Virus record (IMG/VR): IMGVR_UViG_3300017912_003441
Location: 1-64,000 of that record
From: a virus
Lineage: Duplodnaviria > Caudoviricetes
Reading direction: 5' to 3' (one strand)
DNA: 64,000 nt
A program made the position numbers and the translations under genes. The notes beneath the pieces are model-generated. The model made no database searches, was not told the DNA's origin, and saw only the letters and a program-made list of their open reading frames with translations. Shown piece by piece: positions 1 to 64,000 of this stretch; positions within the stretch are counted from its first letter, which is position 1; each line of letters opens with the position of its first letter.

Positions 1-92
1 AAGACAACATCGACGAATACAAAGAGCTCTATGCATTTCCATACGCAGATAAGCGCCGAAAATTATTGAACCTCCGCAATGGAATCAGTTGA
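1..92 (+). CDS. 3' end of an upstream gene (partial), unknown product
   Basis: Open frame DNIDEYKELYAFPYADKRRKLLNLRNGIS ending in TGA at 90-92. Confidence 0.5.
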   Translation, partial: DNIDEYKELYAFPYADKRRKLLNLRNGIS

Positions 93-117
93 TTAATATT
101 TAATTTTCACCTATACT
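89..117 (+). promoter_or_regulatory. sigma70-like promoter of DNA polymerase
   Basis: TTGATT(89-94)-17 nt-TATACT(112-117), 7 nt before GTG start. Confidence 0.7.
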
Positions 118-124
118 ATAAGGA

Positions 125-2779
125 GTGTATAGGAATCTAGCTTACATACCGAATCAACGCGTTATGCGCTTGTATACTTGGGATGAAGAAGGCAATCGAA
201 TTGAAACAGATTGCCCTTATCGTCCTTATTTTTATAGCGAGACGAATAATAACAGACCCGATGGTATTTCTCTCTACGGTACAAAACTCAGAAAGCATTT
301 TGCCACAAGTGAGTTAGATAGAAGAAAAAAGATAGAAGATCTTAACGACCATCGAATATACGAAAACATATCTCCTTACCAGCAATTCCTAGTCGATCGG
401 TTCTGGGAAGTAAATGAGACAGACGAGTTTCAGCAATTCCCATTAAAGATATGGTTTTTTGATATTGAGACATATTCTCCTGACGAGTTCCCTAAACCTG
501 AGGAAGCTAGTCATATGATCAATGTTATTACGATTTATGATTCTGTACATGAAAGGTATTATACATGGGGTATTAACCCGTACAAACCAGAAACAGACGA
601 TGTAACTTACTACCATTGCAAATCTGAAGGAGAATTACTTCAACGATTTTTAGATCATTACTGCAATGATAGACCGGATATTTTGTCAGGGTGGAATAGT
701 GAAATATTCGATATTCCGTATGTTATTAACCGGGTGCGTAATATCCTTGGCGAAGACGCTACTCGGTTGTTTTCTCCTGTTCATGACGAAATAATGAAAC
801 CTATTTACCAGCGTGTATATAGGGGTAACTTTGGTCAGCAAACAGCAAAGTATGTTGTAGAAGGTGTATCCATGCTTGATTATCTTGATGTGTATAAAAC
901 CTTCAGCATGGGTATGAGAGATAGTTACAAACTAGATAACATAGCTCATATAGAACTTGGAGAGAACAAGGTAGATATTGGAGATGTTAGCCTAGCAGAG
1001 CTATCTATTAACGATTGGAAGAAGTTTGTTGATTACAATATTCACGACGTACGCTTGCTAGTAAGGCTAGATGAAAAGTTAATGTACATGGACCTAGCGA
1101 GAATGCTTTCTTACATTGGCTTAACTCCTTTCAACGCTGCCCTAGGTACTATTAGTACTGTAAATGGTAGAGCAATAGTAGAGGCGCGCAAGCAAGACCC
1201 TCCGAGAGTTATTCCTACATTTGTTAAGGGAGACGATAGAACCGAAAAATATGAAGGTGCATACGTAGGAGAACCTCAGCGAGGATTTCAAGATAATGTA
1301 ATTTCTTTTGATGCTAATTCTCTATATCCGAGCGTGATGGTCACTCTTAACTTGAGTCCTGAAACTAAAGTAGGTAGTATTGTAGGTACTGATAAAGATA
1401 AAGTTTACATAAAGACAGTCAATAACAAAGATATAGAGATGACTGTAGGAGAGTTTACTAAGTGGTGTAATAAGAATGAGATATGTGTAACAAGAGCAAA
1501 AAAACTCTTCTCTCAAAAAACTAAAGGTATATTTCCTCGCATTACTGATCACTTCTATGATATACGTAAAGGCAAAAAAGCAGAATGGACTAAAGCTCGT
1601 GAAAGACTTCATGCATTAGAAACTAAATTAGAAAACTGTTCTGATAATGAAAAACAAGATTTATTAGAGCAAATAAAAAAGACTAAATTTCAAATCGATC
1701 AATTATGGATTTGGCAGTTTACCTTGAAAATTCTTATCAACCGTATTTACGGTTACTTCGGTAATAAGATATCTCAAATGGGGGATGGTGATATTGCTAG
1801 ATCAATCACATTAACTGGTCGAGATGTAATCAAACAAAGTAATGTCATTCTACGTAACTATATCAAGAAAAAAACAGGTCTAACTGATAAGGATTTAGAA
1901 CGTAGAGACCCTATTGTATATAACGATACTGATAGTTCTTATTGTACAATATCGCAACTACTCGAACACATGGGTATACCTCTACATATTGATAATGTAG
2001 TTACTCCTGAGGTGTTAGATTTAGTACAAGATATAGAAGACGACTTAAATGAGAACATTGAGAAGTGGGCTCGTGATACGTTGCTAACTAAAGACCCTAG
2101 GTTTGTATTCAAGCGAGAGTCTATTTGTGATAGAGGCTATTTTCTACAGAAAAAACGATACGTCTTACACAAGCTTGACGACGAAGGAGTAGCATGTAAC
2201 AAGTTTAAGTATACAGGAGTTGAAGTGGTTCGTACTACAATGCCTAATGCGATCAAGCCGTATGTGAAAAAAATAATTGAACATATGATTATGACTGAAG
2301 ATAGAGCGTCAACGAATGAAATGTTCGAGGAGACGTACGATATATTCAAGTCATTACCTATCAATGATATTGCGTTTGTAATGGGTATCAAAGAGTATGA
2401 GAAATATAGCATCTACGCAAACGACTGGCAGGTAAAGAAAGGTACCCCTATACACGTTAAGTCTGCTATTTACTATAACAAACTATTACAGCATTACGGC
2501 ATAAGTAGTAAGCATGAAAACATTACATCGGGAGATAAAATTAGATATTTTTATACGATTACTCCGAATAAGTTTGGTCTTAAGTCTCTTGGATTCAAAT
2601 ACGACTTACCTGAAGAGTTTAATCAGGATTTCAAAATAGATTATGAAAAAATGTTTGAAAAGATTGTGTTTAGTGTCATAGATAGGTTCTATGAAAACGC
2701 TGGATGGAAATCGTTCAAACCAGGAGAAGCTTTGAATACAGATTTATTTGATTTCTTCAAAGTAGAAGTTGCAAATTAA
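125..2779 (+). CDS. 43: Family B DNA polymerase (T4 gp43-like)
   Basis: Exo motifs FDIET, GWNSEIFDIPY, YNIHDV; pol motifs SFDANSLYPS, KILINRIYG, YNDTDS, KKRY. Confidence 0.97.
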   Translation: MYRNLAYIPNQRVMRLYTWDEEGNRIETDCPYRPYFYSETNNNRPDGISLYGTKLRKHFATSELDRRKKIEDLNDHRIYENISPYQQFLVDRFWEVNETDEFQQFPLKIWFFDIETYSPDEFPKPEEASHMINVITIYDSVHERYYTWGINPYKPETDDVTYYHCKSEGELLQRFLDHYCNDRPDILSGWNSEIFDIPYVINRVRNILGEDATRLFSPVHDEIMKPIYQRVYRGNFGQQTAKYVVEGVSMLDYLDVYKTFSMGMRDSYKLDNIAHIELGENKVDIGDVSLAELSINDWKKFVDYNIHDVRLLVRLDEKLMYMDLARMLSYIGLTPFNAALGTISTVNGRAIVEARKQDPPRVIPTFVKGDDRTEKYEGAYVGEPQRGFQDNVISFDANSLYPSVMVTLNLSPETKVGSIVGTDKDKVYIKTVNNKDIEMTVGEFTKWCNKNEICVTRAKKLFSQKTKGIFPRITDHFYDIRKGKKAEWTKARERLHALETKLENCSDNEKQDLLEQIKKTKFQIDQLWIWQFTLKILINRIYGYFGNKISQMGDGDIARSITLTGRDVIKQSNVILRNYIKKKTGLTDKDLERRDPIVYNDTDSSYCTISQLLEHMGIPLHIDNVVTPEVLDLVQDIEDDLNENIEKWARDTLLTKDPRFVFKRESICDRGYFLQKKRYVLHKLDDEGVACNKFKYTGVEVVRTTMPNAIKPYVKKIIEHMIMTEDRASTNEMFEETYDIFKSLPINDIAFVMGIKEYEKYSIYANDWQVKKGTPIHVKSAIYYNKLLQHYGISSKHENITSGDKIRYFYTITPNKFGLKSLGFKYDLPEEFNQDFKIDYEKMFEKIVFSVIDRFYENAGWKSFKPGEALNTDLFDFFKVEVAN

Positions 2780-2796
2780 TTTTAATATAGTATAAT
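2769..2796 (+). promoter_or_regulatory. sigma70-like promoter
   Basis: TTGCAA-16 nt-TATAAT, 6 nt before ATG 2803. Confidence 0.7.
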
Positions 2797-2802
2797 ACTC
2801 AC

Positions 2803-3159
2803 ATGGATATATTTACATACGTTGATACGATCGGTAGGACGTGCTTCGGTGAATTAGTCGAAAAGACAGCCAAGCATGTCAAAGTTAAAGCACCAGCGAT
2901 GATTATGGTAACCCCTAATGATCCTAATAATATGAAGGTAGATGTTATGCCTCTTTTCTTTAATGAATTTTCTGAAGGAGAGCAACCTGTTTTCGTATAT
3001 AAGGAAGGTCAGTACGTTGAATTAGAAGTAAAGATTTCTGATAAGATCTTAACTCATTATAACGCGAAGATTAATACTACAGGAGAACCAAATGTGGAAC
3101 CGGTAGTAGAAAAGCTAGACGAAGAAGTTCCTGAAGTAACCTTATTTGAAGATCATTAA
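2803..3159 (+). CDS. hypothetical protein
   Basis: 118 aa ORF with own promoter, tightly packed before uvsX. Confidence 0.75.
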   Translation: MDIFTYVDTIGRTCFGELVEKTAKHVKVKAPAMIMVTPNDPNNMKVDVMPLFFNEFSEGEQPVFVYKEGQYVELEVKISDKILTHYNAKINTTGEPNVEPVVEKLDEEVPEVTLFEDH

Positions 3160-3162
3160 TAC

Positions 3163-4251
3163 ATGTCAAACCTTGTTGATAAAGCATTTGCTAAACTGCA
3201 AAAATTAAATAGTAACGCTACTACATTAGAGAAAAATACTCTTAGTAATGTTACTGAGTGGATTGATACGGGTTGCCTAGTTCTCAACTCAATTCTATCC
3301 GGGTCTCTATACGGTGGTGTACCAAAAGGTAGGATTACTATCTTTGCAGGAGATTCAGGTTGTGGTAAGACCTTTATCTTGAATAAAATCTTAGCACATG
3401 CACAACAAAAAGGCATGGTTCCTGTTATCTTTGATACAGAGGTAGCAGTAGAAAACGAGGGAGCTGAGAATGTCGGGTTAGATACCTCTAATGTAAAATA
3501 CGTACCAGTAGATACAGTAGAGAGTTGCCGTAATCAGATTATGACATTCTTGGATGAAGTAGAAAAAGAACCTGAACTGCATGGTAAGTTCATTATTTCT
3601 ATTGACTCCCTCGGCAATTTAGCGTCGGAGAAGGAAATAAACGATGCTGGTGCTAATAAAGGCGCCATGGATATGGGGCTTCGAGCCAAGCAGCTCAAAT
3701 CCATGATGCGTATTATTACTTACAAGGCAGCCGTGACGGGAACTACCGTAATTGCGAGTAATCATACGTACGCTGACCCTGGTGCACTCCATCCTACCTT
3801 AGTTAAGCAACAAGCTGGTGGGTCTGGTCCTGTATACATGGCGTCTATACTAGTACAAATGGCAGCGAAGAAAGAAAAAACTGATGCAGGTAATATAAAC
3901 GACGAAGCATTAACTGAAAGTCGTAATTACTCTGGAGTTACTCTTCGTATGCTTACAGTAAAAAATAGATTTATACCAGCATTCTTGCAAGGAGAAGCGT
4001 ATCTTAACTTTAAAACTGGTTTAGAGAAATATTCTGGTCTAAAAGATATTGCCGTATCTCATGGCATCATTCAACAGAATGGTTCGACTTATAGTATGGG
4101 AGAGAAAAAGTTAGGTTATTATAAAAATTGGCGCAACGACGAAGAAACGTGGAGTAATGTGCTACCTAAGTTAGAATCTTCTATAAGTGAAAAGTACCGT
4201 TATGGTAAATCACTTAGTGAATTAGCTATATTAGAACAAGACGATGAGTAA
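3163..4251 (+). CDS. uvsX: RecA-like recombinase UvsX
   Basis: IDTG..LN.ILSG, Walker A GDSGCGKT, FDTE, IDSLGNLAS, NHTY; T4-like context. Confidence 0.93.
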   Translation: MSNLVDKAFAKLQKLNSNATTLEKNTLSNVTEWIDTGCLVLNSILSGSLYGGVPKGRITIFAGDSGCGKTFILNKILAHAQQKGMVPVIFDTEVAVENEGAENVGLDTSNVKYVPVDTVESCRNQIMTFLDEVEKEPELHGKFIISIDSLGNLASEKEINDAGANKGAMDMGLRAKQLKSMMRIITYKAAVTGTTVIASNHTYADPGALHPTLVKQQAGGSGPVYMASILVQMAAKKEKTDAGNINDEALTESRNYSGVTLRMLTVKNRFIPAFLQGEAYLNFKTGLEKYSGLKDIAVSHGIIQQNGSTYSMGEKKLGYYKNWRNDEETWSNVLPKLESSISEKYRYGKSLSELAILEQDDE

Positions 4252-4939
4252 AGCTGTAGTACCTATTTCGGGTGGTTTAGATAGTTCGGTAATCTTAAGT
4301 TTAGCAGCAGGAGTTCATGATGAGATTTATGCGCTAACGTATGATTATGGGCAGAAGCATAATAAAGAAATTTTATATGCTGGAATGCAAATTGATAATT
4401 ATGATAATATCGAAGAGCATAAAGTTATTGATATAAGTTTCTTTAAAGACATTGCACCGACTTCCTCTTTAACTAACAATAACATAAAAGTAGCACACGC
4501 GCGAGATGTATTAGGAGATGCCCAGACTGTAAATTATGTTCCGTTTCGTAATATGATGATGCTATCTATTGCATGTTCGTACGCAGAAGCAGTTGGTGCT
4601 GAAACAGTATATCATGGGTCTGCTCTTGTAGATAGTCAGGCAGGTTATTGGGATGGTAGTAAAGAGTTTCTTACAGAGATTAATAATGTAACTGCTCTGA
4701 ATAGAAAGACAAAAGTAAAAATAGAAGCTCCTTTAATTAAACTATCAAAACAAGAAATTATTGAAACTGGGGTGAAAGGTAACGTTAAGTTCGAAGATAC
4801 TTGGACTTGTTATGAGGGAGGAGAAAAGGCGTGTGGTTATTGCACTGCGTGTAGTTCCCGCATACAAGGTTTTTTACAAAACGGTCTCGTTGATCCAATA
4901 GAGTATGAGCGAGATGATATACCTTGGAAAACAACTTAA
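4244..4939 (+). CDS. queC: QueC-like 7-cyano-7-deazaguanine synthase
   Basis: PP-loop SGGLDS, YGQKH, YVPFRN, C-terminal Zn site TCY..CGYCTAC..R. Confidence 0.9.
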   Translation: MSKAVVPISGGLDSSVILSLAAGVHDEIYALTYDYGQKHNKEILYAGMQIDNYDNIEEHKVIDISFFKDIAPTSSLTNNNIKVAHARDVLGDAQTVNYVPFRNMMMLSIACSYAEAVGAETVYHGSALVDSQAGYWDGSKEFLTEINNVTALNRKTKVKIEAPLIKLSKQEIIETGVKGNVKFEDTWTCYEGGEKACGYCTACSSRIQGFLQNGLVDPIEYERDDIPWKTT

Positions 4940-4953
4940 TAGATTATAAAATT

Positions 4954-5592
4954 ATGTGCGGAATTTTTGGATCAAATAATATAGAAACATTTAGAAAGCT
5001 CTGTGAAAAAAATACAGAGAGGGGTAATTTTGTACGCAGCGTAACGTATTTGTTCCCACAAGGATTACAAAGTAATACTTTAGTAAAAACTAAACACGAA
5101 CTAGATTTTACTAAACCTATTGCAGAGAATCCTTTTTGTATTTATTATCTCGGACACGTACAGTCTCCTACATCAAAGGTAAGAGAGTTTAAACAAGAAA
5201 CATCTCACCCATTTACTATCAACGGCCGTTATTTAGCACATAATGGTGTCCTAGAAAATGATAGAGATCTAGTTGAGAAGATGAAACTAGAAAACTATAA
5301 CGACGTAGATAGTAGTATTATTTTACCTCTCATGGAAAAGGTCGGGTTTAAAGAAGCCTTAGAAATGCTGCAAGGTATATTTAGTTGCTGGTATTATAAT
5401 AGTAAAACTGGTAGTTTGCGTATATTTAGATCTGGTAGTACCCTGCATTATAGCGAAGGTAATTTCACGTCTGCGGCTATACCAGAATATAAATATATAG
5501 ACGAGGGAGTTGTGCTTGAATATAACTTTACTTCTAATAATTTTAAAGAAATAAATAGATTCAAGCTTAACTCTACTCCGTTCTTTTTATGA
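4954..5592 (+). CDS. Class II (Ntn) glutamine amidotransferase
   Basis: True start is ATG 4954 giving N-terminal MCGIFG; HPF, AHNG, VDS motifs. Confidence 0.85.
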   Translation: MCGIFGSNNIETFRKLCEKNTERGNFVRSVTYLFPQGLQSNTLVKTKHELDFTKPIAENPFCIYYLGHVQSPTSKVREFKQETSHPFTINGRYLAHNGVLENDRDLVEKMKLENYNDVDSSIILPLMEKVGFKEALEMLQGIFSCWYYNSKTGSLRIFRSGSTLHYSEGNFTSAAIPEYKYIDEGVVLEYNFTSNNFKEINRFKLNSTPFFL

Positions 5593-6293
5593 AAACTTTA
5601 ATAGCAGTTGCTACAAAGCATACAGAGGCAGACTTTAAAAATACGCGTTTAGCAAAAAGTCTGGCGAGTCATAAAGAAAAACAATCTATAGTTTCATACA
5701 CTTTAAAACCGACGTATCAAAATACGTACGGTTTGTGTAATGTTTACAATAGGTATCTCACAAAAGAAAATCTCAAAGAGTATGATTGTATACTTTTTGT
5801 TCATGATGATTTACATATTGATAGCGTTAATTTTCTAACGTGTATTAGAGAGCAATTTAAACTAGGTTATGATGTAGTTGGACTTGCAGGAGGCAGTAAG
5901 CTACAGGTTAAGAAACCATGTCTTTGGCACTTAATGAGTAAACCTGATTCCCTTTCTGGTGTTGTAGCCCACTATAAAAATAAAAACGAATACTATCAAA
6001 CAATTTTCGGGCCTACTCCACGTGAAGTAGTTTTACTTGACGGTTTATTTCTAGCAGTCAAAACTAAATCTATCGCACTACATAACGTTCAATTCGACGA
6101 AAATATAAAAGGCTTTCATCACTACGATCTCAAATTTTGTTTTGATTGTCATGTTGCTGGAATGAAGTTAACCACAGCCCCTATCCAAGTCATACACGAC
6201 TCACCTGGTTTAACTGAATTCACAGAAGAATTTGCAATTTCAGAGGATTACTTCTATAATGTCCTCAGTAAATATGCTAACAAGCGAAAGTAA
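5589..6293 (+). CDS. GT-A fold glycosyltransferase (GT2-like)
   Basis: YN..L..., ILFVHDD (DxD-like), VVGLAG, LDGLFLAV, FDE..FHHYD, IHDSPG. Confidence 0.8.
   Translation: MKTLIAVATKHTEADFKNTRLAKSLASHKEKQSIVSYTLKPTYQNTYGLCNVYNRYLTKENLKEYDCILFVHDDLHIDSVNFLTCIREQFKLGYDVVGLAGGSKLQVKKPCLWHLMSKPDSLSGVVAHYKNKNEYYQTIFGPTPREVVLLDGLFLAVKTKSIALHNVQFDENIKGFHHYDLKFCFDCHVAGMKLTTAPIQVIHDSPGLTEFTEEFAISEDYFYNVLSKYANKRK
6232..6260 (+). promoter_or_regulatory. sigma70-like promoter of helicase
   Basis: TTGCAA-17 nt-TATAAT, 13 nt before ATG 6274. Confidence 0.6.
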
Positions 6294-7626
6294 CTACCTC
6301 GATATAGATCTTGATTATTTGGAGCGTATAGTCTTTAAGACTTGTCTTGAAGATGAAATATACTTAAACTCCATAATTGATAATCTGAACTATAAGTTTT
6401 TTAAAAATAAAAACTTTCAACAGATTATTAAAATAATTCAGGCTTTATATAAGAAGAATAAGAAGAGGCCTTCTCGTACTGAGTTAGAATTATATCTTAA
6501 TACTGATCAGTTAAAAGAGCATTACGAAAAATCTAAAACTATAATTAATGACATAAAGTCTGATCTAACCGACGAACAACTTTATTCATATACAGAAAAG
6601 TTTTTACAAGAGCAAGCAGTATTCAATACCTTCTTAGAAATTGTAGATAGTAAAGAACGAGATGTTAAAACTATTCATGAGAAGTTTAACAAAGCATGCA
6701 ATGTATCCATTACTACTAATATTGGTCATGATTATTTTGAAGATTTAGAAAAACATATTACTGATATTACTACAAGACAGACTACTATTAAAACTGGTTG
6801 GGATTGGTTAGATGAAAGACTAGATGGTGGTTTTCTTGAGGCTGGTAGAGCTATGTATATTTTTGCTGGTCCTACAAACGTTGGCAAATCTATTTTCTTA
6901 AGTAATGTAGCTACTAATGCAGCTGAAGCTGGGAAGAAGGTTCTAGTTGTTTCGTTAGAAATGTCCGAAATGATTTATAGTAAGCGAATAACTTCTAAAC
7001 TTACAAGCCTACCAATCAATAGATTACAAGATCATGTCGATACTTTAAAAGAAAAAGTTAATACATTTAAAGCAGTACGACCAGACAGTAAGCTTTTAAT
7101 TAAAGAGTTTCCTCCTAATTCTATTACACCTCCTCAATTGGAAGCATATATCAAAAAGCTTAACAATAAAGGTTTCAAACCAGATATAATTGTATTAGAT
7201 TATTTGAATCTAATGGCTGCTACATATGGTAATAACTCATATGAGCGGATCAAAAATATATCTGAGCAAGTAAGAGCTATGTCTTATACATTTGAATGTC
7301 CTGTTGTTTCTGCTACTCAGGTAAATAGAACTGGTTATGGGAACAATAATGATGCAGGTGGTCCTGGTTTAGAGTCGATCGGAGAGAGTTACGGTTTAGG
7401 AGCTACCGCAGATGCAATAGTAAGTATTTGGCGTACTGAACAAGATGAAGAAGATAATGCATTGCATATAGGTATTATCAAAAACAGATTTGGCGCTAAT
7501 ACTGGTTCTACTAGAATGAGTATTGATTATACTACTTTAACTCTTGAAGAAAATAATGACTTAAATGTTAATGATGATATCAACGCTGCGGAAAATGACG
7601 CTGTACAATTTGGGAGGCAGGTGTAA
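6274..7626 (+). CDS. 41: DnaB-like replicative helicase (gp41)
   Basis: Walker A GPTNVGKS, SLEMSE, IKEFPP, LDYLNL, SATQVNR, ES.GLGATAD, KNRFG; start moved to ATG 6274 downstream of promoter. Confidence 0.93.
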   Translation: MLTSESNYLDIDLDYLERIVFKTCLEDEIYLNSIIDNLNYKFFKNKNFQQIIKIIQALYKKNKKRPSRTELELYLNTDQLKEHYEKSKTIINDIKSDLTDEQLYSYTEKFLQEQAVFNTFLEIVDSKERDVKTIHEKFNKACNVSITTNIGHDYFEDLEKHITDITTRQTTIKTGWDWLDERLDGGFLEAGRAMYIFAGPTNVGKSIFLSNVATNAAEAGKKVLVVSLEMSEMIYSKRITSKLTSLPINRLQDHVDTLKEKVNTFKAVRPDSKLLIKEFPPNSITPPQLEAYIKKLNNKGFKPDIIVLDYLNLMAATYGNNSYERIKNISEQVRAMSYTFECPVVSATQVNRTGYGNNNDAGGPGLESIGESYGLGATADAIVSIWRTEQDEEDNALHIGIIKNRFGANTGSTRMSIDYTTLTLEENNDLNVNDDINAAENDAVQFGRQV

Positions 7627-7634
7627 ATATAGTT

Positions 7635-7784
7635 ATGACGGAAGACCAGGATCGACCAAAAATCTATGAACGTAACCCAGATACTGGGGTTATTAGATGG
7701 AGATATTTTGGAGAAGATCCAGAAGATTATGGATGGCCAAACTACGGTAATATTCTGTTAAATAAAGATGACGAAGAAAGATGA
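7635..7784 (+). CDS. small hypothetical protein (49 aa, not in ORF track)
   Basis: MTEDQDRPKIYERNPDTGVIRWRYFGEDPEDYGWPNYGNILLNKDDEER; TAAATA 5 nt upstream; fills the gap. Confidence 0.65.
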   Translation: MTEDQDRPKIYERNPDTGVIRWRYFGEDPEDYGWPNYGNILLNKDDEER

Positions 7785-8667
7785 AATAGTCTTTACTGAT
7801 TTAGATCTTGATGGAGCTTGTAGTTATTTAGTTCACAGCTGGGCTCGGCAAAAAAAATCTAAAGTAGTAACTATCAAGGTCAGTAACTTGAGAGAAAAGT
7901 TTTTAGGGTGGTTGAATAACCATAAACTTGAAGACTACAAGCAAGTATACTTTTTTGATTTAGATACTACAGAGATACAGGATCTAATTGACAAGAAAAA
8001 CGTCTGTATATTTGATCATCATAAGACTCATAAGCAAGAAATTTATAAAAACGCTGAGTTTTATATTGATGCAAATGAAACTTCTTGCAGTAAATTACTA
8101 TACAAACATTATAATACTCTCGATCTTCTGGGTAATTTGACTGTTGAACAAAAACATCTTATTGCTTTAGTAAATGATTATGACTGTTATGAATTAAAAT
8201 TTCCTGAAAGTAATAAACTTAACTTTTTGTTTTGGTATAAAAATGGAAACAAGTTGCAAAATTTTGTTAATGATTTCGAGCATGGCTTCCATGGATTTAC
8301 TGACGAGCAAAATAAAATTATAAGTTATCACATTTATAAATTTAAAAAACTTGCTGAAAGTTTAGAATTATATACATGTGATATACCAGTTAGTAAAAAG
8401 AAATATACCTTTGTAAGTGCTTTCGCAGATGAGTATATTAATGATGTTGCACAATATGTAATAGATAAGTCTAAATGTGAAGTATGTATGCTAATAAACC
8501 TAAAAAGTAAAAGAGTGTATTTTCGTAAAAATGACGGAGTAGATTTAGACTTAGGTAAATTTGCTAAAAAGGTATGCGAAGGTGGTGGTCATGAATACGC
8601 AGCAGGAGGGGTATTAAATGACGTTATACTTACTTTAAGTAAAAATTTTGTACCAATAAATGGATAA
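7768..8667 (+). CDS. DHH/DHHA1 family phosphoesterase
   Basis: TDLDLDG, FDL, IFDHH, NDYD, GGGHEYAAG. Confidence 0.85.
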   Translation: MTKKDEIVFTDLDLDGACSYLVHSWARQKKSKVVTIKVSNLREKFLGWLNNHKLEDYKQVYFFDLDTTEIQDLIDKKNVCIFDHHKTHKQEIYKNAEFYIDANETSCSKLLYKHYNTLDLLGNLTVEQKHLIALVNDYDCYELKFPESNKLNFLFWYKNGNKLQNFVNDFEHGFHGFTDEQNKIISYHIYKFKKLAESLELYTCDIPVSKKKYTFVSAFADEYINDVAQYVIDKSKCEVCMLINLKSKRVYFRKNDGVDLDLGKFAKKVCEGGGHEYAAGGVLNDVILTLSKNFVPING

Positions 8668-8935
8668 TCCATACACATTACTAGAGCAAAAAGATATAAC
8701 GCACAAATTTTTGAGTTTGTGCAGCTTTGTCTCTGTATGTGAAAATAAAAAAATTAATCTCGCGAATGTTTTTTTATTAATTCTAAAAGAAAAAAAATAT
8801 AGAACTCTATTTAAAGATATACTAATATTGGAAAGTAATTTTGATTTAGTGAAATTATTTTTACAGCATGATCCTTACTTATATAAAAGTAAGTATATTA
8901 CAAAGTATCTTAAAAAGCATTCTATATCTTTATGA
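8660..8935 (+). CDS. hypothetical, possibly gp33-like late coactivator
   Basis: 91 aa; occupies gp33 position in T4 order 33-59-32; function by synteny only. Confidence 0.3.
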   Translation: MDNPYTLLEQKDITHKFLSLCSFVSVCENKKINLANVFLLILKEKKYRTLFKDILILESNFDLVKLFLQHDPYLYKSKYITKYLKKHSISL

Positions 8936-9579
8936 GCGAGTTATCGGTTTACGAAAAAAACATTTACAATACCTACCTTAAAATAAGCCGACGCGGTAAG
9001 GGATTCAAATATCGCAAAAACTTCGACAATCTTTCTGACGAAAACTTTACTTACATTAAAAAGATAAGTCATATTTTATCTAATAAAAAAATTGACCCTG
9101 TTATGTATTTTACAGCTCCGTATGAATTATATTCAGAAGAATATATTAACTTAAAATACTTTACTACATTTAACGCTATAAGTTCTTACAAAAAATATCT
9201 AGAGAACTTACAACTTACAGAACCTGACCATTCGTACAACTTGACTCAACTACGTAATAGCTTTAAACATATCTATCAAGTTTGCTTTGATAATAATCTT
9301 TCTAGCTGTAAGGACTATCTTGAATTACATAAAGGGCTATATCCGCAATATATTTTAGATCTCAAAGATGGTCATATTTGTTACTATTCTTTACTAAGTT
9401 TAGATTTATGTGAAAAAAATATCCAGCTAGAGAAAAATACAGTTGAATTTGTATGTAAAAACTTTTATAATCTCTTGAGCAGTTTGAGATCGAGACTCGT
9501 CTTCTCGAAGAAAATCAAACCGTTGAGTATAAAACTAATAAAAACTATAAACAAAATATTAATAACAAATGACAAATAG
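8932..9579 (+). CDS. hypothetical, possibly gp59-like helicase loader
   Basis: 215 aa basic protein directly before gp32; size and synteny only. Confidence 0.35.
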   Translation: MSELSVYEKNIYNTYLKISRRGKGFKYRKNFDNLSDENFTYIKKISHILSNKKIDPVMYFTAPYELYSEEYINLKYFTTFNAISSYKKYLENLQLTEPDHSYNLTQLRNSFKHIYQVCFDNNLSSCKDYLELHKGLYPQYILDLKDGHICYYSLLSLDLCEKNIQLEKNTVEFVCKNFYNLLSSLRSRLVFSKKIKPLSIKLIKTINKILITNDK

Positions 9580-10423
9580 TATGTTTGCATCAATTAAGGA
9601 CTCGTTGGCTAAGCCGACGCAGTCAAGTAGTTCGACTAGCAATATTATGCGGTTGAAGACAGGTAATACCTATACGGTAAGGTTACTACCTTACACTCCA
9701 GAGCCTAGTAAGACATTTTTTCATTACTTTTCTCATGGATGGGTAAGTGAAGCAACTGGGCAATTTCAGAGCGCCATTAGTCCTCAGACTTGGGGTGAGC
9801 GTGATCCGATTGCAGAAGCTCGATTCCGTATCATGAGAACTGGTACTGAAGAAGAGAAGGAGAAAGCTAAAGCTCTTACTCGTAGGGAGCAATGGTTGAT
9901 TAATGTTTACGTCGTAAAAGATCCTGAGAACCCTGAGAATGAAGGTAAGGTCAAGATCCTTCGATTCGGTAAGCAGCTACATAAGATTATTATGGAAGCA
10001 ATCGAAGGTGATGACGCAGAAGAGTTTGGTGAAAAGATCTTCTCTTACCCTGAAGGTTGTAATCTACGTGTTAAGGTAGAAGAGCAAGGAGGTTATCCTA
10101 GCTATGTAACTTCTAGGTTCGCCAGCCCATCAGAGATTTCTGGTGTTACTAGTGATAATGTCGGATCTATTTATGAGCAAGCTTTTGAGCTTGATAAGGT
10201 ATATCCGGTTAAGTCCTATGACGAGCTTGTTACTATGTTAAACGAGCATTATTACGGTAAAGATGGTGAGTCGACGCCAGAACCTGTTAAAGCAACTCCA
10301 GCTGCTACAAGTTCTGCAATCGACGACGATGACGACGATATTGACTTTGGAGATGTAGATACCTCTTCGAAGGAAAGTGTTGACTCCGACAAAGTAAAAG
10401 AACTACTTGATACGTTGGACTAA
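9569..10423 (+). CDS. 32: Single-stranded DNA-binding protein (gp32-like)
   Basis: VRLLP, H, NVYVVKDPENPENEGKVKILRFGK, G.NLRVKV, Y..SRF, acidic C-tail. Confidence 0.9.
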   Translation: MTNSMFASIKDSLAKPTQSSSSTSNIMRLKTGNTYTVRLLPYTPEPSKTFFHYFSHGWVSEATGQFQSAISPQTWGERDPIAEARFRIMRTGTEEEKEKAKALTRREQWLINVYVVKDPENPENEGKVKILRFGKQLHKIIMEAIEGDDAEEFGEKIFSYPEGCNLRVKVEEQGGYPSYVTSRFASPSEISGVTSDNVGSIYEQAFELDKVYPVKSYDELVTMLNEHYYGKDGESTPEPVKATPAATSSAIDDDDDDIDFGDVDTSSKESVDSDKVKELLDTLD

Positions 10424-10441
10424 AAAGCTAATTAATAACAT

Positions 10442-10468
10442 AAGAGGGAGGGCAACCTCCCTCTTTTT
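10442..10468 (+). terminator. Rho-independent terminator after gp32
   Basis: AAGAGGGAGG-GCAA-CCTCCCTCTT stem-loop followed by T tract. Confidence 0.85.
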
Positions 10469-10476
10469 AAAAATTA

Positions 10477-10874
10477 TGGACCCAGAAATTGCAAAAGCTA
10501 TACATAACCTAAACGCACAATCTCACGATTTAAACCAACATATCGTACAGAGGAGTGCTACTATGCAGGAGGTTCCAATGGACCAAACTGTTTACCAAGA
10601 AGCAGAGAAAGCTAGGCAACGTATTGCAGAGAGACAAAACCCTCAACAAGCAGTACAACAAGTCCAGCAGCCAGTACAATCCCAACCTATACCTCAACCT
10701 GTACAACAGATTGTACAACAAGACTTGACCCCTCTCATAGATAGAATTACAGCTGTTGAGAAACAAGTAACTAAGTTCGTTAATCTAATTGAAAGAAACG
10801 TTGCAAAGAACGCAAAAGAGATTAATATAAGAATCAAATTAAACGAAAATAATGATTCTACCGATTCAAAATAG
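10477..10874 (+). CDS. hypothetical Gln/Pro-rich coiled-coil protein
   Basis: Start taken at ATG 10477 after the terminator; QQVQQPVQSQPIPQPVQQ tract. Confidence 0.65.
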
Positions 10875-11649
10875 AGACAACTTCATAAAAAGTTTCCTCA
10901 ACCCTATTTCAAGACTAGCTCCTAATTGTACTCTTACTGTACAAGATAAACCAGCTGCAACTCATGATTGCGGTGGATATCAAATGTCAGGCCAACCAGA
11001 TGGTGCTACAGAAGAAATATCTACAGTAGTACATAATAACTCTAATATCTTTTTAAAAGCGAGTTATCAAATGAAAAAAGGGTCTTCTGATGGGTGTACT
11101 TTGTGTTTACCTGATACAATTAAACTGATTAAAATTTTATCCTGTCTTGAGGAAGAACATTTCAACTTAGAATACAAAGAGAATTGTATTACTTATAATA
11201 ACGGTAAAGGCAGTAAGTTTAAGTATCACTTGTTTGATGATAGTTTAGCTCTAAAGAGTCCGTTTGATTTTGATAGAATAAAACAAATAGAAGAGTGGTC
11301 TTATTTTACTTTGACAAGAGAGAAAAATAATTCTATACTCAAAGCTTTGCCGTTCGTAACTGAGAATAGTAAAATATATCTCACTAATGAAGACGAAAAG
11401 GTATCCGCTGAACTAACAGATAAAAAATTACAAAATGTAGATAGTTATACAGCTCTAATAGGAGAAGATTTTGTTGGAGATAGTATTCCGGGAGAATTGA
11501 TACTTGATGTAGAGTTGTTCAGACTTATATCTACATTGAATTTTGAGGAATGTAAAGTATATATTAATAACGAGTTTAAAATGCTTAAGCTCGATATTGT
11601 AATAGACAACTGTAATCTAACTTTTGTAAGCACGAGTTTTAAGAATTAA
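10852..11649 (+). CDS. 45: DNA sliding clamp (gp45-like)
   Basis: 265 aa, replication context, KFKY.L.D mid-protein pattern and alternating beta-strand pattern typical of clamps. Confidence 0.6.
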   Translation: MILPIQNRDNFIKSFLNPISRLAPNCTLTVQDKPAATHDCGGYQMSGQPDGATEEISTVVHNNSNIFLKASYQMKKGSSDGCTLCLPDTIKLIKILSCLEEEHFNLEYKENCITYNNGKGSKFKYHLFDDSLALKSPFDFDRIKQIEEWSYFTLTREKNNSILKALPFVTENSKIYLTNEDEKVSAELTDKKLQNVDSYTALIGEDFVGDSIPGELILDVELFRLISTLNFEECKVYINNEFKMLKLDIVIDNCNLTFVSTSFKN

Positions 11650-11942
11650 TGAAAAAGAATAAAGTTACAACTTGTGGTTACTTTATCAAAAGGCTAAGAG
11701 ATAATGGTTATATTGTAAATAGAATTTTTAACGATTATTGTCCTTCTGATCCTCGAAGATGGACAGTAATGATTGATCCAAAATACACCGCACTATACAT
11801 TACTTGTTATATGAATAAAGACTGGTATGGTGATTTAATGTTCGAACTACACAACGGCAATCAATTTAAAAACCTTCAATTAAAAACAGATAGTATGGAA
11901 GTTATTATTACTAAACTTCACGAAAAAAACATACTCCCATAG
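11649..11942 (+). CDS. hypothetical protein
   Basis: 97 aa ORF, stop/start overlap. Confidence 0.7.
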   Translation: MKKNKVTTCGYFIKRLRDNGYIVNRIFNDYCPSDPRRWTVMIDPKYTALYITCYMNKDWYGDLMFELHNGNQFKNLQLKTDSMEVIITKLHEKNILP

Positions 11943-11946
11943 ATTA

Positions 11947-12246
11947 GTGAATAAAAAAAATACAAACCAAAAAAACTTTGATAGCTTGTTGAAGTCAAGC
12001 ATTAGTGCAGCAGAATCAACAGAAAATAATCAACAAGATCTTTCAGTTATAAATGATTATCTTTCTGAGTTTCTTAAAAGCTTTGTCCTATTAGGTTATG
12101 ATACTAAAGGAGAAAGCGTAGTTATAATCGCTGGTAAATCTGCTCAAGATTATGACGCTATTGAAACTCTTTTGAGAAGAGTAGGTAATATAGACTTTTT
12201 CGATACAACACAAGAACAAAAAAATAATCCAGATAGCAATGAGTAA
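11947..12246 (+). CDS. hypothetical protein
   Basis: 99 aa ORF, GTG start, operonic. Confidence 0.65.
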   Translation: MNKKNTNQKNFDSLLKSSISAAESTENNQQDLSVINDYLSEFLKSFVLLGYDTKGESVVIIAGKSAQDYDAIETLLRRVGNIDFFDTTQEQKNNPDSNE

Positions 12247-13138
12247 GTTAATTGTAATCGGTGACGGCTACATCGGGAGAAAAATTAAAGAACAACTCTC
12301 CTCACGAGTAGATGAATTAGTAGTATTAAACGGTCTTAGTTATGAGAATCCTGAAAAGCTTCTCGAAGAGTTTAACTCTATGGTAGGACCAGAAATTAGA
12401 TACGCATCAGGAGCAGGGTTTAAAGATCCAATGGATAGACCGTGGGTTATAAACTGTGTAGGTTATACTGGTAAACCAAATGTTGATGCATGTGAGGATG
12501 AAAAAGAAAAGTGTTGGCAACTTAACGTAACATTTCCAACTTTGTTAGCAAGTTTCTGCTTAAAACAAAACACAAAACTCATTAATGTTAGTTCAGGTTG
12601 TATTTACGACGGAGCTAATCTATACGAAGAAGAAGACTGGCCTGACTTCGGTCTAGATTGTGAAAACAGTAGTTGGTATAGTCGTACGAAACATGCAGCA
12701 GAACTTAGTCTTAACGCTTTTCCTAACGTGTATACCTTAAGAGTACGTATGCCTATATGTAACGACTTTAACTCGGGTAAAAACTATCTGACAAAGCTTC
12801 TCAAGTACAATAATTTGTTAGAAGAGACAAACTCGAAAACAGTTATTGAGGATTTAATCAACGTAATTCATAAAATTACAAATATAGAAGATATACCCGC
12901 GGGTGCTTATAACTGTGTAAACCCAGACCCGTTGAGTACTAAAGAAGTAACTCAATTATTAGATAAAGCAGGTATGTGGAATCCTCATTGGAAGTTTATT
13001 GACTACAATGAGCTCAAAAAACATATCAAAGCAAATAGATCAAACTGTAAACTCTCTACAGAGAAGAGCAAATTGTACAATATTGAAATGCCTTCGGAAA
13101 GAAAGTCTTTAGAGAGAATTTTACTCAATGAAGAATAA
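12239..13138 (+). CDS. NDP-4-keto-6-deoxyglucose 3,5-epimerase/4-reductase (RmlD-family, NRS/ER type)
   Basis: GDGYIG, GYTGKPNVDACE, SSGCIY, YSRTK, TLRVRMPI, RSNC. Confidence 0.85.
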   Translation: MSKLIVIGDGYIGRKIKEQLSSRVDELVVLNGLSYENPEKLLEEFNSMVGPEIRYASGAGFKDPMDRPWVINCVGYTGKPNVDACEDEKEKCWQLNVTFPTLLASFCLKQNTKLINVSSGCIYDGANLYEEEDWPDFGLDCENSSWYSRTKHAAELSLNAFPNVYTLRVRMPICNDFNSGKNYLTKLLKYNNLLEETNSKTVIEDLINVIHKITNIEDIPAGAYNCVNPDPLSTKEVTQLLDKAGMWNPHWKFIDYNELKKHIKANRSNCKLSTEKSKLYNIEMPSERKSLERILLNEE

Positions 13139-14132
13139 ACACATTCTAGTAACGGGTGGTTTGGGATTTATCGGTAGTCACTTTGTTGAGCTGCTACATG
13201 AAAAGTGTACGAACTGCAAAATTACAATTGTAGATAGTTACAATTATAGTGTATCAGAAAGAACTGAAAACCTATTATGGGATCTTTATCTAGATAAGAA
13301 GAATAAATTAGAAATAGCCTATAAGTCCATACATGAGTATAACAATGTCAGGTTGTATGATTACATAATTAATTTCGCTGCTGAATCTCATGTTGACAAC
13401 AGTATTAAAAACGGAGACCCGTTTATTCAATCTAATGTTGTTGGTGTTTACAATTTACTCAACCAACTTAAAGAAGGTCAACGATTTATTCAAATTGGTA
13501 CAGACGAAGTATATGGTAGTTTACAATTAACCAGTTCTCCGAGCGAAGAAGGTGATCTTTTGAAACCATCATCGGTCTACTCTTCCACAAAAGCTGCTGC
13601 CGATCTTATTGCTCTTTCATATTATCATACATACAAGCGAGATATTATCGTTACGAGATGTACTAATAATTTCGGCCCTAGACAGTATCCAGAAAAGTTA
13701 ATACCGGTTGTAGTAAGAAATGCTCTAGCAGATTCATACGTTCCAGTTTATGGTACAGGTGAAAATGTTCGACAATGGATATATGTGAAAGATCATTGTG
13801 AAAAAATCTTTAATGTTCTAAAATATGGTACTTCGGGAGACATTTATAATTTTGCTCCTAATTATGGAAACGACAACCATGGTGAGATTAATAATATTAA
13901 TTTAGTTAAAGAAATATTACATATTCTAAAGAAACCAGAAAGTCTTATCTCCTTTGTAGAAGACAGAAAAGGTCATGACTTAAAATATTCTCTTAGAGAA
14001 AGTAATTATAGAAATATGATGATTCAAGCTGGATATCAGCTAGACTTACCTGGAACAAAAAAAACATTTGCCGATGATTTGAGATACACTATAATGTGGT
14101 ATACGAAAAATGAAAGCTGGTGGGAAAGATAA
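13128..14132 (+). CDS. rmlB: dTDP-glucose 4,6-dehydratase
   Basis: VTGGLGFIGSHF, NFAAESHVDNSI, TDEVYGSL, YSSTK, NNFGPRQYPEKLIP, DRKGHD. Confidence 0.95.
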   Translation: MKNKHILVTGGLGFIGSHFVELLHEKCTNCKITIVDSYNYSVSERTENLLWDLYLDKKNKLEIAYKSIHEYNNVRLYDYIINFAAESHVDNSIKNGDPFIQSNVVGVYNLLNQLKEGQRFIQIGTDEVYGSLQLTSSPSEEGDLLKPSSVYSSTKAAADLIALSYYHTYKRDIIVTRCTNNFGPRQYPEKLIPVVVRNALADSYVPVYGTGENVRQWIYVKDHCEKIFNVLKYGTSGDIYNFAPNYGNDNHGEINNINLVKEILHILKKPESLISFVEDRKGHDLKYSLRESNYRNMMIQAGYQLDLPGTKKTFADDLRYTIMWYTKNESWWER

Positions 14133-15060
14133 TATTATAATTGACGGCAATAATTTGCTGTATCGAATCTTCTGGACTAGTAACTTTAAAATAGACGAAT
14201 CTGATTCTCCGGGTCAGATTTTTTTATTCCTTAGAGCTCTAAAATCTTATGTAGATAAATTTCAAGCAAAGAATGTTTATTGCGCTTGGGATAAAAAGCT
14301 CGATTGGCCTAGTACAAACTTCCGTAAAGAGGCAGCAGGGGTAGAATACAAGGCAGGCAGAGACGACGACAAGTTTAAAGATGTGTTTGAATACTTAGAA
14401 AATATTATCGACATCATCGCGATGCTTGGTGTTAAGAATATCTACCCCAAACGTATGGAAGCAGATGATGTAATGGCTTGGCTTGCTAGAACCCTACCAG
14501 GTCAAAACGTTGTTGTTACAACTGATAAAGATCTCTTACAATTAGTAAACAACAAAATTACTGTATACAACCCTATAAAGAAGAAAGAAGTAACTCTCTC
14601 AAACTTCGAAGAATATACGGGAGTGAGAAAGGAATATTATATGTCCTATAGAGTTGTAACAGGAGATAAATCTGATAATATTCAAGGCTTTCCTAGATTC
14701 GGTTTAAAGCGGTTTCTCAAGTTAGAACATAAAATTGTAACAATGGATGGTAAAGAGCAAGTTGCTCTTATAGAAGGTAATTCGATCACAGAAGAACAAT
14801 TTGTAATATATAAGCGCAATTGGGGACTAATGAATTTAGAAGTAGGGTATAACTACTATGATGATGAAGTTCCAGCTTATAAGCGCCAGATAGAAGACCT
14901 TACATTACATACAAGCAACTTCACAAAATTTATTGAAAAAGCAAAAGAATATGATTTGTGGTCAGTTGTACGAAACAGTACGTCATGGAGAGAATCCTTT
15001 AATACAAACGAAAATGTATTAAATACTATAAACAAAGCTATACAACATGCACAACCCTAA
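14110..15060 (+). CDS. rnh: 5'-3' exonuclease / T4 RNase H
   Basis: IIDGNNL, YKAGR, EADD, TDKDLLQL, GDKSDNIQG. Confidence 0.9.
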   Translation: MKAGGKDNIIIDGNNLLYRIFWTSNFKIDESDSPGQIFLFLRALKSYVDKFQAKNVYCAWDKKLDWPSTNFRKEAAGVEYKAGRDDDKFKDVFEYLENIIDIIAMLGVKNIYPKRMEADDVMAWLARTLPGQNVVVTTDKDLLQLVNNKITVYNPIKKKEVTLSNFEEYTGVRKEYYMSYRVVTGDKSDNIQGFPRFGLKRFLKLEHKIVTMDGKEQVALIEGNSITEEQFVIYKRNWGLMNLEVGYNYYDDEVPAYKRQIEDLTLHTSNFTKFIEKAKEYDLWSVVRNSTSWRESFNTNENVLNTINKAIQHAQP

Positions 15061-15226
15061 TCAACCAAGAAATATCGTCGGTCCTTCAGGAGCAACTGTC
15101 CGCCCTACTATCAGAGAAGTTCGGGTCGGTAATGAAATCCGCACCGAAGCTCATTACGTTGATCCTCGTACTGGTCAGTTTATAACTAAGATACCAGTAT
15201 CTGTTCGTACAGTAGATGATAAATGA
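15047..15226 (+). CDS. small hypothetical protein (59 aa, not in ORF track)
   Basis: MHNPNQPRNIVGPSGATVRPTIREVRVGNEIRTEAHYVDPRTGQFITKIPVSVRTVDDK; bridges rnh and primase with short overlaps. Confidence 0.7.
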   Translation: MHNPNQPRNIVGPSGATVRPTIREVRVGNEIRTEAHYVDPRTGQFITKIPVSVRTVDDK

Positions 15227-16250
15227 AATAATCCCAGAAGGGTATGTTGCCGAGAAGTTCTATCAATACGCAGGATACCCTAAATACAAAAAACTTACCA
15301 ATGTATATGAAGCAGGTTGCCCTATTTGTCGTGAAGGTAAATCTTGGGGCAAAAAAAGACGTTTATATTATGTTGTAAAAGATAATTATATTTTTTGTCA
15401 CAACTGCGGATGGGCTGGTTCTCCTGTAAAATGGATTCAAGAAGTTACAGGAAAAAACTATCTTGAAATTATTGACGAAAGTAAATCTTTTTCTACTTTT
15501 ATAGTACCTGTAGAAAAAAAGAATAAAGATATAGAAGAAAAGACTCCTCCGTCATTACCTGGAGATTGTATTAATCTATATGATAAGTCTCAATACAGTT
15601 TCTACATTAATGAACCAATGGTCAAACGCGCAGTTGATATATGTAAAGAGCGTAAGTTATTTACTGCAGTAAATAGACCCAAATCTTTGTGGTTTTGTCG
15701 TAACGACTTTGTACATAAAAATAGAATCATTATACCTTTTTACGAAAATAAAGATATTGTTTTTTATCAATCTCGAAAATTAGAAGGTAACAAAAAAGAT
15801 ACGAAACCGAAATACCTATCTAAGGTTGGATCAGATAAAACTGTTTTTAATATTAATAACGTAAATGACGATTTAGGTTATATGTTTATATTTGAAGGAC
15901 CAATCGATAGCTTTTTTGTAAAAAACGGTGTCGCTGTTGGTGGTATAAGTAAAGGTCGTTCTTGCTTTACAAAACGACAAGAGCAGCAATTACAGCAAAA
16001 ACCATTTCATAAGCGTATATGGGTATTGGATAATCAATATCAAGACCAGACTGCAAAAGAGAAAACTCATTCTTTATTGAGTATGGGAGAGAGTTGTTTT
16101 ATATGGCCAGAAGAGCTAAAAAACTTCAAAGACTTTAATGATATATGTCAAAAAATAAACCGCGACAAAATATCATCGCGGTTTATAGTTAGTAATAGTT
16201 ATAACGAACTTAAGGGAAAGTTACTGTTAACTAGATTAACGTCTTCTTAA
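15216..16250 (+). CDS. 61: DNA primase (gp61-like)
   Basis: CPIC...CHNCG Zn finger, RIIIPF, FYQSR, KYL, TOPRIM EGPIDS, LDN, KDFND. Confidence 0.92.
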   Translation: MINEIIPEGYVAEKFYQYAGYPKYKKLTNVYEAGCPICREGKSWGKKRRLYYVVKDNYIFCHNCGWAGSPVKWIQEVTGKNYLEIIDESKSFSTFIVPVEKKNKDIEEKTPPSLPGDCINLYDKSQYSFYINEPMVKRAVDICKERKLFTAVNRPKSLWFCRNDFVHKNRIIIPFYENKDIVFYQSRKLEGNKKDTKPKYLSKVGSDKTVFNINNVNDDLGYMFIFEGPIDSFFVKNGVAVGGISKGRSCFTKRQEQQLQQKPFHKRIWVLDNQYQDQTAKEKTHSLLSMGESCFIWPEELKNFKDFNDICQKINRDKISSRFIVSNSYNELKGKLLLTRLTSS

Positions 16251-16385
16251 TTTCTTCTTCCGACGTCTGCGTGCTTCTTCATCAGTAGGAGCTGGAGCTG
16301 GTATAGGAGCCTTTTTCTCTACTTTTTTCTCTACTGGTTTTTCAGTAGCTTTTTCTTCTTTTGGTTCTTCGTCAAATAGTCCCAT
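16236..16385 (-). CDS. small protein with Arg/Lys-rich tail (49 aa, not in ORF track)
   Basis: MGLFDEEPKEEKATEKPVEKKVEKKAPIPAPAPTDEEARRRRKKKLRRR; starts 7 nt after upstream stop. Confidence 0.65.
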   Translation of the reverse strand: MGLFDEEPKEEKATEKPVEKKVEKKAPIPAPAPTDEEARRRRKKKLRRR

Positions 16386-16392
16386 GATATAA

Positions 16393-16785
16393 TTATTTAT
16401 GTTTTTCTAGGTAAAGGTTTTTAAAGACTTGGTTTAGACTCGCTAAACGCTCGCACACGTCTAAGATCTCTGACTTAGTCGCATCCGATATACTATCAAA
16501 AATAGTACCGATTTTATTGTCAGTTCTTAACTGGCCCAAGACACTATCAGTACCACCGTTTAAGTATTCTAAAATTTCGTCAATATTGGCCGTCCAATCT
16601 TGTAATAATTCTAACTCTCTAGCAGTGTTTGGTTGATTGTCTAGTACATCTTCTAAGTCACTTGCCGTACTAGGATCGTCTAAAGTATTCGCGAGAGCTG
16701 CTTGATCATCACCAGGATTCGCGTCAATCGCTGGTACTTCATCTTCTTTCAGCAAAGATAAAAATTTATTTTCGAACTTTCCCAT
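16393..16785 (-). CDS. hypothetical late protein
   Basis: 130 aa; TAAATA 5 nt upstream. Confidence 0.75.
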   Translation of the reverse strand: MGKFENKFLSLLKEDEVPAIDANPGDDQAALANTLDDPSTASDLEDVLDNQPNTARELELLQDWTANIDEILEYLNGGTDSVLGQLRTDNKIGTIFDSISDATKSEILDVCERLASLNQVFKNLYLEKHK

Positions 16786-16806
16786 GTAAGTATTTATTAA
16801 ATACTT
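16786..16806. promoter_or_regulatory. back-to-back T4-type late promoters
   Basis: TATTTA 16791-16796 (minus) and TAAATA 16798-16803 (plus). Confidence 0.7.
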
Positions 16807-17175
16807 ATGATGAAAGGCATACTTTTTGAAGATTTATATATGTACACGAACAAATACTGGAAGGATGTAAAGTCTAGACATGTTCGACCTACTACAAAAA
16901 CATTAGCTGATATCGCGAATGCTAGCCCAGAAACTTACAATAAAGTAAAAGCCGATCTCGTCCCTTTTCCTGGAGATCACGCCGTTGAGCAACTTGGTTC
17001 CGCGTTTAAAAGTATTTCAGATGCGCAATATTTACTTAACCAATTATTCGAAAACCCTACTGTTAACAGTAAACCAGAAACTCAAAAATCCGTAAATTTA
17101 AAGTTGCAAAAAATTCAGGATCTTATAAAATCGGTAGCGGACGATTTAGATCATGATAGCTCAGATAATTCGTAG
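16807..17175 (+). CDS. hypothetical late protein
   Basis: 122 aa ORF after late promoter (start may be ATG 16810). Confidence 0.75.
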   Translation: MMKGILFEDLYMYTNKYWKDVKSRHVRPTTKTLADIANASPETYNKVKADLVPFPGDHAVEQLGSAFKSISDAQYLLNQLFENPTVNSKPETQKSVNLKLQKIQDLIKSVADDLDHDSSDNS

Positions 17176-17542
17176 TTTAATACTCTTAATAATAATTTCT
17201 AGCAGCGTTGGTGGGGTTGGTTACTTCTTTGATCCTTCTTTATTAACGTTTACAAAATATTTTGTACTGACAACTGGTTTACAAATAATATTCTTCTTTC
17301 TCTATAATAACGTATTGAGATATATAGCAAGACTTAATCTCGAAAAAGAAAGTTTACAATTAGCTCAACTCGCAGAAAAAAATAAAATCTTCATTGAATG
17401 TCAAGGCTGTAAAAGTACAAATAGCGTAGATATAGATCTTACTCAGGAAAATAATTTTAAATGCGTTAACTGTGGAGCAGAAAATAAAATTAATATTGAC
17501 TTCACAACAATATTACCAACTAATCCAATTTATGACAAATAA
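17153..17542 (+). CDS. membrane protein with C-terminal Zn ribbon
   Basis: Two hydrophobic segments, CQGC...CVNC. Confidence 0.7.
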   Translation: MIAQIIRSLILLIIISSSVGGVGYFFDPSLLTFTKYFVLTTGLQIIFFFLYNNVLRYIARLNLEKESLQLAQLAEKNKIFIECQGCKSTNSVDIDLTQENNFKCVNCGAENKINIDFTTILPTNPIYDK

Positions 17543-17759
17543 AGAAAAAGAAACTGACTACTCTAAACTAGCACGATGGTTGTGCTTATATGAAGCTGTA
17601 AATATTATCTCTGATAAAGCAGAGCAAGTAGGTGCGAGTGCAGATTGTTTGAAACCAATTCCAATTAGTAAGTATATTAACGAAAGATTTCCGTCGTTGC
17701 TCAAAGACCTAGAACACGAAATTGAGGCTAGTAATAGTCCCCGTACACATCGTCATTAG
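17532..17759 (+). CDS. hypothetical protein
   Basis: Start at ATG 17532 (MTNKEK) overlapping previous stop region. Confidence 0.65.
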   Translation: MTNKEKETDYSKLARWLCLYEAVNIISDKAEQVGASADCLKPIPISKYINERFPSLLKDLEHEIEASNSPRTHRH

Positions 17760-18459
17760 TACCATAATCAAAATAACTTGACTGATCAGTATCAAGATCA
17801 TTAATATAATCAGTTTCAATCGCCGTTAAAGGACCAACACCAGATGTGTCTGTTACTTGTGTAGAGCCTGCCTCTGCATCTAGACCAGGTAAGAATGCAT
17901 GGTCGTTTCTTCTTGCTCTAAGTCTAAAAACATAATGGCCTTGAAGCTGATTAATTTCATTTATAGACTCATCTAATCGTTCTGTAATTTCAAATATCTT
18001 CCCATTACGCTCATTCGGTCGATCATCTCCATACTCAGTTAATTGAAATACATCACCCGCTTTTGGTTCAGAGGCGCTTGAAGACGTGTAATATGTTGAA
18101 AGACTTTTTTGATATGTTTCTATATCAATAATTGCGGTTAGCTCATCGTCAGATACTAGACCGTATTGAGAGTACGTTAAGGAACCGTCGCTTAAATCTA
18201 TTAACATAACAAACGAAGCTTTTGGGTGATATCCTTGATGGGTGTTTTCACCGTATACTTTATCAGTTGCGCTTAAGGCAAAATTACGTACATAGTAATC
18301 TATCTTAGTACCATATAATCTAATTTGTTCTTTCCACCAACGCTTATATGTTTGAGCTCTTTCGTTAACTGAATTGGTTTTGAGATTAAACCGAATAGTT
18401 TGCTCAGCATCGTTGAAGTATTTTACTGCTGAAATAGACTCTGTTAAGAAAGCTCCCAT
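17728..18459 (-). CDS. 14: Neck / head-completion protein (gp14-like)
   Basis: EQIRLYG..IDYY.R, D.VYGE, SQYGL..DDELT, PKAGD, KIFEIT. Confidence 0.8.
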   Translation of the reverse strand: MGAFLTESISAVKYFNDAEQTIRFNLKTNSVNERAQTYKRWWKEQIRLYGTKIDYYVRNFALSATDKVYGENTHQGYHPKASFVMLIDLSDGSLTYSQYGLVSDDELTAIIDIETYQKSLSTYYTSSSASEPKAGDVFQLTEYGDDRPNERNGKIFEITERLDESINEINQLQGHYVFRLRARRNDHAFLPGLDAEAGSTQVTDTSGVGPLTAIETDYINDLDTDQSSYFDYGTNDDVYGDYY

Positions 18460-18779
18460 TATTTTTTAATGTAATATTTGTTGTCGTTTATAAAGAATGT
18501 AATACCTGTGTTCCCTAAATTGCGAGAAATTCGTTGTTCAAGGTCAGTAATTTTATATATTGATTTAATTTGTTGTACTTCTTGATCATTTAATAAAAAT
18601 GACCCTGAATCCATACTCTTTAAGCGTTTTAATTTATCTGGATAGTTTGGATCTGTCTTATACATTTGAGGTAACAGGTTTTGTTTTTTTCTACCCATAC
18701 CTGTACTACCTTTGAACTTTCTACTAGCTAGTAAGTTCTCTGGTCTCTTTAGTACCTCTAGAAAGATCTTCTTAAACAT
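18459..18779 (-). CDS. hypothetical late protein
   Basis: 106 aa basic ORF; TAAATA 6 nt upstream. Confidence 0.7.
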   Translation of the reverse strand: MFKKIFLEVLKRPENLLASRKFKGSTGMGRKKQNLLPQMYKTDPNYPDKLKRLKSMDSGSFLLNDQEVQQIKSIYKITDLEQRISRNLGNTGITFFINDNKYYIKK

Positions 18780-18793
18780 TTTAATTATTTAAT

Positions 18794-18822
18794 AAAAAAA
18801 GCCCCCTGCATACGCAAGAGGC
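18794..18822 (-). terminator. Rho-independent terminator
   Basis: GCCTCTTGC-GTAT-GCAGGGGGC stem followed by T7 on minus strand. Confidence 0.8.
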
Positions 18823-18849
18823 TTCTTTAAAGGTATTTTAATTATTGTC

Positions 18850-19809
18850 TTATACAGCTAATTTAGCTTTACCAACGCCTTTAGCTTTTGTGTGACCGGG
18901 TTGTTTGCCTTCTCCAGTATCTGTACCACCGTCAATTTCGTCGGTTACTGGTTGTGTACCATCCCCGGAAGACTTACCACCTAAGCTATCAGCAGCCAGC
19001 TCAGTGGCTTTACCGCCTCCGTTAGATGGATCAACACCAGGCTTAGAACCATCTTTGGTGTGATGGGTGTCTTCTTCAGTTACCTCAGCGCTTTCGTGAG
19101 CGCCAGCTTCGAGAGGATCTGGCTCATCACCAAGTTCATCGTCGCCTTCGTCCTCACCACCGATAGCAGCCATCAAAACATCATGTAACTTCTCAGCTAC
19201 ATCTTTGTCTAATGTGATTGATATAGAACCATCACCCTCGTCATCTCCGAGCTCGAGCTCATCAATACCATCAGTTTCGTCTTCGGTAGGAAGACCAAGT
19301 TCAAAATCTTCGTCTTCACTCATTACGCTCTCGTAGAGCTCGTCAAATGTTGATTTATTTTCGGACATAATATTACCTTTGTTAGAATTATTTATGCTCT
19401 CTTTCGCAGTTTTTTTGGACTTTTTATCTTCTTTTTCGGCTCCTTCGATTGGCTCTTGTAATTCATCATGAACCTGCTCACACCCACCCTCTTCAATATC
19501 ATCAGCTTTAACCTCGTCTTTAGGTCGCTGATCAGTAGCTTTTTCGTTTACTTTCTTTTTCTTATCTTTAAAAGCTTTCTTCATTGGCTCTTTTTTATCA
19601 CCATCTCCATCAGCATCTATATAATCAGGCTTTGCCGCCTCTTTGGTTTCTTCTTCTTCGTCTTTTTTAAGACGTTTTGCTAATGCTTGACCTGCTTTCT
19701 TAGCAGCAATGCCCGCAACAGCGCGCCCCACTACTGCTACTGCAGGTGCTACCTCACTTACTTTAGTTTTGTAAGCTTCATTTAATATGTCGAAATCTTT
19801 TCCGGTCAT
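18850..19809 (-). CDS. acidic low-complexity late protein, probable prohead core/internal protein
   Basis: Start at ATG 19809 (5 nt after TAAATA); many [ILV]xE sites; KPDYIDADGDGDKKEPMKKA motif. Confidence 0.6.
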   Translation of the reverse strand: MTGKDFDILNEAYKTKVSEVAPAVAVVGRAVAGIAAKKAGQALAKRLKKDEEEETKEAAKPDYIDADGDGDKKEPMKKAFKDKKKKVNEKATDQRPKDEVKADDIEEGGCEQVHDELQEPIEGAEKEDKKSKKTAKESINNSNKGNIMSENKSTFDELYESVMSEDEDFELGLPTEDETDGIDELELGDDEGDGSISITLDKDVAEKLHDVLMAAIGGEDEGDDELGDEPDPLEAGAHESAEVTEEDTHHTKDGSKPGVDPSNGGGKATELAADSLGGKSSGDGTQPVTDEIDGGTDTGEGKQPGHTKAKGVGKAKLAV

Positions 19810-19810
19810 G

Positions 19811-19820
19811 TAAATATTTA
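19811..19820. promoter_or_regulatory. palindromic bidirectional late promoter TAAATATTTA
   Basis: Sole content of a 14-nt gap between divergent ATGs 19809 and 19824. Confidence 0.7.
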
Positions 19821-19823
19821 TTA

Positions 19824-21530
19824 ATGCCACGCCAAAAAAAAGAGGATAAGTACTATTTAGGTAATAAAGATTTACCTAACGCTAATATGGAGTTTGAATG
19901 GACTCCTGAGATGGTAAAGACTCTCAAAAAGGCTAGACAAAATATTCTTTACTTTGCAGAGAACTTCTTTTATATAGTTAACCTAGATCGTGGTAAAATA
20001 AAAATAGAACTATATCCTTGTCAAAAACGAGTTTTACGTAGTTTGAGAGATAATAGATTTGTAGCTTGTCTTGCTTCTAGACAGACTGGTAAAACTACAA
20101 TGATGACAATTTACGCACTATGGATAGCGTGCTGTCAAGATGATCAACGTATATTAATTGTAGCTAACAAAGAACAAACCGCTATTAATATATTCTCTCG
20201 TGTACGTACAGCCTATGAAAAATTACCAAACTATCTCAAACCTGGCGTTCTAGAATATGGTAAGACTTCTATGAAATTAGCAAATGGTAGTAGTATAGGT
20301 ATTAGTACTACGAGTTCGGATGCTGGTCGTGGTGATTCTTGTAACGTATTAATTCTAGACGAGCTTGCATTCATCCCTAATAACTTGGTCGATAGTTTTT
20401 GGAAATCAGTTTACCCTATTATTTCTAGTTCTAAAAAATCTAAAATATTCGTCGCATCTACCCCTAATGGCAGTAATAACCTTTTTTATAATTTGTATAC
20501 AGATGCAGATAATGGTAAGAGTAACTGGAAAGCAGAAAAGATTTTATGGGATGAAATTCCAGGAAGAGACGAAGCATGGAAGAAAGATACCATTCGATCA
20601 ATAGGTAGTGAAGAAGCCTTTGCGCAAGAGTTTGAATGTAAGTTCCTTGATACCGGTGACTCTTTTATTGATGAAGCATTCTACGCTAAGCTCGATAGTG
20701 AGACAAGGGATCCTAAACATTTATTTGAAGACGGTTGTTATAGTATCTGGGATGAACCTAATAATGGTCATTTATATACAATAGGAGTAGATGTTGCAGA
20801 AGGTGTTCAGCAAAACTATAGCGCCATACAAGTATTAGATATCACTGATCTACAAAATATAGTTCAAGTTGCGGAATACGCTAGCAATGAGATTAACCCG
20901 TTCGAATTTACTACTAAGGTACGAGATATTTGTTACCACTGGGGAACACCTCCCGTATTAATAGAAAGAAATAACTGTGGTAGTCAGGTAGTAGATAACC
21001 TATTCCATCAATACAATTATAGAAATATAGTTAATTATTCTCCTAAAGTCGGACAAGTAAAATATGATAGACTTGGAGTATATGCTCATACAAATACAAA
21101 ATATAAAGGTATTACTAATATGAGATACTGGGTTAACGAATTAAAGTGTGTTAAATTTAATTCGAAAAAAACCGTCGAAGAGCTTAAAAACTTTGTAAGA
21201 TATCCTAACGGTTCGTGGGCTGCGCAACCTGGTTATGAATTTGACGATAGAGTCATGGCTCTTACATGGGCATTATTAATATTAGACAATACTTTAGTAC
21301 AACGCTATTATAGTGTATTAGAAATTGATGGAAACCAAAGACCTGCTCGATTAGAACTAGGGGCATATGTAGATCAAAAGTTTAGTAATTTTCTCCAAGA
21401 TTATAGTTTACAAAATATAGATGACGGTTGGAACCCTCACCCAGTTCACTTTGAAGACATAAATATTTTTGGCAACGGCGACCCATCGGATATGGAGATG
21501 TTAGAAGCTGAAGGTTGGACACGCGTATGA
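19824..21530 (+). CDS. 17: Terminase large subunit (gp17)
   Basis: SRQTGKT, LILDELAF, STPNG, QEFEC.F, IGVDVAEG, DDRVMAL. Confidence 0.95.
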   Translation: MPRQKKEDKYYLGNKDLPNANMEFEWTPEMVKTLKKARQNILYFAENFFYIVNLDRGKIKIELYPCQKRVLRSLRDNRFVACLASRQTGKTTMMTIYALWIACCQDDQRILIVANKEQTAINIFSRVRTAYEKLPNYLKPGVLEYGKTSMKLANGSSIGISTTSSDAGRGDSCNVLILDELAFIPNNLVDSFWKSVYPIISSSKKSKIFVASTPNGSNNLFYNLYTDADNGKSNWKAEKILWDEIPGRDEAWKKDTIRSIGSEEAFAQEFECKFLDTGDSFIDEAFYAKLDSETRDPKHLFEDGCYSIWDEPNNGHLYTIGVDVAEGVQQNYSAIQVLDITDLQNIVQVAEYASNEINPFEFTTKVRDICYHWGTPPVLIERNNCGSQVVDNLFHQYNYRNIVNYSPKVGQVKYDRLGVYAHTNTKYKGITNMRYWVNELKCVKFNSKKTVEELKNFVRYPNGSWAAQPGYEFDDRVMALTWALLILDNTLVQRYYSVLEIDGNQRPARLELGAYVDQKFSNFLQDYSLQNIDDGWNPHPVHFEDINIFGNGDPSDMEMLEAEGWTRV

Positions 21531-22096
21531 ATCAATCACCACTGAATAAAAATAGACAAGATAAATTCATCTTAGTATTGAATTTACCAGAAGGTATTAA
21601 AAATATCACCGACAATATTACTCGCAATAATAATAGAGTAATGCCAAACAATTTTGAAATTAGTATCGCTGGCGCGGTAACTCCTGCAATAAGTGTACCC
21701 GAACAAACCGTGCCTTATGGTTCTCAAAGTATAAAAGTTAGTTCACATGCTAGACCAGCTTACTCCTCTCTTAATATTACTTTTAAAATAGACACAGAGT
21801 ATAACAATTACTGGGCTATATATAAATGGCTAGACGTTTTAAACGATGTCAAAAAAGGTACAGTTAATGAAGATGAAATTATAAAGTATCACCAACCTGG
21901 AAAAGTCATGCCAGTTTATTCTTCTAACTTAACTGTTTTTGGATTAGATGAATACGAGAACAGAAAGATACAATGGGATTATATCGGAGCGTTCCCTACA
22001 AGTTTATCTGAGATACAATGGAACTATAATAATACAGATGAAATTGGAGCTTCTGCTACTTTCGAATTTACTCGTATAGAAGCTAAGTTAATCTAA
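21527..22096 (+). CDS. 3: Tail completion / sheath stabiliser (gp3-like)
   Basis: Tail-tube-fold motifs L.ITFKID..Y.NYW.IYKW, AFPTSLS, ATFEF; ATGA overlap with gp17. Confidence 0.7.
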   Translation: MNQSPLNKNRQDKFILVLNLPEGIKNITDNITRNNNRVMPNNFEISIAGAVTPAISVPEQTVPYGSQSIKVSSHARPAYSSLNITFKIDTEYNNYWAIYKWLDVLNDVKKGTVNEDEIIKYHQPGKVMPVYSSNLTVFGLDEYENRKIQWDYIGAFPTSLSEIQWNYNNTDEIGASATFEFTRIEAKLI

Positions 22097-22966
22097 AAAG
22101 TAACTCATTACCATATTTGTCTGATAACTACAACTAGGCATACTATTCTTTATACTTCTAAATTCGTCGCGAGTTATAAATCCTTGCTTGTATGCTTCTC
22201 CTTCTATACAACCAATCATAGTCTGAGTTCTATCCTGTATTGACTTGACATACATAGAAGCTGCAAACAAATCGTCTGGATTTCCAGTATCAAACCAAGC
22301 GTAGTTACTATCTAACTCACTGTAGCACAACAAGTTATCGCTCAAATAACTTTTATTTAGATCGGTAATTTCTAATTCTCCTCTAGCAGATGGTGTAAGG
22401 TTTCTAGCTCTTTCTCCAGCAGTCTTATCATAAAAATAAATTCCAGTCGCTGCGATATTACTTTTTGGATCCATAGGTTTTTCTTCTATTGATCTGACTC
22501 CTCTACGACCGTTACTGTAATTTGTTTCTATTACACCATAGTCACAAGGATTAGATACTCTATAACCCACAACATGAGCTCCACATTCTTTTGACCACTT
22601 AAATGGCTCTATACCTGTAAAAATATTATCTCCTAAAATTAAACATACGTCATCTTCACCTTGCCATTCTTCGGCGATAATTAACGCTTCAGCAATACCT
22701 CTCGGCGCTGTTTGAATTTTGAAAGTAAAATTAATTCCAAGATATGGATTACTTTTTCCGTCTTCTTGCTTAAACAAAGAAAGTAAATGAGGAAAAGCTG
22801 CTCCGTTCGTGATAATCATTACATCTTTTATACCTAACTTGATTAAAGTAGAAAGAGGATAGTAAATTGTAGGCTTGTCGTATACTGGTAAGAGTTGTTT
22901 AGAAACTACTTTTGTTGATGGCCAAACTCTAGATCCAGTACCACCGGCGAGAATGATACCTTTCAT
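22088..22966 (-). CDS. rmlA: Glucose-1-phosphate thymidylyltransferase
   Basis: MKGIILAGGTGSR, SKQLLPVYDKP, LILGDNIF, EEKP, PSARGELEITD, AWFDTG. Confidence 0.96.
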   Translation of the reverse strand: MKGIILAGGTGSRVWPSTKVVSKQLLPVYDKPTIYYPLSTLIKLGIKDVMIITNGAAFPHLLSLFKQEDGKSNPYLGINFTFKIQTAPRGIAEALIIAEEWQGEDDVCLILGDNIFTGIEPFKWSKECGAHVVGYRVSNPCDYGVIETNYSNGRRGVRSIEEKPMDPKSNIAATGIYFYDKTAGERARNLTPSARGELEITDLNKSYLSDNLLCYSELDSNYAWFDTGNPDDLFAASMYVKSIQDRTQTMIGCIEGEAYKQGFITRDEFRSIKNSMPSCSYQTNMVMSYFLD

Positions 22967-23047
22967 ATATTTATATTATAGTGTCTATTTCCCCAAATCA
23001 ACTACTTTTTTAGGCTGAGAAATAATAAATAATTGTAAAGGTTTACT

Positions 23048-25573
23048 ATGAGTAGAAGAACTATACAATCACCTGGAGTTGAAATCCGAGAAATAGACTT
23101 AACACAACGGCCCGCTGCACCCGTTGGAACAAGTGTTTTTATTGCAGGTTTTGCCAATCAAGGCCCTGTAGATGAAATTTTTAATGTAGGAACGTTTGCC
23201 GAGTTTGAAGAAATTTACGGCAAGCCGACGAACGCAGCTGAAAGATATTTTTATCACTCAACTAAGCAAGTCTTTGATAGTGATGCAAATGTACTCGTCT
23301 CTAGATTACCTTACGGGGAAGGGAGCGGGCTCACAACTGAAAAATATAGCGCGCTTGTTTATCCAGTTTCTACGGCAAATGTGGTTACCTTATCCGGTAC
23401 TGTTACGAATAACGGTGGATTATCAGCTACTTTCTCCCAGGATGGTACTTATCCAGCTGCCAGTTCCCACGCTAGCCTAGCGATGGTTGAAATTGTTTCT
23501 CAAGACTCAGATGGTAATATAGTTTATACTTCTGCAAGCGCTACGGTGTCTTCAACCGCGACTACTTTGACACTTAGTGGGTCTGATTATGCAAATCTCT
23601 CTGGTAATACAGTATTAGCAGGAGTCGCTCTATCTGCTCAGATAGCTGGTACTACTAGTTTAAGCGCTGCAAATTATTACGTTCTCGGTAATCCTACACA
23701 CATAGAATTAACTAGAGAGCAATATTTATCTGCTTCTAACGAACAATACACATGGAACGACACTCCTGGCCAAACCGTTAGTGTAGATGACCTAGGTAAT
23801 GCAGGTTTAATTATTCTTAATAAAGCTAAAGTTGGTACTAATAATGAGTTCGAAGGGTATTATGTTGGCGTGACAGACAATAGCACTGTTAACCCGGGAT
23901 CAAATCATGATTTAATTAGAAGTGTTAAAGCAGTAACTTCTAGCGCAACCTCAACAGCTCCTTCGAGCTTTTCTACTGTACCTACATCAAGGTATGACTT
24001 CTCATTAAGTTCTACTCCTACCTCAGAGAAATCGAGCGTAAGTAAAACATTACAAACCTTTAGTAAGTTTGATATTGACGGTGGTCAGTTTATTGATACA
24101 ATTTCAATTGGTGTGTTTAAAGTTCGTAACACCCCATTTGCAAATACAGACTTAGAACTTACAAACTTCTTAGCCGAAGGGTATACAGGTTCTCTTAACT
24201 CCTTCCGTAAGATTCAGAACGAAAACGGAGGTCAGAGAAAATCATTCTTTATTGGGGATCAAGATGATAGTTCACCTAACGTAGTCATTAAGGTTAATCC
24301 TAATATTTCTACTAACGCAGGAGATTGGAACTCTACTGCTGGGGATGCTCCAACTAAATTTGTACGTGTTGCAAACTCTCAAGTAGGAGTAAACAATGCA
24401 GCAGTGACCCACGGATTATTATTGTCCGACAATGGTGCAGATGGATTTAGTGAAGACCCAGCTCTTGTGAGCTTAGGTACATATACAGATGTAAATAACA
24501 ATACTTCAAAAAATATTGGTAGTGTTCCTGATAAGTTAGATCGTATATTTAACGTTGCTTCTAACGTAGATTTACTTCCAATTGATGTAAGTATCGAAGC
24601 TGGTTTAGGTACAATTTTCGGAGTTAGTAAAACTCAGACTAATAGTGCTTATGACGACACTGAATATGTAACTCTCAGTGATACTGGATTCTATGCTACT
24701 AGCGATAATATGACAGCTTCAAATGAGATTGCTCTGAGAGACAATTACAGAACAATCTTTAATAGATTTGAAGCATTTGCGCGCAATACAAGAAAAGATC
24801 ATATCTTTATTGCTGATGTATTGAAACCATTAGTTGTACAAGGATCAAGAGGTAAAGTATTAGATGATAAATCTAAAAACTTTAGCAAGCATGTTTACTG
24901 GCCGTTACGTCATCAGTTCGGATTCGCAAACAGTAACTTTGCTACTGTTTATGGTAACTGGGCTAAGGTTTATGATGGTACAAGTGACAATCAGATATGG
25001 ATTCCGTTCTCTGGTGTTGCTGCTAAGATTTATGCTCAAAACGATGCTAACTTTGCACCATGGTTTGCACCAGCTGGTTTCAACAGAGGAGTTGTTACAG
25101 GTGTAAATGACATCGCAGTAAGCCCAACTCAACGTCAAAGAGATCAATTATATAGAATTGCAGTTAACCCAGTTACTCAATTCCCTGCAGAAGGTATTGT
25201 TGTATTTGGTCAGAAGACATTACAACGTAAGCCAACTGCCTTTGATAGAGTTAATGTACGTCGCTTGTTCCTCGACCTTGAGAAGAGAACGAGAGAGACC
25301 CTTAAGTTCTTTGTTTTTGAGCCTAATACGTTCTTAACAAGGAACAGAGTTGTTAATACTTTAACACCAATATTTGAAAACGCAAAACAGACAGAAGGTG
25401 TATATGATTACCTTATTGTTTGTGATGATCGGAATAACCCTGGCAGTGTTATTGACCAGAACGAGTTACGAGTAGACATCTACTTGAAGCCAGTTCGCGC
25501 TGCAGAGTTTATATTAGTTAATTTCTACGCTGTTAACACAGATGTTAATTTTGAAGAAATTGTAGGTCAATAA
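23048..25573 (+). CDS. 18: Contractile tail sheath protein (gp18)
   Basis: SPGVEIREIDLT, PWFAPAGFNRG, FGQKTL, AFDRVNVRRLF, FEPN, IYLKPVRAAEFI. Confidence 0.96.
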   Translation: MSRRTIQSPGVEIREIDLTQRPAAPVGTSVFIAGFANQGPVDEIFNVGTFAEFEEIYGKPTNAAERYFYHSTKQVFDSDANVLVSRLPYGEGSGLTTEKYSALVYPVSTANVVTLSGTVTNNGGLSATFSQDGTYPAASSHASLAMVEIVSQDSDGNIVYTSASATVSSTATTLTLSGSDYANLSGNTVLAGVALSAQIAGTTSLSAANYYVLGNPTHIELTREQYLSASNEQYTWNDTPGQTVSVDDLGNAGLIILNKAKVGTNNEFEGYYVGVTDNSTVNPGSNHDLIRSVKAVTSSATSTAPSSFSTVPTSRYDFSLSSTPTSEKSSVSKTLQTFSKFDIDGGQFIDTISIGVFKVRNTPFANTDLELTNFLAEGYTGSLNSFRKIQNENGGQRKSFFIGDQDDSSPNVVIKVNPNISTNAGDWNSTAGDAPTKFVRVANSQVGVNNAAVTHGLLLSDNGADGFSEDPALVSLGTYTDVNNNTSKNIGSVPDKLDRIFNVASNVDLLPIDVSIEAGLGTIFGVSKTQTNSAYDDTEYVTLSDTGFYATSDNMTASNEIALRDNYRTIFNRFEAFARNTRKDHIFIADVLKPLVVQGSRGKVLDDKSKNFSKHVYWPLRHQFGFANSNFATVYGNWAKVYDGTSDNQIWIPFSGVAAKIYAQNDANFAPWFAPAGFNRGVVTGVNDIAVSPTQRQRDQLYRIAVNPVTQFPAEGIVVFGQKTLQRKPTAFDRVNVRRLFLDLEKRTRETLKFFVFEPNTFLTRNRVVNTLTPIFENAKQTEGVYDYLIVCDDRNNPGSVIDQNELRVDIYLKPVRAAEFILVNFYAVNTDVNFEEIVGQ

Positions 25574-25604
25574 TAATAAGTAAACCCTAAATAATTATAA
25601 CATC

Positions 25605-26195
25605 ATGGCTGATATTAAACAAACTATACAGGACTTTTATAAGGTAGCTCAAACAAGAGACTTTACACGTGACTTTCAGTTCCGTGTCTTAGATGTCTCC
25701 AACAAAGGTGTACCTGTGTTTACTGAGGATGACTTAGTATACGCAACAACCGCGGTACTGCCTGGTAAGCAGATCTCTCCCAAAGAGGTTCCTTACAACG
25801 GCTTTACCTTCCGAATCCCTGGTACAGTTTCTTATAATAACAGCGATGCGTTTGGTATTGACTTCTATTGCGATGCTACTTCTAATTCTAGAATCGCGAT
25901 TGAAAATTGGGTTACTGAAACATTCAATGATGAGACTTCTACAGGTGATGGTGTTATTCATAACAATAGCACCATCACTTTAGCTCAATTAGATACTAAG
26001 TTCGAAGTATTACGTACATATAAGCTATTTGGTGTATTTCCTGTACAAGCTGGTGATATCTCTTATTCAATGGTAGGTAGTGGAGAAGTACTATCCGTTA
26101 GTCTGACATTCGCTTACCAATTCTTTAGGAGAGACAATGAGCTCAACACAGCAGTCAATGCTATCGGTAAGTTAGCTGGTGCTGTTTTAGGTTAA
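25605..26195 (+). CDS. 19: Tail tube protein (gp19)
   Basis: Follows sheath; LPG, PG..Y, QLD...LRTYKLFGVFP, TFAYQ. Confidence 0.88.
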   Translation: MADIKQTIQDFYKVAQTRDFTRDFQFRVLDVSNKGVPVFTEDDLVYATTAVLPGKQISPKEVPYNGFTFRIPGTVSYNNSDAFGIDFYCDATSNSRIAIENWVTETFNDETSTGDGVIHNNSTITLAQLDTKFEVLRTYKLFGVFPVQAGDISYSMVGSGEVLSVSLTFAYQFFRRDNELNTAVNAIGKLAGAVLG

Positions 26196-26213
26196 TAGAC
26201 CTAAATAATTTAA

Positions 26214-26939
26214 ATGAGCGTACAGCTGCCATCTCTAGATAAACGTAATTTGAGGGAGTCCTTTTTCGATCTGTTAAAGGACTTCCCTACTTTTCCAGCG
26301 TCGCAAAATCTATTTCTAGTTAAAATAGATTCTATACCGGCAGCACTTACAGATGAGAATCAAAAAAACTTAGGCATTACTCCTGGTACTAAACCATTAG
26401 GTATAAATCGATCTAAATCAGTATATGAAAAGTATATATCTGGTAGTGAGTATATGTATCTTGCTACCGGGGTTGATTTAACTACTGATAAAGTCAACGT
26501 TTCTAGTAAGGGTAAATTAATTAACGGTTTGCTTCCTGTTGGTCCGTTTGTTGATGAAAGAGAATATCCTGATACAGATTTAGAGATACAATTCTCGGAA
26601 AGTAATATAAGTTTTGTTGATACAATTATTAGACCATGGGTTCAAATGTATAGCGTTCATGGTAACTTTGATGATATTGACTTAACTACTACAATTACAG
26701 TTTATTTTATAGCCAAAGAACAACTTACAACTCGTAAGACGTTTAGTTCAGTTCTCTTTGGTTCTTCGGGCGGATCTCCTGTCATCCGCAAATATTACGT
26801 ATACAAAGACTGTATACCATATAATATACTAACAGCAAATGTTGCAGAGTATGCAGGAGAAACTACAATAGGTGGAGCAGGTACACGTTGGAGATTTTCT
26901 ACATACGATGTAATTACTCCTATAGATGGTAAGCTATAA
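26214..26939 (+). CDS. Tail-tube-like baseplate protein (gp54-like)
   Basis: Position, F.E....D.IIRPW, Y..DCIP pattern; late promoter 6 nt upstream. Confidence 0.55.
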   Translation: MSVQLPSLDKRNLRESFFDLLKDFPTFPASQNLFLVKIDSIPAALTDENQKNLGITPGTKPLGINRSKSVYEKYISGSEYMYLATGVDLTTDKVNVSSKGKLINGLLPVGPFVDEREYPDTDLEIQFSESNISFVDTIIRPWVQMYSVHGNFDDIDLTTTITVYFIAKEQLTTRKTFSSVLFGSSGGSPVIRKYYVYKDCIPYNILTANVAEYAGETTIGGAGTRWRFSTYDVITPIDGKL

Positions 26940-27627
26940 TCAAATAGCAAAATTAACTTATTTATCAGAAAATAAAAGAAAAAAAGAATTTTTAGATTTA
27001 TTTCTGTCTTTATGTAAAACTAATAAGTTAATCGATATATTGCACTTTATTAAAACCGAGCGGTTTATAGAGGATAATAGTAATATTAAGTTACTATACC
27101 AAGAAAAAGAAATAGTTATTTTCCGCGAAGATTTTTTGCTAGATATACCCGAACCCTCACCTAGCGTACATAAAATTAATTCCTTCGAAATTCTCCTAGA
27201 CTATCCTAATATAATCGATTATACATGTAAACCCATGCATTGCATACAAAGTATTAGTTATAACGACGAAATACTTACCTTAAATAGCAATACAGACTAT
27301 AATCATATACCTAAAACATTATATGATAAGTTAAAACCAGCTATTAGTCAATACGAAGAAGATCTTAATAATATTTTTGTATACAAGATCGGGAATATTA
27401 CGAGTAGATTTTTTCTAGACATTGACTTAATAATTAAAATAATATACTTAGCTTTTGTTACTTCTTATAAGAATATAGTCGAAGAAAGATTATTTTTAAT
27501 GAAAGAGTATAACTTTACATATGACGCATTTGATAAGTTATCTTTTCATGAGGTAAGACAACATTTGACAGCAGCTATTAAAAACACAAATGAACGCAAT
27601 AATCCAGAAGCTCGGCGAGCTCACTAA
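26926..27627 (+). CDS. Baseplate hub assembly protein (gp26/gp51-like)
   Basis: C-terminal LMKEYNFTYDAFDKLSFHE resembles gp51; synteny. Confidence 0.4.
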   Translation: MVSYNQIAKLTYLSENKRKKEFLDLFLSLCKTNKLIDILHFIKTERFIEDNSNIKLLYQEKEIVIFREDFLLDIPEPSPSVHKINSFEILLDYPNIIDYTCKPMHCIQSISYNDEILTLNSNTDYNHIPKTLYDKLKPAISQYEEDLNNIFVYKIGNITSRFFLDIDLIIKIIYLAFVTSYKNIVEERLFLMKEYNFTYDAFDKLSFHEVRQHLTAAIKNTNERNNPEARRAH

Positions 27628-28231
27628 GCTCAATTATACGTTACCTATTAGTAAGCAAGAGGTAACTATTAATAAAATTAATCTCGAACTACAGTCTCAA
27701 TTTGAAGATTTTGCGCGTAATATAAAAAATGAACTTACATCAAGTACAAAATACTTACAATTCATTAACAATCATATTAAGAAAGAAGCAAAAAGTAATG
27801 TCAATTATTTAGATAAATTATATATTTTACAGCAGTGGTATAATGATGTAAAGGAAGAAACAGTTGAGTGCGAAATAACAGACATTACAATTCCAGACTA
27901 TACAATGTCTATTGATGATGTGGATTTAAAATTTGTCTTTGAATTACCAGAAATAGCTAAAGAATTGGCGCTATTAAAATATATTATTTCTACATATAAA
28001 GATGAGATGAAATCCGTAGATGCTTTGTTTTATTTTATTTTTAGATTTATACAGTCAATAAACATTGATGATGATACTTTAAATGTTGAAGATATTGAAA
28101 CAGCAGAAGTTTTATACAAACATTTAAGTATGAACAAAATTACCAACCTTACTAATCACATAGATAAAGCTTTAGACTCTATACAACCCTTAAGAAACTT
28201 CGAAATAGATCCCCGCGTTTTCTTTGCCTAA
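27590..28231 (+). CDS. Baseplate hub assembly protein (gp26-like)
   Basis: N-terminal YTLPISKQEV; synteny before tape measure. Confidence 0.4.
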   Translation: MNAIIQKLGELTKLNYTLPISKQEVTINKINLELQSQFEDFARNIKNELTSSTKYLQFINNHIKKEAKSNVNYLDKLYILQQWYNDVKEETVECEITDITIPDYTMSIDDVDLKFVFELPEIAKELALLKYIISTYKDEMKSVDALFYFIFRFIQSINIDDDTLNVEDIETAEVLYKHLSMNKITNLTNHIDKALDSIQPLRNFEIDPRVFFA

Positions 28232-28246
28232 TAATTAAATAATTAT

Positions 28247-29914
28247 ATGGCAGAATTGACTGCAAATGATATTGGTCGTTTATTAGCTCCAACTAATGAA
28301 GGTGTGAGGCTTCTTACCGTTGAGCAAGAACAAACAACAGCAGATATCAAAAGCATGCATGAAACCCTATCTAATATAGGGGTAACTATAAATAAAATTT
28401 TTACTGACCTAGGTCGGGTCTCTAGACAAATAGATAAACCGCCTGTAATAGAAAACAACGTACAAGCAGATGTCGAAGAGAAACAAACTGAAAAAAGAAT
28501 TAAACCTCTTGAAACTATATCAAAACACTTATTAGATATAAAAGAGTTTTTAAAAGATACCTTTACCCCGCAAGGCCCACCTACAAGCCTCACTCAATCA
28601 ACCGAAGATGATTCAACACCGTTAGAAAAACTTGAAGAAAAAAATAAAGATATAGAGAAACAAAATAGCGATGTTGTATCTGCCTCTCAATCTGCATTAG
28701 GTTGGTTAGGTTCTTTGTTTACTATAGGAGCTCTTCCAGCTATAGCTGGTGTATTAGGTTTAGGGGCTGCTGGTGGTGTAGGTGGTGGAGTATTGTCGAA
28801 GTTATTACCTAAAATTTTTAACTTTGCAAAACCCGTACTGCGTAGAATACCTATTATAGGTACTTTAATTTCTTGGCATGAAGCTTATAAAAAGTTTAAA
28901 GCAGGAGGTATAGATAATATTGTATTTGGTTTGATGGATGTTGCAGCTGGTTTTGCTTACGCTGTTCCAGGTCTCGGTACAGCAATTGGTTTAGGTATAG
29001 ATGTACTTCAATACTTTTTGAATAATAAAGCTGAAGAATGGAAAAAAGAGACTGGTGAGACTAGTTTTTTTGGCAGCATGTGGGATAGTATTATGGGCTA
29101 TTTGAAAGAAACTCCTATGTTTAAATGGTTTATAAATACAGGTCGTGTAATGAAAGAATTTTGGAACAACCCTACGTATGATACTTTTGTTGCTATGGGT
29201 AGTCAGTTTGGTTCCATCTTACAACCGTTGATAGAGACGTTTTCGATGTTTAATACTGACGCAGGTGCTGCTTTAGGTTTAACAGATTCAGAAGGCAATT
29301 CACAAGGATTATTTACATGGATTCATGATAAAGTAGATGAATGGATAATAACTCCTGTTATGGATTTTCTAGGTAGTATATTTGAGTCTATTGGAAATGG
29401 TATAATGTCCTTAGGAGCTAACGTTCACGGATTTTTAAAGCGTGTTGTTGATAATAATTTTGAAGACGGGATGGTGAAATCAGCGATCTATACTGTAATG
29501 GGATTTGGAGAATCTGATGGTTTTATGGAAGAGCAAGAAGCTGCTCAAGCTGAAAGAGCCCCTAAAGAAGCTAAACTTAGAAGCACAGACGCAAAACGAC
29601 TTCGAGAATGGAGCATTAGATATGGTGGTCGGTTCGCTGAACCAGAATTTTTAGATAGTATCGATAGTATGACAGATTCCCAAATTCAAAATATGCTTCA
29701 AAAGGTCAAACAAAAAACTGTACAAAAAGAAAAAAGAGAAAGAGAAAGAGAAAGAAAGGTTCCTGAGTTTGAAGAATTACCGAAACCGGATTTAGATGTT
29801 GAAATACAATCACCGCCTATGAGTAATAATGTACAGAACAACGTTAGTCAAACTCAAATCAACACATATGTAACCCCAGAAGCCCCATCAAGTAGACCAG
29901 TTTACGTAGCATGA
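28247..29914 (+). CDS. Probable tape measure / hub protein (gp29-like)
   Basis: 555 aa helical, Gly/Ala-rich hydrophobic centre (RRIPIIGTLI, PGLGTAIGLGID). Confidence 0.6.
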   Translation: MAELTANDIGRLLAPTNEGVRLLTVEQEQTTADIKSMHETLSNIGVTINKIFTDLGRVSRQIDKPPVIENNVQADVEEKQTEKRIKPLETISKHLLDIKEFLKDTFTPQGPPTSLTQSTEDDSTPLEKLEEKNKDIEKQNSDVVSASQSALGWLGSLFTIGALPAIAGVLGLGAAGGVGGGVLSKLLPKIFNFAKPVLRRIPIIGTLISWHEAYKKFKAGGIDNIVFGLMDVAAGFAYAVPGLGTAIGLGIDVLQYFLNNKAEEWKKETGETSFFGSMWDSIMGYLKETPMFKWFINTGRVMKEFWNNPTYDTFVAMGSQFGSILQPLIETFSMFNTDAGAALGLTDSEGNSQGLFTWIHDKVDEWIITPVMDFLGSIFESIGNGIMSLGANVHGFLKRVVDNNFEDGMVKSAIYTVMGFGESDGFMEEQEAAQAERAPKEAKLRSTDAKRLREWSIRYGGRFAEPEFLDSIDSMTDSQIQNMLQKVKQKTVQKEKRERERERKVPEFEELPKPDLDVEIQSPPMSNNVQNNVSQTQINTYVTPEAPSSRPVYVA

Positions 29915-31017
29915 AAAAATTATTTAAATTTGTAAGAGATCAACAAGCAAGTATCAATTGCGGAGACAATGCAGTTGAAAAGGTTGTTGGTACGGTCCAA
30001 GCTGGCTTACAATCTACTGTTAACTCAAAGAGCGATAGATTAGTACCGGATGGTAACTCATTAATTGATGTTGTAAAAGATTTTAAATGGACAAAAACTA
30101 AACGCAATACTGTTGGTCGTGAAGGAACACCAACAATTGAACTACAGGAATTTTATGTCCCATTACCAGCTTTTTATAGCAACTTAAATACTATAAAACA
30201 ATTAGCTACCACTGCAGGTAAAGGCCTTGGCGGTATTATGGATCAAATAACTAAGATAGCAGGTGAAGGCCAATCACAAGCTTCTGCGATTAAAAAGACT
30301 GCTTCTGAAGTTAACGCTAATGTAGAAAATATACTTAAAGGTGCTCGAAAAAGATTCGGAGCAGAAGAACTAACCCTCCCTAATTACCTTAAAGCATACG
30401 AAAATTTATATGGTATAAAAAGATCAAACTTTACATATAAGTTACCTTATTTAGAAGATACTTATAAAGATGTTACAACTGAGTGGACTGACGCAGGTGG
30501 TTTGAGCGATACGATAAATACAGGTGCAGAAAATCTGACAAGTTTAATTGGTACTTTAGCTGCACCAGCTGTAGGTATAGATTTTACTAAATCTTTTAAC
30601 TATGGCGGTAATGCTCCTCAGCATGATATAAGTTTTTTCTTAGATAACACTAAAGATGAAACTTACGGAAAAAATAACTATGAAAGTAACTTCCGACTGA
30701 TATTTTTACTTTTATATCAAAACATGCCAAACAGACTTAATAGATTAGCTCTGCAACCGCCAGTAATTTATAGAGCAAAATTACCAGGTGTTTTTAGTTA
30801 TAGATATAGTTATTTGTCGTCAGTAAAAGTAAAAATGATAGGTATAAGAAAGAAAAAAGTAGTTTCTAAATTTATTGACACTGAAGGTGGGAAGGATATA
30901 GAAACTATTATACCTGAAGGTTATGAAGTAAGTCTCACGTTAAAAAGTCTAGTACCTGAAACTCAAAACTTATTTTTTGACGCAGTAAATAACCCCGTAG
31001 TTGCTACAGAGGAATAA
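29911..31017 (+). CDS. Baseplate tail-tube cap (gp48-like)
   Basis: PPVIY...PG, YLSSVKV, IPEGYEVSLTLKSL; precedes gp53. Confidence 0.55.
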   Translation: MKKLFKFVRDQQASINCGDNAVEKVVGTVQAGLQSTVNSKSDRLVPDGNSLIDVVKDFKWTKTKRNTVGREGTPTIELQEFYVPLPAFYSNLNTIKQLATTAGKGLGGIMDQITKIAGEGQSQASAIKKTASEVNANVENILKGARKRFGAEELTLPNYLKAYENLYGIKRSNFTYKLPYLEDTYKDVTTEWTDAGGLSDTINTGAENLTSLIGTLAAPAVGIDFTKSFNYGGNAPQHDISFFLDNTKDETYGKNNYESNFRLIFLLLYQNMPNRLNRLALQPPVIYRAKLPGVFSYRYSYLSSVKVKMIGIRKKKVVSKFIDTEGGKDIETIIPEGYEVSLTLKSLVPETQNLFFDAVNNPVVATEE

Positions 31018-31019
31018 TT

Positions 31020-31391
31020 ATGATTACAGATTTAGAACAATATCAAAACGACGTAAAAGACTTACCTAACTTACAAGATGTACGATATGAAAATATATTC
31101 AAAGTCGCTAAGTCTGATAAGTTCTTTTTTTACAATATAATTAAAAAAATATCTATACCAGATGAATTACAATCTGATATATATTTTGAACTACGAATTA
31201 ATAGTAGTATGCCATGGACTACTTTAGCTAACAATGTATATGGTACTCAAGATTTATGGTGGTTAATCTGCTTAACAAATAAAATTTATAATCCTGTGAA
31301 CAACCCCGAGCTTGGAGCTGTTTATAAAATTATAAGTCCTGATTTTGTAAATCCAATACTCGCAGAACTAAAAAAATTAACTAATGGCTAA
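31020..31391 (+). CDS. 53: Baseplate wedge protein (gp53-like, LysM-like)
   Basis: LANNVYGTQDLWWLICLTNKIYNP. Confidence 0.8.
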   Translation: MITDLEQYQNDVKDLPNLQDVRYENIFKVAKSDKFFFYNIIKKISIPDELQSDIYFELRINSSMPWTTLANNVYGTQDLWWLICLTNKIYNPVNNPELGAVYKIISPDFVNPILAELKKLTNG

Positions 31392-32880
31392 CGTACCAGA
31401 ATCAAATATTAAAGCAACACCTGAATTACCGCATGTAACTATAAACGCAAACGGTACTGATTATAAAGTGTCTACCTTTCTCACTAACAATAGAGGTGAA
31501 GCTAAGTTTATTGACTCAAACACTTTTAACAGTATAGTATTTGAAAGTAATCATAACACACCATTCCTTTTAGGTAGTTTGTATGTAAATGATATGGAAA
31601 ATGCCGTTACATTAAGTAAAGTCGATCTTGACGATATATACGGTGCAGGTACTTCAGGTTCAATATCTGAGTTTAACACATACGGAGATGGAGACAATTT
31701 TATTAGAGTCAAAATTACTTCTAAAACTTCAGAAGTAGTATCATGTAATTATACTGATGAAGTTATTTTAGATAAAATATTCATTGTAACAGATCAACAA
31801 AACACAGTAAAAGATAATGTCAAACTAGTAGTATATCATTTTACGGATATAGTATTCAGACATTTGAGTAATAAACTCATGCCTTGGAGTACAGATATTT
31901 TGAGAGAGACTTCTGATCAAAAAACACAAACTAAATGGGGTCAATCTAAAGTAAATTCAGGTCGCGCATTAAAGAGTGTGTTACGTAAATTTACAGAGGA
32001 TGATGATATTATAGATGAAGAGAATTGGGATGACGGTATAGGGAAAGTTTACTATACGTTACCTGCAGGAGAACCCGCGATTAAAGCTATACACCAAATA
32101 ATGAAAACATATGTCTCGTCTGATGAAAGTGGCGGTATATTAACTCATTTTAACGGACAATTTCAGCTTCAATCTATAAGAAGTAATATTAATAAAATTT
32201 ATAAAGAGACAAAAACAAAACGTACACCAGTTCAAGGGTTACTTAACTTATCAAATTTAGGTAATAATTTCGCAGGAGGTGTGAAAATACAAACCGATGA
32301 CGGACGACAGTCATATACAAATAAAGAAGCTGGCTCTGTCTTAGGTCGTAATTTTAATTATATACCTGTTAATATTAACAATATACAATTTACTGACATT
32401 CAACCTAGAGCCACATTTGATACTTTAAAGAAAAAAGAAGTTATACAATTTGATATTAAAAGTAAACAATGGGTTTTTCATAGTGATAAAGGTACTATAC
32501 CTGCAGTAGAGAATAAAAGCAGTTTAGATACATTACCTGATGGTAATTCTAATAAAATTAATATTGATGTAAACGAAGAATTTAGTAACGTAAAGGAAAG
32601 ACTTTTTGTTTTAGATGACGAAAATAGTGTAATGCATTATGGTACAATTAAATTACAAAGACAATTACTTGACAGTTTAACTAAAGCTAATTTTAATTGT
32701 GTAGGTAATATTGATATGTCGGCAAATAAGTTTATTTATATGAACATAGATTTAAATAATAAAAACAAATTTGCTGAAAAAATACCAGGCTTTTGGTATA
32801 TAACTACTAACCTAACAACAATAGGATCTGGCCAATTTAGCAGCACTATACAATGTGTTAAATTAGATAAACCGAAATGA
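31384..32880 (+). CDS. Baseplate hub protein (gp27-like)
   Basis: Follows gp53; C-terminal GFWYIT...F...I.CVK. Confidence 0.5.
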   Translation: MANVPESNIKATPELPHVTINANGTDYKVSTFLTNNRGEAKFIDSNTFNSIVFESNHNTPFLLGSLYVNDMENAVTLSKVDLDDIYGAGTSGSISEFNTYGDGDNFIRVKITSKTSEVVSCNYTDEVILDKIFIVTDQQNTVKDNVKLVVYHFTDIVFRHLSNKLMPWSTDILRETSDQKTQTKWGQSKVNSGRALKSVLRKFTEDDDIIDEENWDDGIGKVYYTLPAGEPAIKAIHQIMKTYVSSDESGGILTHFNGQFQLQSIRSNINKIYKETKTKRTPVQGLLNLSNLGNNFAGGVKIQTDDGRQSYTNKEAGSVLGRNFNYIPVNINNIQFTDIQPRATFDTLKKKEVIQFDIKSKQWVFHSDKGTIPAVENKSSLDTLPDGNSNKINIDVNEEFSNVKERLFVLDDENSVMHYGTIKLQRQLLDSLTKANFNCVGNIDMSANKFIYMNIDLNNKNKFAEKIPGFWYITTNLTTIGSGQFSSTIQCVKLDKPK

Positions 32881-33953
32881 GCGCTATACCATCAAAAACA
32901 GGAGTACCAAGAATTGTAGATATAAAGTTAAACAATACTGTTGACTTTCATGTAGCGTATACAAACTTTAACACTGTAATAGAACACTATATTAACTTTG
33001 TCGCTCTATCTAAGTACTATGATAGCTTAAAATATGAAGCCGATCCTATTACAGCTGAAGCTACATTTTGGGAACAATTAGCTAACTCTAATATTAACTT
33101 ACAATCTTTTGCTAAGAATCCTAAAGCAACAAAATATCTTAAACAGTTAGAAATAAATTTAAACCCTGGAGAGTTTTTGAAGACTACTGATGATGGTGAT
33201 GCGATTATATTTGTAAGTACAGATGGTAACTTAATTGCTGAAACAACAGAAGGGAGAGAAATACCTCTTACCGAAGATACTACTCGAGAAGTAAACGAAA
33301 AGATAGCTAATATTTCCTCTGCGTTTGATATAGTAAATGAAGATAAACATGGAGAGTTTATTGCATGGTGGTTAGACAAATATAGAAAGAGCCATCACAA
33401 AGTAAAAGAATTACTAAAAGAGAAAATTAATGTAGAAGATACTTTCCTACAAGAGGTCTCTGAAAGTTGTGGTTTTATTTTCTCCCAATATCAAACACCT
33501 CAAAGTAGATATATGCATTACGGTGATGAAGATTCTGATCCAACACCATTTCCGTTTAACGGTATTATTGATGACAAATTAGAACTTGACACTCGTAAGA
33601 ATATTTTAGGTCTTAGTAGAAGAGCAGAAGCTTTATTTAAACGTAACATGCAACAAGTCATTAGTACAGCTGATATTGGAAGTATGGCTCATAGAGAAAA
33701 TCTCGTTACTGATCACTTCCATTATAGAAGACTCAAACAAAACCAAGATGAGGTAAACGAAGTTATTGCTATTGTACTCGGAGGTTCTTACAAGCTGCTC
33801 ACTTGGCTAACTACAAATAAAGTTAGTAACAAACAAAAGATGGTACCCGGTGTTTTTGATATTGTAGTAGAGAGATCTAAAGAAAGAGTAGACATCTTAA
33901 AGAACAAGGTAGAGACATTACAGCGACCGTTTAGTATAGATATACTTAAGTAA
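32877..33953 (+). CDS. hypothetical (probably structural) protein
   Basis: 358 aa, last gene of tail operon. Confidence 0.7.
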   Translation: MSAIPSKTGVPRIVDIKLNNTVDFHVAYTNFNTVIEHYINFVALSKYYDSLKYEADPITAEATFWEQLANSNINLQSFAKNPKATKYLKQLEINLNPGEFLKTTDDGDAIIFVSTDGNLIAETTEGREIPLTEDTTREVNEKIANISSAFDIVNEDKHGEFIAWWLDKYRKSHHKVKELLKEKINVEDTFLQEVSESCGFIFSQYQTPQSRYMHYGDEDSDPTPFPFNGIIDDKLELDTRKNILGLSRRAEALFKRNMQQVISTADIGSMAHRENLVTDHFHYRRLKQNQDEVNEVIAIVLGGSYKLLTWLTTNKVSNKQKMVPGVFDIVVERSKERVDILKNKVETLQRPFSIDILK

Positions 33954-34419
33954 GCTTTTCCGGTTCTTTTACTTCTGCTTCAACATCTATCGCGTCTTTT
34001 GCGTTCAATAAGTTCGCGATAACTTCCTCTCTACTCATAGTAAGAGCGTGTTTCTGATCTGACTGTTGTAACTCTTTCTTAGATTCAATATCCATCTCTT
34101 TAGCTTTGAGAGTAGTATTAGATTTTTTATCTTGTAATACAATTTTGTTTAGAGTATCGATAGCACCTGTCGAAGCCTTTACAAGTTCAGATAGAGCGGA
34201 CATATTCTCCGCCTCGGGCATATGATGAACTACCTCTTTCATATTATCAATTAACTCTAAGCTATCTTGTATAAGTTTAGCAGAATTCTGTATAACGAAA
34301 TTTTCGATTTCCTCTTTTTCTAGCTCTGGTCGTTCTTGTACAGCTCTAGAAATTTTGTTACTATCCGCAGGGATAGCTTTTAACTGAGAAATTAAATCAT
34401 CCGGATTAATATCATCCAT
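33946..34419 (-). CDS. Probable terminase small subunit (gp16-like)
   Basis: 157 aa helical hairpin pattern (LIQDSLELIDNMKEVV..PEAENMSALSELVK); late promoter 5 nt upstream. Confidence 0.5.
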   Translation of the reverse strand: MDDINPDDLISQLKAIPADSNKISRAVQERPELEKEEIENFVIQNSAKLIQDSLELIDNMKEVVHHMPEAENMSALSELVKASTGAIDTLNKIVLQDKKSNTTLKAKEMDIESKKELQQSDQKHALTMSREEVIANLLNAKDAIDVEAEVKEPEKLT

Positions 34420-34431
34420 AAAAATATTTAC

Positions 34432-34459
34432 TTGAATAACTCTCTATTTACACTATATT
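34432..34459 (+). promoter_or_regulatory. sigma70-like promoter of dut
   Basis: TTGAAT-16 nt-TATATT, 6 nt before ATG. Confidence 0.6.
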
Positions 34460-34465
34460 AGTCGT

Positions 34466-34903
34466 ATGAGTAGCGTAAAAATGGAGTTCGTCAAGACGCA
34501 TAAGGATGCTAAGTTACCTGAGCGTGCACATGCTAGCGATTCTGGTTATGATCTAACTAGTGTAGAAGAAACAACAATCCCTGCTAAAGGATCAGCTGTA
34601 GTACCTGTTGGTTTGACTTTAGGTTATTTGGAACCAGGTTGGTGGTTTAGAATTGAGCCTAGGAGTGGTTTAGGTTTTAAGAAAAGCTTACAGCCTCATT
34701 TAGGTATTATTGATAATGGGTATCGTGGCGATCTCGGAGTTAAGCTTTATAACTTCAGTGGTTCAGACTGGGTTCTACCTGCAGGTAGTAAGATTGCTCA
34801 GTTAGTTTTATATCCTCATATTACTGCTAATGTAAGTTGGGCTGAAGAAGTTACTGAGGCTGATCGTGGAGATGCAGGGTTTGGTTCAACTGATAAAGCA
34901 TAA
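34466..34903 (+). CDS. dut: Trimeric dUTPase
   Basis: SGYDL, PRSGLG, GIIDNGYRG, KIAQL, RGDAGFGST. Confidence 0.96.
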   Translation: MSSVKMEFVKTHKDAKLPERAHASDSGYDLTSVEETTIPAKGSAVVPVGLTLGYLEPGWWFRIEPRSGLGFKKSLQPHLGIIDNGYRGDLGVKLYNFSGSDWVLPAGSKIAQLVLYPHITANVSWAEEVTEADRGDAGFGSTDKA

Positions 34904-35814
34904 TGGAAATATCTGATATTTGGTGCGAGAAGTATAGACCTTCTTGTTTAGATGATGTAGTTCTAAACAAGAACATTATTACCTATTTTAATAAGATAAA
35001 AGAGGAGAAGACTCTCCCTAATATTTTATTTGTAGGACAGCCAGGTATCGGAAAAACTACTTTAGCTAAAGTTATAGTAAATGATATTCTTAAGTGTCAA
35101 TATCTATATATCAATGCATCTGATGAAAACGGTATTGATACTATAAGAACTAAAGTACTTAATTTCGCTCAAACAAAAAGTTTATTTGGCAATATCAAAG
35201 TTATTATTCTAGATGAGTGTGATGGTTTATCTGTTGATGCACAAAAAGCATTACGTAATTCAATTGAAGAATATCACGACTTAACTAGATTTGTATTAAC
35301 CGCTAATTATAAACATAAAATTATACCTGCCCTACAGAGTAGGTGTCAAACTATAGATATTAATTACGATAAGTCTGATTATATTGCTAAGCTTATATCT
35401 ATAGTTAAGTTAGAAGAAATGTCTATAAGCAAAGAGGACTTTATGGACATTGTGAATAGTTGTTATCCTGATTTTCGTAAAGGTATAAACAATATTCAAA
35501 AGTTTCATCTATCTGAAGGAAACCAGCAGAAAGACTTTAATGCTGATAACTTCTTTAAAGAAATAGTATCTAATCTATTACCAAGTAAGCAATATATGAA
35601 GATACGTAAGTACATTATTGAGAACGAAGCATTGTTTAATAATGACTATGATATGTTGTTTAAGAAACTATTTGACTTCTTATATGAATATACGATGGAT
35701 GAAGATAAAAAAAGAGACTGTTTAATTACAGTCTCTAGATATTTTTATCAGAATAGTCAGTGTATAGATCAGGAGATCAACTTCTATTCTTGTATGTTAG
35801 AATTACGCGTTTAA
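34903..35814 (+). CDS. 44: Clamp loader AAA+ subunit (gp44 / RFC-like)
   Basis: WCEKYRP, GQPGIGKTT, INASDE, ILDECD, ALQSRC, YPDFR. Confidence 0.93.
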   Translation: MEISDIWCEKYRPSCLDDVVLNKNIITYFNKIKEEKTLPNILFVGQPGIGKTTLAKVIVNDILKCQYLYINASDENGIDTIRTKVLNFAQTKSLFGNIKVIILDECDGLSVDAQKALRNSIEEYHDLTRFVLTANYKHKIIPALQSRCQTIDINYDKSDYIAKLISIVKLEEMSISKEDFMDIVNSCYPDFRKGINNIQKFHLSEGNQQKDFNADNFFKEIVSNLLPSKQYMKIRKYIIENEALFNNDYDMLFKKLFDFLYEYTMDEDKKRDCLITVSRYFYQNSQCIDQEINFYSCMLELRV

Positions 35815-36300
35815 GTACTTCGCAGTAGTTAACTTATAATCCCCGTCAGGTACATGTGTTGGTTGGCCAACGTCTGCTGCCTTTGCTTCTGCTTCTTCAG
35901 GCTTTAAGGTAACTTTATGATCCGCGTCATTGGTTGGATCTTTCTGTGTACCTCGTGCATCAGCCGAAGAAATAGCAAACTCTAATAATTCTAACGGAAC
36001 TGTTAACTTCTGAGCATAAAAGCCAGGAGAGATTTCTACTGCAATATCAGCGAGTTGTTTTTCACTATCTGTTGTTTCGGTTTCGTATACTGCTTTTTTG
36101 ATAGTAGAAAGCATAAGTGGTTTTCCTTCTTCAGCAACAGTAACAATCTCGTCAACATAAGCTTTACGAGCTTCGTCTAGTCCTGAGTACCAATCAGAAG
36201 ATTTCATATTACTTGCAAACTTGACATAATCTCCAGCAATAGGACCGGATTTGACGAATCTACCAATTTGCGCCTCAAATATAGTATCGAATTTACTCAT
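35803..36300 (-). CDS. hypothetical late protein
   Basis: 165 aa; TAAATA 6 nt upstream. Confidence 0.75.
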   Translation of the reverse strand: MSKFDTIFEAQIGRFVKSGPIAGDYVKFASNMKSSDWYSGLDEARKAYVDEIVTVAEEGKPLMLSTIKKAVYETETTDSEKQLADIAVEISPGFYAQKLTVPLELLEFAISSADARGTQKDPTNDADHKVTLKPEEAEAKAADVGQPTHVPDGDYKLTTAKYLNA

Positions 36301-36346
36301 TTAAATTATTTATTGTTTTTAGCCATTTTAAATTAAATAATTATAG

Positions 36347-36829
36347 ATGGCTCTTAAATTAGATATACTAAAAGATGTAAAGAATAAGAACAGTTTTCGT
36401 TCTTATTCTTATGCAGACTTACATTTAGATATTGATTTGGATGCAAAAACACCTGATACCCCAACAGGAGCAGAAAAAAACAAGCAAGACCTTAAAATTG
36501 ACTATGATGAAAAAGCTATTTACAACTCTATTAGTAATATTTTTAATACAAAAAAAGGTCAAAAAATTCTAAACCCAACTTTTGGTTTAGATCTTGAACA
36601 GTATTTATTTGAAAACGTTTCTAAAGAAAACGGCCAAACTATAGGGCAAACAATATATGAAGAGTTAGCTTTGTATGAGCCTCGTATAGTTGTTAACGAT
36701 GTAAGTGTAGTTGCACGACCAGACAATAATGAATACAAAATTACCATCTCAATAACTATCCCGTCGTTAAATAATAAAAAAGGAACAGCGTCTGGATTAT
36801 TAACAACACAAGGATTTAATTACTCATAA
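36347..36829 (+). CDS. 25: Baseplate wedge protein (gp25-like)
   Basis: AIYNSISNIFNTKKGQKILNPTFG.DL..YLFE, YEPRI. Confidence 0.9.
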   Translation: MALKLDILKDVKNKNSFRSYSYADLHLDIDLDAKTPDTPTGAEKNKQDLKIDYDEKAIYNSISNIFNTKKGQKILNPTFGLDLEQYLFENVSKENGQTIGQTIYEELALYEPRIVVNDVSVVARPDNNEYKITISITIPSLNNKKGTASGLLTTQGFNYS

Positions 36830-36831
36830 TT

Positions 36832-38664
36832 ATGGCAAACTTTACAGAATTTAATCTACCAACAAATGCGTACACTGGGTTTGATGCTCAGAGTCTCAGA
36901 GATCTGATCATTGATAGAATTAATAACGACACGACAATTAATTTTACTGATCAAAACTTTGAGGGTAGTAATATTTCTGCCCTTATAGATATAATTGCGT
37001 ACTCATATCATACATTACTTTTTTACTTAAATCAAACTAGCTCTGAAAGTAATTTTAATGACGCAGAACTATACGAGAATATTAACCGCATTGTTAAGCT
37101 TATTGATTATAAGCCAGTAGGTAAACAAACCGCTGTATTACCGGTAGAAATAAAAGGTACTTCTGATTTGTCTGCTGGTTATTATACTATTCCTAAATTT
37201 TCATTCGCAACAAGTCAAGGTAAAACATTTACTTTCACTAAAGACGTAACATTTGAAAAAACTACTTCTGATACTGAAACAATCTCTGCAATTGGAAGTC
37301 AATTAATGTATGAAGGTACATTACAAGAATATCCTATTATTAACCCTATAGGAGAAAAATTCGAAGTAGTAAACATTTTACCCGGTGGTAATACTACAAT
37401 TGATCATTTTAATATTTACGTATATGTAAAAGAAGTTAATTCTAATAATAAATGGTATGAATGGTCACGAGTTCCTTCTTTGTACTTGTCAAAACCAAAT
37501 GAAAGAAGTTTTGAAATTAGATACAATGAAAATAAAAACTATGAATTAAAGTTCGGCAATAGTGTTAACGGAAAAAAATTAAATCAAGGTGACCAAATCG
37601 CAGTATACTACCTCAAATCTTCTGGTACAGATGGTAAAGTAACAAAGAATACTTTTAATAGTAGCTCGCTAAACATATACAATACTTCACAGTATGATAA
37701 CATTCTTACAGATACCCAAGATACATCTCTGAACTTTTTGACGATTGAGACTGTATTGAACACTACTATAAGTAATACAGAAGATAGTACCGACTTCGGA
37801 GAAGAAGAAAACGCAGATGAAATCAAACAAAATGCGCCAAGATTCTTTAGTTCAGAATATAAACTTACAACAAAGGATGATTACAAAAGCTTTGTAGAAC
37901 GTAATTATAAGAACCTTGTTTATGACGTTACAGTACAAAACAATAGTGACTATACTAATGATTATTTAAAATATCTAAATGATGAACTTGGTTTAACAGA
38001 TTATAGTCTCGAAACCAACGCATTATTTAATCAATATTATTTTGCTGATAGTTCAGATGCAAATAATATATACTTAACTATTGTACCTAATTTAAGAAAA
38101 AATAAATCTGTAATTACTAGATCAAATTATCTCTCTAATGCTCTTAAAGAAAAAATTCGAAGCGAAATCGCGGATTACAAATTATTAAATAGTGAAATTG
38201 CTTTTATTGATCCCGTTTATTTAAATTTAGATTTATCATTACGATTTTCAGGTGAAGTGAACAGACTTAGATATAAAGATAGTACTCAATTAGTTATAAC
38301 TAAACAAGCTCGTGCTTTAATAAATGAAGACGATTTAAAAAGTAAAGTGTATAATATTATTACTACATACATTAATAATCTAAAACTAGGAGATACTATT
38401 GACGTAAGATATCTCAATAATGAGATTGAAAAAATTCAAGGCATAGAAAGTATAGAAACATTACGTACAGATTTAAATCGAAGTACCCCTGGTCTTTCAT
38501 TTTGCGTGTTTAATCCGATTTACAATGGAAAGGATAAAAAAGTATTCGATACTAGATGCAAATTAAAACCATACCAAATACCATACATTGAAAGCCCTGT
38601 TGCTTTTAAAGATAAAATCGTAGTAAAGTCACAAGTCACTAACAAACGGGTTGTTGAATATTAA
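36832..38664 (+). CDS. 6: Baseplate wedge protein (gp6-like)
   Basis: FTDQNFEGSNISALIDIIAY, LKFGN...GKKL, YLKSSG.DG, EIKQNAP, TKDDY. Confidence 0.9.
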   Translation: MANFTEFNLPTNAYTGFDAQSLRDLIIDRINNDTTINFTDQNFEGSNISALIDIIAYSYHTLLFYLNQTSSESNFNDAELYENINRIVKLIDYKPVGKQTAVLPVEIKGTSDLSAGYYTIPKFSFATSQGKTFTFTKDVTFEKTTSDTETISAIGSQLMYEGTLQEYPIINPIGEKFEVVNILPGGNTTIDHFNIYVYVKEVNSNNKWYEWSRVPSLYLSKPNERSFEIRYNENKNYELKFGNSVNGKKLNQGDQIAVYYLKSSGTDGKVTKNTFNSSSLNIYNTSQYDNILTDTQDTSLNFLTIETVLNTTISNTEDSTDFGEEENADEIKQNAPRFFSSEYKLTTKDDYKSFVERNYKNLVYDVTVQNNSDYTNDYLKYLNDELGLTDYSLETNALFNQYYFADSSDANNIYLTIVPNLRKNKSVITRSNYLSNALKEKIRSEIADYKLLNSEIAFIDPVYLNLDLSLRFSGEVNRLRYKDSTQLVITKQARALINEDDLKSKVYNIITTYINNLKLGDTIDVRYLNNEIEKIQGIESIETLRTDLNRSTPGLSFCVFNPIYNGKDKKVFDTRCKLKPYQIPYIESPVAFKDKIVVKSQVTNKRVVEY

Positions 38665-41114
38665 TGAGCGCTGAGGAAAAATGTCCATTAAGTGTACCAG
38701 TACCGATTACTCTATCGGTAAATACATCCGGGTCGATACCTTCTCCTGTGAACAATGTACACAGTTTATCTGCCACTCATAGCGGGTTCACTCGTATAAG
38801 TGAATTTACCTTTACATCTAATCTCACAGGTTCAACTTCGTTTAATGAACTAGTCGATCCGCCGATTTCTACTACTGTTGCAGTTTGGGACTTTGGTGAT
38901 GGTAACACTCTAAGCGCACGAAACACTCCAACTACAACCCATACATACAAAGTCCCGGGTATTTATACTGTAGCAGTTTATTACTATGATATTAACGGAA
39001 CAGCGTACTTTAACACCCTCACTGAAACTGTATCAGTATACAACTATGTAGAAACGAACATACAATTATCGAACACCGAAGTAGATAGTGTTTCTGGTAA
39101 GATGTTCAGAGCTGGTAGTACAGATGACCCTGGACAAAAATTTCCAACTCTTGTAACTGCCTCTTGGCAAGATGTATCAACAACAGACTCTATTACAGGG
39201 ACAGAAGATTTTACTCTTTATGTTACAGCGAGTGGTAGTAAATCAAAACCATACGACACTAAAAACAAGTATGCTCATTTATTACCTTACAATGCTTTTT
39301 ATGATCGCTCAGAAGAAGACAAAAATGTACGCATTGATCATACAGGAGTAAACATAAAAGTAAATAAACGCAATTACGCAATTAACCCAAAAGATAATAC
39401 TATTAAGTTAGTTGCGGATAGTTTTATTCCAGAATTAAGCGCATTAGGCATAAAAACCTACATGCTAGGCGCCACAAATAATCCACAGACCGCTGTTAAC
39501 AGTTATAATACTTCTGTATCTGGTTTAACAGGATCCGAAACATTATCAGGTAAAAGTGTAATATTAAGTTATTATGACGATACCCCAAATATAGATCCCG
39601 GAGTCCAATTAATTGTAAAGCTCGATCTTAGTAAACATCGTCTCAAAAATTTCTATGTAGATAATATAGAAACAGATATTAACGGTAGTGGGCAAAACTT
39701 TCTCGAAACTGGAGGTGGTGCTCTTAAAAACTACGACGGTATATTAGTCAAAGTCACAAAACCGGTACCGGATTTTACCGACTTGTTTTCTTTTACGTCT
39801 ACTGGAATGAAGCAAATGTCAGCGATTAATTATAAAAGACAAGGAGATAAGTTTCAGGTTTTTATAGGGGTACAAGACAAAGACAAAAATATATTAAAAA
39901 ACTACCCGATATTTTTAAGAGACACTACTGGGAATATCGGAACATTGTCTGCTACTGATAATACTTTTTATATTAATTGGGCTAGTGGTGGAGATTTACA
40001 CACTACTAATGTAAGCAGTGTAAGTACTAATAAGTTCCCATATAACAGCACTACAGGTAACACAGAGTTAAGTAGCTTTTTATATCTGAATATCGACCCA
40101 TTAAGCGCTGGAACATGGACATTAAATGTTTCTGCAAACATACAATCTCTAAGCGCTAACACGAGCGCGCTTTCTGGCTTTGGTAATGTTGGCGGAAACG
40201 TCGGGGAAAATACACAACATTATACCGGTTCGTTTACATTTACAGTTTACCCGTCAACTAACGATGTTGAGTTCTATTTACAAAACGAAGATATAGATTA
40301 CTCTCAGGTAATTAAAAGTTATAGATTCCAATCATTCATGCATGAGTATGATAATCTATTTGACGGTGTGTTTACGTCGTTTGTAGGAGAAGCAAGCTCA
40401 AGTCCAACTACATTTGGTAAGACTATTTTCTCTAAAATAGCTAACTTTGTTACTAATCATAACGATATTGATTTATGTAAAATAGATCAAATACAATCCT
40501 TTTATGATTTACTGAATGAAGATGTAGATATCATTTTACCTGAACCTCCCTCTGAACTAAAAAGACTGTATGATACGTTTAGTATAAAAGTATCTAAATT
40601 GTTAGGTAACTATGAACAATTTTCAGAAAGCTTAAACTCGAATTTTTATACTTCTTCTGCAGACGGTGTAAATGTAGATTTTAACAACCCAATTACTGCT
40701 TCTACATATACAGTTACAGCGTATACAAATTTTGTAGCACGACAAAAATTTAATAACGAATTTTTAATAATTAAACCTCAAAAAGTTGCTACTAAAAATG
40801 TTGATGGTACATCTTCAGGGGAATCTACAGAGTACGAACTTTCAGCTTATAACATATATAGTAATTGGGGCTGGCCGCTAGACACTACTGTGTCTGGTGC
40901 AAGTGGGTTGTCTGCAATGTATGATTTTTATCCATATACAGTTACTGATCCGACTTCAGCAATTAAAAATTTACAAGCAAATTTAATTGATTACAACAAC
41001 CCATATACAACAATAACAAGAACAGCTTCATCTTTAAGCGGTGATTGGACTAATGATGATGGTATAATGTATAAGAATTTAGACTATCAAATACGGAAGG
41101 GCCTTAGCATATGA
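38664..41114 (+). CDS. Baseplate/virion protein with PKD domain (gp7 position)
   Basis: WDFGDG...THTYKVPGIYTV PKD motif; follows gp6. Confidence 0.7.
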   Translation: MSAEEKCPLSVPVPITLSVNTSGSIPSPVNNVHSLSATHSGFTRISEFTFTSNLTGSTSFNELVDPPISTTVAVWDFGDGNTLSARNTPTTTHTYKVPGIYTVAVYYYDINGTAYFNTLTETVSVYNYVETNIQLSNTEVDSVSGKMFRAGSTDDPGQKFPTLVTASWQDVSTTDSITGTEDFTLYVTASGSKSKPYDTKNKYAHLLPYNAFYDRSEEDKNVRIDHTGVNIKVNKRNYAINPKDNTIKLVADSFIPELSALGIKTYMLGATNNPQTAVNSYNTSVSGLTGSETLSGKSVILSYYDDTPNIDPGVQLIVKLDLSKHRLKNFYVDNIETDINGSGQNFLETGGGALKNYDGILVKVTKPVPDFTDLFSFTSTGMKQMSAINYKRQGDKFQVFIGVQDKDKNILKNYPIFLRDTTGNIGTLSATDNTFYINWASGGDLHTTNVSSVSTNKFPYNSTTGNTELSSFLYLNIDPLSAGTWTLNVSANIQSLSANTSALSGFGNVGGNVGENTQHYTGSFTFTVYPSTNDVEFYLQNEDIDYSQVIKSYRFQSFMHEYDNLFDGVFTSFVGEASSSPTTFGKTIFSKIANFVTNHNDIDLCKIDQIQSFYDLLNEDVDIILPEPPSELKRLYDTFSIKVSKLLGNYEQFSESLNSNFYTSSADGVNVDFNNPITASTYTVTAYTNFVARQKFNNEFLIIKPQKVATKNVDGTSSGESTEYELSAYNIYSNWGWPLDTTVSGASGLSAMYDFYPYTVTDPTSAIKNLQANLIDYNNPYTTITRTASSLSGDWTNDDGIMYKNLDYQIRKGLSI

Positions 41115-43411
41115 CAATAGATTTAAATACAACTAATCCATTATCATTTGTAGAATGGAAGCAATATTATAATGACAATCGCAACGCGACTGAATTATCT
41201 ATATTATATAATAATTATTTGGTTGACTGGAAAGAACAAAAACAAGCCAATACAGATACAAAAAACAACTACACAAGGTCTATTTATACCCAGTTTCTTA
41301 AAAATTTAACATTAGATACTTTAGATCACGAAGTTGGTAGATTTTTAAATGAAATAGATACTGATGATATATATGAATTAGAATTAGGAGTACATTATTT
41401 TGTTAATATAATTCGTAATCAGTTATTAAGTGTAAAAGAGTTAAGAGATGAAGCTACTTTTAGTACAACTAAAAATAAACTAAAAACATCTAAAGCAGGT
41501 GTAAAACAATACTTAAAGAATTATATTTCTAAGCTTTTAAGTAATAAAGATTTTATAACTGAAAATACTGATACTTCAACTGCAGATATAAATGTTGAAA
41601 AAATCGCTAATGCAATTTCTATAGATATAGACCATTACGTATCTGACGAATTCATATATAACATACATCCGATTGATAAAGATTTAGTCGACAATATTGA
41701 GAACAGAGTTTTAAGAGAGTCTAAATCAAAAAACATATATCAATTAATTACTATTAATAAAAATGGTAAACAGTATAAAGTTGAAACAAATAATATTTCT
41801 ACCCCGAGTGCTTTATTAGGTATTAATGACCCGTTTTCTAATTATGAAAGACTACCTAATAGATATTTTCGTAATGAAATAAAAACATTAGATAATTTAA
41901 AATTTATTCTTGAACGGGATCTAATTAAAAAATATTTAGCTAATGACATATATCGGCTGTCCGGAGATAAAAAGAACGCTAGTGTAGAAGTTTTATACGA
42001 TAATGTTAACCCTACAAACAATCTGACACAAAGATATGGCCCTAATTTATTTGGCGGTATTGTAAATGAGAAAAATACGAATATATTTCCTTTTCAGCTT
42101 TCATATAAAAATACTGGTACAAATAATTTTAATTCTTTTGGTCTAACTTTTAATATTAATTTATCTGCGTTCAACGGAAGAGAGTATTTGATTCCAAACC
42201 CACACCAATATGAACCAGGGTTAAAAGCAGTTGGTTATATTAAAGACCATAAAGGCAATATTTTACGCAACATAAAAGTTAAACAACGTACTCCATTAAT
42301 TTTTAAATCTAAAACAAACACATTTAAAAATAATGATAGAACGAATTCTGTTAATTTTTATAATAATAAAATTGTACGCAATTATGGTTATCAAAGCCAA
42401 GAAAACAGTTTAGAATATACTCCTGCAGGTATTAACAAGAGAGAAGATAATATTAGTTTTTGGGAAGATGCAGAAGGTCATATCGACTGGAGAAATACAG
42501 ATACTTATCCAGTAAGTGTTTTAAATATATTTCCGGAAAGTAAACGCTTAGATGATTTACTTATCACAAACAAGACAGGTGTTAAATTACGGAGCGATGT
42601 GTATGGTAATGAGTTTTACTTTATTAAGTCGATATACCCAAAGAGAAAAGCAGGAACATCATATATAAGTGAAGAGTCATCTAGCACAGATACAAGCTGT
42701 ACAACAGCAGCAGAGTTTTATGACGGTCTTTATTTTAATCCGCTTTTATCTGCTATATCCGCAGCTCAAGCATCTAGTCCTACAGCATATACAGGGTTGA
42801 CTGGAATATATGATACCTTCATTGTTAATGATAATACTTTATGTAGTCTAGGCAATATCGGTGGGTCTGGAAGTTCATTCTTCGCGCCATTATCAACATA
42901 TAATTGTACAGATCTACATACAATAGCTCTATCCTGCGGTTCTGTATCTGCTGTCTCAGCGGTTGATGGAGGTCCGTTTAAAAGTCACCCAGGTCGCTCG
43001 GATTTATTAATTGAGAATTATTTTAAAGATATAACTATACCATACTACACAATTGACTCAACTGCAATTTATTCTAATACAGTTACTACGTATGAGTCAG
43101 CAAGTCTTAACCAACCAACTGCAACAAAGTATCAGTTATTTGAACAGCAATTTGAGGAGTTTGGAGAAATATTTGTACGTAATAACTTTTCTCAAGAAGT
43201 ATTAACTTTAAAACAAGCCATGTCTGCTGTGTTTAACAAACATTCTGCTGCGACGAAAGGCAGGATTTACACATCTAATAAAATACAAGATTTTGAGATT
43301 ATCGAAGATTCAATATACATACAAACTAACGTAGAGACATTAACTGAAAAATACACATTTGATGACGGTACATTTAAAAACGCCGCAGGGTCGAAATCTA
43401 TAATAACTTAG
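41111..43411 (+). CDS. Large virion/baseplate protein
   Basis: 766 aa, operonic with baseplate genes. Confidence 0.6.
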   Translation: MTIDLNTTNPLSFVEWKQYYNDNRNATELSILYNNYLVDWKEQKQANTDTKNNYTRSIYTQFLKNLTLDTLDHEVGRFLNEIDTDDIYELELGVHYFVNIIRNQLLSVKELRDEATFSTTKNKLKTSKAGVKQYLKNYISKLLSNKDFITENTDTSTADINVEKIANAISIDIDHYVSDEFIYNIHPIDKDLVDNIENRVLRESKSKNIYQLITINKNGKQYKVETNNISTPSALLGINDPFSNYERLPNRYFRNEIKTLDNLKFILERDLIKKYLANDIYRLSGDKKNASVEVLYDNVNPTNNLTQRYGPNLFGGIVNEKNTNIFPFQLSYKNTGTNNFNSFGLTFNINLSAFNGREYLIPNPHQYEPGLKAVGYIKDHKGNILRNIKVKQRTPLIFKSKTNTFKNNDRTNSVNFYNNKIVRNYGYQSQENSLEYTPAGINKREDNISFWEDAEGHIDWRNTDTYPVSVLNIFPESKRLDDLLITNKTGVKLRSDVYGNEFYFIKSIYPKRKAGTSYISEESSSTDTSCTTAAEFYDGLYFNPLLSAISAAQASSPTAYTGLTGIYDTFIVNDNTLCSLGNIGGSGSSFFAPLSTYNCTDLHTIALSCGSVSAVSAVDGGPFKSHPGRSDLLIENYFKDITIPYYTIDSTAIYSNTVTTYESASLNQPTATKYQLFEQQFEEFGEIFVRNNFSQEVLTLKQAMSAVFNKHSAATKGRIYTSNKIQDFEIIEDSIYIQTNVETLTEKYTFDDGTFKNAAGSKSIIT

Positions 43412-43422
43412 TAAATAATTAT

Positions 43423-46347
43423 ATGCCTTTTAGCAACAAACAGTCAGACATATTTTACAACGATCAAACGAAAGAAATGTTCGTTTGTACTGTTAGTGCT
43501 ATTACTGCGGCAAGATGCGAAACAGGAGATACTATATACGGTGCATTACCAATAATTTACAAAATCGATAAAGATACAAATTATAGACAAACAATATATC
43601 CTGATAATTTAGACACCTTTCATACAGATGAAAACTCTGATATATTTAAATTAACTCCTCCATGTCCTGTAGAAGATTTAAATTTTGACTCTATAACAAA
43701 ACCTCTCATTAATTATAATAAGGACACGTCAAGATATTCTGTAACCTTTTTAGGTCGGTTCGCTAGTGATGTAGATGGATTAGTAATTAATAATTATATT
43801 TTCGAAGATGTAGATAGTAAGTTTCATTTATTAAAAGCTAAATCTCTTTTACCGCAAAATTCTTTATCAGCTGTTAACGGTCGATTTACATTTGATAGTG
43901 GTTATTTAAACTCTGATTTATATATTGGTGGTAATACTGTACGTAACCAAAACGCATCTTGGTTTAACCCAGCAGATGGAGAAGAAGTAGAAAGGTCTCC
44001 TAACTACATGGTGTCTCCTACTCATGTAGAAAGTACAAGCGCAATAGGCTTTAATCTAATTCAAGACAATACAAACACAGCACTTGATGCTCTTACAGGG
44101 GATAAAAATTTCCCTCTTATGTTTAGCGGTGGTTACATAACTGTTAATCCAAAGTATGCTGCTTATGATCCACAACATACTATAAGAATAGATTTTCGGG
44201 CGAGAAGTTTTAACGTACCTGCTCCGACTGCTTATGCGAGTACCCAAACAGTAGGCAATAGCGCCTCAAGATGGGTCCAGCAATATTCACCAGCTGGTGC
44301 AGGAGAAGGTTTTTGTGTATATTTGTTTGAACAACCTCAAAAGGATCGGTATGTTGTACCTAATGGTGTTGCATCAACACTCGGTTATAGTCCAGCAGAC
44401 TTCAATGTAGTTGAAACCGCTGGCTCTGCTCAAACTACAGTTGGTTTGTTTGAGAGAAACAATTGGAACCCATTTAAAGAAACATATGGTTGTATTGGAG
44501 ACGGTCAAGAGGCAAATAGTTTCATAGGTGTTGGTTTTGATATAGCTGGTAATTTCGGTTCTACTTCAGAAGATAAACCTGGGTGGTTTAATGTAAATAC
44601 AACTACTCCTTCTCCATGCTCAGTATCGATAAGAGGAAACAGGTTTACTAATAATCAAATATTAACCTCAGTAGATCTTTCTGCTGTTCCTGGTTCAACC
44701 GCTATACCTCTACATACGTCTGCAGCTGATGCAGTTTTTGTTGATTACAGAGTAGATCTAACTAATAAAGGAAATAGATTAACTGTCTCACACAAATTAA
44801 CATCGAGTGAAACATATAACACTATATTAGATTTACGTCTTAATAAGATACAGGGAAGTTATTATAGTACGACTGGTAATGCTGGTAATGTAGGTGGTAG
44901 TAATATGTATGATCCGTGGTCTGGTTTTCAGGTACAAGATGATGAATACCCGTTACTAAACATAGGTCTATCTTTTACTACAAGTACAAAAGTAAGTCAG
45001 TTTGAATTACATTCGTTCGAAGTAAAAGGAGTTAGAGTACATAACCCGTGGGATGAGAAAATCGAACCTGAAACACAAGAACAAAAAACACGGATTGATT
45101 ACATAAACAAATCTTCTAAAAATCTTAGAGAACGACTTACTTATTCTGAGCTAGACGATAACGTAGACATAGAAATGGTTGTCCCTGCAAAGAGTAATAT
45201 TGCAAGTGAATTATACGAGCAGACAAATACAACCGAGATTACATTGTGTGATATTAATGAACCAGAATTTATAGAAGAAGAGGTAGAGGTTAAATACACT
45301 GGCATTAGACCGGAAGATATTGATACAGTTGTACAAGCAGTTGAGCGTGGAGATTTAATACCAGAAATAGGTGGAGGTTCAATACCAAGAGCGACTGGAG
45401 ATCTTGTTGTACCGTCAGAACCACTTGCGACTTTATTACCATCTTTCCAGAAACAAATAACAGATACAGGTGAAGTGAGATTCACTCTTGGAGGTAATAA
45501 AGGATGGTCTGCTGTTTGTTTCTTAAAAGGGGATCGAGCACCAATATTAGGCAATCCTGTAAATCAATTATTAACTAATTCTGCAAACGCGTGGAACGGT
45601 CATCTATTTGATCCATTAATATATAACGGTAGAGAATATTGTGTATATATGAGAGTTAGAAACCTAGGGTTAACAACAGATACTAAAATATATTATACAG
45701 AAGATTATGACGAACTTAACGAACTGTTTATCGATGCCATAGAAAAAGACTTTGAAGCGAACGGAGCTGAGAAATATACTAAAGTATGGGAGTTAATGCC
45801 CATGGTGGAAACACCTGCTACCCCGTGGGAAGGTAAAATGTCCGACTGGGAAGGCGCAGATGGAAGACCAGATTGGAACTGGGTTAAAGTCGGTTCTAAA
45901 GAAGACGCAGTTGAGAAATACCAAGACGGTGGCGATGTTTGCATGGTGATAGAGGACCAGAAGGGCTTCCTCAACTTAACTGGTCATCGATTAGGGCAAG
46001 ATAAAAACGGTTATACTGGTTTAGTAGAAATAGATTTCGCTTTACTTGATATTATAAATACCCCAGATGATATAGCAGCAAGCGCAGAAAAAGCTCTAGT
46101 TATAACTTTAGATGAAGCTAAAAGAATGAGCAGATTATACGGTATAAAATGGGAACAGTTAACTGCTTATGAAGATGGTTATACATACTATTTACTGCCT
46201 AACACGATGGGGCAGGTTCCCAATCCTACTACCGCGCAGACCGAACTAAGAGAAAAATTTCCAGACTTTTATGCGAGTCAAGTAGGAACTGGTGGCAATT
46301 GGTTCGCAACTAAAGGTAGTTTTGATCTGAAAGATCTACAAGGTTAA
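43423..46347 (+). CDS. Virion protein with legume (L-type) lectin-like domain
   Basis: GEGFCVYLF...GVASTLGY...FIGVGFDIAGNF pattern; late promoter 5 nt upstream. Confidence 0.6.
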   Translation: MPFSNKQSDIFYNDQTKEMFVCTVSAITAARCETGDTIYGALPIIYKIDKDTNYRQTIYPDNLDTFHTDENSDIFKLTPPCPVEDLNFDSITKPLINYNKDTSRYSVTFLGRFASDVDGLVINNYIFEDVDSKFHLLKAKSLLPQNSLSAVNGRFTFDSGYLNSDLYIGGNTVRNQNASWFNPADGEEVERSPNYMVSPTHVESTSAIGFNLIQDNTNTALDALTGDKNFPLMFSGGYITVNPKYAAYDPQHTIRIDFRARSFNVPAPTAYASTQTVGNSASRWVQQYSPAGAGEGFCVYLFEQPQKDRYVVPNGVASTLGYSPADFNVVETAGSAQTTVGLFERNNWNPFKETYGCIGDGQEANSFIGVGFDIAGNFGSTSEDKPGWFNVNTTTPSPCSVSIRGNRFTNNQILTSVDLSAVPGSTAIPLHTSAADAVFVDYRVDLTNKGNRLTVSHKLTSSETYNTILDLRLNKIQGSYYSTTGNAGNVGGSNMYDPWSGFQVQDDEYPLLNIGLSFTTSTKVSQFELHSFEVKGVRVHNPWDEKIEPETQEQKTRIDYINKSSKNLRERLTYSELDDNVDIEMVVPAKSNIASELYEQTNTTEITLCDINEPEFIEEEVEVKYTGIRPEDIDTVVQAVERGDLIPEIGGGSIPRATGDLVVPSEPLATLLPSFQKQITDTGEVRFTLGGNKGWSAVCFLKGDRAPILGNPVNQLLTNSANAWNGHLFDPLIYNGREYCVYMRVRNLGLTTDTKIYYTEDYDELNELFIDAIEKDFEANGAEKYTKVWELMPMVETPATPWEGKMSDWEGADGRPDWNWVKVGSKEDAVEKYQDGGDVCMVIEDQKGFLNLTGHRLGQDKNGYTGLVEIDFALLDIINTPDDIAASAEKALVITLDEAKRMSRLYGIKWEQLTAYEDGYTYYLLPNTMGQVPNPTTAQTELREKFPDFYASQVGTGGNWFATKGSFDLKDLQG

Positions 46348-46349
46348 TA

Positions 46350-47423
46350 ATGAATACAACGACATACACAGTAACAGCAACACCTAGTCCGTTCGGTGGA
46401 ACGAAGACTAAGTCTAAATCTATCACTGGTACTAATGACGTTACGTTCGACTTTGGTGGCTTAAGTAGCTATGATGCTGCTGCAGGTGGTAACTATCGCA
46501 TCAATAAAGTTATAGTAGATTTCGATGATGGGCAAGAACTTGTAGTAAATAGACCTCTTTCAGCCTCTACAATTCCATCTTTATCTAGTCATACATTCAC
46601 ACATACTATTGAGAGTGATTTTACTGACATGGCGACCCGTCATGTATACTTTACAATATATAGAGATGATCAAGAAGTAGATGTTATAGATTTAAAATTT
46701 ACAGTCGAAAAAGCTCCTATCGAAAAATATGAAAATGTTAATTTGTTAAAAACAGATTACTTTAATGACGACAAAAATGATGAAAAGTTATTATTAACAT
46801 TTATTAACAAAAACCCTGAAGTACTAGGATTGAGCTTATTAGATGTAGATAACGAAACAGATGTATATGATCCTGCTTTAGCAACTAGCCAGGGAGTAAG
46901 TGCTGAATCATTTAATGTTGGGTTTACAACCGAGTATATACAAACTCAAGCATCTCAGTCTAATACTGCTGAAGGTGTACAGGTAAGTCTTACTGACATT
47001 ATTAACCCAAATACAGGGCTACCTAAAAATAACGGTTCTATAAGTCTAAAATATAGAACAAGAGCTGCTGATCCAAATAATCAAGGCGCTGTTAATTTAC
47101 CTAACAACCCGGCTCTGTTTTACATACCATTAACTGCTAATTCTGGTTTCATGCATTTGAGCGGGTTCTTGAGTTGGAACTGTGGTGATTTACTTAAAGA
47201 TGTAGACTTATCAACTAAAACAATTACAATACCGCTTGTTGATATTGTAGGTACAAGAGTTTCTTTAGGAGATTATTATTTTACTAATGTTAATACAGGT
47301 GTTGGAACATCTGTAATGGGTCTTGCATCTGGTGGTTATTTTTATGTAGATTTATATGATGTATCTGGATGTGACTCAATAACAACACAAACAAGTACAA
47401 TTACAGCGTTTGTAAATTACTAA
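46350..47423 (+). CDS. Virion structural protein
   Basis: 357 aa beta-rich, DFDDG PKD-like segment. Confidence 0.55.
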   Translation: MNTTTYTVTATPSPFGGTKTKSKSITGTNDVTFDFGGLSSYDAAAGGNYRINKVIVDFDDGQELVVNRPLSASTIPSLSSHTFTHTIESDFTDMATRHVYFTIYRDDQEVDVIDLKFTVEKAPIEKYENVNLLKTDYFNDDKNDEKLLLTFINKNPEVLGLSLLDVDNETDVYDPALATSQGVSAESFNVGFTTEYIQTQASQSNTAEGVQVSLTDIINPNTGLPKNNGSISLKYRTRAADPNNQGAVNLPNNPALFYIPLTANSGFMHLSGFLSWNCGDLLKDVDLSTKTITIPLVDIVGTRVSLGDYYFTNVNTGVGTSVMGLASGGYFYVDLYDVSGCDSITTQTSTITAFVNY

Positions 47424-47441
47424 TAGGAATTAAATAATTAT

Positions 47442-48374
47442 ATGGCGATAGAAGACGAAATTATTAATATATCAGATATTGATATTGGAACAGAGATACT
47501 TAATAGTGACAAGCTATTAATAGAAACAAGCAATGGCACTAAGATGATTGCTTTTAAAGACTTTGTTGTAGGTCCTGATAATATTAGCTCAGTCCGACAA
47601 AGTCAAATTGAAGGTAATGTTGAAGGAGAAGCAGATACGTTTTATAATGTAGTAACTGGTTTTAATATTCTTAACAATCAAACAACACCAGGTTTAAATA
47701 CACAATATGATCAAATTAGTGGTACAGTAGAATTAGGTAAATTTAACTTTAACGCTATCGCCAACTTAGCGTCTGTTTCAGCTGATATTGCTACTAATGC
47801 GGCTGCTGTCGATGAACTGCGAGTTGTTTTAGACGGTCTCGCCTCTCTACTTGCAGATACAAGTAGCGCAACTCTTAACAGTATTACTTTAACAACATCA
47901 GCTTGTAATTGTATTGTAAGAGGTGCATTTAAAGCTTCAAACAACAATTCAAGTTTATCTTTTACCACAGCGGAACTTGATCCATCAACAACAAACCCAA
48001 ACTGTACTGTACAATTAAGTCCGTTCAAACTTACGTTTCCAGACGCGAATGAAGGTTTCGTAGATGGCTCCCGCTATATGATACTTGGTAATATTTCTGG
48101 CATATCGTCCCGGGGTAGTACTGGAGCTGGAGGAAGCAGGAAATTTTTTCGTGAAGCCAGTATGGTAATATACAGAGACGAAGCTGAAGGTGGAACATCG
48201 CATGTATATGGGAAATCCCATTACGTCCCTCGGGTTAGCCAGAGTCATGGAGATGAACCGTTCGCTTTCGATATTATGGCAGTAGTTAAAATAGGTGTTG
48301 GGGACTCCTTGAGGATTACTCTTCCTAAAGGCACACCACAAAGAGGCTCCTTAGATATATTTAAAATTTCTTAA
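47442..48374 (+). CDS. Short fibre protein with coiled coil and C1q/TNF-like tip
   Basis: N-terminal I.ISD....D.LLIET; central heptads; C-terminal YMILGNIS...VVKIGVGDSLRI. Confidence 0.5.
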   Translation: MAIEDEIINISDIDIGTEILNSDKLLIETSNGTKMIAFKDFVVGPDNISSVRQSQIEGNVEGEADTFYNVVTGFNILNNQTTPGLNTQYDQISGTVELGKFNFNAIANLASVSADIATNAAAVDELRVVLDGLASLLADTSSATLNSITLTTSACNCIVRGAFKASNNNSSLSFTTAELDPSTTNPNCTVQLSPFKLTFPDANEGFVDGSRYMILGNISGISSRGSTGAGGSRKFFREASMVIYRDEAEGGTSHVYGKSHYVPRVSQSHGDEPFAFDIMAVVKIGVGDSLRITLPKGTPQRGSLDIFKIS

Positions 48375-48376
48375 CT

Positions 48377-51300
48377 ATGATTATTAACTCTATTAATACT
48401 GAAAGTATTACGCCAGTCGAGTATAATCATATGCACGACAGCACGCTAGTATTCAGAAAATATAGAGAAAACTTTGACTTCGGTTTAACAGTAGATCAAT
48501 ACTACTTTAATAAAGACGCAAAAGATAGAAAAACAAATTACAATACTCAGTACATATTATCTGAGCTCCAACCACTATCTACTATCTTAGAGTTAAAAAT
48601 ACCTTACACGAAAAAAGCAACAGAGGAGTTTACAACTACCGTAAAATTTGACGGAGACTTTCTTATGACTTCGGGGTCAGGAGACTCAGGTTTAAGTGCT
48701 AACTTTGTTTCATCTACTGAGTTTAGTAATTTAAGCAGTCAGTTCTTTTTTACTTTCACTCTTACAAGTACGTCATTAACTAAATCTACAGCTGTAACAG
48801 CAACATCAGGCAATATACTTCCGCCAGAAGATAGAGTTATTGTTACAACTACTTCTGCAGACAATACGTATTATCTTGCTGCAGTTTCTGGTACTGATAC
48901 TACAGCGACATTTTTACCCTTGTCAGCAGTATCATCTGATATACCTAGTTTTAGATATAATTTAGACAATAATAAATTAATACTCTCTAATGTTACTCCA
49001 GAGTTATCTGCTCGTGATGGTAGATTATGTAATCACGGAGGAACTCTGAGCTTATCTGGTATTGATAACTTTTTTAATACAGCAAGTTTACTTAGCGCTT
49101 GTATATTTGATATTAATAGATATGAGCTGACAAAAGACTATAAGACATTACCTAATAGTTTTGTTAAATATACTTCTTCTTTTAATACAGATGTTGTAGA
49201 TTTAAATACTAGTACTGTAACAGAGTACATTAGTAATAATTATTTTGTTTATAGTAATAATTATAATTACTTTCAACAAAAGCAGAACAATACCAACACT
49301 GTACACGCAGATATATTTCCTTTAAAAAACCAAGCTACGCTACACGAATATTACGCGGAAAATAATCACTTTAATTCCGAACCAGGCTATTTAAACCGCG
49401 TATATGAAAAAATACATGCAGGCACAAACCAACAAACAGGTACAGACAAAATAGGAATATCTTATAATATAGGTACATATGATATTGCGTTTAAGCCTAA
49501 CAAATTAACATACTTCACGACCCCTAGTTCTTTATCTCCGTATACTGTTTTACACATTAAAGATTCTAAGATAGAAAACTTAGGAGCTATACCAGGAGAT
49601 AATCCGTTAATGTCGGACAAGGTCTTTAAGAGACGAGTAGATATTAAAAATAACAACTACAGTAATAATACTGATCCGACTTATTTGTGTAGTTGGTTAT
49701 CCGGTAATAGTGATGGAGAAACAAAATGGGTAGATAGGTATTATAACCCATCTATTAAAAACTTTACTGCTGCTCTTTCTACTACATCTTATTATAAGGT
49801 TGTTACTGCAGCTGGCGCTGAAACAACAGAGACATTCGACGTTTCATCTAGTTTAACATTTGAGCCTAATAATGATTATATGTTTTATCATATAGGGTCG
49901 AATGACTATGGAAAGTTATTTGAAGCTTATAATACTCAATATAATGAAGCGTCAGGAATAGAGTATATTAATTACAAAGGGGTACCTCAAGTTGTTGATA
50001 AGGTATTAGACGACGATGAGATTGTACTAAACGGAGAGACATTCGGTAGAATTAAAACTGAGTCTATTGGAGACTTTAGTACTAATTTTTGGTTACATAC
50101 TGAAGACAATACCTTACCATTTGGCTACCAGATACTAGGTAATTACTTTGAAGAAGGATTTGGTATATTCAATACTGACTTAATTACCCCTAATATTATC
50201 CTACCTACTCGAAATGAAAAATCTGGTAGAATGAGTAAGTTAATGTTTTTAAATAATGATTTCGAATCTTATGATGAGATTATATTAAGAGATGGTAAGA
50301 GTGAAATTGAGATAAAAGCGATAGGTAGAAAAGATAACTTCTCTGAGTTTTATGTATTAGGTGTTAATAATGTAATATACGTATTTAACAGTAACAATAA
50401 TCTCATTAGTAAGATTGAAGACTTAAAAGATACAAATGCTATAGTAGATGACTTTGAAGTAGGAGAAGACAAATTGCATGTGTTATTTAACCCTGTAACA
50501 GCGGCAGGTAATTTCTTTACTTATAATTATAACACTAATAAAACCAATACTGTTACTACAAGTGTTTCTGCAAATACAAAAGGACAAAAAGGAAAGATTG
50601 TAAGAAAAAATGGCGGTACTACAGTATATAAAGTAGATGCAAATAACGGGTATGGTAATGAGATTAGTTTTGATAGCAGTGGTAACCCATTTGTGTTAAG
50701 ACAAGAGAAACCAAATGACTTATCTAACACTCAAAACTATGTACAAAAAAATGCTGACCCTCTTAACTATTCTGAGTCTTTAACCGACTCTATAAAAGCT
50801 GGCCTCGGTATTAAAACAAAAATTAATGGTGTAATAATTGACGACGATGATAACATTGTTGTACTACATGATAATAATATCATTTCTATTTTAGATAATA
50901 ATCGCAAATTGAAGCGCACTAGAGAATTTTGTGACATTAATAACTTTCCTTTCCAACAAACTTATATGGATATAATTTGTGACTTTGAAGACGGGGTCTA
51001 CAAAAAATATATTTTGTTTATACAAGAATTTAATGACGGTTTTCGATTAACTAAACTTAATGAAAGATTAGAAATTATAGCCTCTAAAAAGTTCTTTAAT
51101 AGTGGTCCAGGAAAACCTAGTTTAGGAAATTTAAAACTCACTAAATCTGTTACATCATATTATTACCTAAGAAATACAGGTGCTAATAAGAACAGACTTA
51201 AAGTTGTAATAAAAGCAAAACCAAAATTTTCTTCCTCTGGAGTTATTCCTAGAGTAAAAAGTTCAATTGACTTTGATATTACAACATTGAATCCTGGTTA

Positions 51301-51826
51301 TAATCATTTCTTTGTTAATGTATCTTTGAGGAAAGGTTATATGGAGCTTTATGTAAATGGAAGTCATTATCAAACAGTTAATTTCTCCGCAGGTACATTT
51401 GCTTTAGATAACATTTTAGGAACTGGTTTGTATGTTGGTGCGGTTAGTACTCCATTTTATCTCACCTTAGCGAATAGGTTACAACAACCTAAGAAGTATT
51501 TTATTAATAATGCTAAGATAAAAGGTTTTAAGCTCTACAACAAAATAATGTCCTATTTCGATATGTTAGCTCATTATAACTATCATATCGGAGACAAAGA
51601 TCTTATCTGGTCATATCCTATCGGTCAAAGAACATATATCGATACTATTGATAAACTGTCTAAATTTAGCTTCCCAGAAAAAATTAATAATAATTATAAG
51701 GTTGACATCCTTAACACAGATATTAAGGATGAGAAGTTGAAAGATAAGATAAAAGAGAGATTAAAAGAGGAGTTAAAGAAAATAACTCCTTACTACGACA
51801 CTAATGAGGAAATGACTATTACTTAG
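48377..51826 (+). CDS. Large virion protein with LamG/concanavalin-like elements
   Basis: FSTNFW, YNHFFV....GYMELYVNG, LYVGA, FKLYNK. Confidence 0.6.
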   Translation: MIINSINTESITPVEYNHMHDSTLVFRKYRENFDFGLTVDQYYFNKDAKDRKTNYNTQYILSELQPLSTILELKIPYTKKATEEFTTTVKFDGDFLMTSGSGDSGLSANFVSSTEFSNLSSQFFFTFTLTSTSLTKSTAVTATSGNILPPEDRVIVTTTSADNTYYLAAVSGTDTTATFLPLSAVSSDIPSFRYNLDNNKLILSNVTPELSARDGRLCNHGGTLSLSGIDNFFNTASLLSACIFDINRYELTKDYKTLPNSFVKYTSSFNTDVVDLNTSTVTEYISNNYFVYSNNYNYFQQKQNNTNTVHADIFPLKNQATLHEYYAENNHFNSEPGYLNRVYEKIHAGTNQQTGTDKIGISYNIGTYDIAFKPNKLTYFTTPSSLSPYTVLHIKDSKIENLGAIPGDNPLMSDKVFKRRVDIKNNNYSNNTDPTYLCSWLSGNSDGETKWVDRYYNPSIKNFTAALSTTSYYKVVTAAGAETTETFDVSSSLTFEPNNDYMFYHIGSNDYGKLFEAYNTQYNEASGIEYINYKGVPQVVDKVLDDDEIVLNGETFGRIKTESIGDFSTNFWLHTEDNTLPFGYQILGNYFEEGFGIFNTDLITPNIILPTRNEKSGRMSKLMFLNNDFESYDEIILRDGKSEIEIKAIGRKDNFSEFYVLGVNNVIYVFNSNNNLISKIEDLKDTNAIVDDFEVGEDKLHVLFNPVTAAGNFFTYNYNTNKTNTVTTSVSANTKGQKGKIVRKNGGTTVYKVDANNGYGNEISFDSSGNPFVLRQEKPNDLSNTQNYVQKNADPLNYSESLTDSIKAGLGIKTKINGVIIDDDDNIVVLHDNNIISILDNNRKLKRTREFCDINNFPFQQTYMDIICDFEDGVYKKYILFIQEFNDGFRLTKLNERLEIIASKKFFNSGPGKPSLGNLKLTKSVTSYYYLRNTGANKNRLKVVIKAKPKFSSSGVIPRVKSSIDFDITTLNPGYNHFFVNVSLRKGYMELYVNGSHYQTVNFSAGTFALDNILGTGLYVGAVSTPFYLTLANRLQQPKKYFINNAKIKGFKLYNKIMSYFDMLAHYNYHIGDKDLIWSYPIGQRTYIDTIDKLSKFSFPEKINNNYKVDILNTDIKDEKLKDKIKERLKEELKKITPYYDTNEEMTIT

Positions 51827-51920
51827 AAAGCAGATCTAAGTAACCACAAGAACGCATATATAAAAAGAAAAAGGATCCCCCAGCTAAGAAGCCCGAGGAT
51901 CATATAAACATATATATTTC

Positions 51921-52133
51921 TCATCTACCAGATACAAACAACGCTTTAACGTTTTCTAACTCAGCAACAACTTGTTGAGCTAAATGCAATTGAGCACTAT
52001 CTGTACCTTCCATAATTAACGATTGACCGTTATAGGTATGCTCATTTACAATACGTCGATACTTACTAATCATACCGTCTAATGCGGCGTATGTTTGTGT
52101 AGGTTTATTTCTTTCGAATTCTGATGGGTTCAT
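51921..52133 (-). CDS. hypothetical protein
   Basis: Likely start ATG 52133 (MNPSEF) just after upstream stop. Confidence 0.6.
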   Translation of the reverse strand: MNPSEFERNKPTQTYAALDGMISKYRRIVNEHTYNGQSLIMEGTDSAQLHLAQQVVAELENVKALFVSGR

Positions 52134-52137
52134 ATAA

Positions 52138-52389
52138 TTATTTAGCTTTAGGTGATACAACATGCACGCCCGACCCACGACCGGATAATTTACCATAAGG
52201 GTTGAGGCGGCGATAATCAGCGAAGTTCTCTTGACTTACAATCTGACAATCACCGCCAGTCTTATGACCAAATACCATAATACCTTTCTTACGAGAAGGT
52301 CCTCGTCCATTAAAGGCACAAGACTTACAGATCTTAAAACCGAATTCAACCCTTACAGGTTCGATAGTATTACCACAAATGCAATCCAT
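52138..52389 (-). CDS. small Zn-finger protein (DksA/TraR-like Cys pattern)
   Basis: CICG..I...R...G..IC..C; own promoter TTGATT-16-TATTAT 7 nt upstream. Confidence 0.6.
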   Translation of the reverse strand: MDCICGNTIEPVRVEFGFKICKSCAFNGRGPSRKKGIMVFGHKTGGDCQIVSQENFADYRRLNPYGKLSGRGSGVHVVSPKAK

Positions 52390-52453
52390 ATTCAATATAA
52401 TAGGAAAGCTAGAGAATTAATCAATTGATTAATTCAGGGTAAAATTAATCAAA

Positions 52454-52804
52454 TCAGAAACCTATCTTTTGAGCCTGCCAAAAACCATCTAGAGCTTTCT
52501 CACCACCTAACGTAGCATTAAGACAGGTAAGAATAACAGTCGCTTCTCCTGATATGTTTTTTCTCTCTGCCTCAAACATCTCATTAATAATTAACGACTT
52601 TCCATCCTCACTTAGCCCTGTCCAAGGTCCAGAGCAATTTACCATCACCCATTTATTTGTCTCTACTTGGTTACCATCAACATCTGTCCCTGTTCCCTTT
52701 TCTTGTTGATAGGTTGCGATCGCCATGTTAGAATAATCTGACGCCATCCATTGAGCAGTAATTCCATGCTCATGCTTTAAAAGTACTTGTTGATTAAATC
52801 TCAT
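52454..52804 (-). CDS. hypothetical late protein
   Basis: 116 aa; TAAATA 5 nt upstream. Confidence 0.7.
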   Translation of the reverse strand: MRFNQQVLLKHEHGITAQWMASDYSNMAIATYQQEKGTGTDVDGNQVETNKWVMVNCSGPWTGLSEDGKSLIINEMFEAERKNISGEATVILTCLNATLGGEKALDGFWQAQKIGF

Positions 52805-52850
52805 AATATTATTTACCCTTATAAAAATTAGAGCAATAGTATAATTGAAA

Positions 52851-53342
52851 TTAATGCAAATCTTTTTTCTTGGATAACTTCTCTAGAATGTGATACAGTT
52901 GAATGAATTCTTTCTTATATCGTCTTTCGAATCGTCGAGCATCTACTTCCCATTTATTTTGACAGTATGTAGGTCGCTCTTTATCAACATCTTCATCTGT
53001 GTAGTTTAACTTCTCTTCAGATACCCCCAGCATGTTATCCTGTATCCAATGTCTAAGCTCATGAAGATAATGACTTACAAATGTATCAAACCTCTTCTCT
53101 TTACTCCAACCATTCTGATCTAGATTTCCAGTCAAGTAAAGCTCGTCGAAACCAAAATAATATCCACTGCTGTTTGCGTTCTTATATCGCTTAATCTCAA
53201 TCTCAGGAAAGACCCACTTGTTGTGTCGCCGAATTTGATTGAGAAGTATGTTTGTACATTTTTGGATGATACGAATATCGATTTCATTATCACGCAACCA
53301 TTTTTTTATAGTTTGTTTCGCATGCAATTCTATCGACAGCAT
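52851..53342 (-). CDS. HExxH metallopeptidase-like protein
   Basis: YLHELRHWIQ...WEVDAR; start ATG 53342, 5 nt after TAAATA. Confidence 0.65.
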   Translation of the reverse strand: MLSIELHAKQTIKKWLRDNEIDIRIIQKCTNILLNQIRRHNKWVFPEIEIKRYKNANSSGYYFGFDELYLTGNLDQNGWSKEKRFDTFVSHYLHELRHWIQDNMLGVSEEKLNYTDEDVDKERPTYCQNKWEVDARRFERRYKKEFIQLYHILEKLSKKKDLH

Positions 53343-53446
53343 ATAATTATTTAGTCGAGTCAATCACACGAAGGAACATAAAAAAGCAGCTTTTCCGAAC
53401 GGTTCTCTCCTATTTGTTCATACAGGGAATATAAGATTTGGTGATA

Positions 53447-53472
53447 GAAAAACCCATGGTTTCCCATGGGTT
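53447..53472 (-). terminator. Rho-independent terminator after DUF932 gene
   Basis: AACCCATGG-GAAA-CCATGGGTT followed by T tract. Confidence 0.75.
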
Positions 53473-53500
53473 CTCTATGTTGTTGTTGGATGAGGAGAAA

Positions 53501-54526
53501 TTAATCTACTAGCACGATTTCGCGCTCTTTTACAACTGGCTTATCGAACATTACAGTACCAGTTAGCAGGTTCAATGCGCGGCGCTTGAATCGATCCATC
53601 TGACCACCTGGAGTATTCAAACTACCAATCCGATTCTGGATGTATTCATGATTCTTATTCTCAATCGCATTAGCCATCCGAGTTGCATGCTGATGATGAT
53701 CAACATACTCAGTCACCGCGTTAAACGCATCCCACCGCGACTTACCAAGATTACCAGCACCACGTGAAAAGAGAGCTGCAACATCGTTATGCACTCGAGC
53801 AGTCTTCTCATCTTCAGTATCGCGCATCGGGTATAAATGACCAAGAAAGTTATATAACTCTTCTTTTGAAATCGTCCTACTATCAAGTTTCGCGAAATCG
53901 GTATACATGTTCTTCAAGCTGTCAATATTCTTAGCGAAGATTGCCTTAACTGTATCCAATCGCTTTTCCCAATTAGCAAAATGCTGAATTCGATAATCGC
54001 GAGTAGACTCTTTAGTCATAGCTACAAACTGATTATTACATGCACCTCGCATCGACGTCGGGAAGATACAATTAGATACAATACCATCTTGACCAATCAA
54101 CATAGTTAGCATTGAGTTGATCTTATCACCCTTACGATTAGGGATCTCAAACGTATAGTCCTTTGGAAGCTCAGCTTGAACCCAAATTCGACTACCACCG
54201 CGCATAACTCCGGCGGCTTTATATTCAGCGCCATACATTTTGCGAACTTCATCAAATGCATCAATTAATTCATGATTCTGAATTGGTGCATACTTACGAC
54301 CTGTAACTGCATAGACTTGACCAGTCTTATTATTACGCAACCCGTAAAACCTATCAAAGTTATCATCTCCAGTAGCTTTACCGAGATTGACTTGCTCTAC
54401 TTCGAAATCTAGACCAGCCTTAGTGTAAAGCTCATCTTTACTCGAAATCTGATGAACACCTTCAACTGCAATTGCTGAGTGTTCGTTAATGTCTTGAAGG
54501 GCGACGTTCTTATCGTTTATTCTCAT
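53501..54526 (-). CDS. DUF932 family phage/plasmid-like protein
   Basis: AGLDFEV, Y.PIQN.E, AGVMRGGSRIWV, R..CNN, I.H, WDAFNAVTEYVDH. Confidence 0.85.
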   Translation of the reverse strand: MRINDKNVALQDINEHSAIAVEGVHQISSKDELYTKAGLDFEVEQVNLGKATGDDNFDRFYGLRNNKTGQVYAVTGRKYAPIQNHELIDAFDEVRKMYGAEYKAAGVMRGGSRIWVQAELPKDYTFEIPNRKGDKINSMLTMLIGQDGIVSNCIFPTSMRGACNNQFVAMTKESTRDYRIQHFANWEKRLDTVKAIFAKNIDSLKNMYTDFAKLDSRTISKEELYNFLGHLYPMRDTEDEKTARVHNDVAALFSRGAGNLGKSRWDAFNAVTEYVDHHQHATRMANAIENKNHEYIQNRIGSLNTPGGQMDRFKRRALNLLTGTVMFDKPVVKEREIVLVD

Positions 54527-54535
54527 AACTCGTTT

Positions 54536-54580
54536 ATTATAGACTGTCTCTTATTCTTTATCAACTACTTTTTTCCGGAT
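54536..54580 (-). promoter_or_regulatory. early sigma70-like promoter with A-rich UP element
   Basis: ATCCGGAAAAAAGTAG-TTGATA-17 nt-TATAAT, 9 nt before ATG 54526. Confidence 0.7.
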
Positions 54581-54664
54581 ATATGAACCTTTACCCTTTT
54601 TGGGTCTGTGCACTCTGGATCCGGTGTTGAATCTTATTAAGACTCTTGGCTTTAGACTTTTCAT
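54551..54664 (-). CDS. arfA: ArfA-like alternative ribosome-rescue peptide (37 aa, not in ORF track)
   Basis: MKSLKPRVLIRFNTGSRVHRPKKGKGSYIRKKVVDKE contains the ArfA signature RV...KKGKGSY.RK. Confidence 0.65.
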   Translation of the reverse strand: MKSLKPRVLIRFNTGSRVHRPKKGKGSYIRKKVVDKE

Positions 54665-54725
54665 AGTTTCTCACTTTAATCTCGAATTTGTTCCGATTAA
54701 CCATTATTCGCATTTTGACTGCCAT
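54591..54725 (-). CDS. 44 aa basic ORF overlapping the ArfA-like ORF out of frame
   Basis: MAVKMRIMVNRNKFEIKVRNYEKSKAKSLNKIQHRIQSAQTQKG; ATG 10 nt after TTGACT-16-TATAAT. Confidence 0.45.
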   Translation of the reverse strand: MAVKMRIMVNRNKFEIKVRNYEKSKAKSLNKIQHRIQSAQTQKG

Positions 54726-54772
54726 AACTTCAATCATTATAGCTATTTATGAGAAACAGTCAAGCTTTATCT

Positions 54773-54973
54773 CTAGCTCGCACCAATAGTCGTTTCGTAA
54801 ACGTACTTAGACCGGAGAGGAGTGGTCTTTATGTATTGTGTGAATTCACCGTCTTCGGATAAACATGTCTCAGTTCTCGTCACAGGTTTACATTCTAGAC
54901 ATTCACCTTTACACGTCTCTTCGAAACAATGAGGATTTTTACATATTTTAGGCTGATCTGTATTGTTTGACAT
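54773..54973 (-). CDS. small Cys-rich hypothetical protein
   Basis: 66 aa, six Cys. Confidence 0.55.
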   Translation of the reverse strand: MSNNTDQPKICKNPHCFEETCKGECLECKPVTRTETCLSEDGEFTQYIKTTPLRSKYVYETTIGAS

Positions 54974-55127
54974 TGGAGAGATCTGTCTGAGGCTTAGGTG
55001 GAGAAATAGTATCGATAAACTTTCTGGCTTCTGCTATCGCCTGTTCATTTAACTTCCGGACAGCTTCCGGCCCTTCAGCTGTGCATAGCTCAGAACCGTG
55101 ATATATTAGCATGTTTGCTAAATTCAT
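54948..55127 (-). CDS. hypothetical protein
   Basis: Same frame as ORF-track 54948..55208; start uncertain, ATG 55127 avoids overlap. Confidence 0.45.
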   Translation of the reverse strand: MNLANMLIYHGSELCTAEGPEAVRKLNEQAIAEARKFIDTISPPKPQTDLSNVKQYRSA

Positions 55128-55149
55128 ATAATGACATTTGTAATCGTAC

Positions 55150-55653
55150 TTAGTTTGTGACTTTGAAGGCATCGAGTAATAATTGTAACGTATCTTTTTC
55201 AACTTCAACTACAACATCAGTTTCGACATCACCCGATACCGGCTCAGAGTCGTAGTCACCATATATATCATCTTCTTCTACATCTTCGAACTCTAGAATC
55301 TGTGGCGGAGCAGTGGTAGCAGACTCTAACAAATTTTGCTTCTTTATATCTAATACTATTAGATTTAATAATTGATTAGTAACTAAATCCTTCTTGGCTC
55401 TGGATACAAATCCTGAAACCTCTGACTTAGTAAACACACCCTCTAACATCTGTATGGGGTTCTTAATCTGTGAATATATTAAGTGAGGTAAATAAAGTTC
55501 CGCAATCTTGGCGCAGTCACGAATAACGTAATAAGCGGACTTTTTGAGTATCTTAACTCCTGTATCGGGTTCTTTTGCAGCCTTCTTAGCTGCTCTTAAG
55601 AGCTTAGCCTCTTTACTCTTCGACTCTTTGAGAATCTTTTCTTCGAAGGTCAC
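55150..55653 (-). CDS. hypothetical late protein
   Basis: 167 aa, GTG start 5 nt after TAAATA. Confidence 0.75.
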   Translation of the reverse strand: MTFEEKILKESKSKEAKLLRAAKKAAKEPDTGVKILKKSAYYVIRDCAKIAELYLPHLIYSQIKNPIQMLEGVFTKSEVSGFVSRAKKDLVTNQLLNLIVLDIKKQNLLESATTAPPQILEFEDVEEDDIYGDYDSEPVSGDVETDVVVEVEKDTLQLLLDAFKVTN

Positions 55654-55768
55654 GTAAATATTTAATCATTCGTCGATTCTTAATCCAACGATAATAAGAA
55701 CTTAATACTAATTTCCAGTTTTTTTATTCGCCATTTCTATCCATTAATAGCTAACTGTACAAATAAGT

Positions 55769-56002
55769 TCAAGGCAACTCTATATTATAGATTGAATTCG
55801 TTGTCTCTGCGTTTAAGCTACGCAAATATAACATGTATTCATCTTTCTCTTCTCTCGTAAGAGTATTATGTAAGCTTAACTTATTTTCTATTATTTTATT
55901 AGCTCTCACCTCTATTGGCTCTTCAGATAATAAGATAGAAAAGAATACTATAACTATCATTATAGTAAGTAACTTACTTGTCTCTTTTAACACTCGTACC
56001 AT
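55769..56002 (-). CDS. small membrane-anchored protein
   Basis: 77 aa, N-terminal hydrophobic helix. Confidence 0.55.
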   Translation of the reverse strand: MVRVLKETSKLLTIMIVIVFFSILLSEEPIEVRANKIIENKLSLHNTLTREEKDEYMLYLRSLNAETTNSIYNIELP

Positions 56003-56117
56003 AAAACTTTAAATTACCTAGATACATAAATAATGCACATATTAACGCAATCGGTAATGCAATCAATATAACTAATGGACTTACTGGCTTATCTGGACAA
56101 GGAGGCTTAGACATCAT
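55974..56117 (-). CDS. small membrane protein (47 aa, not in ORF track)
   Basis: MMSKPPCPDKPVSPLVILIALPIALICALFMYLGNLKFYGTSVKRDK; bridges neighbours. Confidence 0.5.
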   Translation of the reverse strand: MMSKPPCPDKPVSPLVILIALPIALICALFMYLGNLKFYGTSVKRDK

Positions 56118-56337
56118 TTCCTATAGCTTCTACTGGACAATTGTCTAATGCGTTCTGACAGTCAGACTCTTCTTCTTCATTCTCTGGCTGTTTATATACA
56201 TATGAATAACCTTCTGTCTCTTGCCTAGTAAAGTTATTCGGCGCTTCTTCTCTACATAAATCACAATCTATACATTGCTCATCTACGTAATACTTACCCG
56301 CTACATTCTCCGGTTGTATATCAGCTCTATCTGCCAT
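56107..56337 (-). CDS. Ferredoxin (single 4Fe-4S type)
   Basis: YYVD..CIDCDLC...AP..F, CPVEAI; late promoter 5 nt upstream. Confidence 0.92.
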   Translation of the reverse strand: MADRADIQPENVAGKYYVDEQCIDCDLCREEAPNNFTRQETEGYSYVYKQPENEEEESDCQNALDNCPVEAIGNDV

Positions 56338-56356
56338 ATAGTTATTTATCTAAAAT

Positions 56357-56432
56357 TGGAGCACGTCCAGGGTACCGCCCCCTGCATAGATGGTTTTGCA
56401 GACCACTCCGTTCACTTGCTCGGTCGACGTGC
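56357..56432 (-). tRNA. tRNA-Cys(GCA), non-canonical D and T loops
   Basis: Acceptor GCACGTC/GACGTGC, anticodon arm GTGGT-CTGCAAA-ACCAT, T stem CAGGG/CCCTG, U73, encoded CCA. Confidence 0.8.
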
Positions 56433-56508
56433 TGGTGGGCCTTGTAGGATTTGAACCTACGGCCAATCGATTATGAGTCGACTGCTCTAACCGCTGAGCT
56501 AAAGGCCC
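56433..56508 (-). tRNA. tRNA-Ile2(CAT), lysidine-type AUA reader
   Basis: GGGCCTTTAGCTCAGCGGTTAGAGCAGTCGACTCATAATCGATTGGCCGTAGGTTCAAATCCTACAAGGCCCACCA; closely resembles bacterial tRNA-Ile2. Confidence 0.88.
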
Positions 56509-56517
56509 TTGATTCAT

Positions 56518-56745
56518 TTAATCTTTTAATACAAACTTCCTTACTGTGAATCTAAAAGCAAAGAAATTAATAATAGCCATTGCTATCAGTGCAAACGCAT
56601 TAAATGATCCAGATTGCTCTAATGTATCCGGATCTGATATAGAACCTGTAATCGCTCCGATAAGCCCTACTACAAAGCCTACACCGAATAATCCTGCTAA
56701 GGTTATTAATGCAGTTAATACCCACGCTATCAAATAATCTTTCAT
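56518..56745 (-). CDS. small two-helix membrane protein
   Basis: 75 aa; promoter TTGCAA-16-TATAAT 7 nt upstream also heads the tRNA pair. Confidence 0.7.
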   Translation of the reverse strand: MKDYLIAWVLTALITLAGLFGVGFVVGLIGAITGSISDPDTLEQSGSFNAFALIAMAIINFFAFRFTVRKFVLKD

Positions 56746-56865
56746 AAAACCTATTATAGGAACTCCGCAGAGGATTGCAAAAAAAATTTAGCATGCGTTT
56801 AATTTACCCTTTTTTCGGGTTTCTATATATAACGAATTCTCGTACTTACAGCTCTATATAGAGAG

Positions 56866-56896
56866 GTGGAGAGAGTACTCTATATACTCTCTCCAC
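56866..56896. repeat. perfect 12-bp inverted repeat
   Basis: GTGGAGAGAGTA-ctctata-TACTCTCTCCAC. Confidence 0.85.
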
Positions 56897-56920
56897 TCGA
56901 CTGTTAGAAATGTAAGCTTG

Positions 56921-57406
56921 TTAGTTGATCTCTTGTAGTTCAGCTAATGCTTCATCGAATGTTGCTGGTTCTGGTTCTGGTTCAGGAGTAGATTTAGCAA
57001 TCGACTCTAACGCGCTTTCGCTAGCGGTTACTTGTACAACATCATCTAATGATTGTACCTTCTCTTCTTTCTTCTTAGGAGTAGGCTTAGCGGTCTTGTA
57101 CACACCAGCCTCAAACCAGAAGTTAGTTACTCGGCTCTTACTGTTCTTCTGAACAAGCTCCTTCAACTGCTCATCAGTACCGAGCCATGGCGGCATAGAC
57201 TGATTGGTACGACTCTCGATAAGATCTTGTACGCTACGACCAGCTCGAAGTTGAGAACAGATATACTTGCTTACATAATTATTAAGCAACCATTCACTAG
57301 TAACACCCAAGCGCGCTGCTTTAGATGCGAGATAGTTGTGAGAGGTCTTTCTGGATTGACCAGAGATGACACACGTTAGTACTGGGGCTGGATTTTTCTT
57401 AGACAT
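56921..57406 (-). CDS. hypothetical protein
   Basis: 161 aa; preceded by AGAAAGGA Shine-Dalgarno-like sequence. Confidence 0.75.
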   Translation of the reverse strand: MSKKNPAPVLTCVISGQSRKTSHNYLASKAARLGVTSEWLLNNYVSKYICSQLRAGRSVQDLIESRTNQSMPPWLGTDEQLKELVQKNSKSRVTNFWFEAGVYKTAKPTPKKKEEKVQSLDDVVQVTASESALESIAKSTPEPEPEPATFDEALAELQEIN

Positions 57407-57441
57407 ATTAATTATAATTCCTTTCTGTTATGGTTATTGGT

Positions 57442-57597
57442 TTAAAGACTAGCTTCTGCTTCACGACGCTCTTTCTTGAGCGGTTCAATTTCACGATGGA
57501 TAGCACGGAGCATTTTCATTAATGCGCCCCAGCGCTTCCAAGCTTTTAGATTATCGATCTCTTTCTCTGTCATTTTCATGGCGCAATCAGCGTTCAT
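57442..57597 (-). CDS. small hypothetical protein (51 aa, not in ORF track)
   Basis: MNADCAMKMTEKEIDNLKAWKRWGALMKMLRAIHREIEPLKKERREAEASL; TTGCAC-16-TATAAT 7 nt upstream. Confidence 0.65.
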   Translation of the reverse strand: MNADCAMKMTEKEIDNLKAWKRWGALMKMLRAIHREIEPLKKERREAEASL

Positions 57598-57635
57598 ACG
57601 ATTAATTATAGCGATATTCCGGAGAGGTGCAACTG

Positions 57636-57836
57636 TTAATTTTCGAAATGTTTGGCTTGCTCAAAGCCCCAAACACGCATACTGTATTCTAAGAATTTAT
57701 AGAATTCGAATTCACCCATATATGATCTAACTTCTCTGAGCATGTCATATTTATCATTATTATCTGGAGAAGAAACCATACCAGTATCTTCTAACTCATC
57801 CATCACTTGCTCTATTATCTCTGTTTGTTTAGTCAT
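57636..57836 (-). CDS. hypothetical early protein
   Basis: 66 aa acidic ORF. Confidence 0.65.
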   Translation of the reverse strand: MTKQTEIIEQVMDELEDTGMVSSPDNNDKYDMLREVRSYMGEFEFYKFLEYSMRVWGFEQAKHFEN

Positions 57837-57845
57837 GACTGTAAA

Positions 57846-58028
57846 TTATTTAAAACGGAAAAATTTCAACATCTTATAATGAATTGATCGCAACTCATTC
57901 AATTCTTCTTTCAGAGCTGGCTCTTCATTTATGACATCCTCACCTTCTGATTCAATCATATCAATTTGCATTTCAATTAACGCTTCAAGCGCTTTAGCTT
58001 CTTGTTTATTAAATGTGATTTCTTTCAT
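57846..58028 (-). CDS. hypothetical early protein
   Basis: 60 aa; promoter at 58062-58090. Confidence 0.65.
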   Translation of the reverse strand: MKEITFNKQEAKALEALIEMQIDMIESEGEDVINEEPALKEELNELRSIHYKMLKFFRFK

Positions 58029-58061
58029 ATCTCTCTCTATCGTTCTATCAACAACACCAAT

Positions 58062-58090
58062 ATTATGGCGGCTCGCTCGGGTTTCGGCAA
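58062..58090 (-). promoter_or_regulatory. early sigma70-like promoter
   Basis: TTGCCG-17 nt-CATAAT. Confidence 0.75.
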
Positions 58091-58125
58091 CTGTTATTTT
58101 CCGGATATTTATCTATCTCTTTCTA

Positions 58126-58302
58126 TTAAAGTGTTATTTCAGCAAACTCTACACTATCCATTTCATATCCGAAACCTTCTGCACCATCTACCATACTAAC
58201 AAAACCATCTTCAATTTCGATAACAGTACCGCTATCTACACTCTTACCATTTTCGAAAACGATCACTCTCATCCCAACTCTCAAATCGCTCTTATTTAAC
58301 AT
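58126..58302 (-). CDS. small beta-rich protein (58 aa, not in ORF track)
   Basis: MLNKSDLRVGMRVIVFENGKSVDSGTVIEIEDGFVSMVDGAEGFGYEMDSVEFAEITL; SH3/KOW-like pattern. Confidence 0.7.
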   Translation of the reverse strand: MLNKSDLRVGMRVIVFENGKSVDSGTVIEIEDGFVSMVDGAEGFGYEMDSVEFAEITL

Positions 58303-58308
58303 ACGTAT

Positions 58309-58337
58309 ATTATGGCGGGTTTTTGCGGATTCGGCAA
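58309..58337 (-). promoter_or_regulatory. early sigma70-like promoter
   Basis: TTGCCG-17 nt-CATAAT, 6 nt before ATG 58302. Confidence 0.75.
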
Positions 58338-58425
58338 CAACTTTATTGCTTGCAGTGACAATAGTTTAGCGCAACGCCGCGCTTTTTTTTCAGTTAGTTT
58401 TTGCGATATAAACTATAACCGAGCG

Positions 58426-58707
58426 TTAAGCGCGTGCTTCGCGCGCTTTTACTCTATCTTCATACCGTTCATACTTGAATTCGAACGTGCTATTATCATC
58501 TGGACGATGCTGATCAATTTTATGATTCCAGCGCTTTTCATGACCTTCTGGAAATTTATAACGATGCAGCTCACCGCTCATAATCTCTATGGTATGAGAT
58601 AATCCCATTTCAATACCAATCTGAACTCCCTTTTCACGTCCAGCATTGAAACCTTCTTGATAAGCTTCCGCTTTGATCCGATCTAATGTTTTTCTCATTC
58701 TGCTCAT
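58426..58707 (-). CDS. hypothetical early protein
   Basis: 93 aa; AYQEGFNAG..G...G repeat. Confidence 0.7.
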   Translation of the reverse strand: MSRMRKTLDRIKAEAYQEGFNAGREKGVQIGIEMGLSHTIEIMSGELHRYKFPEGHEKRWNHKIDQHRPDDNSTFEFKYERYEDRVKAREARA

Positions 58708-58725
58708 ATCTCCAACAACACGAAT

Positions 58726-58754
58726 ATTATGGCGGCTAGAGCTGAAAACAGCAA
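58726..58754 (-). promoter_or_regulatory. early sigma70-like promoter
   Basis: TTGCTG-17 nt-CATAAT. Confidence 0.75.
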
Positions 58755-58829
58755 CTACTTTCTGCGGATTTATTAAACTTTTTTTCTTTACTAACTCTCC
58801 GGGTAAAGTAGAATCATAGCAGAGATTAT

Positions 58830-58860
58830 AAAAAGAGCTGGAGAGTATATCCCTCCAGCT
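58830..58860 (-). terminator. probable terminator
   Basis: AGCTGGAG/CTCCAGCT stem followed by CTTTTT on minus strand. Confidence 0.6.
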
Positions 58861-58888
58861 TGATTATTAAATTATCCAGAGAGGATAA

Positions 58889-59131
58889 TTAGTGAGTGGT
58901 AATGCGAGAAGTCTGCAATTCCCGAGAGAAGAAGCGGTTGTTGATCCCGACCTTCTGAGTCTTTCCGCCGACCTTATAATTGGCCTTCGCCGAATGAACA
59001 TAATAATCGCCGTTCTCGGATCGGGTCATCTCGACTGTCACGCGACGCGCTCGAGCGTTGTCCTTAAACCAACTTGCGCGCTTACCATCAGTTGTCTCTA
59101 GCTGAGACTGAGCATATGTTTGTGCTGTCAT
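58889..59131 (-). CDS. hypothetical early protein
   Basis: 80 aa; TATAAT 12 nt upstream. Confidence 0.7.
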   Translation of the reverse strand: MTAQTYAQSQLETTDGKRASWFKDNARARRVTVEMTRSENGDYYVHSAKANYKVGGKTQKVGINNRFFSRELQTSRITTH

Positions 59132-59235
59132 AACTACCCTCTTATTATAGGATATCCCGAGCAGTATTCCACTACTTTTTTTATTGGGAGAGTCGAGTCG
59201 AATTGTCTGAGGGGCCGTTAGTAAATCCTCTATGG

Positions 59236-59301
59236 TTACGTATATATGTATTACGTATATGTCAGACCCTGAGCTATCTTGAGAAAAACTGAGCTATCTT
59301 G
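59236..59301. repeat. two pairs of short direct repeats in non-coding DNA
   Basis: TTACGTATAT at 59236 and 59251; CTGAGCTATCTTG at 59269 and 59289. Confidence 0.8.
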
Positions 59302-59430
59302 GGAGTTCTTTAAGGTTTATTGGTATTCATATATGGCTAATATACAATAAAAAAATGCACTATTCGTTAGAATAATGCACTTTTGCGGAGATACTATATG
59401 TTTTTATCTGAGATCTATATATTTTTGACC

Positions 59431-60117
59431 TTAATTTCTAGGTAATTTCATACCAAAAGTATCTACATCCTGAGGAATACGGCCTGTATCATCATCAGGT
59501 AGGTTAAGATTTGCTTCTGGAACTGACCATCCTTCTGGGCCAACTTGCATAAGGTTAAAGACTCTTCCTTCATCTTCTTCATCTATGCTAACAATGATAC
59601 CATCGTAATCGTCTTGAGATACATCTGCAGGAATAATCTCACCAACTTTATACGTACTAGGATCTCCGGAGACATGATCGAATGCACCTTCTTGTAGCTT
59701 AGCTATTTTCTTTTTCAGCATATCTTTATATGCTTGTACACTGCCATAGTTCTTTTTAGCGAATTCTTCATCAGGATTATCATGAAGCGCTTGTAAGTCT
59801 TTTACGTCATCATTACTACCTTCATCTACATTAGTAGACTCGTCGTAATCTTCTTCATCCCCGATAACAGTATCAATGAACCAATTAGTCCAATTGTCAC
59901 CTTGATCTTTGATCTGTTTAACCATATAATCAACAATGTCATCTGCACCAACAGCTTGTGCGGCTTTATGTAGAGGTTGTAGAAGTTCTTGATCCATCAT
60001 GTATTGATTATGATGGTCAGTACTATTGTCTGCCTCTCTAGATACAAATGATTCCCAGATTAACTTATCGTCGCTCTGGACTTCGTTTTGTGTTTTAGGT
60101 CCTTTGAATGACTTCAT
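59431..60117 (-). CDS. acidic hypothetical protein (late operon)
   Basis: 228 aa, 1 nt after previous stop. Confidence 0.75.
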   Translation of the reverse strand: MKSFKGPKTQNEVQSDDKLIWESFVSREADNSTDHHNQYMMDQELLQPLHKAAQAVGADDIVDYMVKQIKDQGDNWTNWFIDTVIGDEEDYDESTNVDEGSNDDVKDLQALHDNPDEEFAKKNYGSVQAYKDMLKKKIAKLQEGAFDHVSGDPSTYKVGEIIPADVSQDDYDGIIVSIDEEDEGRVFNLMQVGPEGWSVPEANLNLPDDDTGRIPQDVDTFGMKLPRN

Positions 60118-60118
60118 A

Positions 60119-60343
60119 TTACTTGTTACAATGTGCGGCTTGAATTAATTCTCCGCACTTAGGGCATTCGAATTTATCAGAATCAGAAGCACCTTCTCTT
60201 TTAGTATTACAGCTTGTTTCATCAACAGTATCGGTATCAGTTGCTTCGTCTTCTTCAACAGTATTGTTTGCTGGTACTTCAATCTTATGAGTATACATCT
60301 CATTAATGATTGCCTCAAGGTCTTTTTCGCGATTAGATCTCAT
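60119..60343 (-). CDS. small late protein with CxxC
   Basis: FECPKCG; TAAATA 5 nt upstream. Confidence 0.65.
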   Translation of the reverse strand: MRSNREKDLEAIINEMYTHKIEVPANNTVEEDEATDTDTVDETSCNTKREGASDSDKFECPKCGELIQAAHCNK

Positions 60344-60351
60344 ATAGTTAT

Positions 60352-60546
60352 TTAGTCTTCGTAGCGTGACTTTAAGTAAGCTTTGAACTTAGCCTCTTTC
60401 ATTTTCTGTCTCTTAACTGCTGAAGGTTTCTGGAAGTATCGTCTTCTTCTGCATTCCCTAAGTACATCATCTCTATCTAACTGCTTCTTCAGCCGCTTTA
60501 GAGCTTTGTCGATAGGTTCATCAGGGCGTAAGTTAACTTTAGACAT
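60352..60546 (-). CDS. rpsU: Ribosomal protein bS21
   Basis: MSKVNLRPDEPIDKALKRLKKQLDRDDVLRECRRRRYFQKPSAVKRQK; true start ATG 60546. Confidence 0.93.
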   Translation of the reverse strand: MSKVNLRPDEPIDKALKRLKKQLDRDDVLRECRRRRYFQKPSAVKRQKMKEAKFKAYLKSRYED

Positions 60547-60547
60547 A

Positions 60548-61246
60548 TTAGCGTTTGGAGTTAAAGTATTTCTGGAAGTTCTCGTCTCCGAGGTATGGAA
60601 GAGCATCTTCTTTATAGATCCAGAATCTAACATTATTACGATCACTATCATCTATAAAGTAACCGTAACCTTCCAGAGAGGAGTTTCTTAATGATTTGAA
60701 AGCCAATTGAGTTAATTTAGTATAGATTGGACCTCTATTCTCATCTTTAGCACCAGTGAAGAGTAATACATTAGGTTGTCTAGTAATGATGTAGTGTTGC
60801 GCAATATGTATGATAGTGCCTATAACACGAGTAGCTCTATGGCCACCTTTACCTGTTTTAATGACAGTACCTTCATCGGCATCAGAGAATCCATACTCAA
60901 TAACGTTAGCATACTCGGGTTTAACTGCATTAGGATATTTAGATGCTACATATTGGTCCGCGGCCTGAACCGCTTGCCGGTGGTTGTACTTTGCGATACC
61001 GGCACTATCTCTCTCTGGTTCTATAAATTGATCTAAGGTATCGTCACTAGCGAAAGCTGCCTCTACCCTATATGGTTCGTCTGCGTCGTCTACCGTAAAC
61101 TTATATAGTATAAGATTTCTATTGGTGCTATCGATATTAAAGTTATATGGATTATCGAATGCTTCTGTTAGCTTACAGTATTCTAGAAAGCTCATATGCT
61201 TTGTAGAAGATAACCAGCCCTCTTGTGTAGGGTAGAACGTACTCAT
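60548..61246 (-). CDS. hypothetical protein
   Basis: 232 aa; ATGA overlap with upstream gene. Confidence 0.75.
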   Translation of the reverse strand: MSTFYPTQEGWLSSTKHMSFLEYCKLTEAFDNPYNFNIDSTNRNLILYKFTVDDADEPYRVEAAFASDDTLDQFIEPERDSAGIAKYNHRQAVQAADQYVASKYPNAVKPEYANVIEYGFSDADEGTVIKTGKGGHRATRVIGTIIHIAQHYIITRQPNVLLFTGAKDENRGPIYTKLTQLAFKSLRNSSLEGYGYFIDDSDRNNVRFWIYKEDALPYLGDENFQKYFNSKR

Positions 61247-61653
61247 GAGTTGTATTGTGAAACAGGAGGTGTTTTAGACCTTTGTTTATCTAATGGATCA
61301 CTCTTTCTAGCTCCTCGCTCTTGAGCATCAGCACTCAATCTACCTTTGACCAAGTTACCAGATTTAGTATAGTAATGACCATCCGGAGCTGTCTTAGTTT
61401 CTTTATTCATAGTCTCATAGCGAGTTTCAATCATATTCTTAATTTGTTTGAACTGACCCATGAGATCACTTACAATCTCTTTATCAGAGAAGTCCCAATC
61501 GAAGCCAAGTATATTCTTATCAATGTGATCGTATACGCTAGCAAGGATAAAGTCTTCTATTTTGAAGTTAGGTCTTTTACTCTCTTCAGTATATGTTTTC
61601 TTGAGATGTAGACCTTCGTAGAGCTCGTCGAGTTTAGAGTGGAACTGTTTCAT
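61243..61653 (-). CDS. hypothetical late protein
   Basis: 136 aa; TAAATA 10 nt upstream, heads the operon containing bS21. Confidence 0.75.
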   Translation of the reverse strand: MKQFHSKLDELYEGLHLKKTYTEESKRPNFKIEDFILASVYDHIDKNILGFDWDFSDKEIVSDLMGQFKQIKNMIETRYETMNKETKTAPDGHYYTKSGNLVKGRLSADAQERGARKSDPLDKQRSKTPPVSQYNS

Positions 61654-61673
61654 TGTATAGAATTATTTATTCT

Positions 61674-61802
61674 TTACGTGACGAGTTTAGGCTTGTTAAT
61701 ACGATCTAGAGCTTCTTGTACCTTCTTTATTTTATGTTGATCTGACTGCCATTTAGAAATAGTATACAAAATATCTTTTATGTCTACTTGTTTAGCTTTC
61801 AT
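61674..61802 (-). CDS. small hypothetical protein (42 aa, not in ORF track)
   Basis: MKAKQVDIKDILYTISKWQSDQHKIKKVQEALDRINKPKLVT. Confidence 0.5.
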   Translation of the reverse strand: MKAKQVDIKDILYTISKWQSDQHKIKKVQEALDRINKPKLVT

Positions 61803-61911
61803 TTTTTTGCTCTTTTATACTTCTTTTTAGGTCGTAAGTCCTCAATATATTTCATTTCAGGATATAGTTCAGCGTGATAATCTTCTATATCTTTAAACTT
61901 AAATAGCTTCT

Positions 61912-62448
61912 TTAAAATTTTGCGTACCATATACTTTCTTTCTCTTTCTTAGTTAGAGTCAATTGTGCACCATTATTTGGTTCAATATAAACTACAGAGA
62001 GATTCTTTGCACCAGGTCTTTGTGTTATAACTGCATTGATAGCATGCAAGTTTTGTGAATTTGGTGCTTTACTATTATCATACCAGATTGTACCTACAGC
62101 TAATCCTTCTGAATCACTCTTGTTTTTCTTCTTTGCTTTAGAATTCTCTGTAAATGATAACGGGTTAGTCTTATAATGTAGCAAGTCACAATAGCTTTTA
62201 TACAATGATGCTAAGTTCTCACAATCAAACTTACGGTGCCAGAATTGCTTTTGACCTGTCTTTCTATCTAATCCAATAAACTTTAACCATTTAGTAAAGC
62301 TATTATAAATTTCAGTCTTTATATAAGCACAATCTGGTATAGCATATGAAGAGTCAGTTATATAATAACCTGCGTCTAATGAGAAGTCATCAACGTCTTT
62401 GTGAACGATATCTAATAGTTCTTGTCCGGTAATTGATAATACACTCAT
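61912..62448 (-). CDS. Papain-fold cysteine-protease-like protein (MOA C-terminal domain-like)
   Basis: FDCENLA...HAINA...YIEP Cys-His-Glu pattern. Confidence 0.55.
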   Translation of the reverse strand: MSVLSITGQELLDIVHKDVDDFSLDAGYYITDSSYAIPDCAYIKTEIYNSFTKWLKFIGLDRKTGQKQFWHRKFDCENLASLYKSYCDLLHYKTNPLSFTENSKAKKKNKSDSEGLAVGTIWYDNSKAPNSQNLHAINAVITQRPGAKNLSVVYIEPNNGAQLTLTKKEKESIWYAKF

Positions 62449-62636
62449 GCAATTAATTCCTTTACCTCATCATAGGTTTGTTTCACTCTAATAACTCCGC
62501 GCTTAACTTCGATATTAGTTCCGTCTCCAGACTCAACCGGTGTAAAGCTTATAACTCTATTGGTGTTGATAGATACTTGTCGCTCTTTTCCTGTGGATAG
62601 TCCTGCTGTAATTAATTCTGTTAGTTCAATAAACAT
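62445..62636 (-). CDS. small hypothetical protein (FlbD-like pattern)
   Basis: MFIELT...IN...I......T.I......VKQTYDEV. Confidence 0.6.
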   Translation of the reverse strand: MFIELTELITAGLSTGKERQVSINTNRVISFTPVESGDGTNIEVKRGVIRVKQTYDEVKELIA

Positions 62637-62857
62637 TATTCTTCCTCGTTATTGTCAAATTCATACAATACTTTCAATAATTTATCAGCAAGTAGCTCAA
62701 TATCACGTATGTCGTCGAACCTATCTTCTCTCACATCTAGAAACCTTTTGATCTCTACCATAAAGTCTAAGTACTCTTCTACTCTATGCTGGGCTGTACG
62801 TAACTTATTTTTTACGCTCTTATGATAACTTATTTGATCTTCTTGTGTCATCGCCAT
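62636..62857 (-). CDS. hypothetical protein
   Basis: 73 aa, operonic. Confidence 0.6.
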   Translation of the reverse strand: MAMTQEDQISYHKSVKNKLRTAQHRVEEYLDFMVEIKRFLDVREDRFDDIRDIELLADKLLKVLYEFDNNEEE

Positions 62858-63213
62858 ACTCTATAACTATCTGAATCTTCTGAATAAGTACTCGTCTCGT
62901 CAAACTCAACTGGACTATCTTCATCAGCACTCAATCGATGAGCCATACCTCGAGGTATCTCCATACAATCTCCCTCTTCTAATACTGTAACAGTATGTTC
63001 AACCGTCTTAGGATCAATTGTAGTAATAAACAACGTACCTTTTCTTACATAAAAGCATTCATGCTTCTTAAGATGATAATGCATAGAGGTACCTGCACCT
63101 GCATTAATATAAAGAATCTTACTGCAATAGTCTTCCTCTTTGTTGTTAACTCTAATGAGTTCGTACCCCCAGCTCTTATCTATCTTCTCTGGTAAGAATT
63201 GTAAGTGTTCCAT
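62848..63213 (-). CDS. Cupin-domain protein (sugar isomerase-like)
   Basis: KSWGYE, YCSKIL, SMHYH.KK.E.FYV..G, IPRG..H; promoter TTGATA-16-TATAAT 6 nt upstream. Confidence 0.8.
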   Translation of the reverse strand: MEHLQFLPEKIDKSWGYELIRVNNKEEDYCSKILYINAGAGTSMHYHLKKHECFYVRKGTLFITTIDPKTVEHTVTVLEEGDCMEIPRGMAHRLSADEDSPVEFDETSTYSEDSDSYRVWR

Positions 63214-63227
63214 ATGAGTATTATAGC

Positions 63228-63434
63228 TTATCCATTCTCTTTATCAAGCTCAGTATAGATTTCGTTGAGAGAACATTCTTGACATTGAAACAATACTGTA
63301 TTACCGAACATAGCTCCAGTTACTGGATTACCATCTCGACCTTCAGCACCACATTCGTCACAAGCGTCATAAGGTATATGTTTTTCTACAACGCTAGTTC
63401 CGACCGATATATTATTATAATAAGGACTTGTCAT
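63228..63434 (-). CDS. small Zn-ribbon protein
   Basis: CDECG...CQEC. Confidence 0.6.
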   Translation of the reverse strand: MTSPYYNNISVGTSVVEKHIPYDACDECGAEGRDGNPVTGAMFGNTVLFQCQECSLNEIYTELDKENG

Positions 63435-63613
63435 TTGAAAGTATTTCGTTTTTTAGATGTCATACGCTTCCACTCTTCCCAAGATGGTTTTGGCTCTTGC
63501 AAGCTTTCCCATTCACGCTTTAGCTTCTTTCGCTCTTGCTCTATAAATTGACTTGAACTCATTCTAGTTTCAATATATTCTCTATTGTTATCTGTTAATA
63601 CACATAGACACAT
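63431..63613 (-). CDS. hypothetical protein
   Basis: Operonic ORF, start near 63613. Confidence 0.55.
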   Translation of the reverse strand: MCLCVLTDNNREYIETRMSSSQFIEQERKKLKREWESLQEPKPSWEEWKRMTSKKRNTFK

Positions 63614-63840
63614 TATTCCCAATCTTTTCTCAAAGAAGAATCAGCTTCGTTATCATCAAAACCAGCCCAATACTCTGCAATCTCTTTTTTGCTCATATCT
63701 TTCTCTTCTACTTTAGGAGAGTAATATGTATCAGCTTCGAAGTAATGAGGTACTGGGGTACGTCCATACCAACTATCAGCTGTTCCTCGATCATATGGGC
63801 TTCCATGCCCCCTATCAGTTCTTTCAGTTTTAACTTTCAT
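63613..63840 (-). CDS. hypothetical phage protein
   Basis: HGSPYDRGTADSWYGR...PHY...EY.AG; start ATG 63840 after TTGACG-16-TATAAT promoter. Confidence 0.7.
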   Translation of the reverse strand: MKVKTERTDRGHGSPYDRGTADSWYGRTPVPHYFEADTYYSPKVEEKDMSKKEIAEYWAGFDDNEADSSLRKDWE

Positions 63841-63886
63841 CTCTAACAACACAATAATTATATCTTATCTAGAGAGGACGTCAAGC

Positions 63887-64000
63887 TTAGATTTGTTTCT
63901 CGAGCTTAGCGATCAATTGCTTGACGCTAACTGTAGGGTTGGTTAGATTATAGGTGAGAATATTATAAAGCTGATTGCACTCACCTTTAGTTAGTTTAAT
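63887..64000 (-). CDS. 3' end of a gene entering from beyond the window (partial)
   Basis: Open frame IKLTKGECNQLYNILTYNLTNPTVSVKQLIAKLEKQI-stop. Confidence 0.5.
   Translation of the reverse strand: MKLTKGECNQLYNILTYNLTNPTVSVKQLIAKLEKQI

Follow-up and report, generated by a model that had tools for sequence, protein, structure and literature searches.

The tail and baseplate proteins of an uncultured, marine, T4-like phage carry the short, ordered motif Leu-Ser-Ala/Gly (LS[AG]) at about 7 to 11 times the frequency expected by chance; the excess is restricted to peripheral virion proteins, is kept across the phage's clade while individual positions turn over, and is absent from the cultured relatives compared. 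The window analyzed here comprises 64,000 nucleotides of a 119-kb contig (estimated to be 59% complete), in which no capsid gene was recognized. Among the 3,117 tripeptides in its eight tail and baseplate proteins (5,823 aa), LSA is the strongest outlier (22 copies against 1.94 expected; Poisson P = 3e-16) and LSG the second (10 against 2.3), and no outlier like LSA was seen in the remaining 13,391 aa of the window. The enrichment suspected from hand counts in the original prediction thus holds after correction for composition, with 32 LS[AG] against 4.3 expected in the tail proteins (z = 13.3) and 7 against 8.1 in all others. LSA occurs 22 times and each of the five other permutations of L, S, and A one to five times, and shuffling in blocks of 10, 20, or 40 aa leaves the LSA signal at z = 12–13; these counts reject an artefact of composition or low complexity. 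A DNA-level repeat is likewise rejected, as had been argued from the varied codons, since 39 sites are encoded by 31 different 9-mers.

One carrier is the tail sheath of the T4 gp18 type (841 aa; 23048..25573, plus strand), with 7 LS[AG] against 0.8 expected. Its C-terminal sheath domain was recovered with the PHROG tail sheath profile (PHROG_23, E = 9e-63, aa 628–840), a tblastn search with it retrieved 2,694 phage sheath genes, and the gp18 fold is supported by the similarity of its AF2 model (pLDDT 73) to the KP1 and T4 sheath chains (Foldseek E = 5e-26 to 2e-23). All seven copies are housed in a hypervariable inserted region (aa 115–229; 23390..23734, plus strand), where Ser and Thr make up 30% of the residues as against 18% for the entire sheath. 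Flank conservation is 0.30 versus 0.59 for the full sheath, and the insert ranges from 64 to 184 aa in length among 27 homologs, whose inserts hold 42 LS[AG] against 5.3 expected. Its location corresponds to that of the outward-facing domain I of T4 gp18, and it is for the sheath alone that we infer surface exposure of the motif, the AF2 model of the 816-aa protein described below being of too low quality (pLDDT 52).

The richest carrier is a baseplate protein of 816 aa with a single PKD domain (38664..41114, plus strand; Pfam PKD_4, E = 2e-8), which has 11 LS[AG] against 0.7 expected and 22 members of the broader class [LVI][ST][AG] against 3.9. On the same strand, a tail-module protein of 1149 aa (48377..51826) has 6 LS[AG] against 0.7, all in its N-terminal 450 aa (aa 106, 182, 210, 226, 239, and 441). 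Three further tail-module proteins of unknown family, also on the plus strand, are those of 766 aa (41111..43411; 3 LS[AG] against 0.5, broad class 7 against 2.5; no match in Pfam or PHROG), 974 aa (43423..46347; 2 against 0.6, broad class 7 against 3.9), and 357 aa (46350..47423; 2 against 0.3, broad class 8 against 2.0). A gp6-like baseplate wedge (610 aa; 36832..38664, plus strand; PHROG baseplate wedge, E = 3e-43) adds one LSA and two ISA, and a gp14-like neck protein (head closure Hc2, 243 aa; 17728..18459, minus strand; PHROG_460, E = 2e-5) one LSA, with four broad-class members against 0.9. The earlier hand counts for the sheath and for the 816-aa and 357-aa proteins are reproduced; so are the approximately 10 sites of the 1149-aa protein (11 of the broad class by our count), the clusters LLSAISAA and SVSAVSAV in the 766-aa protein, and the single LS[AG] of the 884-aa polymerase, an LSG. 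No excess was found in the replication enzymes, the tail tube (25605–26195; zero copies), or the unassigned ORFs that separate the gene for the tube from the gp25-like one.

The motif is narrower than first proposed. Of the predicted sequon [LVI]-[ST]-[AG], the part that stands is L-S-[A>G>S]: Leu and not Ile is favored at the first position, Ser at the second with Thr only weak, and Ala over Gly over Ser at the third, while variants with Ile and Thr lie near expectation and those with Val are only weakly raised; the broad class as a whole, minus LS[AG], gives z = 3.9. The flanking context is almost nil, apart from a weak preference for N/D at +4 and Y/V at +5 and a depletion of Lys, Arg, and Glu near the sites. 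In agreement with the claim that the motif is dispersed in unrelated folds, masked ±20-aa segments that carry it are no more alike (mean pair score 18.9) than control segments (18.0), so a hidden repeated domain is excluded. The spacing of sites has no clear periodicity, and this, together with an Asn preference at +4 instead of +3, speaks against an LRR-like repeat. A helix N-cap motif is rejected because LD[AG], LN[AG], and LT[AG] are unenriched, and a lipobox (L-[AS]-[GA]-C) because Cys follows at just two sites. The known sequons fare no better in the tail proteins: the Bacteroidota O-linked D-[ST]-[AILVMT] occurs 21 times against 25.7 expected (z = −0.9), and neither N-x-[ST] nor the Campylobacter N-linked sequon is enriched, bearing out the prediction of a sequon unlike those already described. 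A literature search for an LSA/LSG sequon in phages found nothing specific.

The LS[AG] excess persists among relatives whose sheaths are as little as about 40% identical. Across 351 non-redundant proteins from the relatives' loci, LSA is the top over-represented tripeptide (146 against 47 expected), and the motif is strongest in the relative G004 (a contig of 149 kb, about 70% complete), with 60 LSA against 15 and 56 LSG against 21; scans of the relatives' most motif-rich proteins against Pfam and PHROG yielded no families. Homologs of the 816-aa protein (44–98% identity) each retain 4–10 copies, but at just 5 of 25 motif columns do half or more of the sequences have the motif. In four relatives the fraction of sites retained (0.36, 0.27, 0.21, and 0.10) is close to that of the average tripeptide (0.33, 0.29, 0.25, and 0.06), and each gains 7–9 sites at other positions. 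Since individual sites come and go as quickly as those of any tripeptide while the excess persists, what is maintained is density rather than position, the pattern expected from selection on a tag. In the virion proteins of four cultured T4-like phages (T4, HTVC008M, Flavobacterium phage immuto, and Synechococcus phage S-T4), no LS[AG] excess was found, which excludes a trait general to tail folds of the T4 type.

One alternative, which we rate as possible though on balance doubtful, is that no enzyme reads L-S-[A/G] and that it is an unmodified structural building block of clade-specific beta-rich tail modules, kept for folding or packing, with Leu anchored in the core and Ser-Ala/Gly forming a tight turn or strand entry. 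Consistent with this, the sites Q84, Q481, and Q792 of the 816-aa family are strictly conserved, and an LSA inside the PKD domain is present in 26 of 26 sequences; such strictly conserved sites could reflect structural constraint. Moreover, the sheath site directly ahead of the conserved NYYVLG strand recurs in many homologs, the weak +4 and +5 preferences point the same way, and 5 of the 7 sheath sites in the AF2 model lie at most one residue from a secondary-structure boundary; three of the seven motif serines fall within beta-strands, which counts against a modification tag. However, the seven sites share no single secondary-structure context. The same kinds of folds in the four cultured phages show no excess. 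The first position strongly prefers Leu to Ile and Val, which are the better formers of beta-strands, and the second prefers Ser to Thr, Asp, and Asn; turnover affects most sites, the segments that carry them are dissimilar, and their spacing lacks clear periodicity. In some distant relatives the signal does derive partly from structural repeats, namely LSG in the fibre repeat LPLSGGTMTG and LSA in heptads (LSAxxxx). The former is widespread in phage tail fibres and was recovered here in the fibre proteins of L076, a distant member of the same sheath clade; yet it is a long conserved structural repeat, whereas the window sites share no flanks and only 4 of 32 are directly preceded by Pro.

The reading we favor, at slightly less than an even chance, is that LS[AG] is a serine-directed modification tag, probably for O-glycosylation; we infer from sequence that the serine carries a modification, that this is a sugar, and which enzyme adds it. 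Under such a scheme, L-S-[A/G], with Ser as a weaker third residue, would be a short linear acceptor tag on serine that selection keeps on those proteins of the tail, baseplate, and neck that face outward in a large uncultured marine T4-like clade. A clade-specific factor would read it in the cytoplasm of the infected cell, most likely a phage-encoded transferase that O-glycosylates the serine, and the result would be a coat on the tail exterior. Against a modification tag counts the lack of enrichment in the giant Cys-rich fibres of the same genome (4357, 1718, and 1337 aa; 4 LS[AG] against 9.2 expected), although no other virion components are presumably as exposed as these.

The window does encode sugar-nucleotide enzymes, as the original prediction had noted. 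An RmlA-like glucose-1-phosphate thymidylyltransferase (22088..22966, minus strand) belongs to the family of TIGR01207 (E = 2e-82, 276 bits, under the equivalog cut-off of 360), and an RmlB-like dTDP-glucose 4,6-dehydratase of 334 aa (TIGR01181, E = 3e-92, 309 bits, under the cut-off of 365) is encoded next to a 299-aa SDR (12239..14132, plus strand; TIGR01214, TIGR01181, and Pfam). The latter, announced as an epimerase/reductase, is a weak RmlD-like match of uncertain specificity (TIGR01214, 47.6 bits against a cut-off of 224); the RmlA-like and RmlB-like assignments stand at family level, as does that of a GT-A glycosyltransferase. A late-type TATAAATA motif lies upstream of the RmlA-like gene (TAAATA 7 nt from the start codon), so the sugar nucleotide may be made during virion building. 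These genes were the basis for proposing that a [LVI]-[ST]-[AG] sequon receives rhamnose, with the RmlA, RmlB, and RmlD-like enzymes of the phage making the sugar and the GT-A enzyme attaching it, a version that we now regard as very improbable. A search of the 119-kb contig for RmlC (PF00908) was negative; as the contig is an estimated 59% complete, the gene may be encoded elsewhere, and a match is present in the close relative G001. RmlA is limited to the closest subclade (G000–G003) and absent from G004 and G005, both incomplete contigs, and yet G004, where RmlA, RmlB, RmlC, and GT2 were all not found, has the strongest motif. The near-absence of enrichment among Ile, Thr, and most Val variants further argues against this version.

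The best candidate for the writer would instead be the GT-A glycosyltransferase of the PF13712 family (5589..6293, plus strand; Pfam E = 6e-13). It is present in 11 of 11 related contigs spanning the uvsX-gp41 region and is the sole glycosyltransferase conserved across the motif-bearing clade, and it has no match in the cultured phages. Thus, of the expected co-occurrence with the motif, the rml genes fail to show it and the GT-A gene tracks the clade, a correlation that is confounded by shared ancestry. The gene is syntenic with a QueC and an Ntn glutamine amidotransferase (4244..5592, plus strand; TIGR00364 QueC, 168.8 bits with a cut-off of 150.3; GATase_6, E = 8e-11) in a uvsX-QueC-GATase-GT-gp41 replication operon, near which no late-type promoter was found; such a position would suit an enzyme that modifies DNA or nucleotides. 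The right-arm GT9, sulfotransferase, and weak GT2 genes were rejected as writers, none being shared with motif-carrying relatives (GT9/heptosyltransferase PF01075 has no match in G000, G001, G002, G004, or G005). A more specific and less secure proposal, for which we see perhaps one chance in a few, is that L-S-[A/G] is an undescribed code for serine modification on the exterior of the tail throughout a widespread clade, written by a clade-specific cytoplasmic enzyme, perhaps the GT-A protein acting with its QueC-like and amidotransferase neighbors to yield an amidated sugar, with a rapid gain and loss of sites such as that of a viral glycan shield.

The evidence of selection on a linear tag would apply equally to a reader that is not a glycosyltransferase, acting by phosphorylation, sulfation, or acylation, or binding non-covalently as a clade-specific tail-assembly chaperone or decoration protein. 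Asp or Glu replaces Ser at several homologous sites (LDA, LEA, LDG, and IDG), a sulfotransferase is encoded in the genome, and the depletion of Lys, Arg, and Glu near the sites is compatible with such a reader. We nonetheless consider it unlikely: the replacement by Asp/Glu is no more common than ordinary substitution, the sulfotransferase is not shared with any motif-carrying relative, and no kinase or chaperone candidate was found.

Serine glycosylation directed by a short tag would have partial precedents. The general O-glycosylation system of Bacteroidota, which likewise uses a three-residue Ser/Thr sequon (D-[ST]-[AILVMT]) on many unrelated proteins, is periplasmic and acts on exported proteins, whereas the cytoplasm is where the virion proteins of phages fold; the motif described here needs Leu before Ser and rejects Thr, and the Bacteroidota sequon is unenriched. 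The chlorovirus PBCV-1 encodes its own glycosyltransferases and sugar-nucleotide enzymes, including rhamnose-related ones, and uses non-canonical sequons without the host secretory machinery; compared by description only, its glycans are N-linked to Asn on the capsid protein of a eukaryotic virus, in contrast to a Ser-based motif on tail proteins. A further case is that of the mycobacteriophages, whose own glycosyltransferases modify their structural proteins in the cytoplasm, with glycans thought to shield the particle and located at the C-termini of capsid and tail-tube subunits (PMC12619734, citing Freeman et al. 2023). The motif here is internal and dispersed in sheath, baseplate, and fibre-like proteins, with none in the tube, and does not follow a C-terminal pattern. 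A precedent in which folded, beta-rich proteins are O-glycosylated in the cytoplasm, on Ser alone, comes from the autotransporter heptosyltransferases TibC/AAH: they modify Ser and not Thr at many sites of TibA and AIDA-I, with mapped serines followed by Gly or Ala (NS*GG, TS*AA) (PMC4358343). They differ in that the preceding residue is Asn or Thr rather than Leu and that the substrates are bacterial adhesins. Their family, PF01075, has no match in this genome or in the four relatives searched.

Even without modification, a tripeptide that unrelated proteins keep at 5- to 10-fold excess through turnover is a sign of selection in need of explanation. If the serine does carry a modification, no earlier case of a phage tail decorated at a sequon would be known, and this one would occur in abundant ocean myoviruses; coating of the sheath and baseplate could influence adsorption and aggregation, how well the particle withstands proteases and grazers, and whether host defenses recognize it, and the motif would provide a simple sequence marker of modified virion proteins in metagenomes.

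Among the eight tail and baseplate proteins of the window (5,823 aa), the tripeptide LSA occurs 22 times versus 1.94 expected (P = 3e-16) and is the strongest of the 3,117 tripeptides present, with LSG ranking second (10 versus 2.3 expected). The remaining 13,391 aa of the window show no comparable tripeptide outlier, and LS[AG] (Leu-Ser-Ala/Gly) is found there 7 times versus 8.1 expected; the enrichment of these tail and baseplate proteins over the others holds after correction for composition. The order of the residues matters, with 22 copies of LSA versus 1–5 for LAS, SLA, SAL, ALS and ASL. The excess persists when sequences are shuffled within 10-, 20- or 40-residue blocks (z = 12–13), which rules out local Ser/Ala-rich composition as its cause. 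The sites are encoded by 31 different 9-mers; therefore, the signal lies at the protein level, in line with the earlier statement that varied codons, and not a DNA repeat, underlie it. All hand counts of the original prediction were reproduced on recount, and its observation is confirmed as stronger than could be known from first reading.

Position-by-position preferences, taken together from four clade genomes, define an ordered Leu-Ser-small motif: Leu is enriched 2.9-fold at position 1 (Val and Met 1.5, Ile 1.0), Ser is favored at position 2 (Thr 1.1–1.4, Asp and Asn approximately 1), and position 3 follows the order Ala (2.9), Gly (2.0), Ser (1.6) and Thr (1.4). Given these narrow preferences for Leu over Ile and Ser over Thr, the originally proposed sequon [LVI]-[ST]-[AG] is too broad, its members other than LS[AG] reaching only z = 3.9, while its Leu-Ser-small core is retained. 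The flanks are nearly information-free, with Asn elevated at +4 (1.9-fold), Tyr and Val elevated at +5, and Lys, Arg and Glu depleted near the sites. Stretches reaching ±20 aa from the sites resemble one another no more than control segments do, and the spacing of the sites shows mild clustering and no period. Such an ordered core around serine could also serve another serine modification or recognition by an assembly factor, both of which we consider unlikely.

The window covers the initial 64 kb of one viral contig of 119,263 bp (GC 0.357; 59% complete by CheckV estimate) from a deep-branching T4-like myovirus, whose DNA polymerase shares about 30% identity with cyanophage polymerases. The phage encodes a gp32-like protein, clamp loader, terminase, gp18-type sheath, tail tube, gp25-like and gp6-like baseplate proteins, and a gp14-like neck protein; neither a portal nor a major capsid gene was recognized in the contig. 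Six large proteins are encoded downstream of gp6, and a single PKD domain is the sole family assignment among them. Sequence searches with the phage proteins found no close cultured phage, and many relatives are present in IMG/VR. A second tail-tube-like protein (21515-22096; PHROG_45, E = 2e-18) directly follows the terminase gene and is separate from the tube gene (25605-26195). Between the tail tube and gp25-like genes, eight successive plus-strand ORFs (26214-33953) are without a PHROG hit, and for one of them, of 498 aa, tblastn gave no match among 50,697 phage records.

In the sheath, 7/7 copies fall inside aa 115-229, an insert whose length in 27 homologs ranges between 64 and 184 aa and whose conservation is far below that of the rest of the protein. 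Across these 27 sheaths, LS[AG] occurs in the insert 42 times versus 5.3 expected, and in the rest of the protein 33 times versus 14.9. A structural model of the sheath (pLDDT 73) shows the gp18 fold, and the insert sits at what we take to be the outward-facing domain of T4 gp18. By counts versus expectation, no excess was found in any replication enzyme, in the tail tube or in the unassigned ORFs that separate the tube gene from the gp25-like gene. Outside the window, LS[AG] is enriched in a 720-aa fibre-like protein (6 versus 1.4) and shows no enrichment in three giant Cys-rich fibres (4 versus 9.2 expected). Of these giant fibres (1718, 1337 and 4357 aa; G000:C1:89306-111637 of the same contig), only one has a homolog, distant at 31% identity and confined to one relative; they seem to make up a recent or rapidly evolving module that stands apart from the motif system.

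The motif excess extends across a clade. Proteins homologous to the 816-aa PKD protein, down to 44% identity, keep 4–10 copies versus about 0.7 expected, and among 351 non-redundant proteins encoded at the relatives' loci LSA once more ranks first of the tripeptides (146 versus 47). In the related contig G004, counted whole, LSA occurs 60 times versus 15 and LSG 56 versus 21, in copies spread over 14 proteins; in three further whole contigs, LSA counts are 33 versus 7.3 (G013), 18 versus 3.5 (G016) and 15 versus 4.1 (G017). No LSA excess is seen in the virion proteins of the cultured controls T4 (6 versus 4.4), Pelagibacter phage HTVC008M (1 versus 1.8), Flavobacterium phage immuto (4 versus 3.2) and Synechococcus phage S-T4 (3 versus 3.5). 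The motif may reach beyond the clade defined by the sheath: the complete jumbo phage G006 (253,664 bp with terminal repeats; loci L154-L166) carries near its two ends paralogous 797-aa PKD-containing proteins (1406-3799 and 243946-246339) with 10 and 7 LS[AG], and a PF13712 GT-A only 25% identical to that of the window.

As for a sugar pathway, the predicted RmlA and RmlB are clear family members scoring under the equivalog cut-offs, and the GT-A belongs to PF13712; the supposed epimerase/reductase ("RmlD") is a weak SDR match, and no RmlC was found in this 59% complete contig. In the close relative G001, an RmlC match (G001:C1:41260-41784) contains an in-frame TAG stop. In the stretch upstream of the minus-strand RmlA gene (22967-22996), a T4-late-type TATAAATA motif stops 7 nt short of the start codon, and the same TAAATA motif lies 9–13 nt upstream of many structural genes; none was found upstream of the GT-A, RmlB or SDR genes. 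Co-occurrence of the motif with the rml genes did not emerge among the incomplete contigs compared: RmlA is restricted to G000-G003, and neither RmlB nor GT2 was found in G004, yet its motif is strongest. As the relatives' contigs are incomplete, these absences are no proof. A specifically rhamnose glycan on the tripeptide, originally raised as a possibility, could draw on the RmlA- and RmlB-like genes; with no RmlC found in the contig and the strongest motif in the incomplete G004, which gave neither RmlA nor RmlB, it appears improbable.

The GT-A (5589-6293) is the sole glycosyltransferase tracking the clade, and no match to it was found in cultured phages. It lies in a tightly packed cassette (3163-7626) of uvsX, QueC, an Ntn amidotransferase, GT-A and gp41, whose order is conserved and syntenic throughout the clade. 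It is part of a replication operon, with overlapping neighboring genes and no late motif nearby, a location no less suited to a role in modifying nucleic acids or nucleotides than to one in modifying proteins. Since DpdA/TGT was not found in five genomes (one complete) and QueD was found in only one, it is not obvious that a 7-deazaguanine DNA modification pathway is complete, and the product of the cassette may be another compound, for example, an amidated sugar.

Pairwise alignments with four relatives show motif sites retained at 0.36, 0.27, 0.21 and 0.10, about equal to the retention of any tripeptide (0.33, 0.29, 0.25 and 0.06), with 7–9 new sites at other positions per relative. Within the family of the 816-aa protein, the motif appears in one or more sequences at 25 alignment columns, and in at least half of the sequences at 5 of these. 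The density of the motif is thus preserved even as its positions shift. The main rival, an unmodified structural element peculiar to the clade, is somewhat less likely than a modification tag: some distant members do owe part of their signal to the long structural repeats LPLSGGTMTG and LSAxxxx, from which the window's own sites do not derive, and the seven sheath sites share no secondary-structure context in the predicted model. The classic tail-fibre repeat is seen in clear form in the 823-aa fibre of L076 (823-3294, minus strand), a distant member of the sheath clade, which is built from about 14 copies of a 35–40-aa repeat, ...[FY]LPLSGG[ST]MTGPLSV...AANKKYVD. A density kept up at shifting positions would follow from selection acting on the tag itself and would be unexpected under site-specific structural constraint. 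We tentatively favor LS[AG] as a Ser-directed modification tag on the exposed tail proteins of these phages, most plausibly for O-glycosylation.
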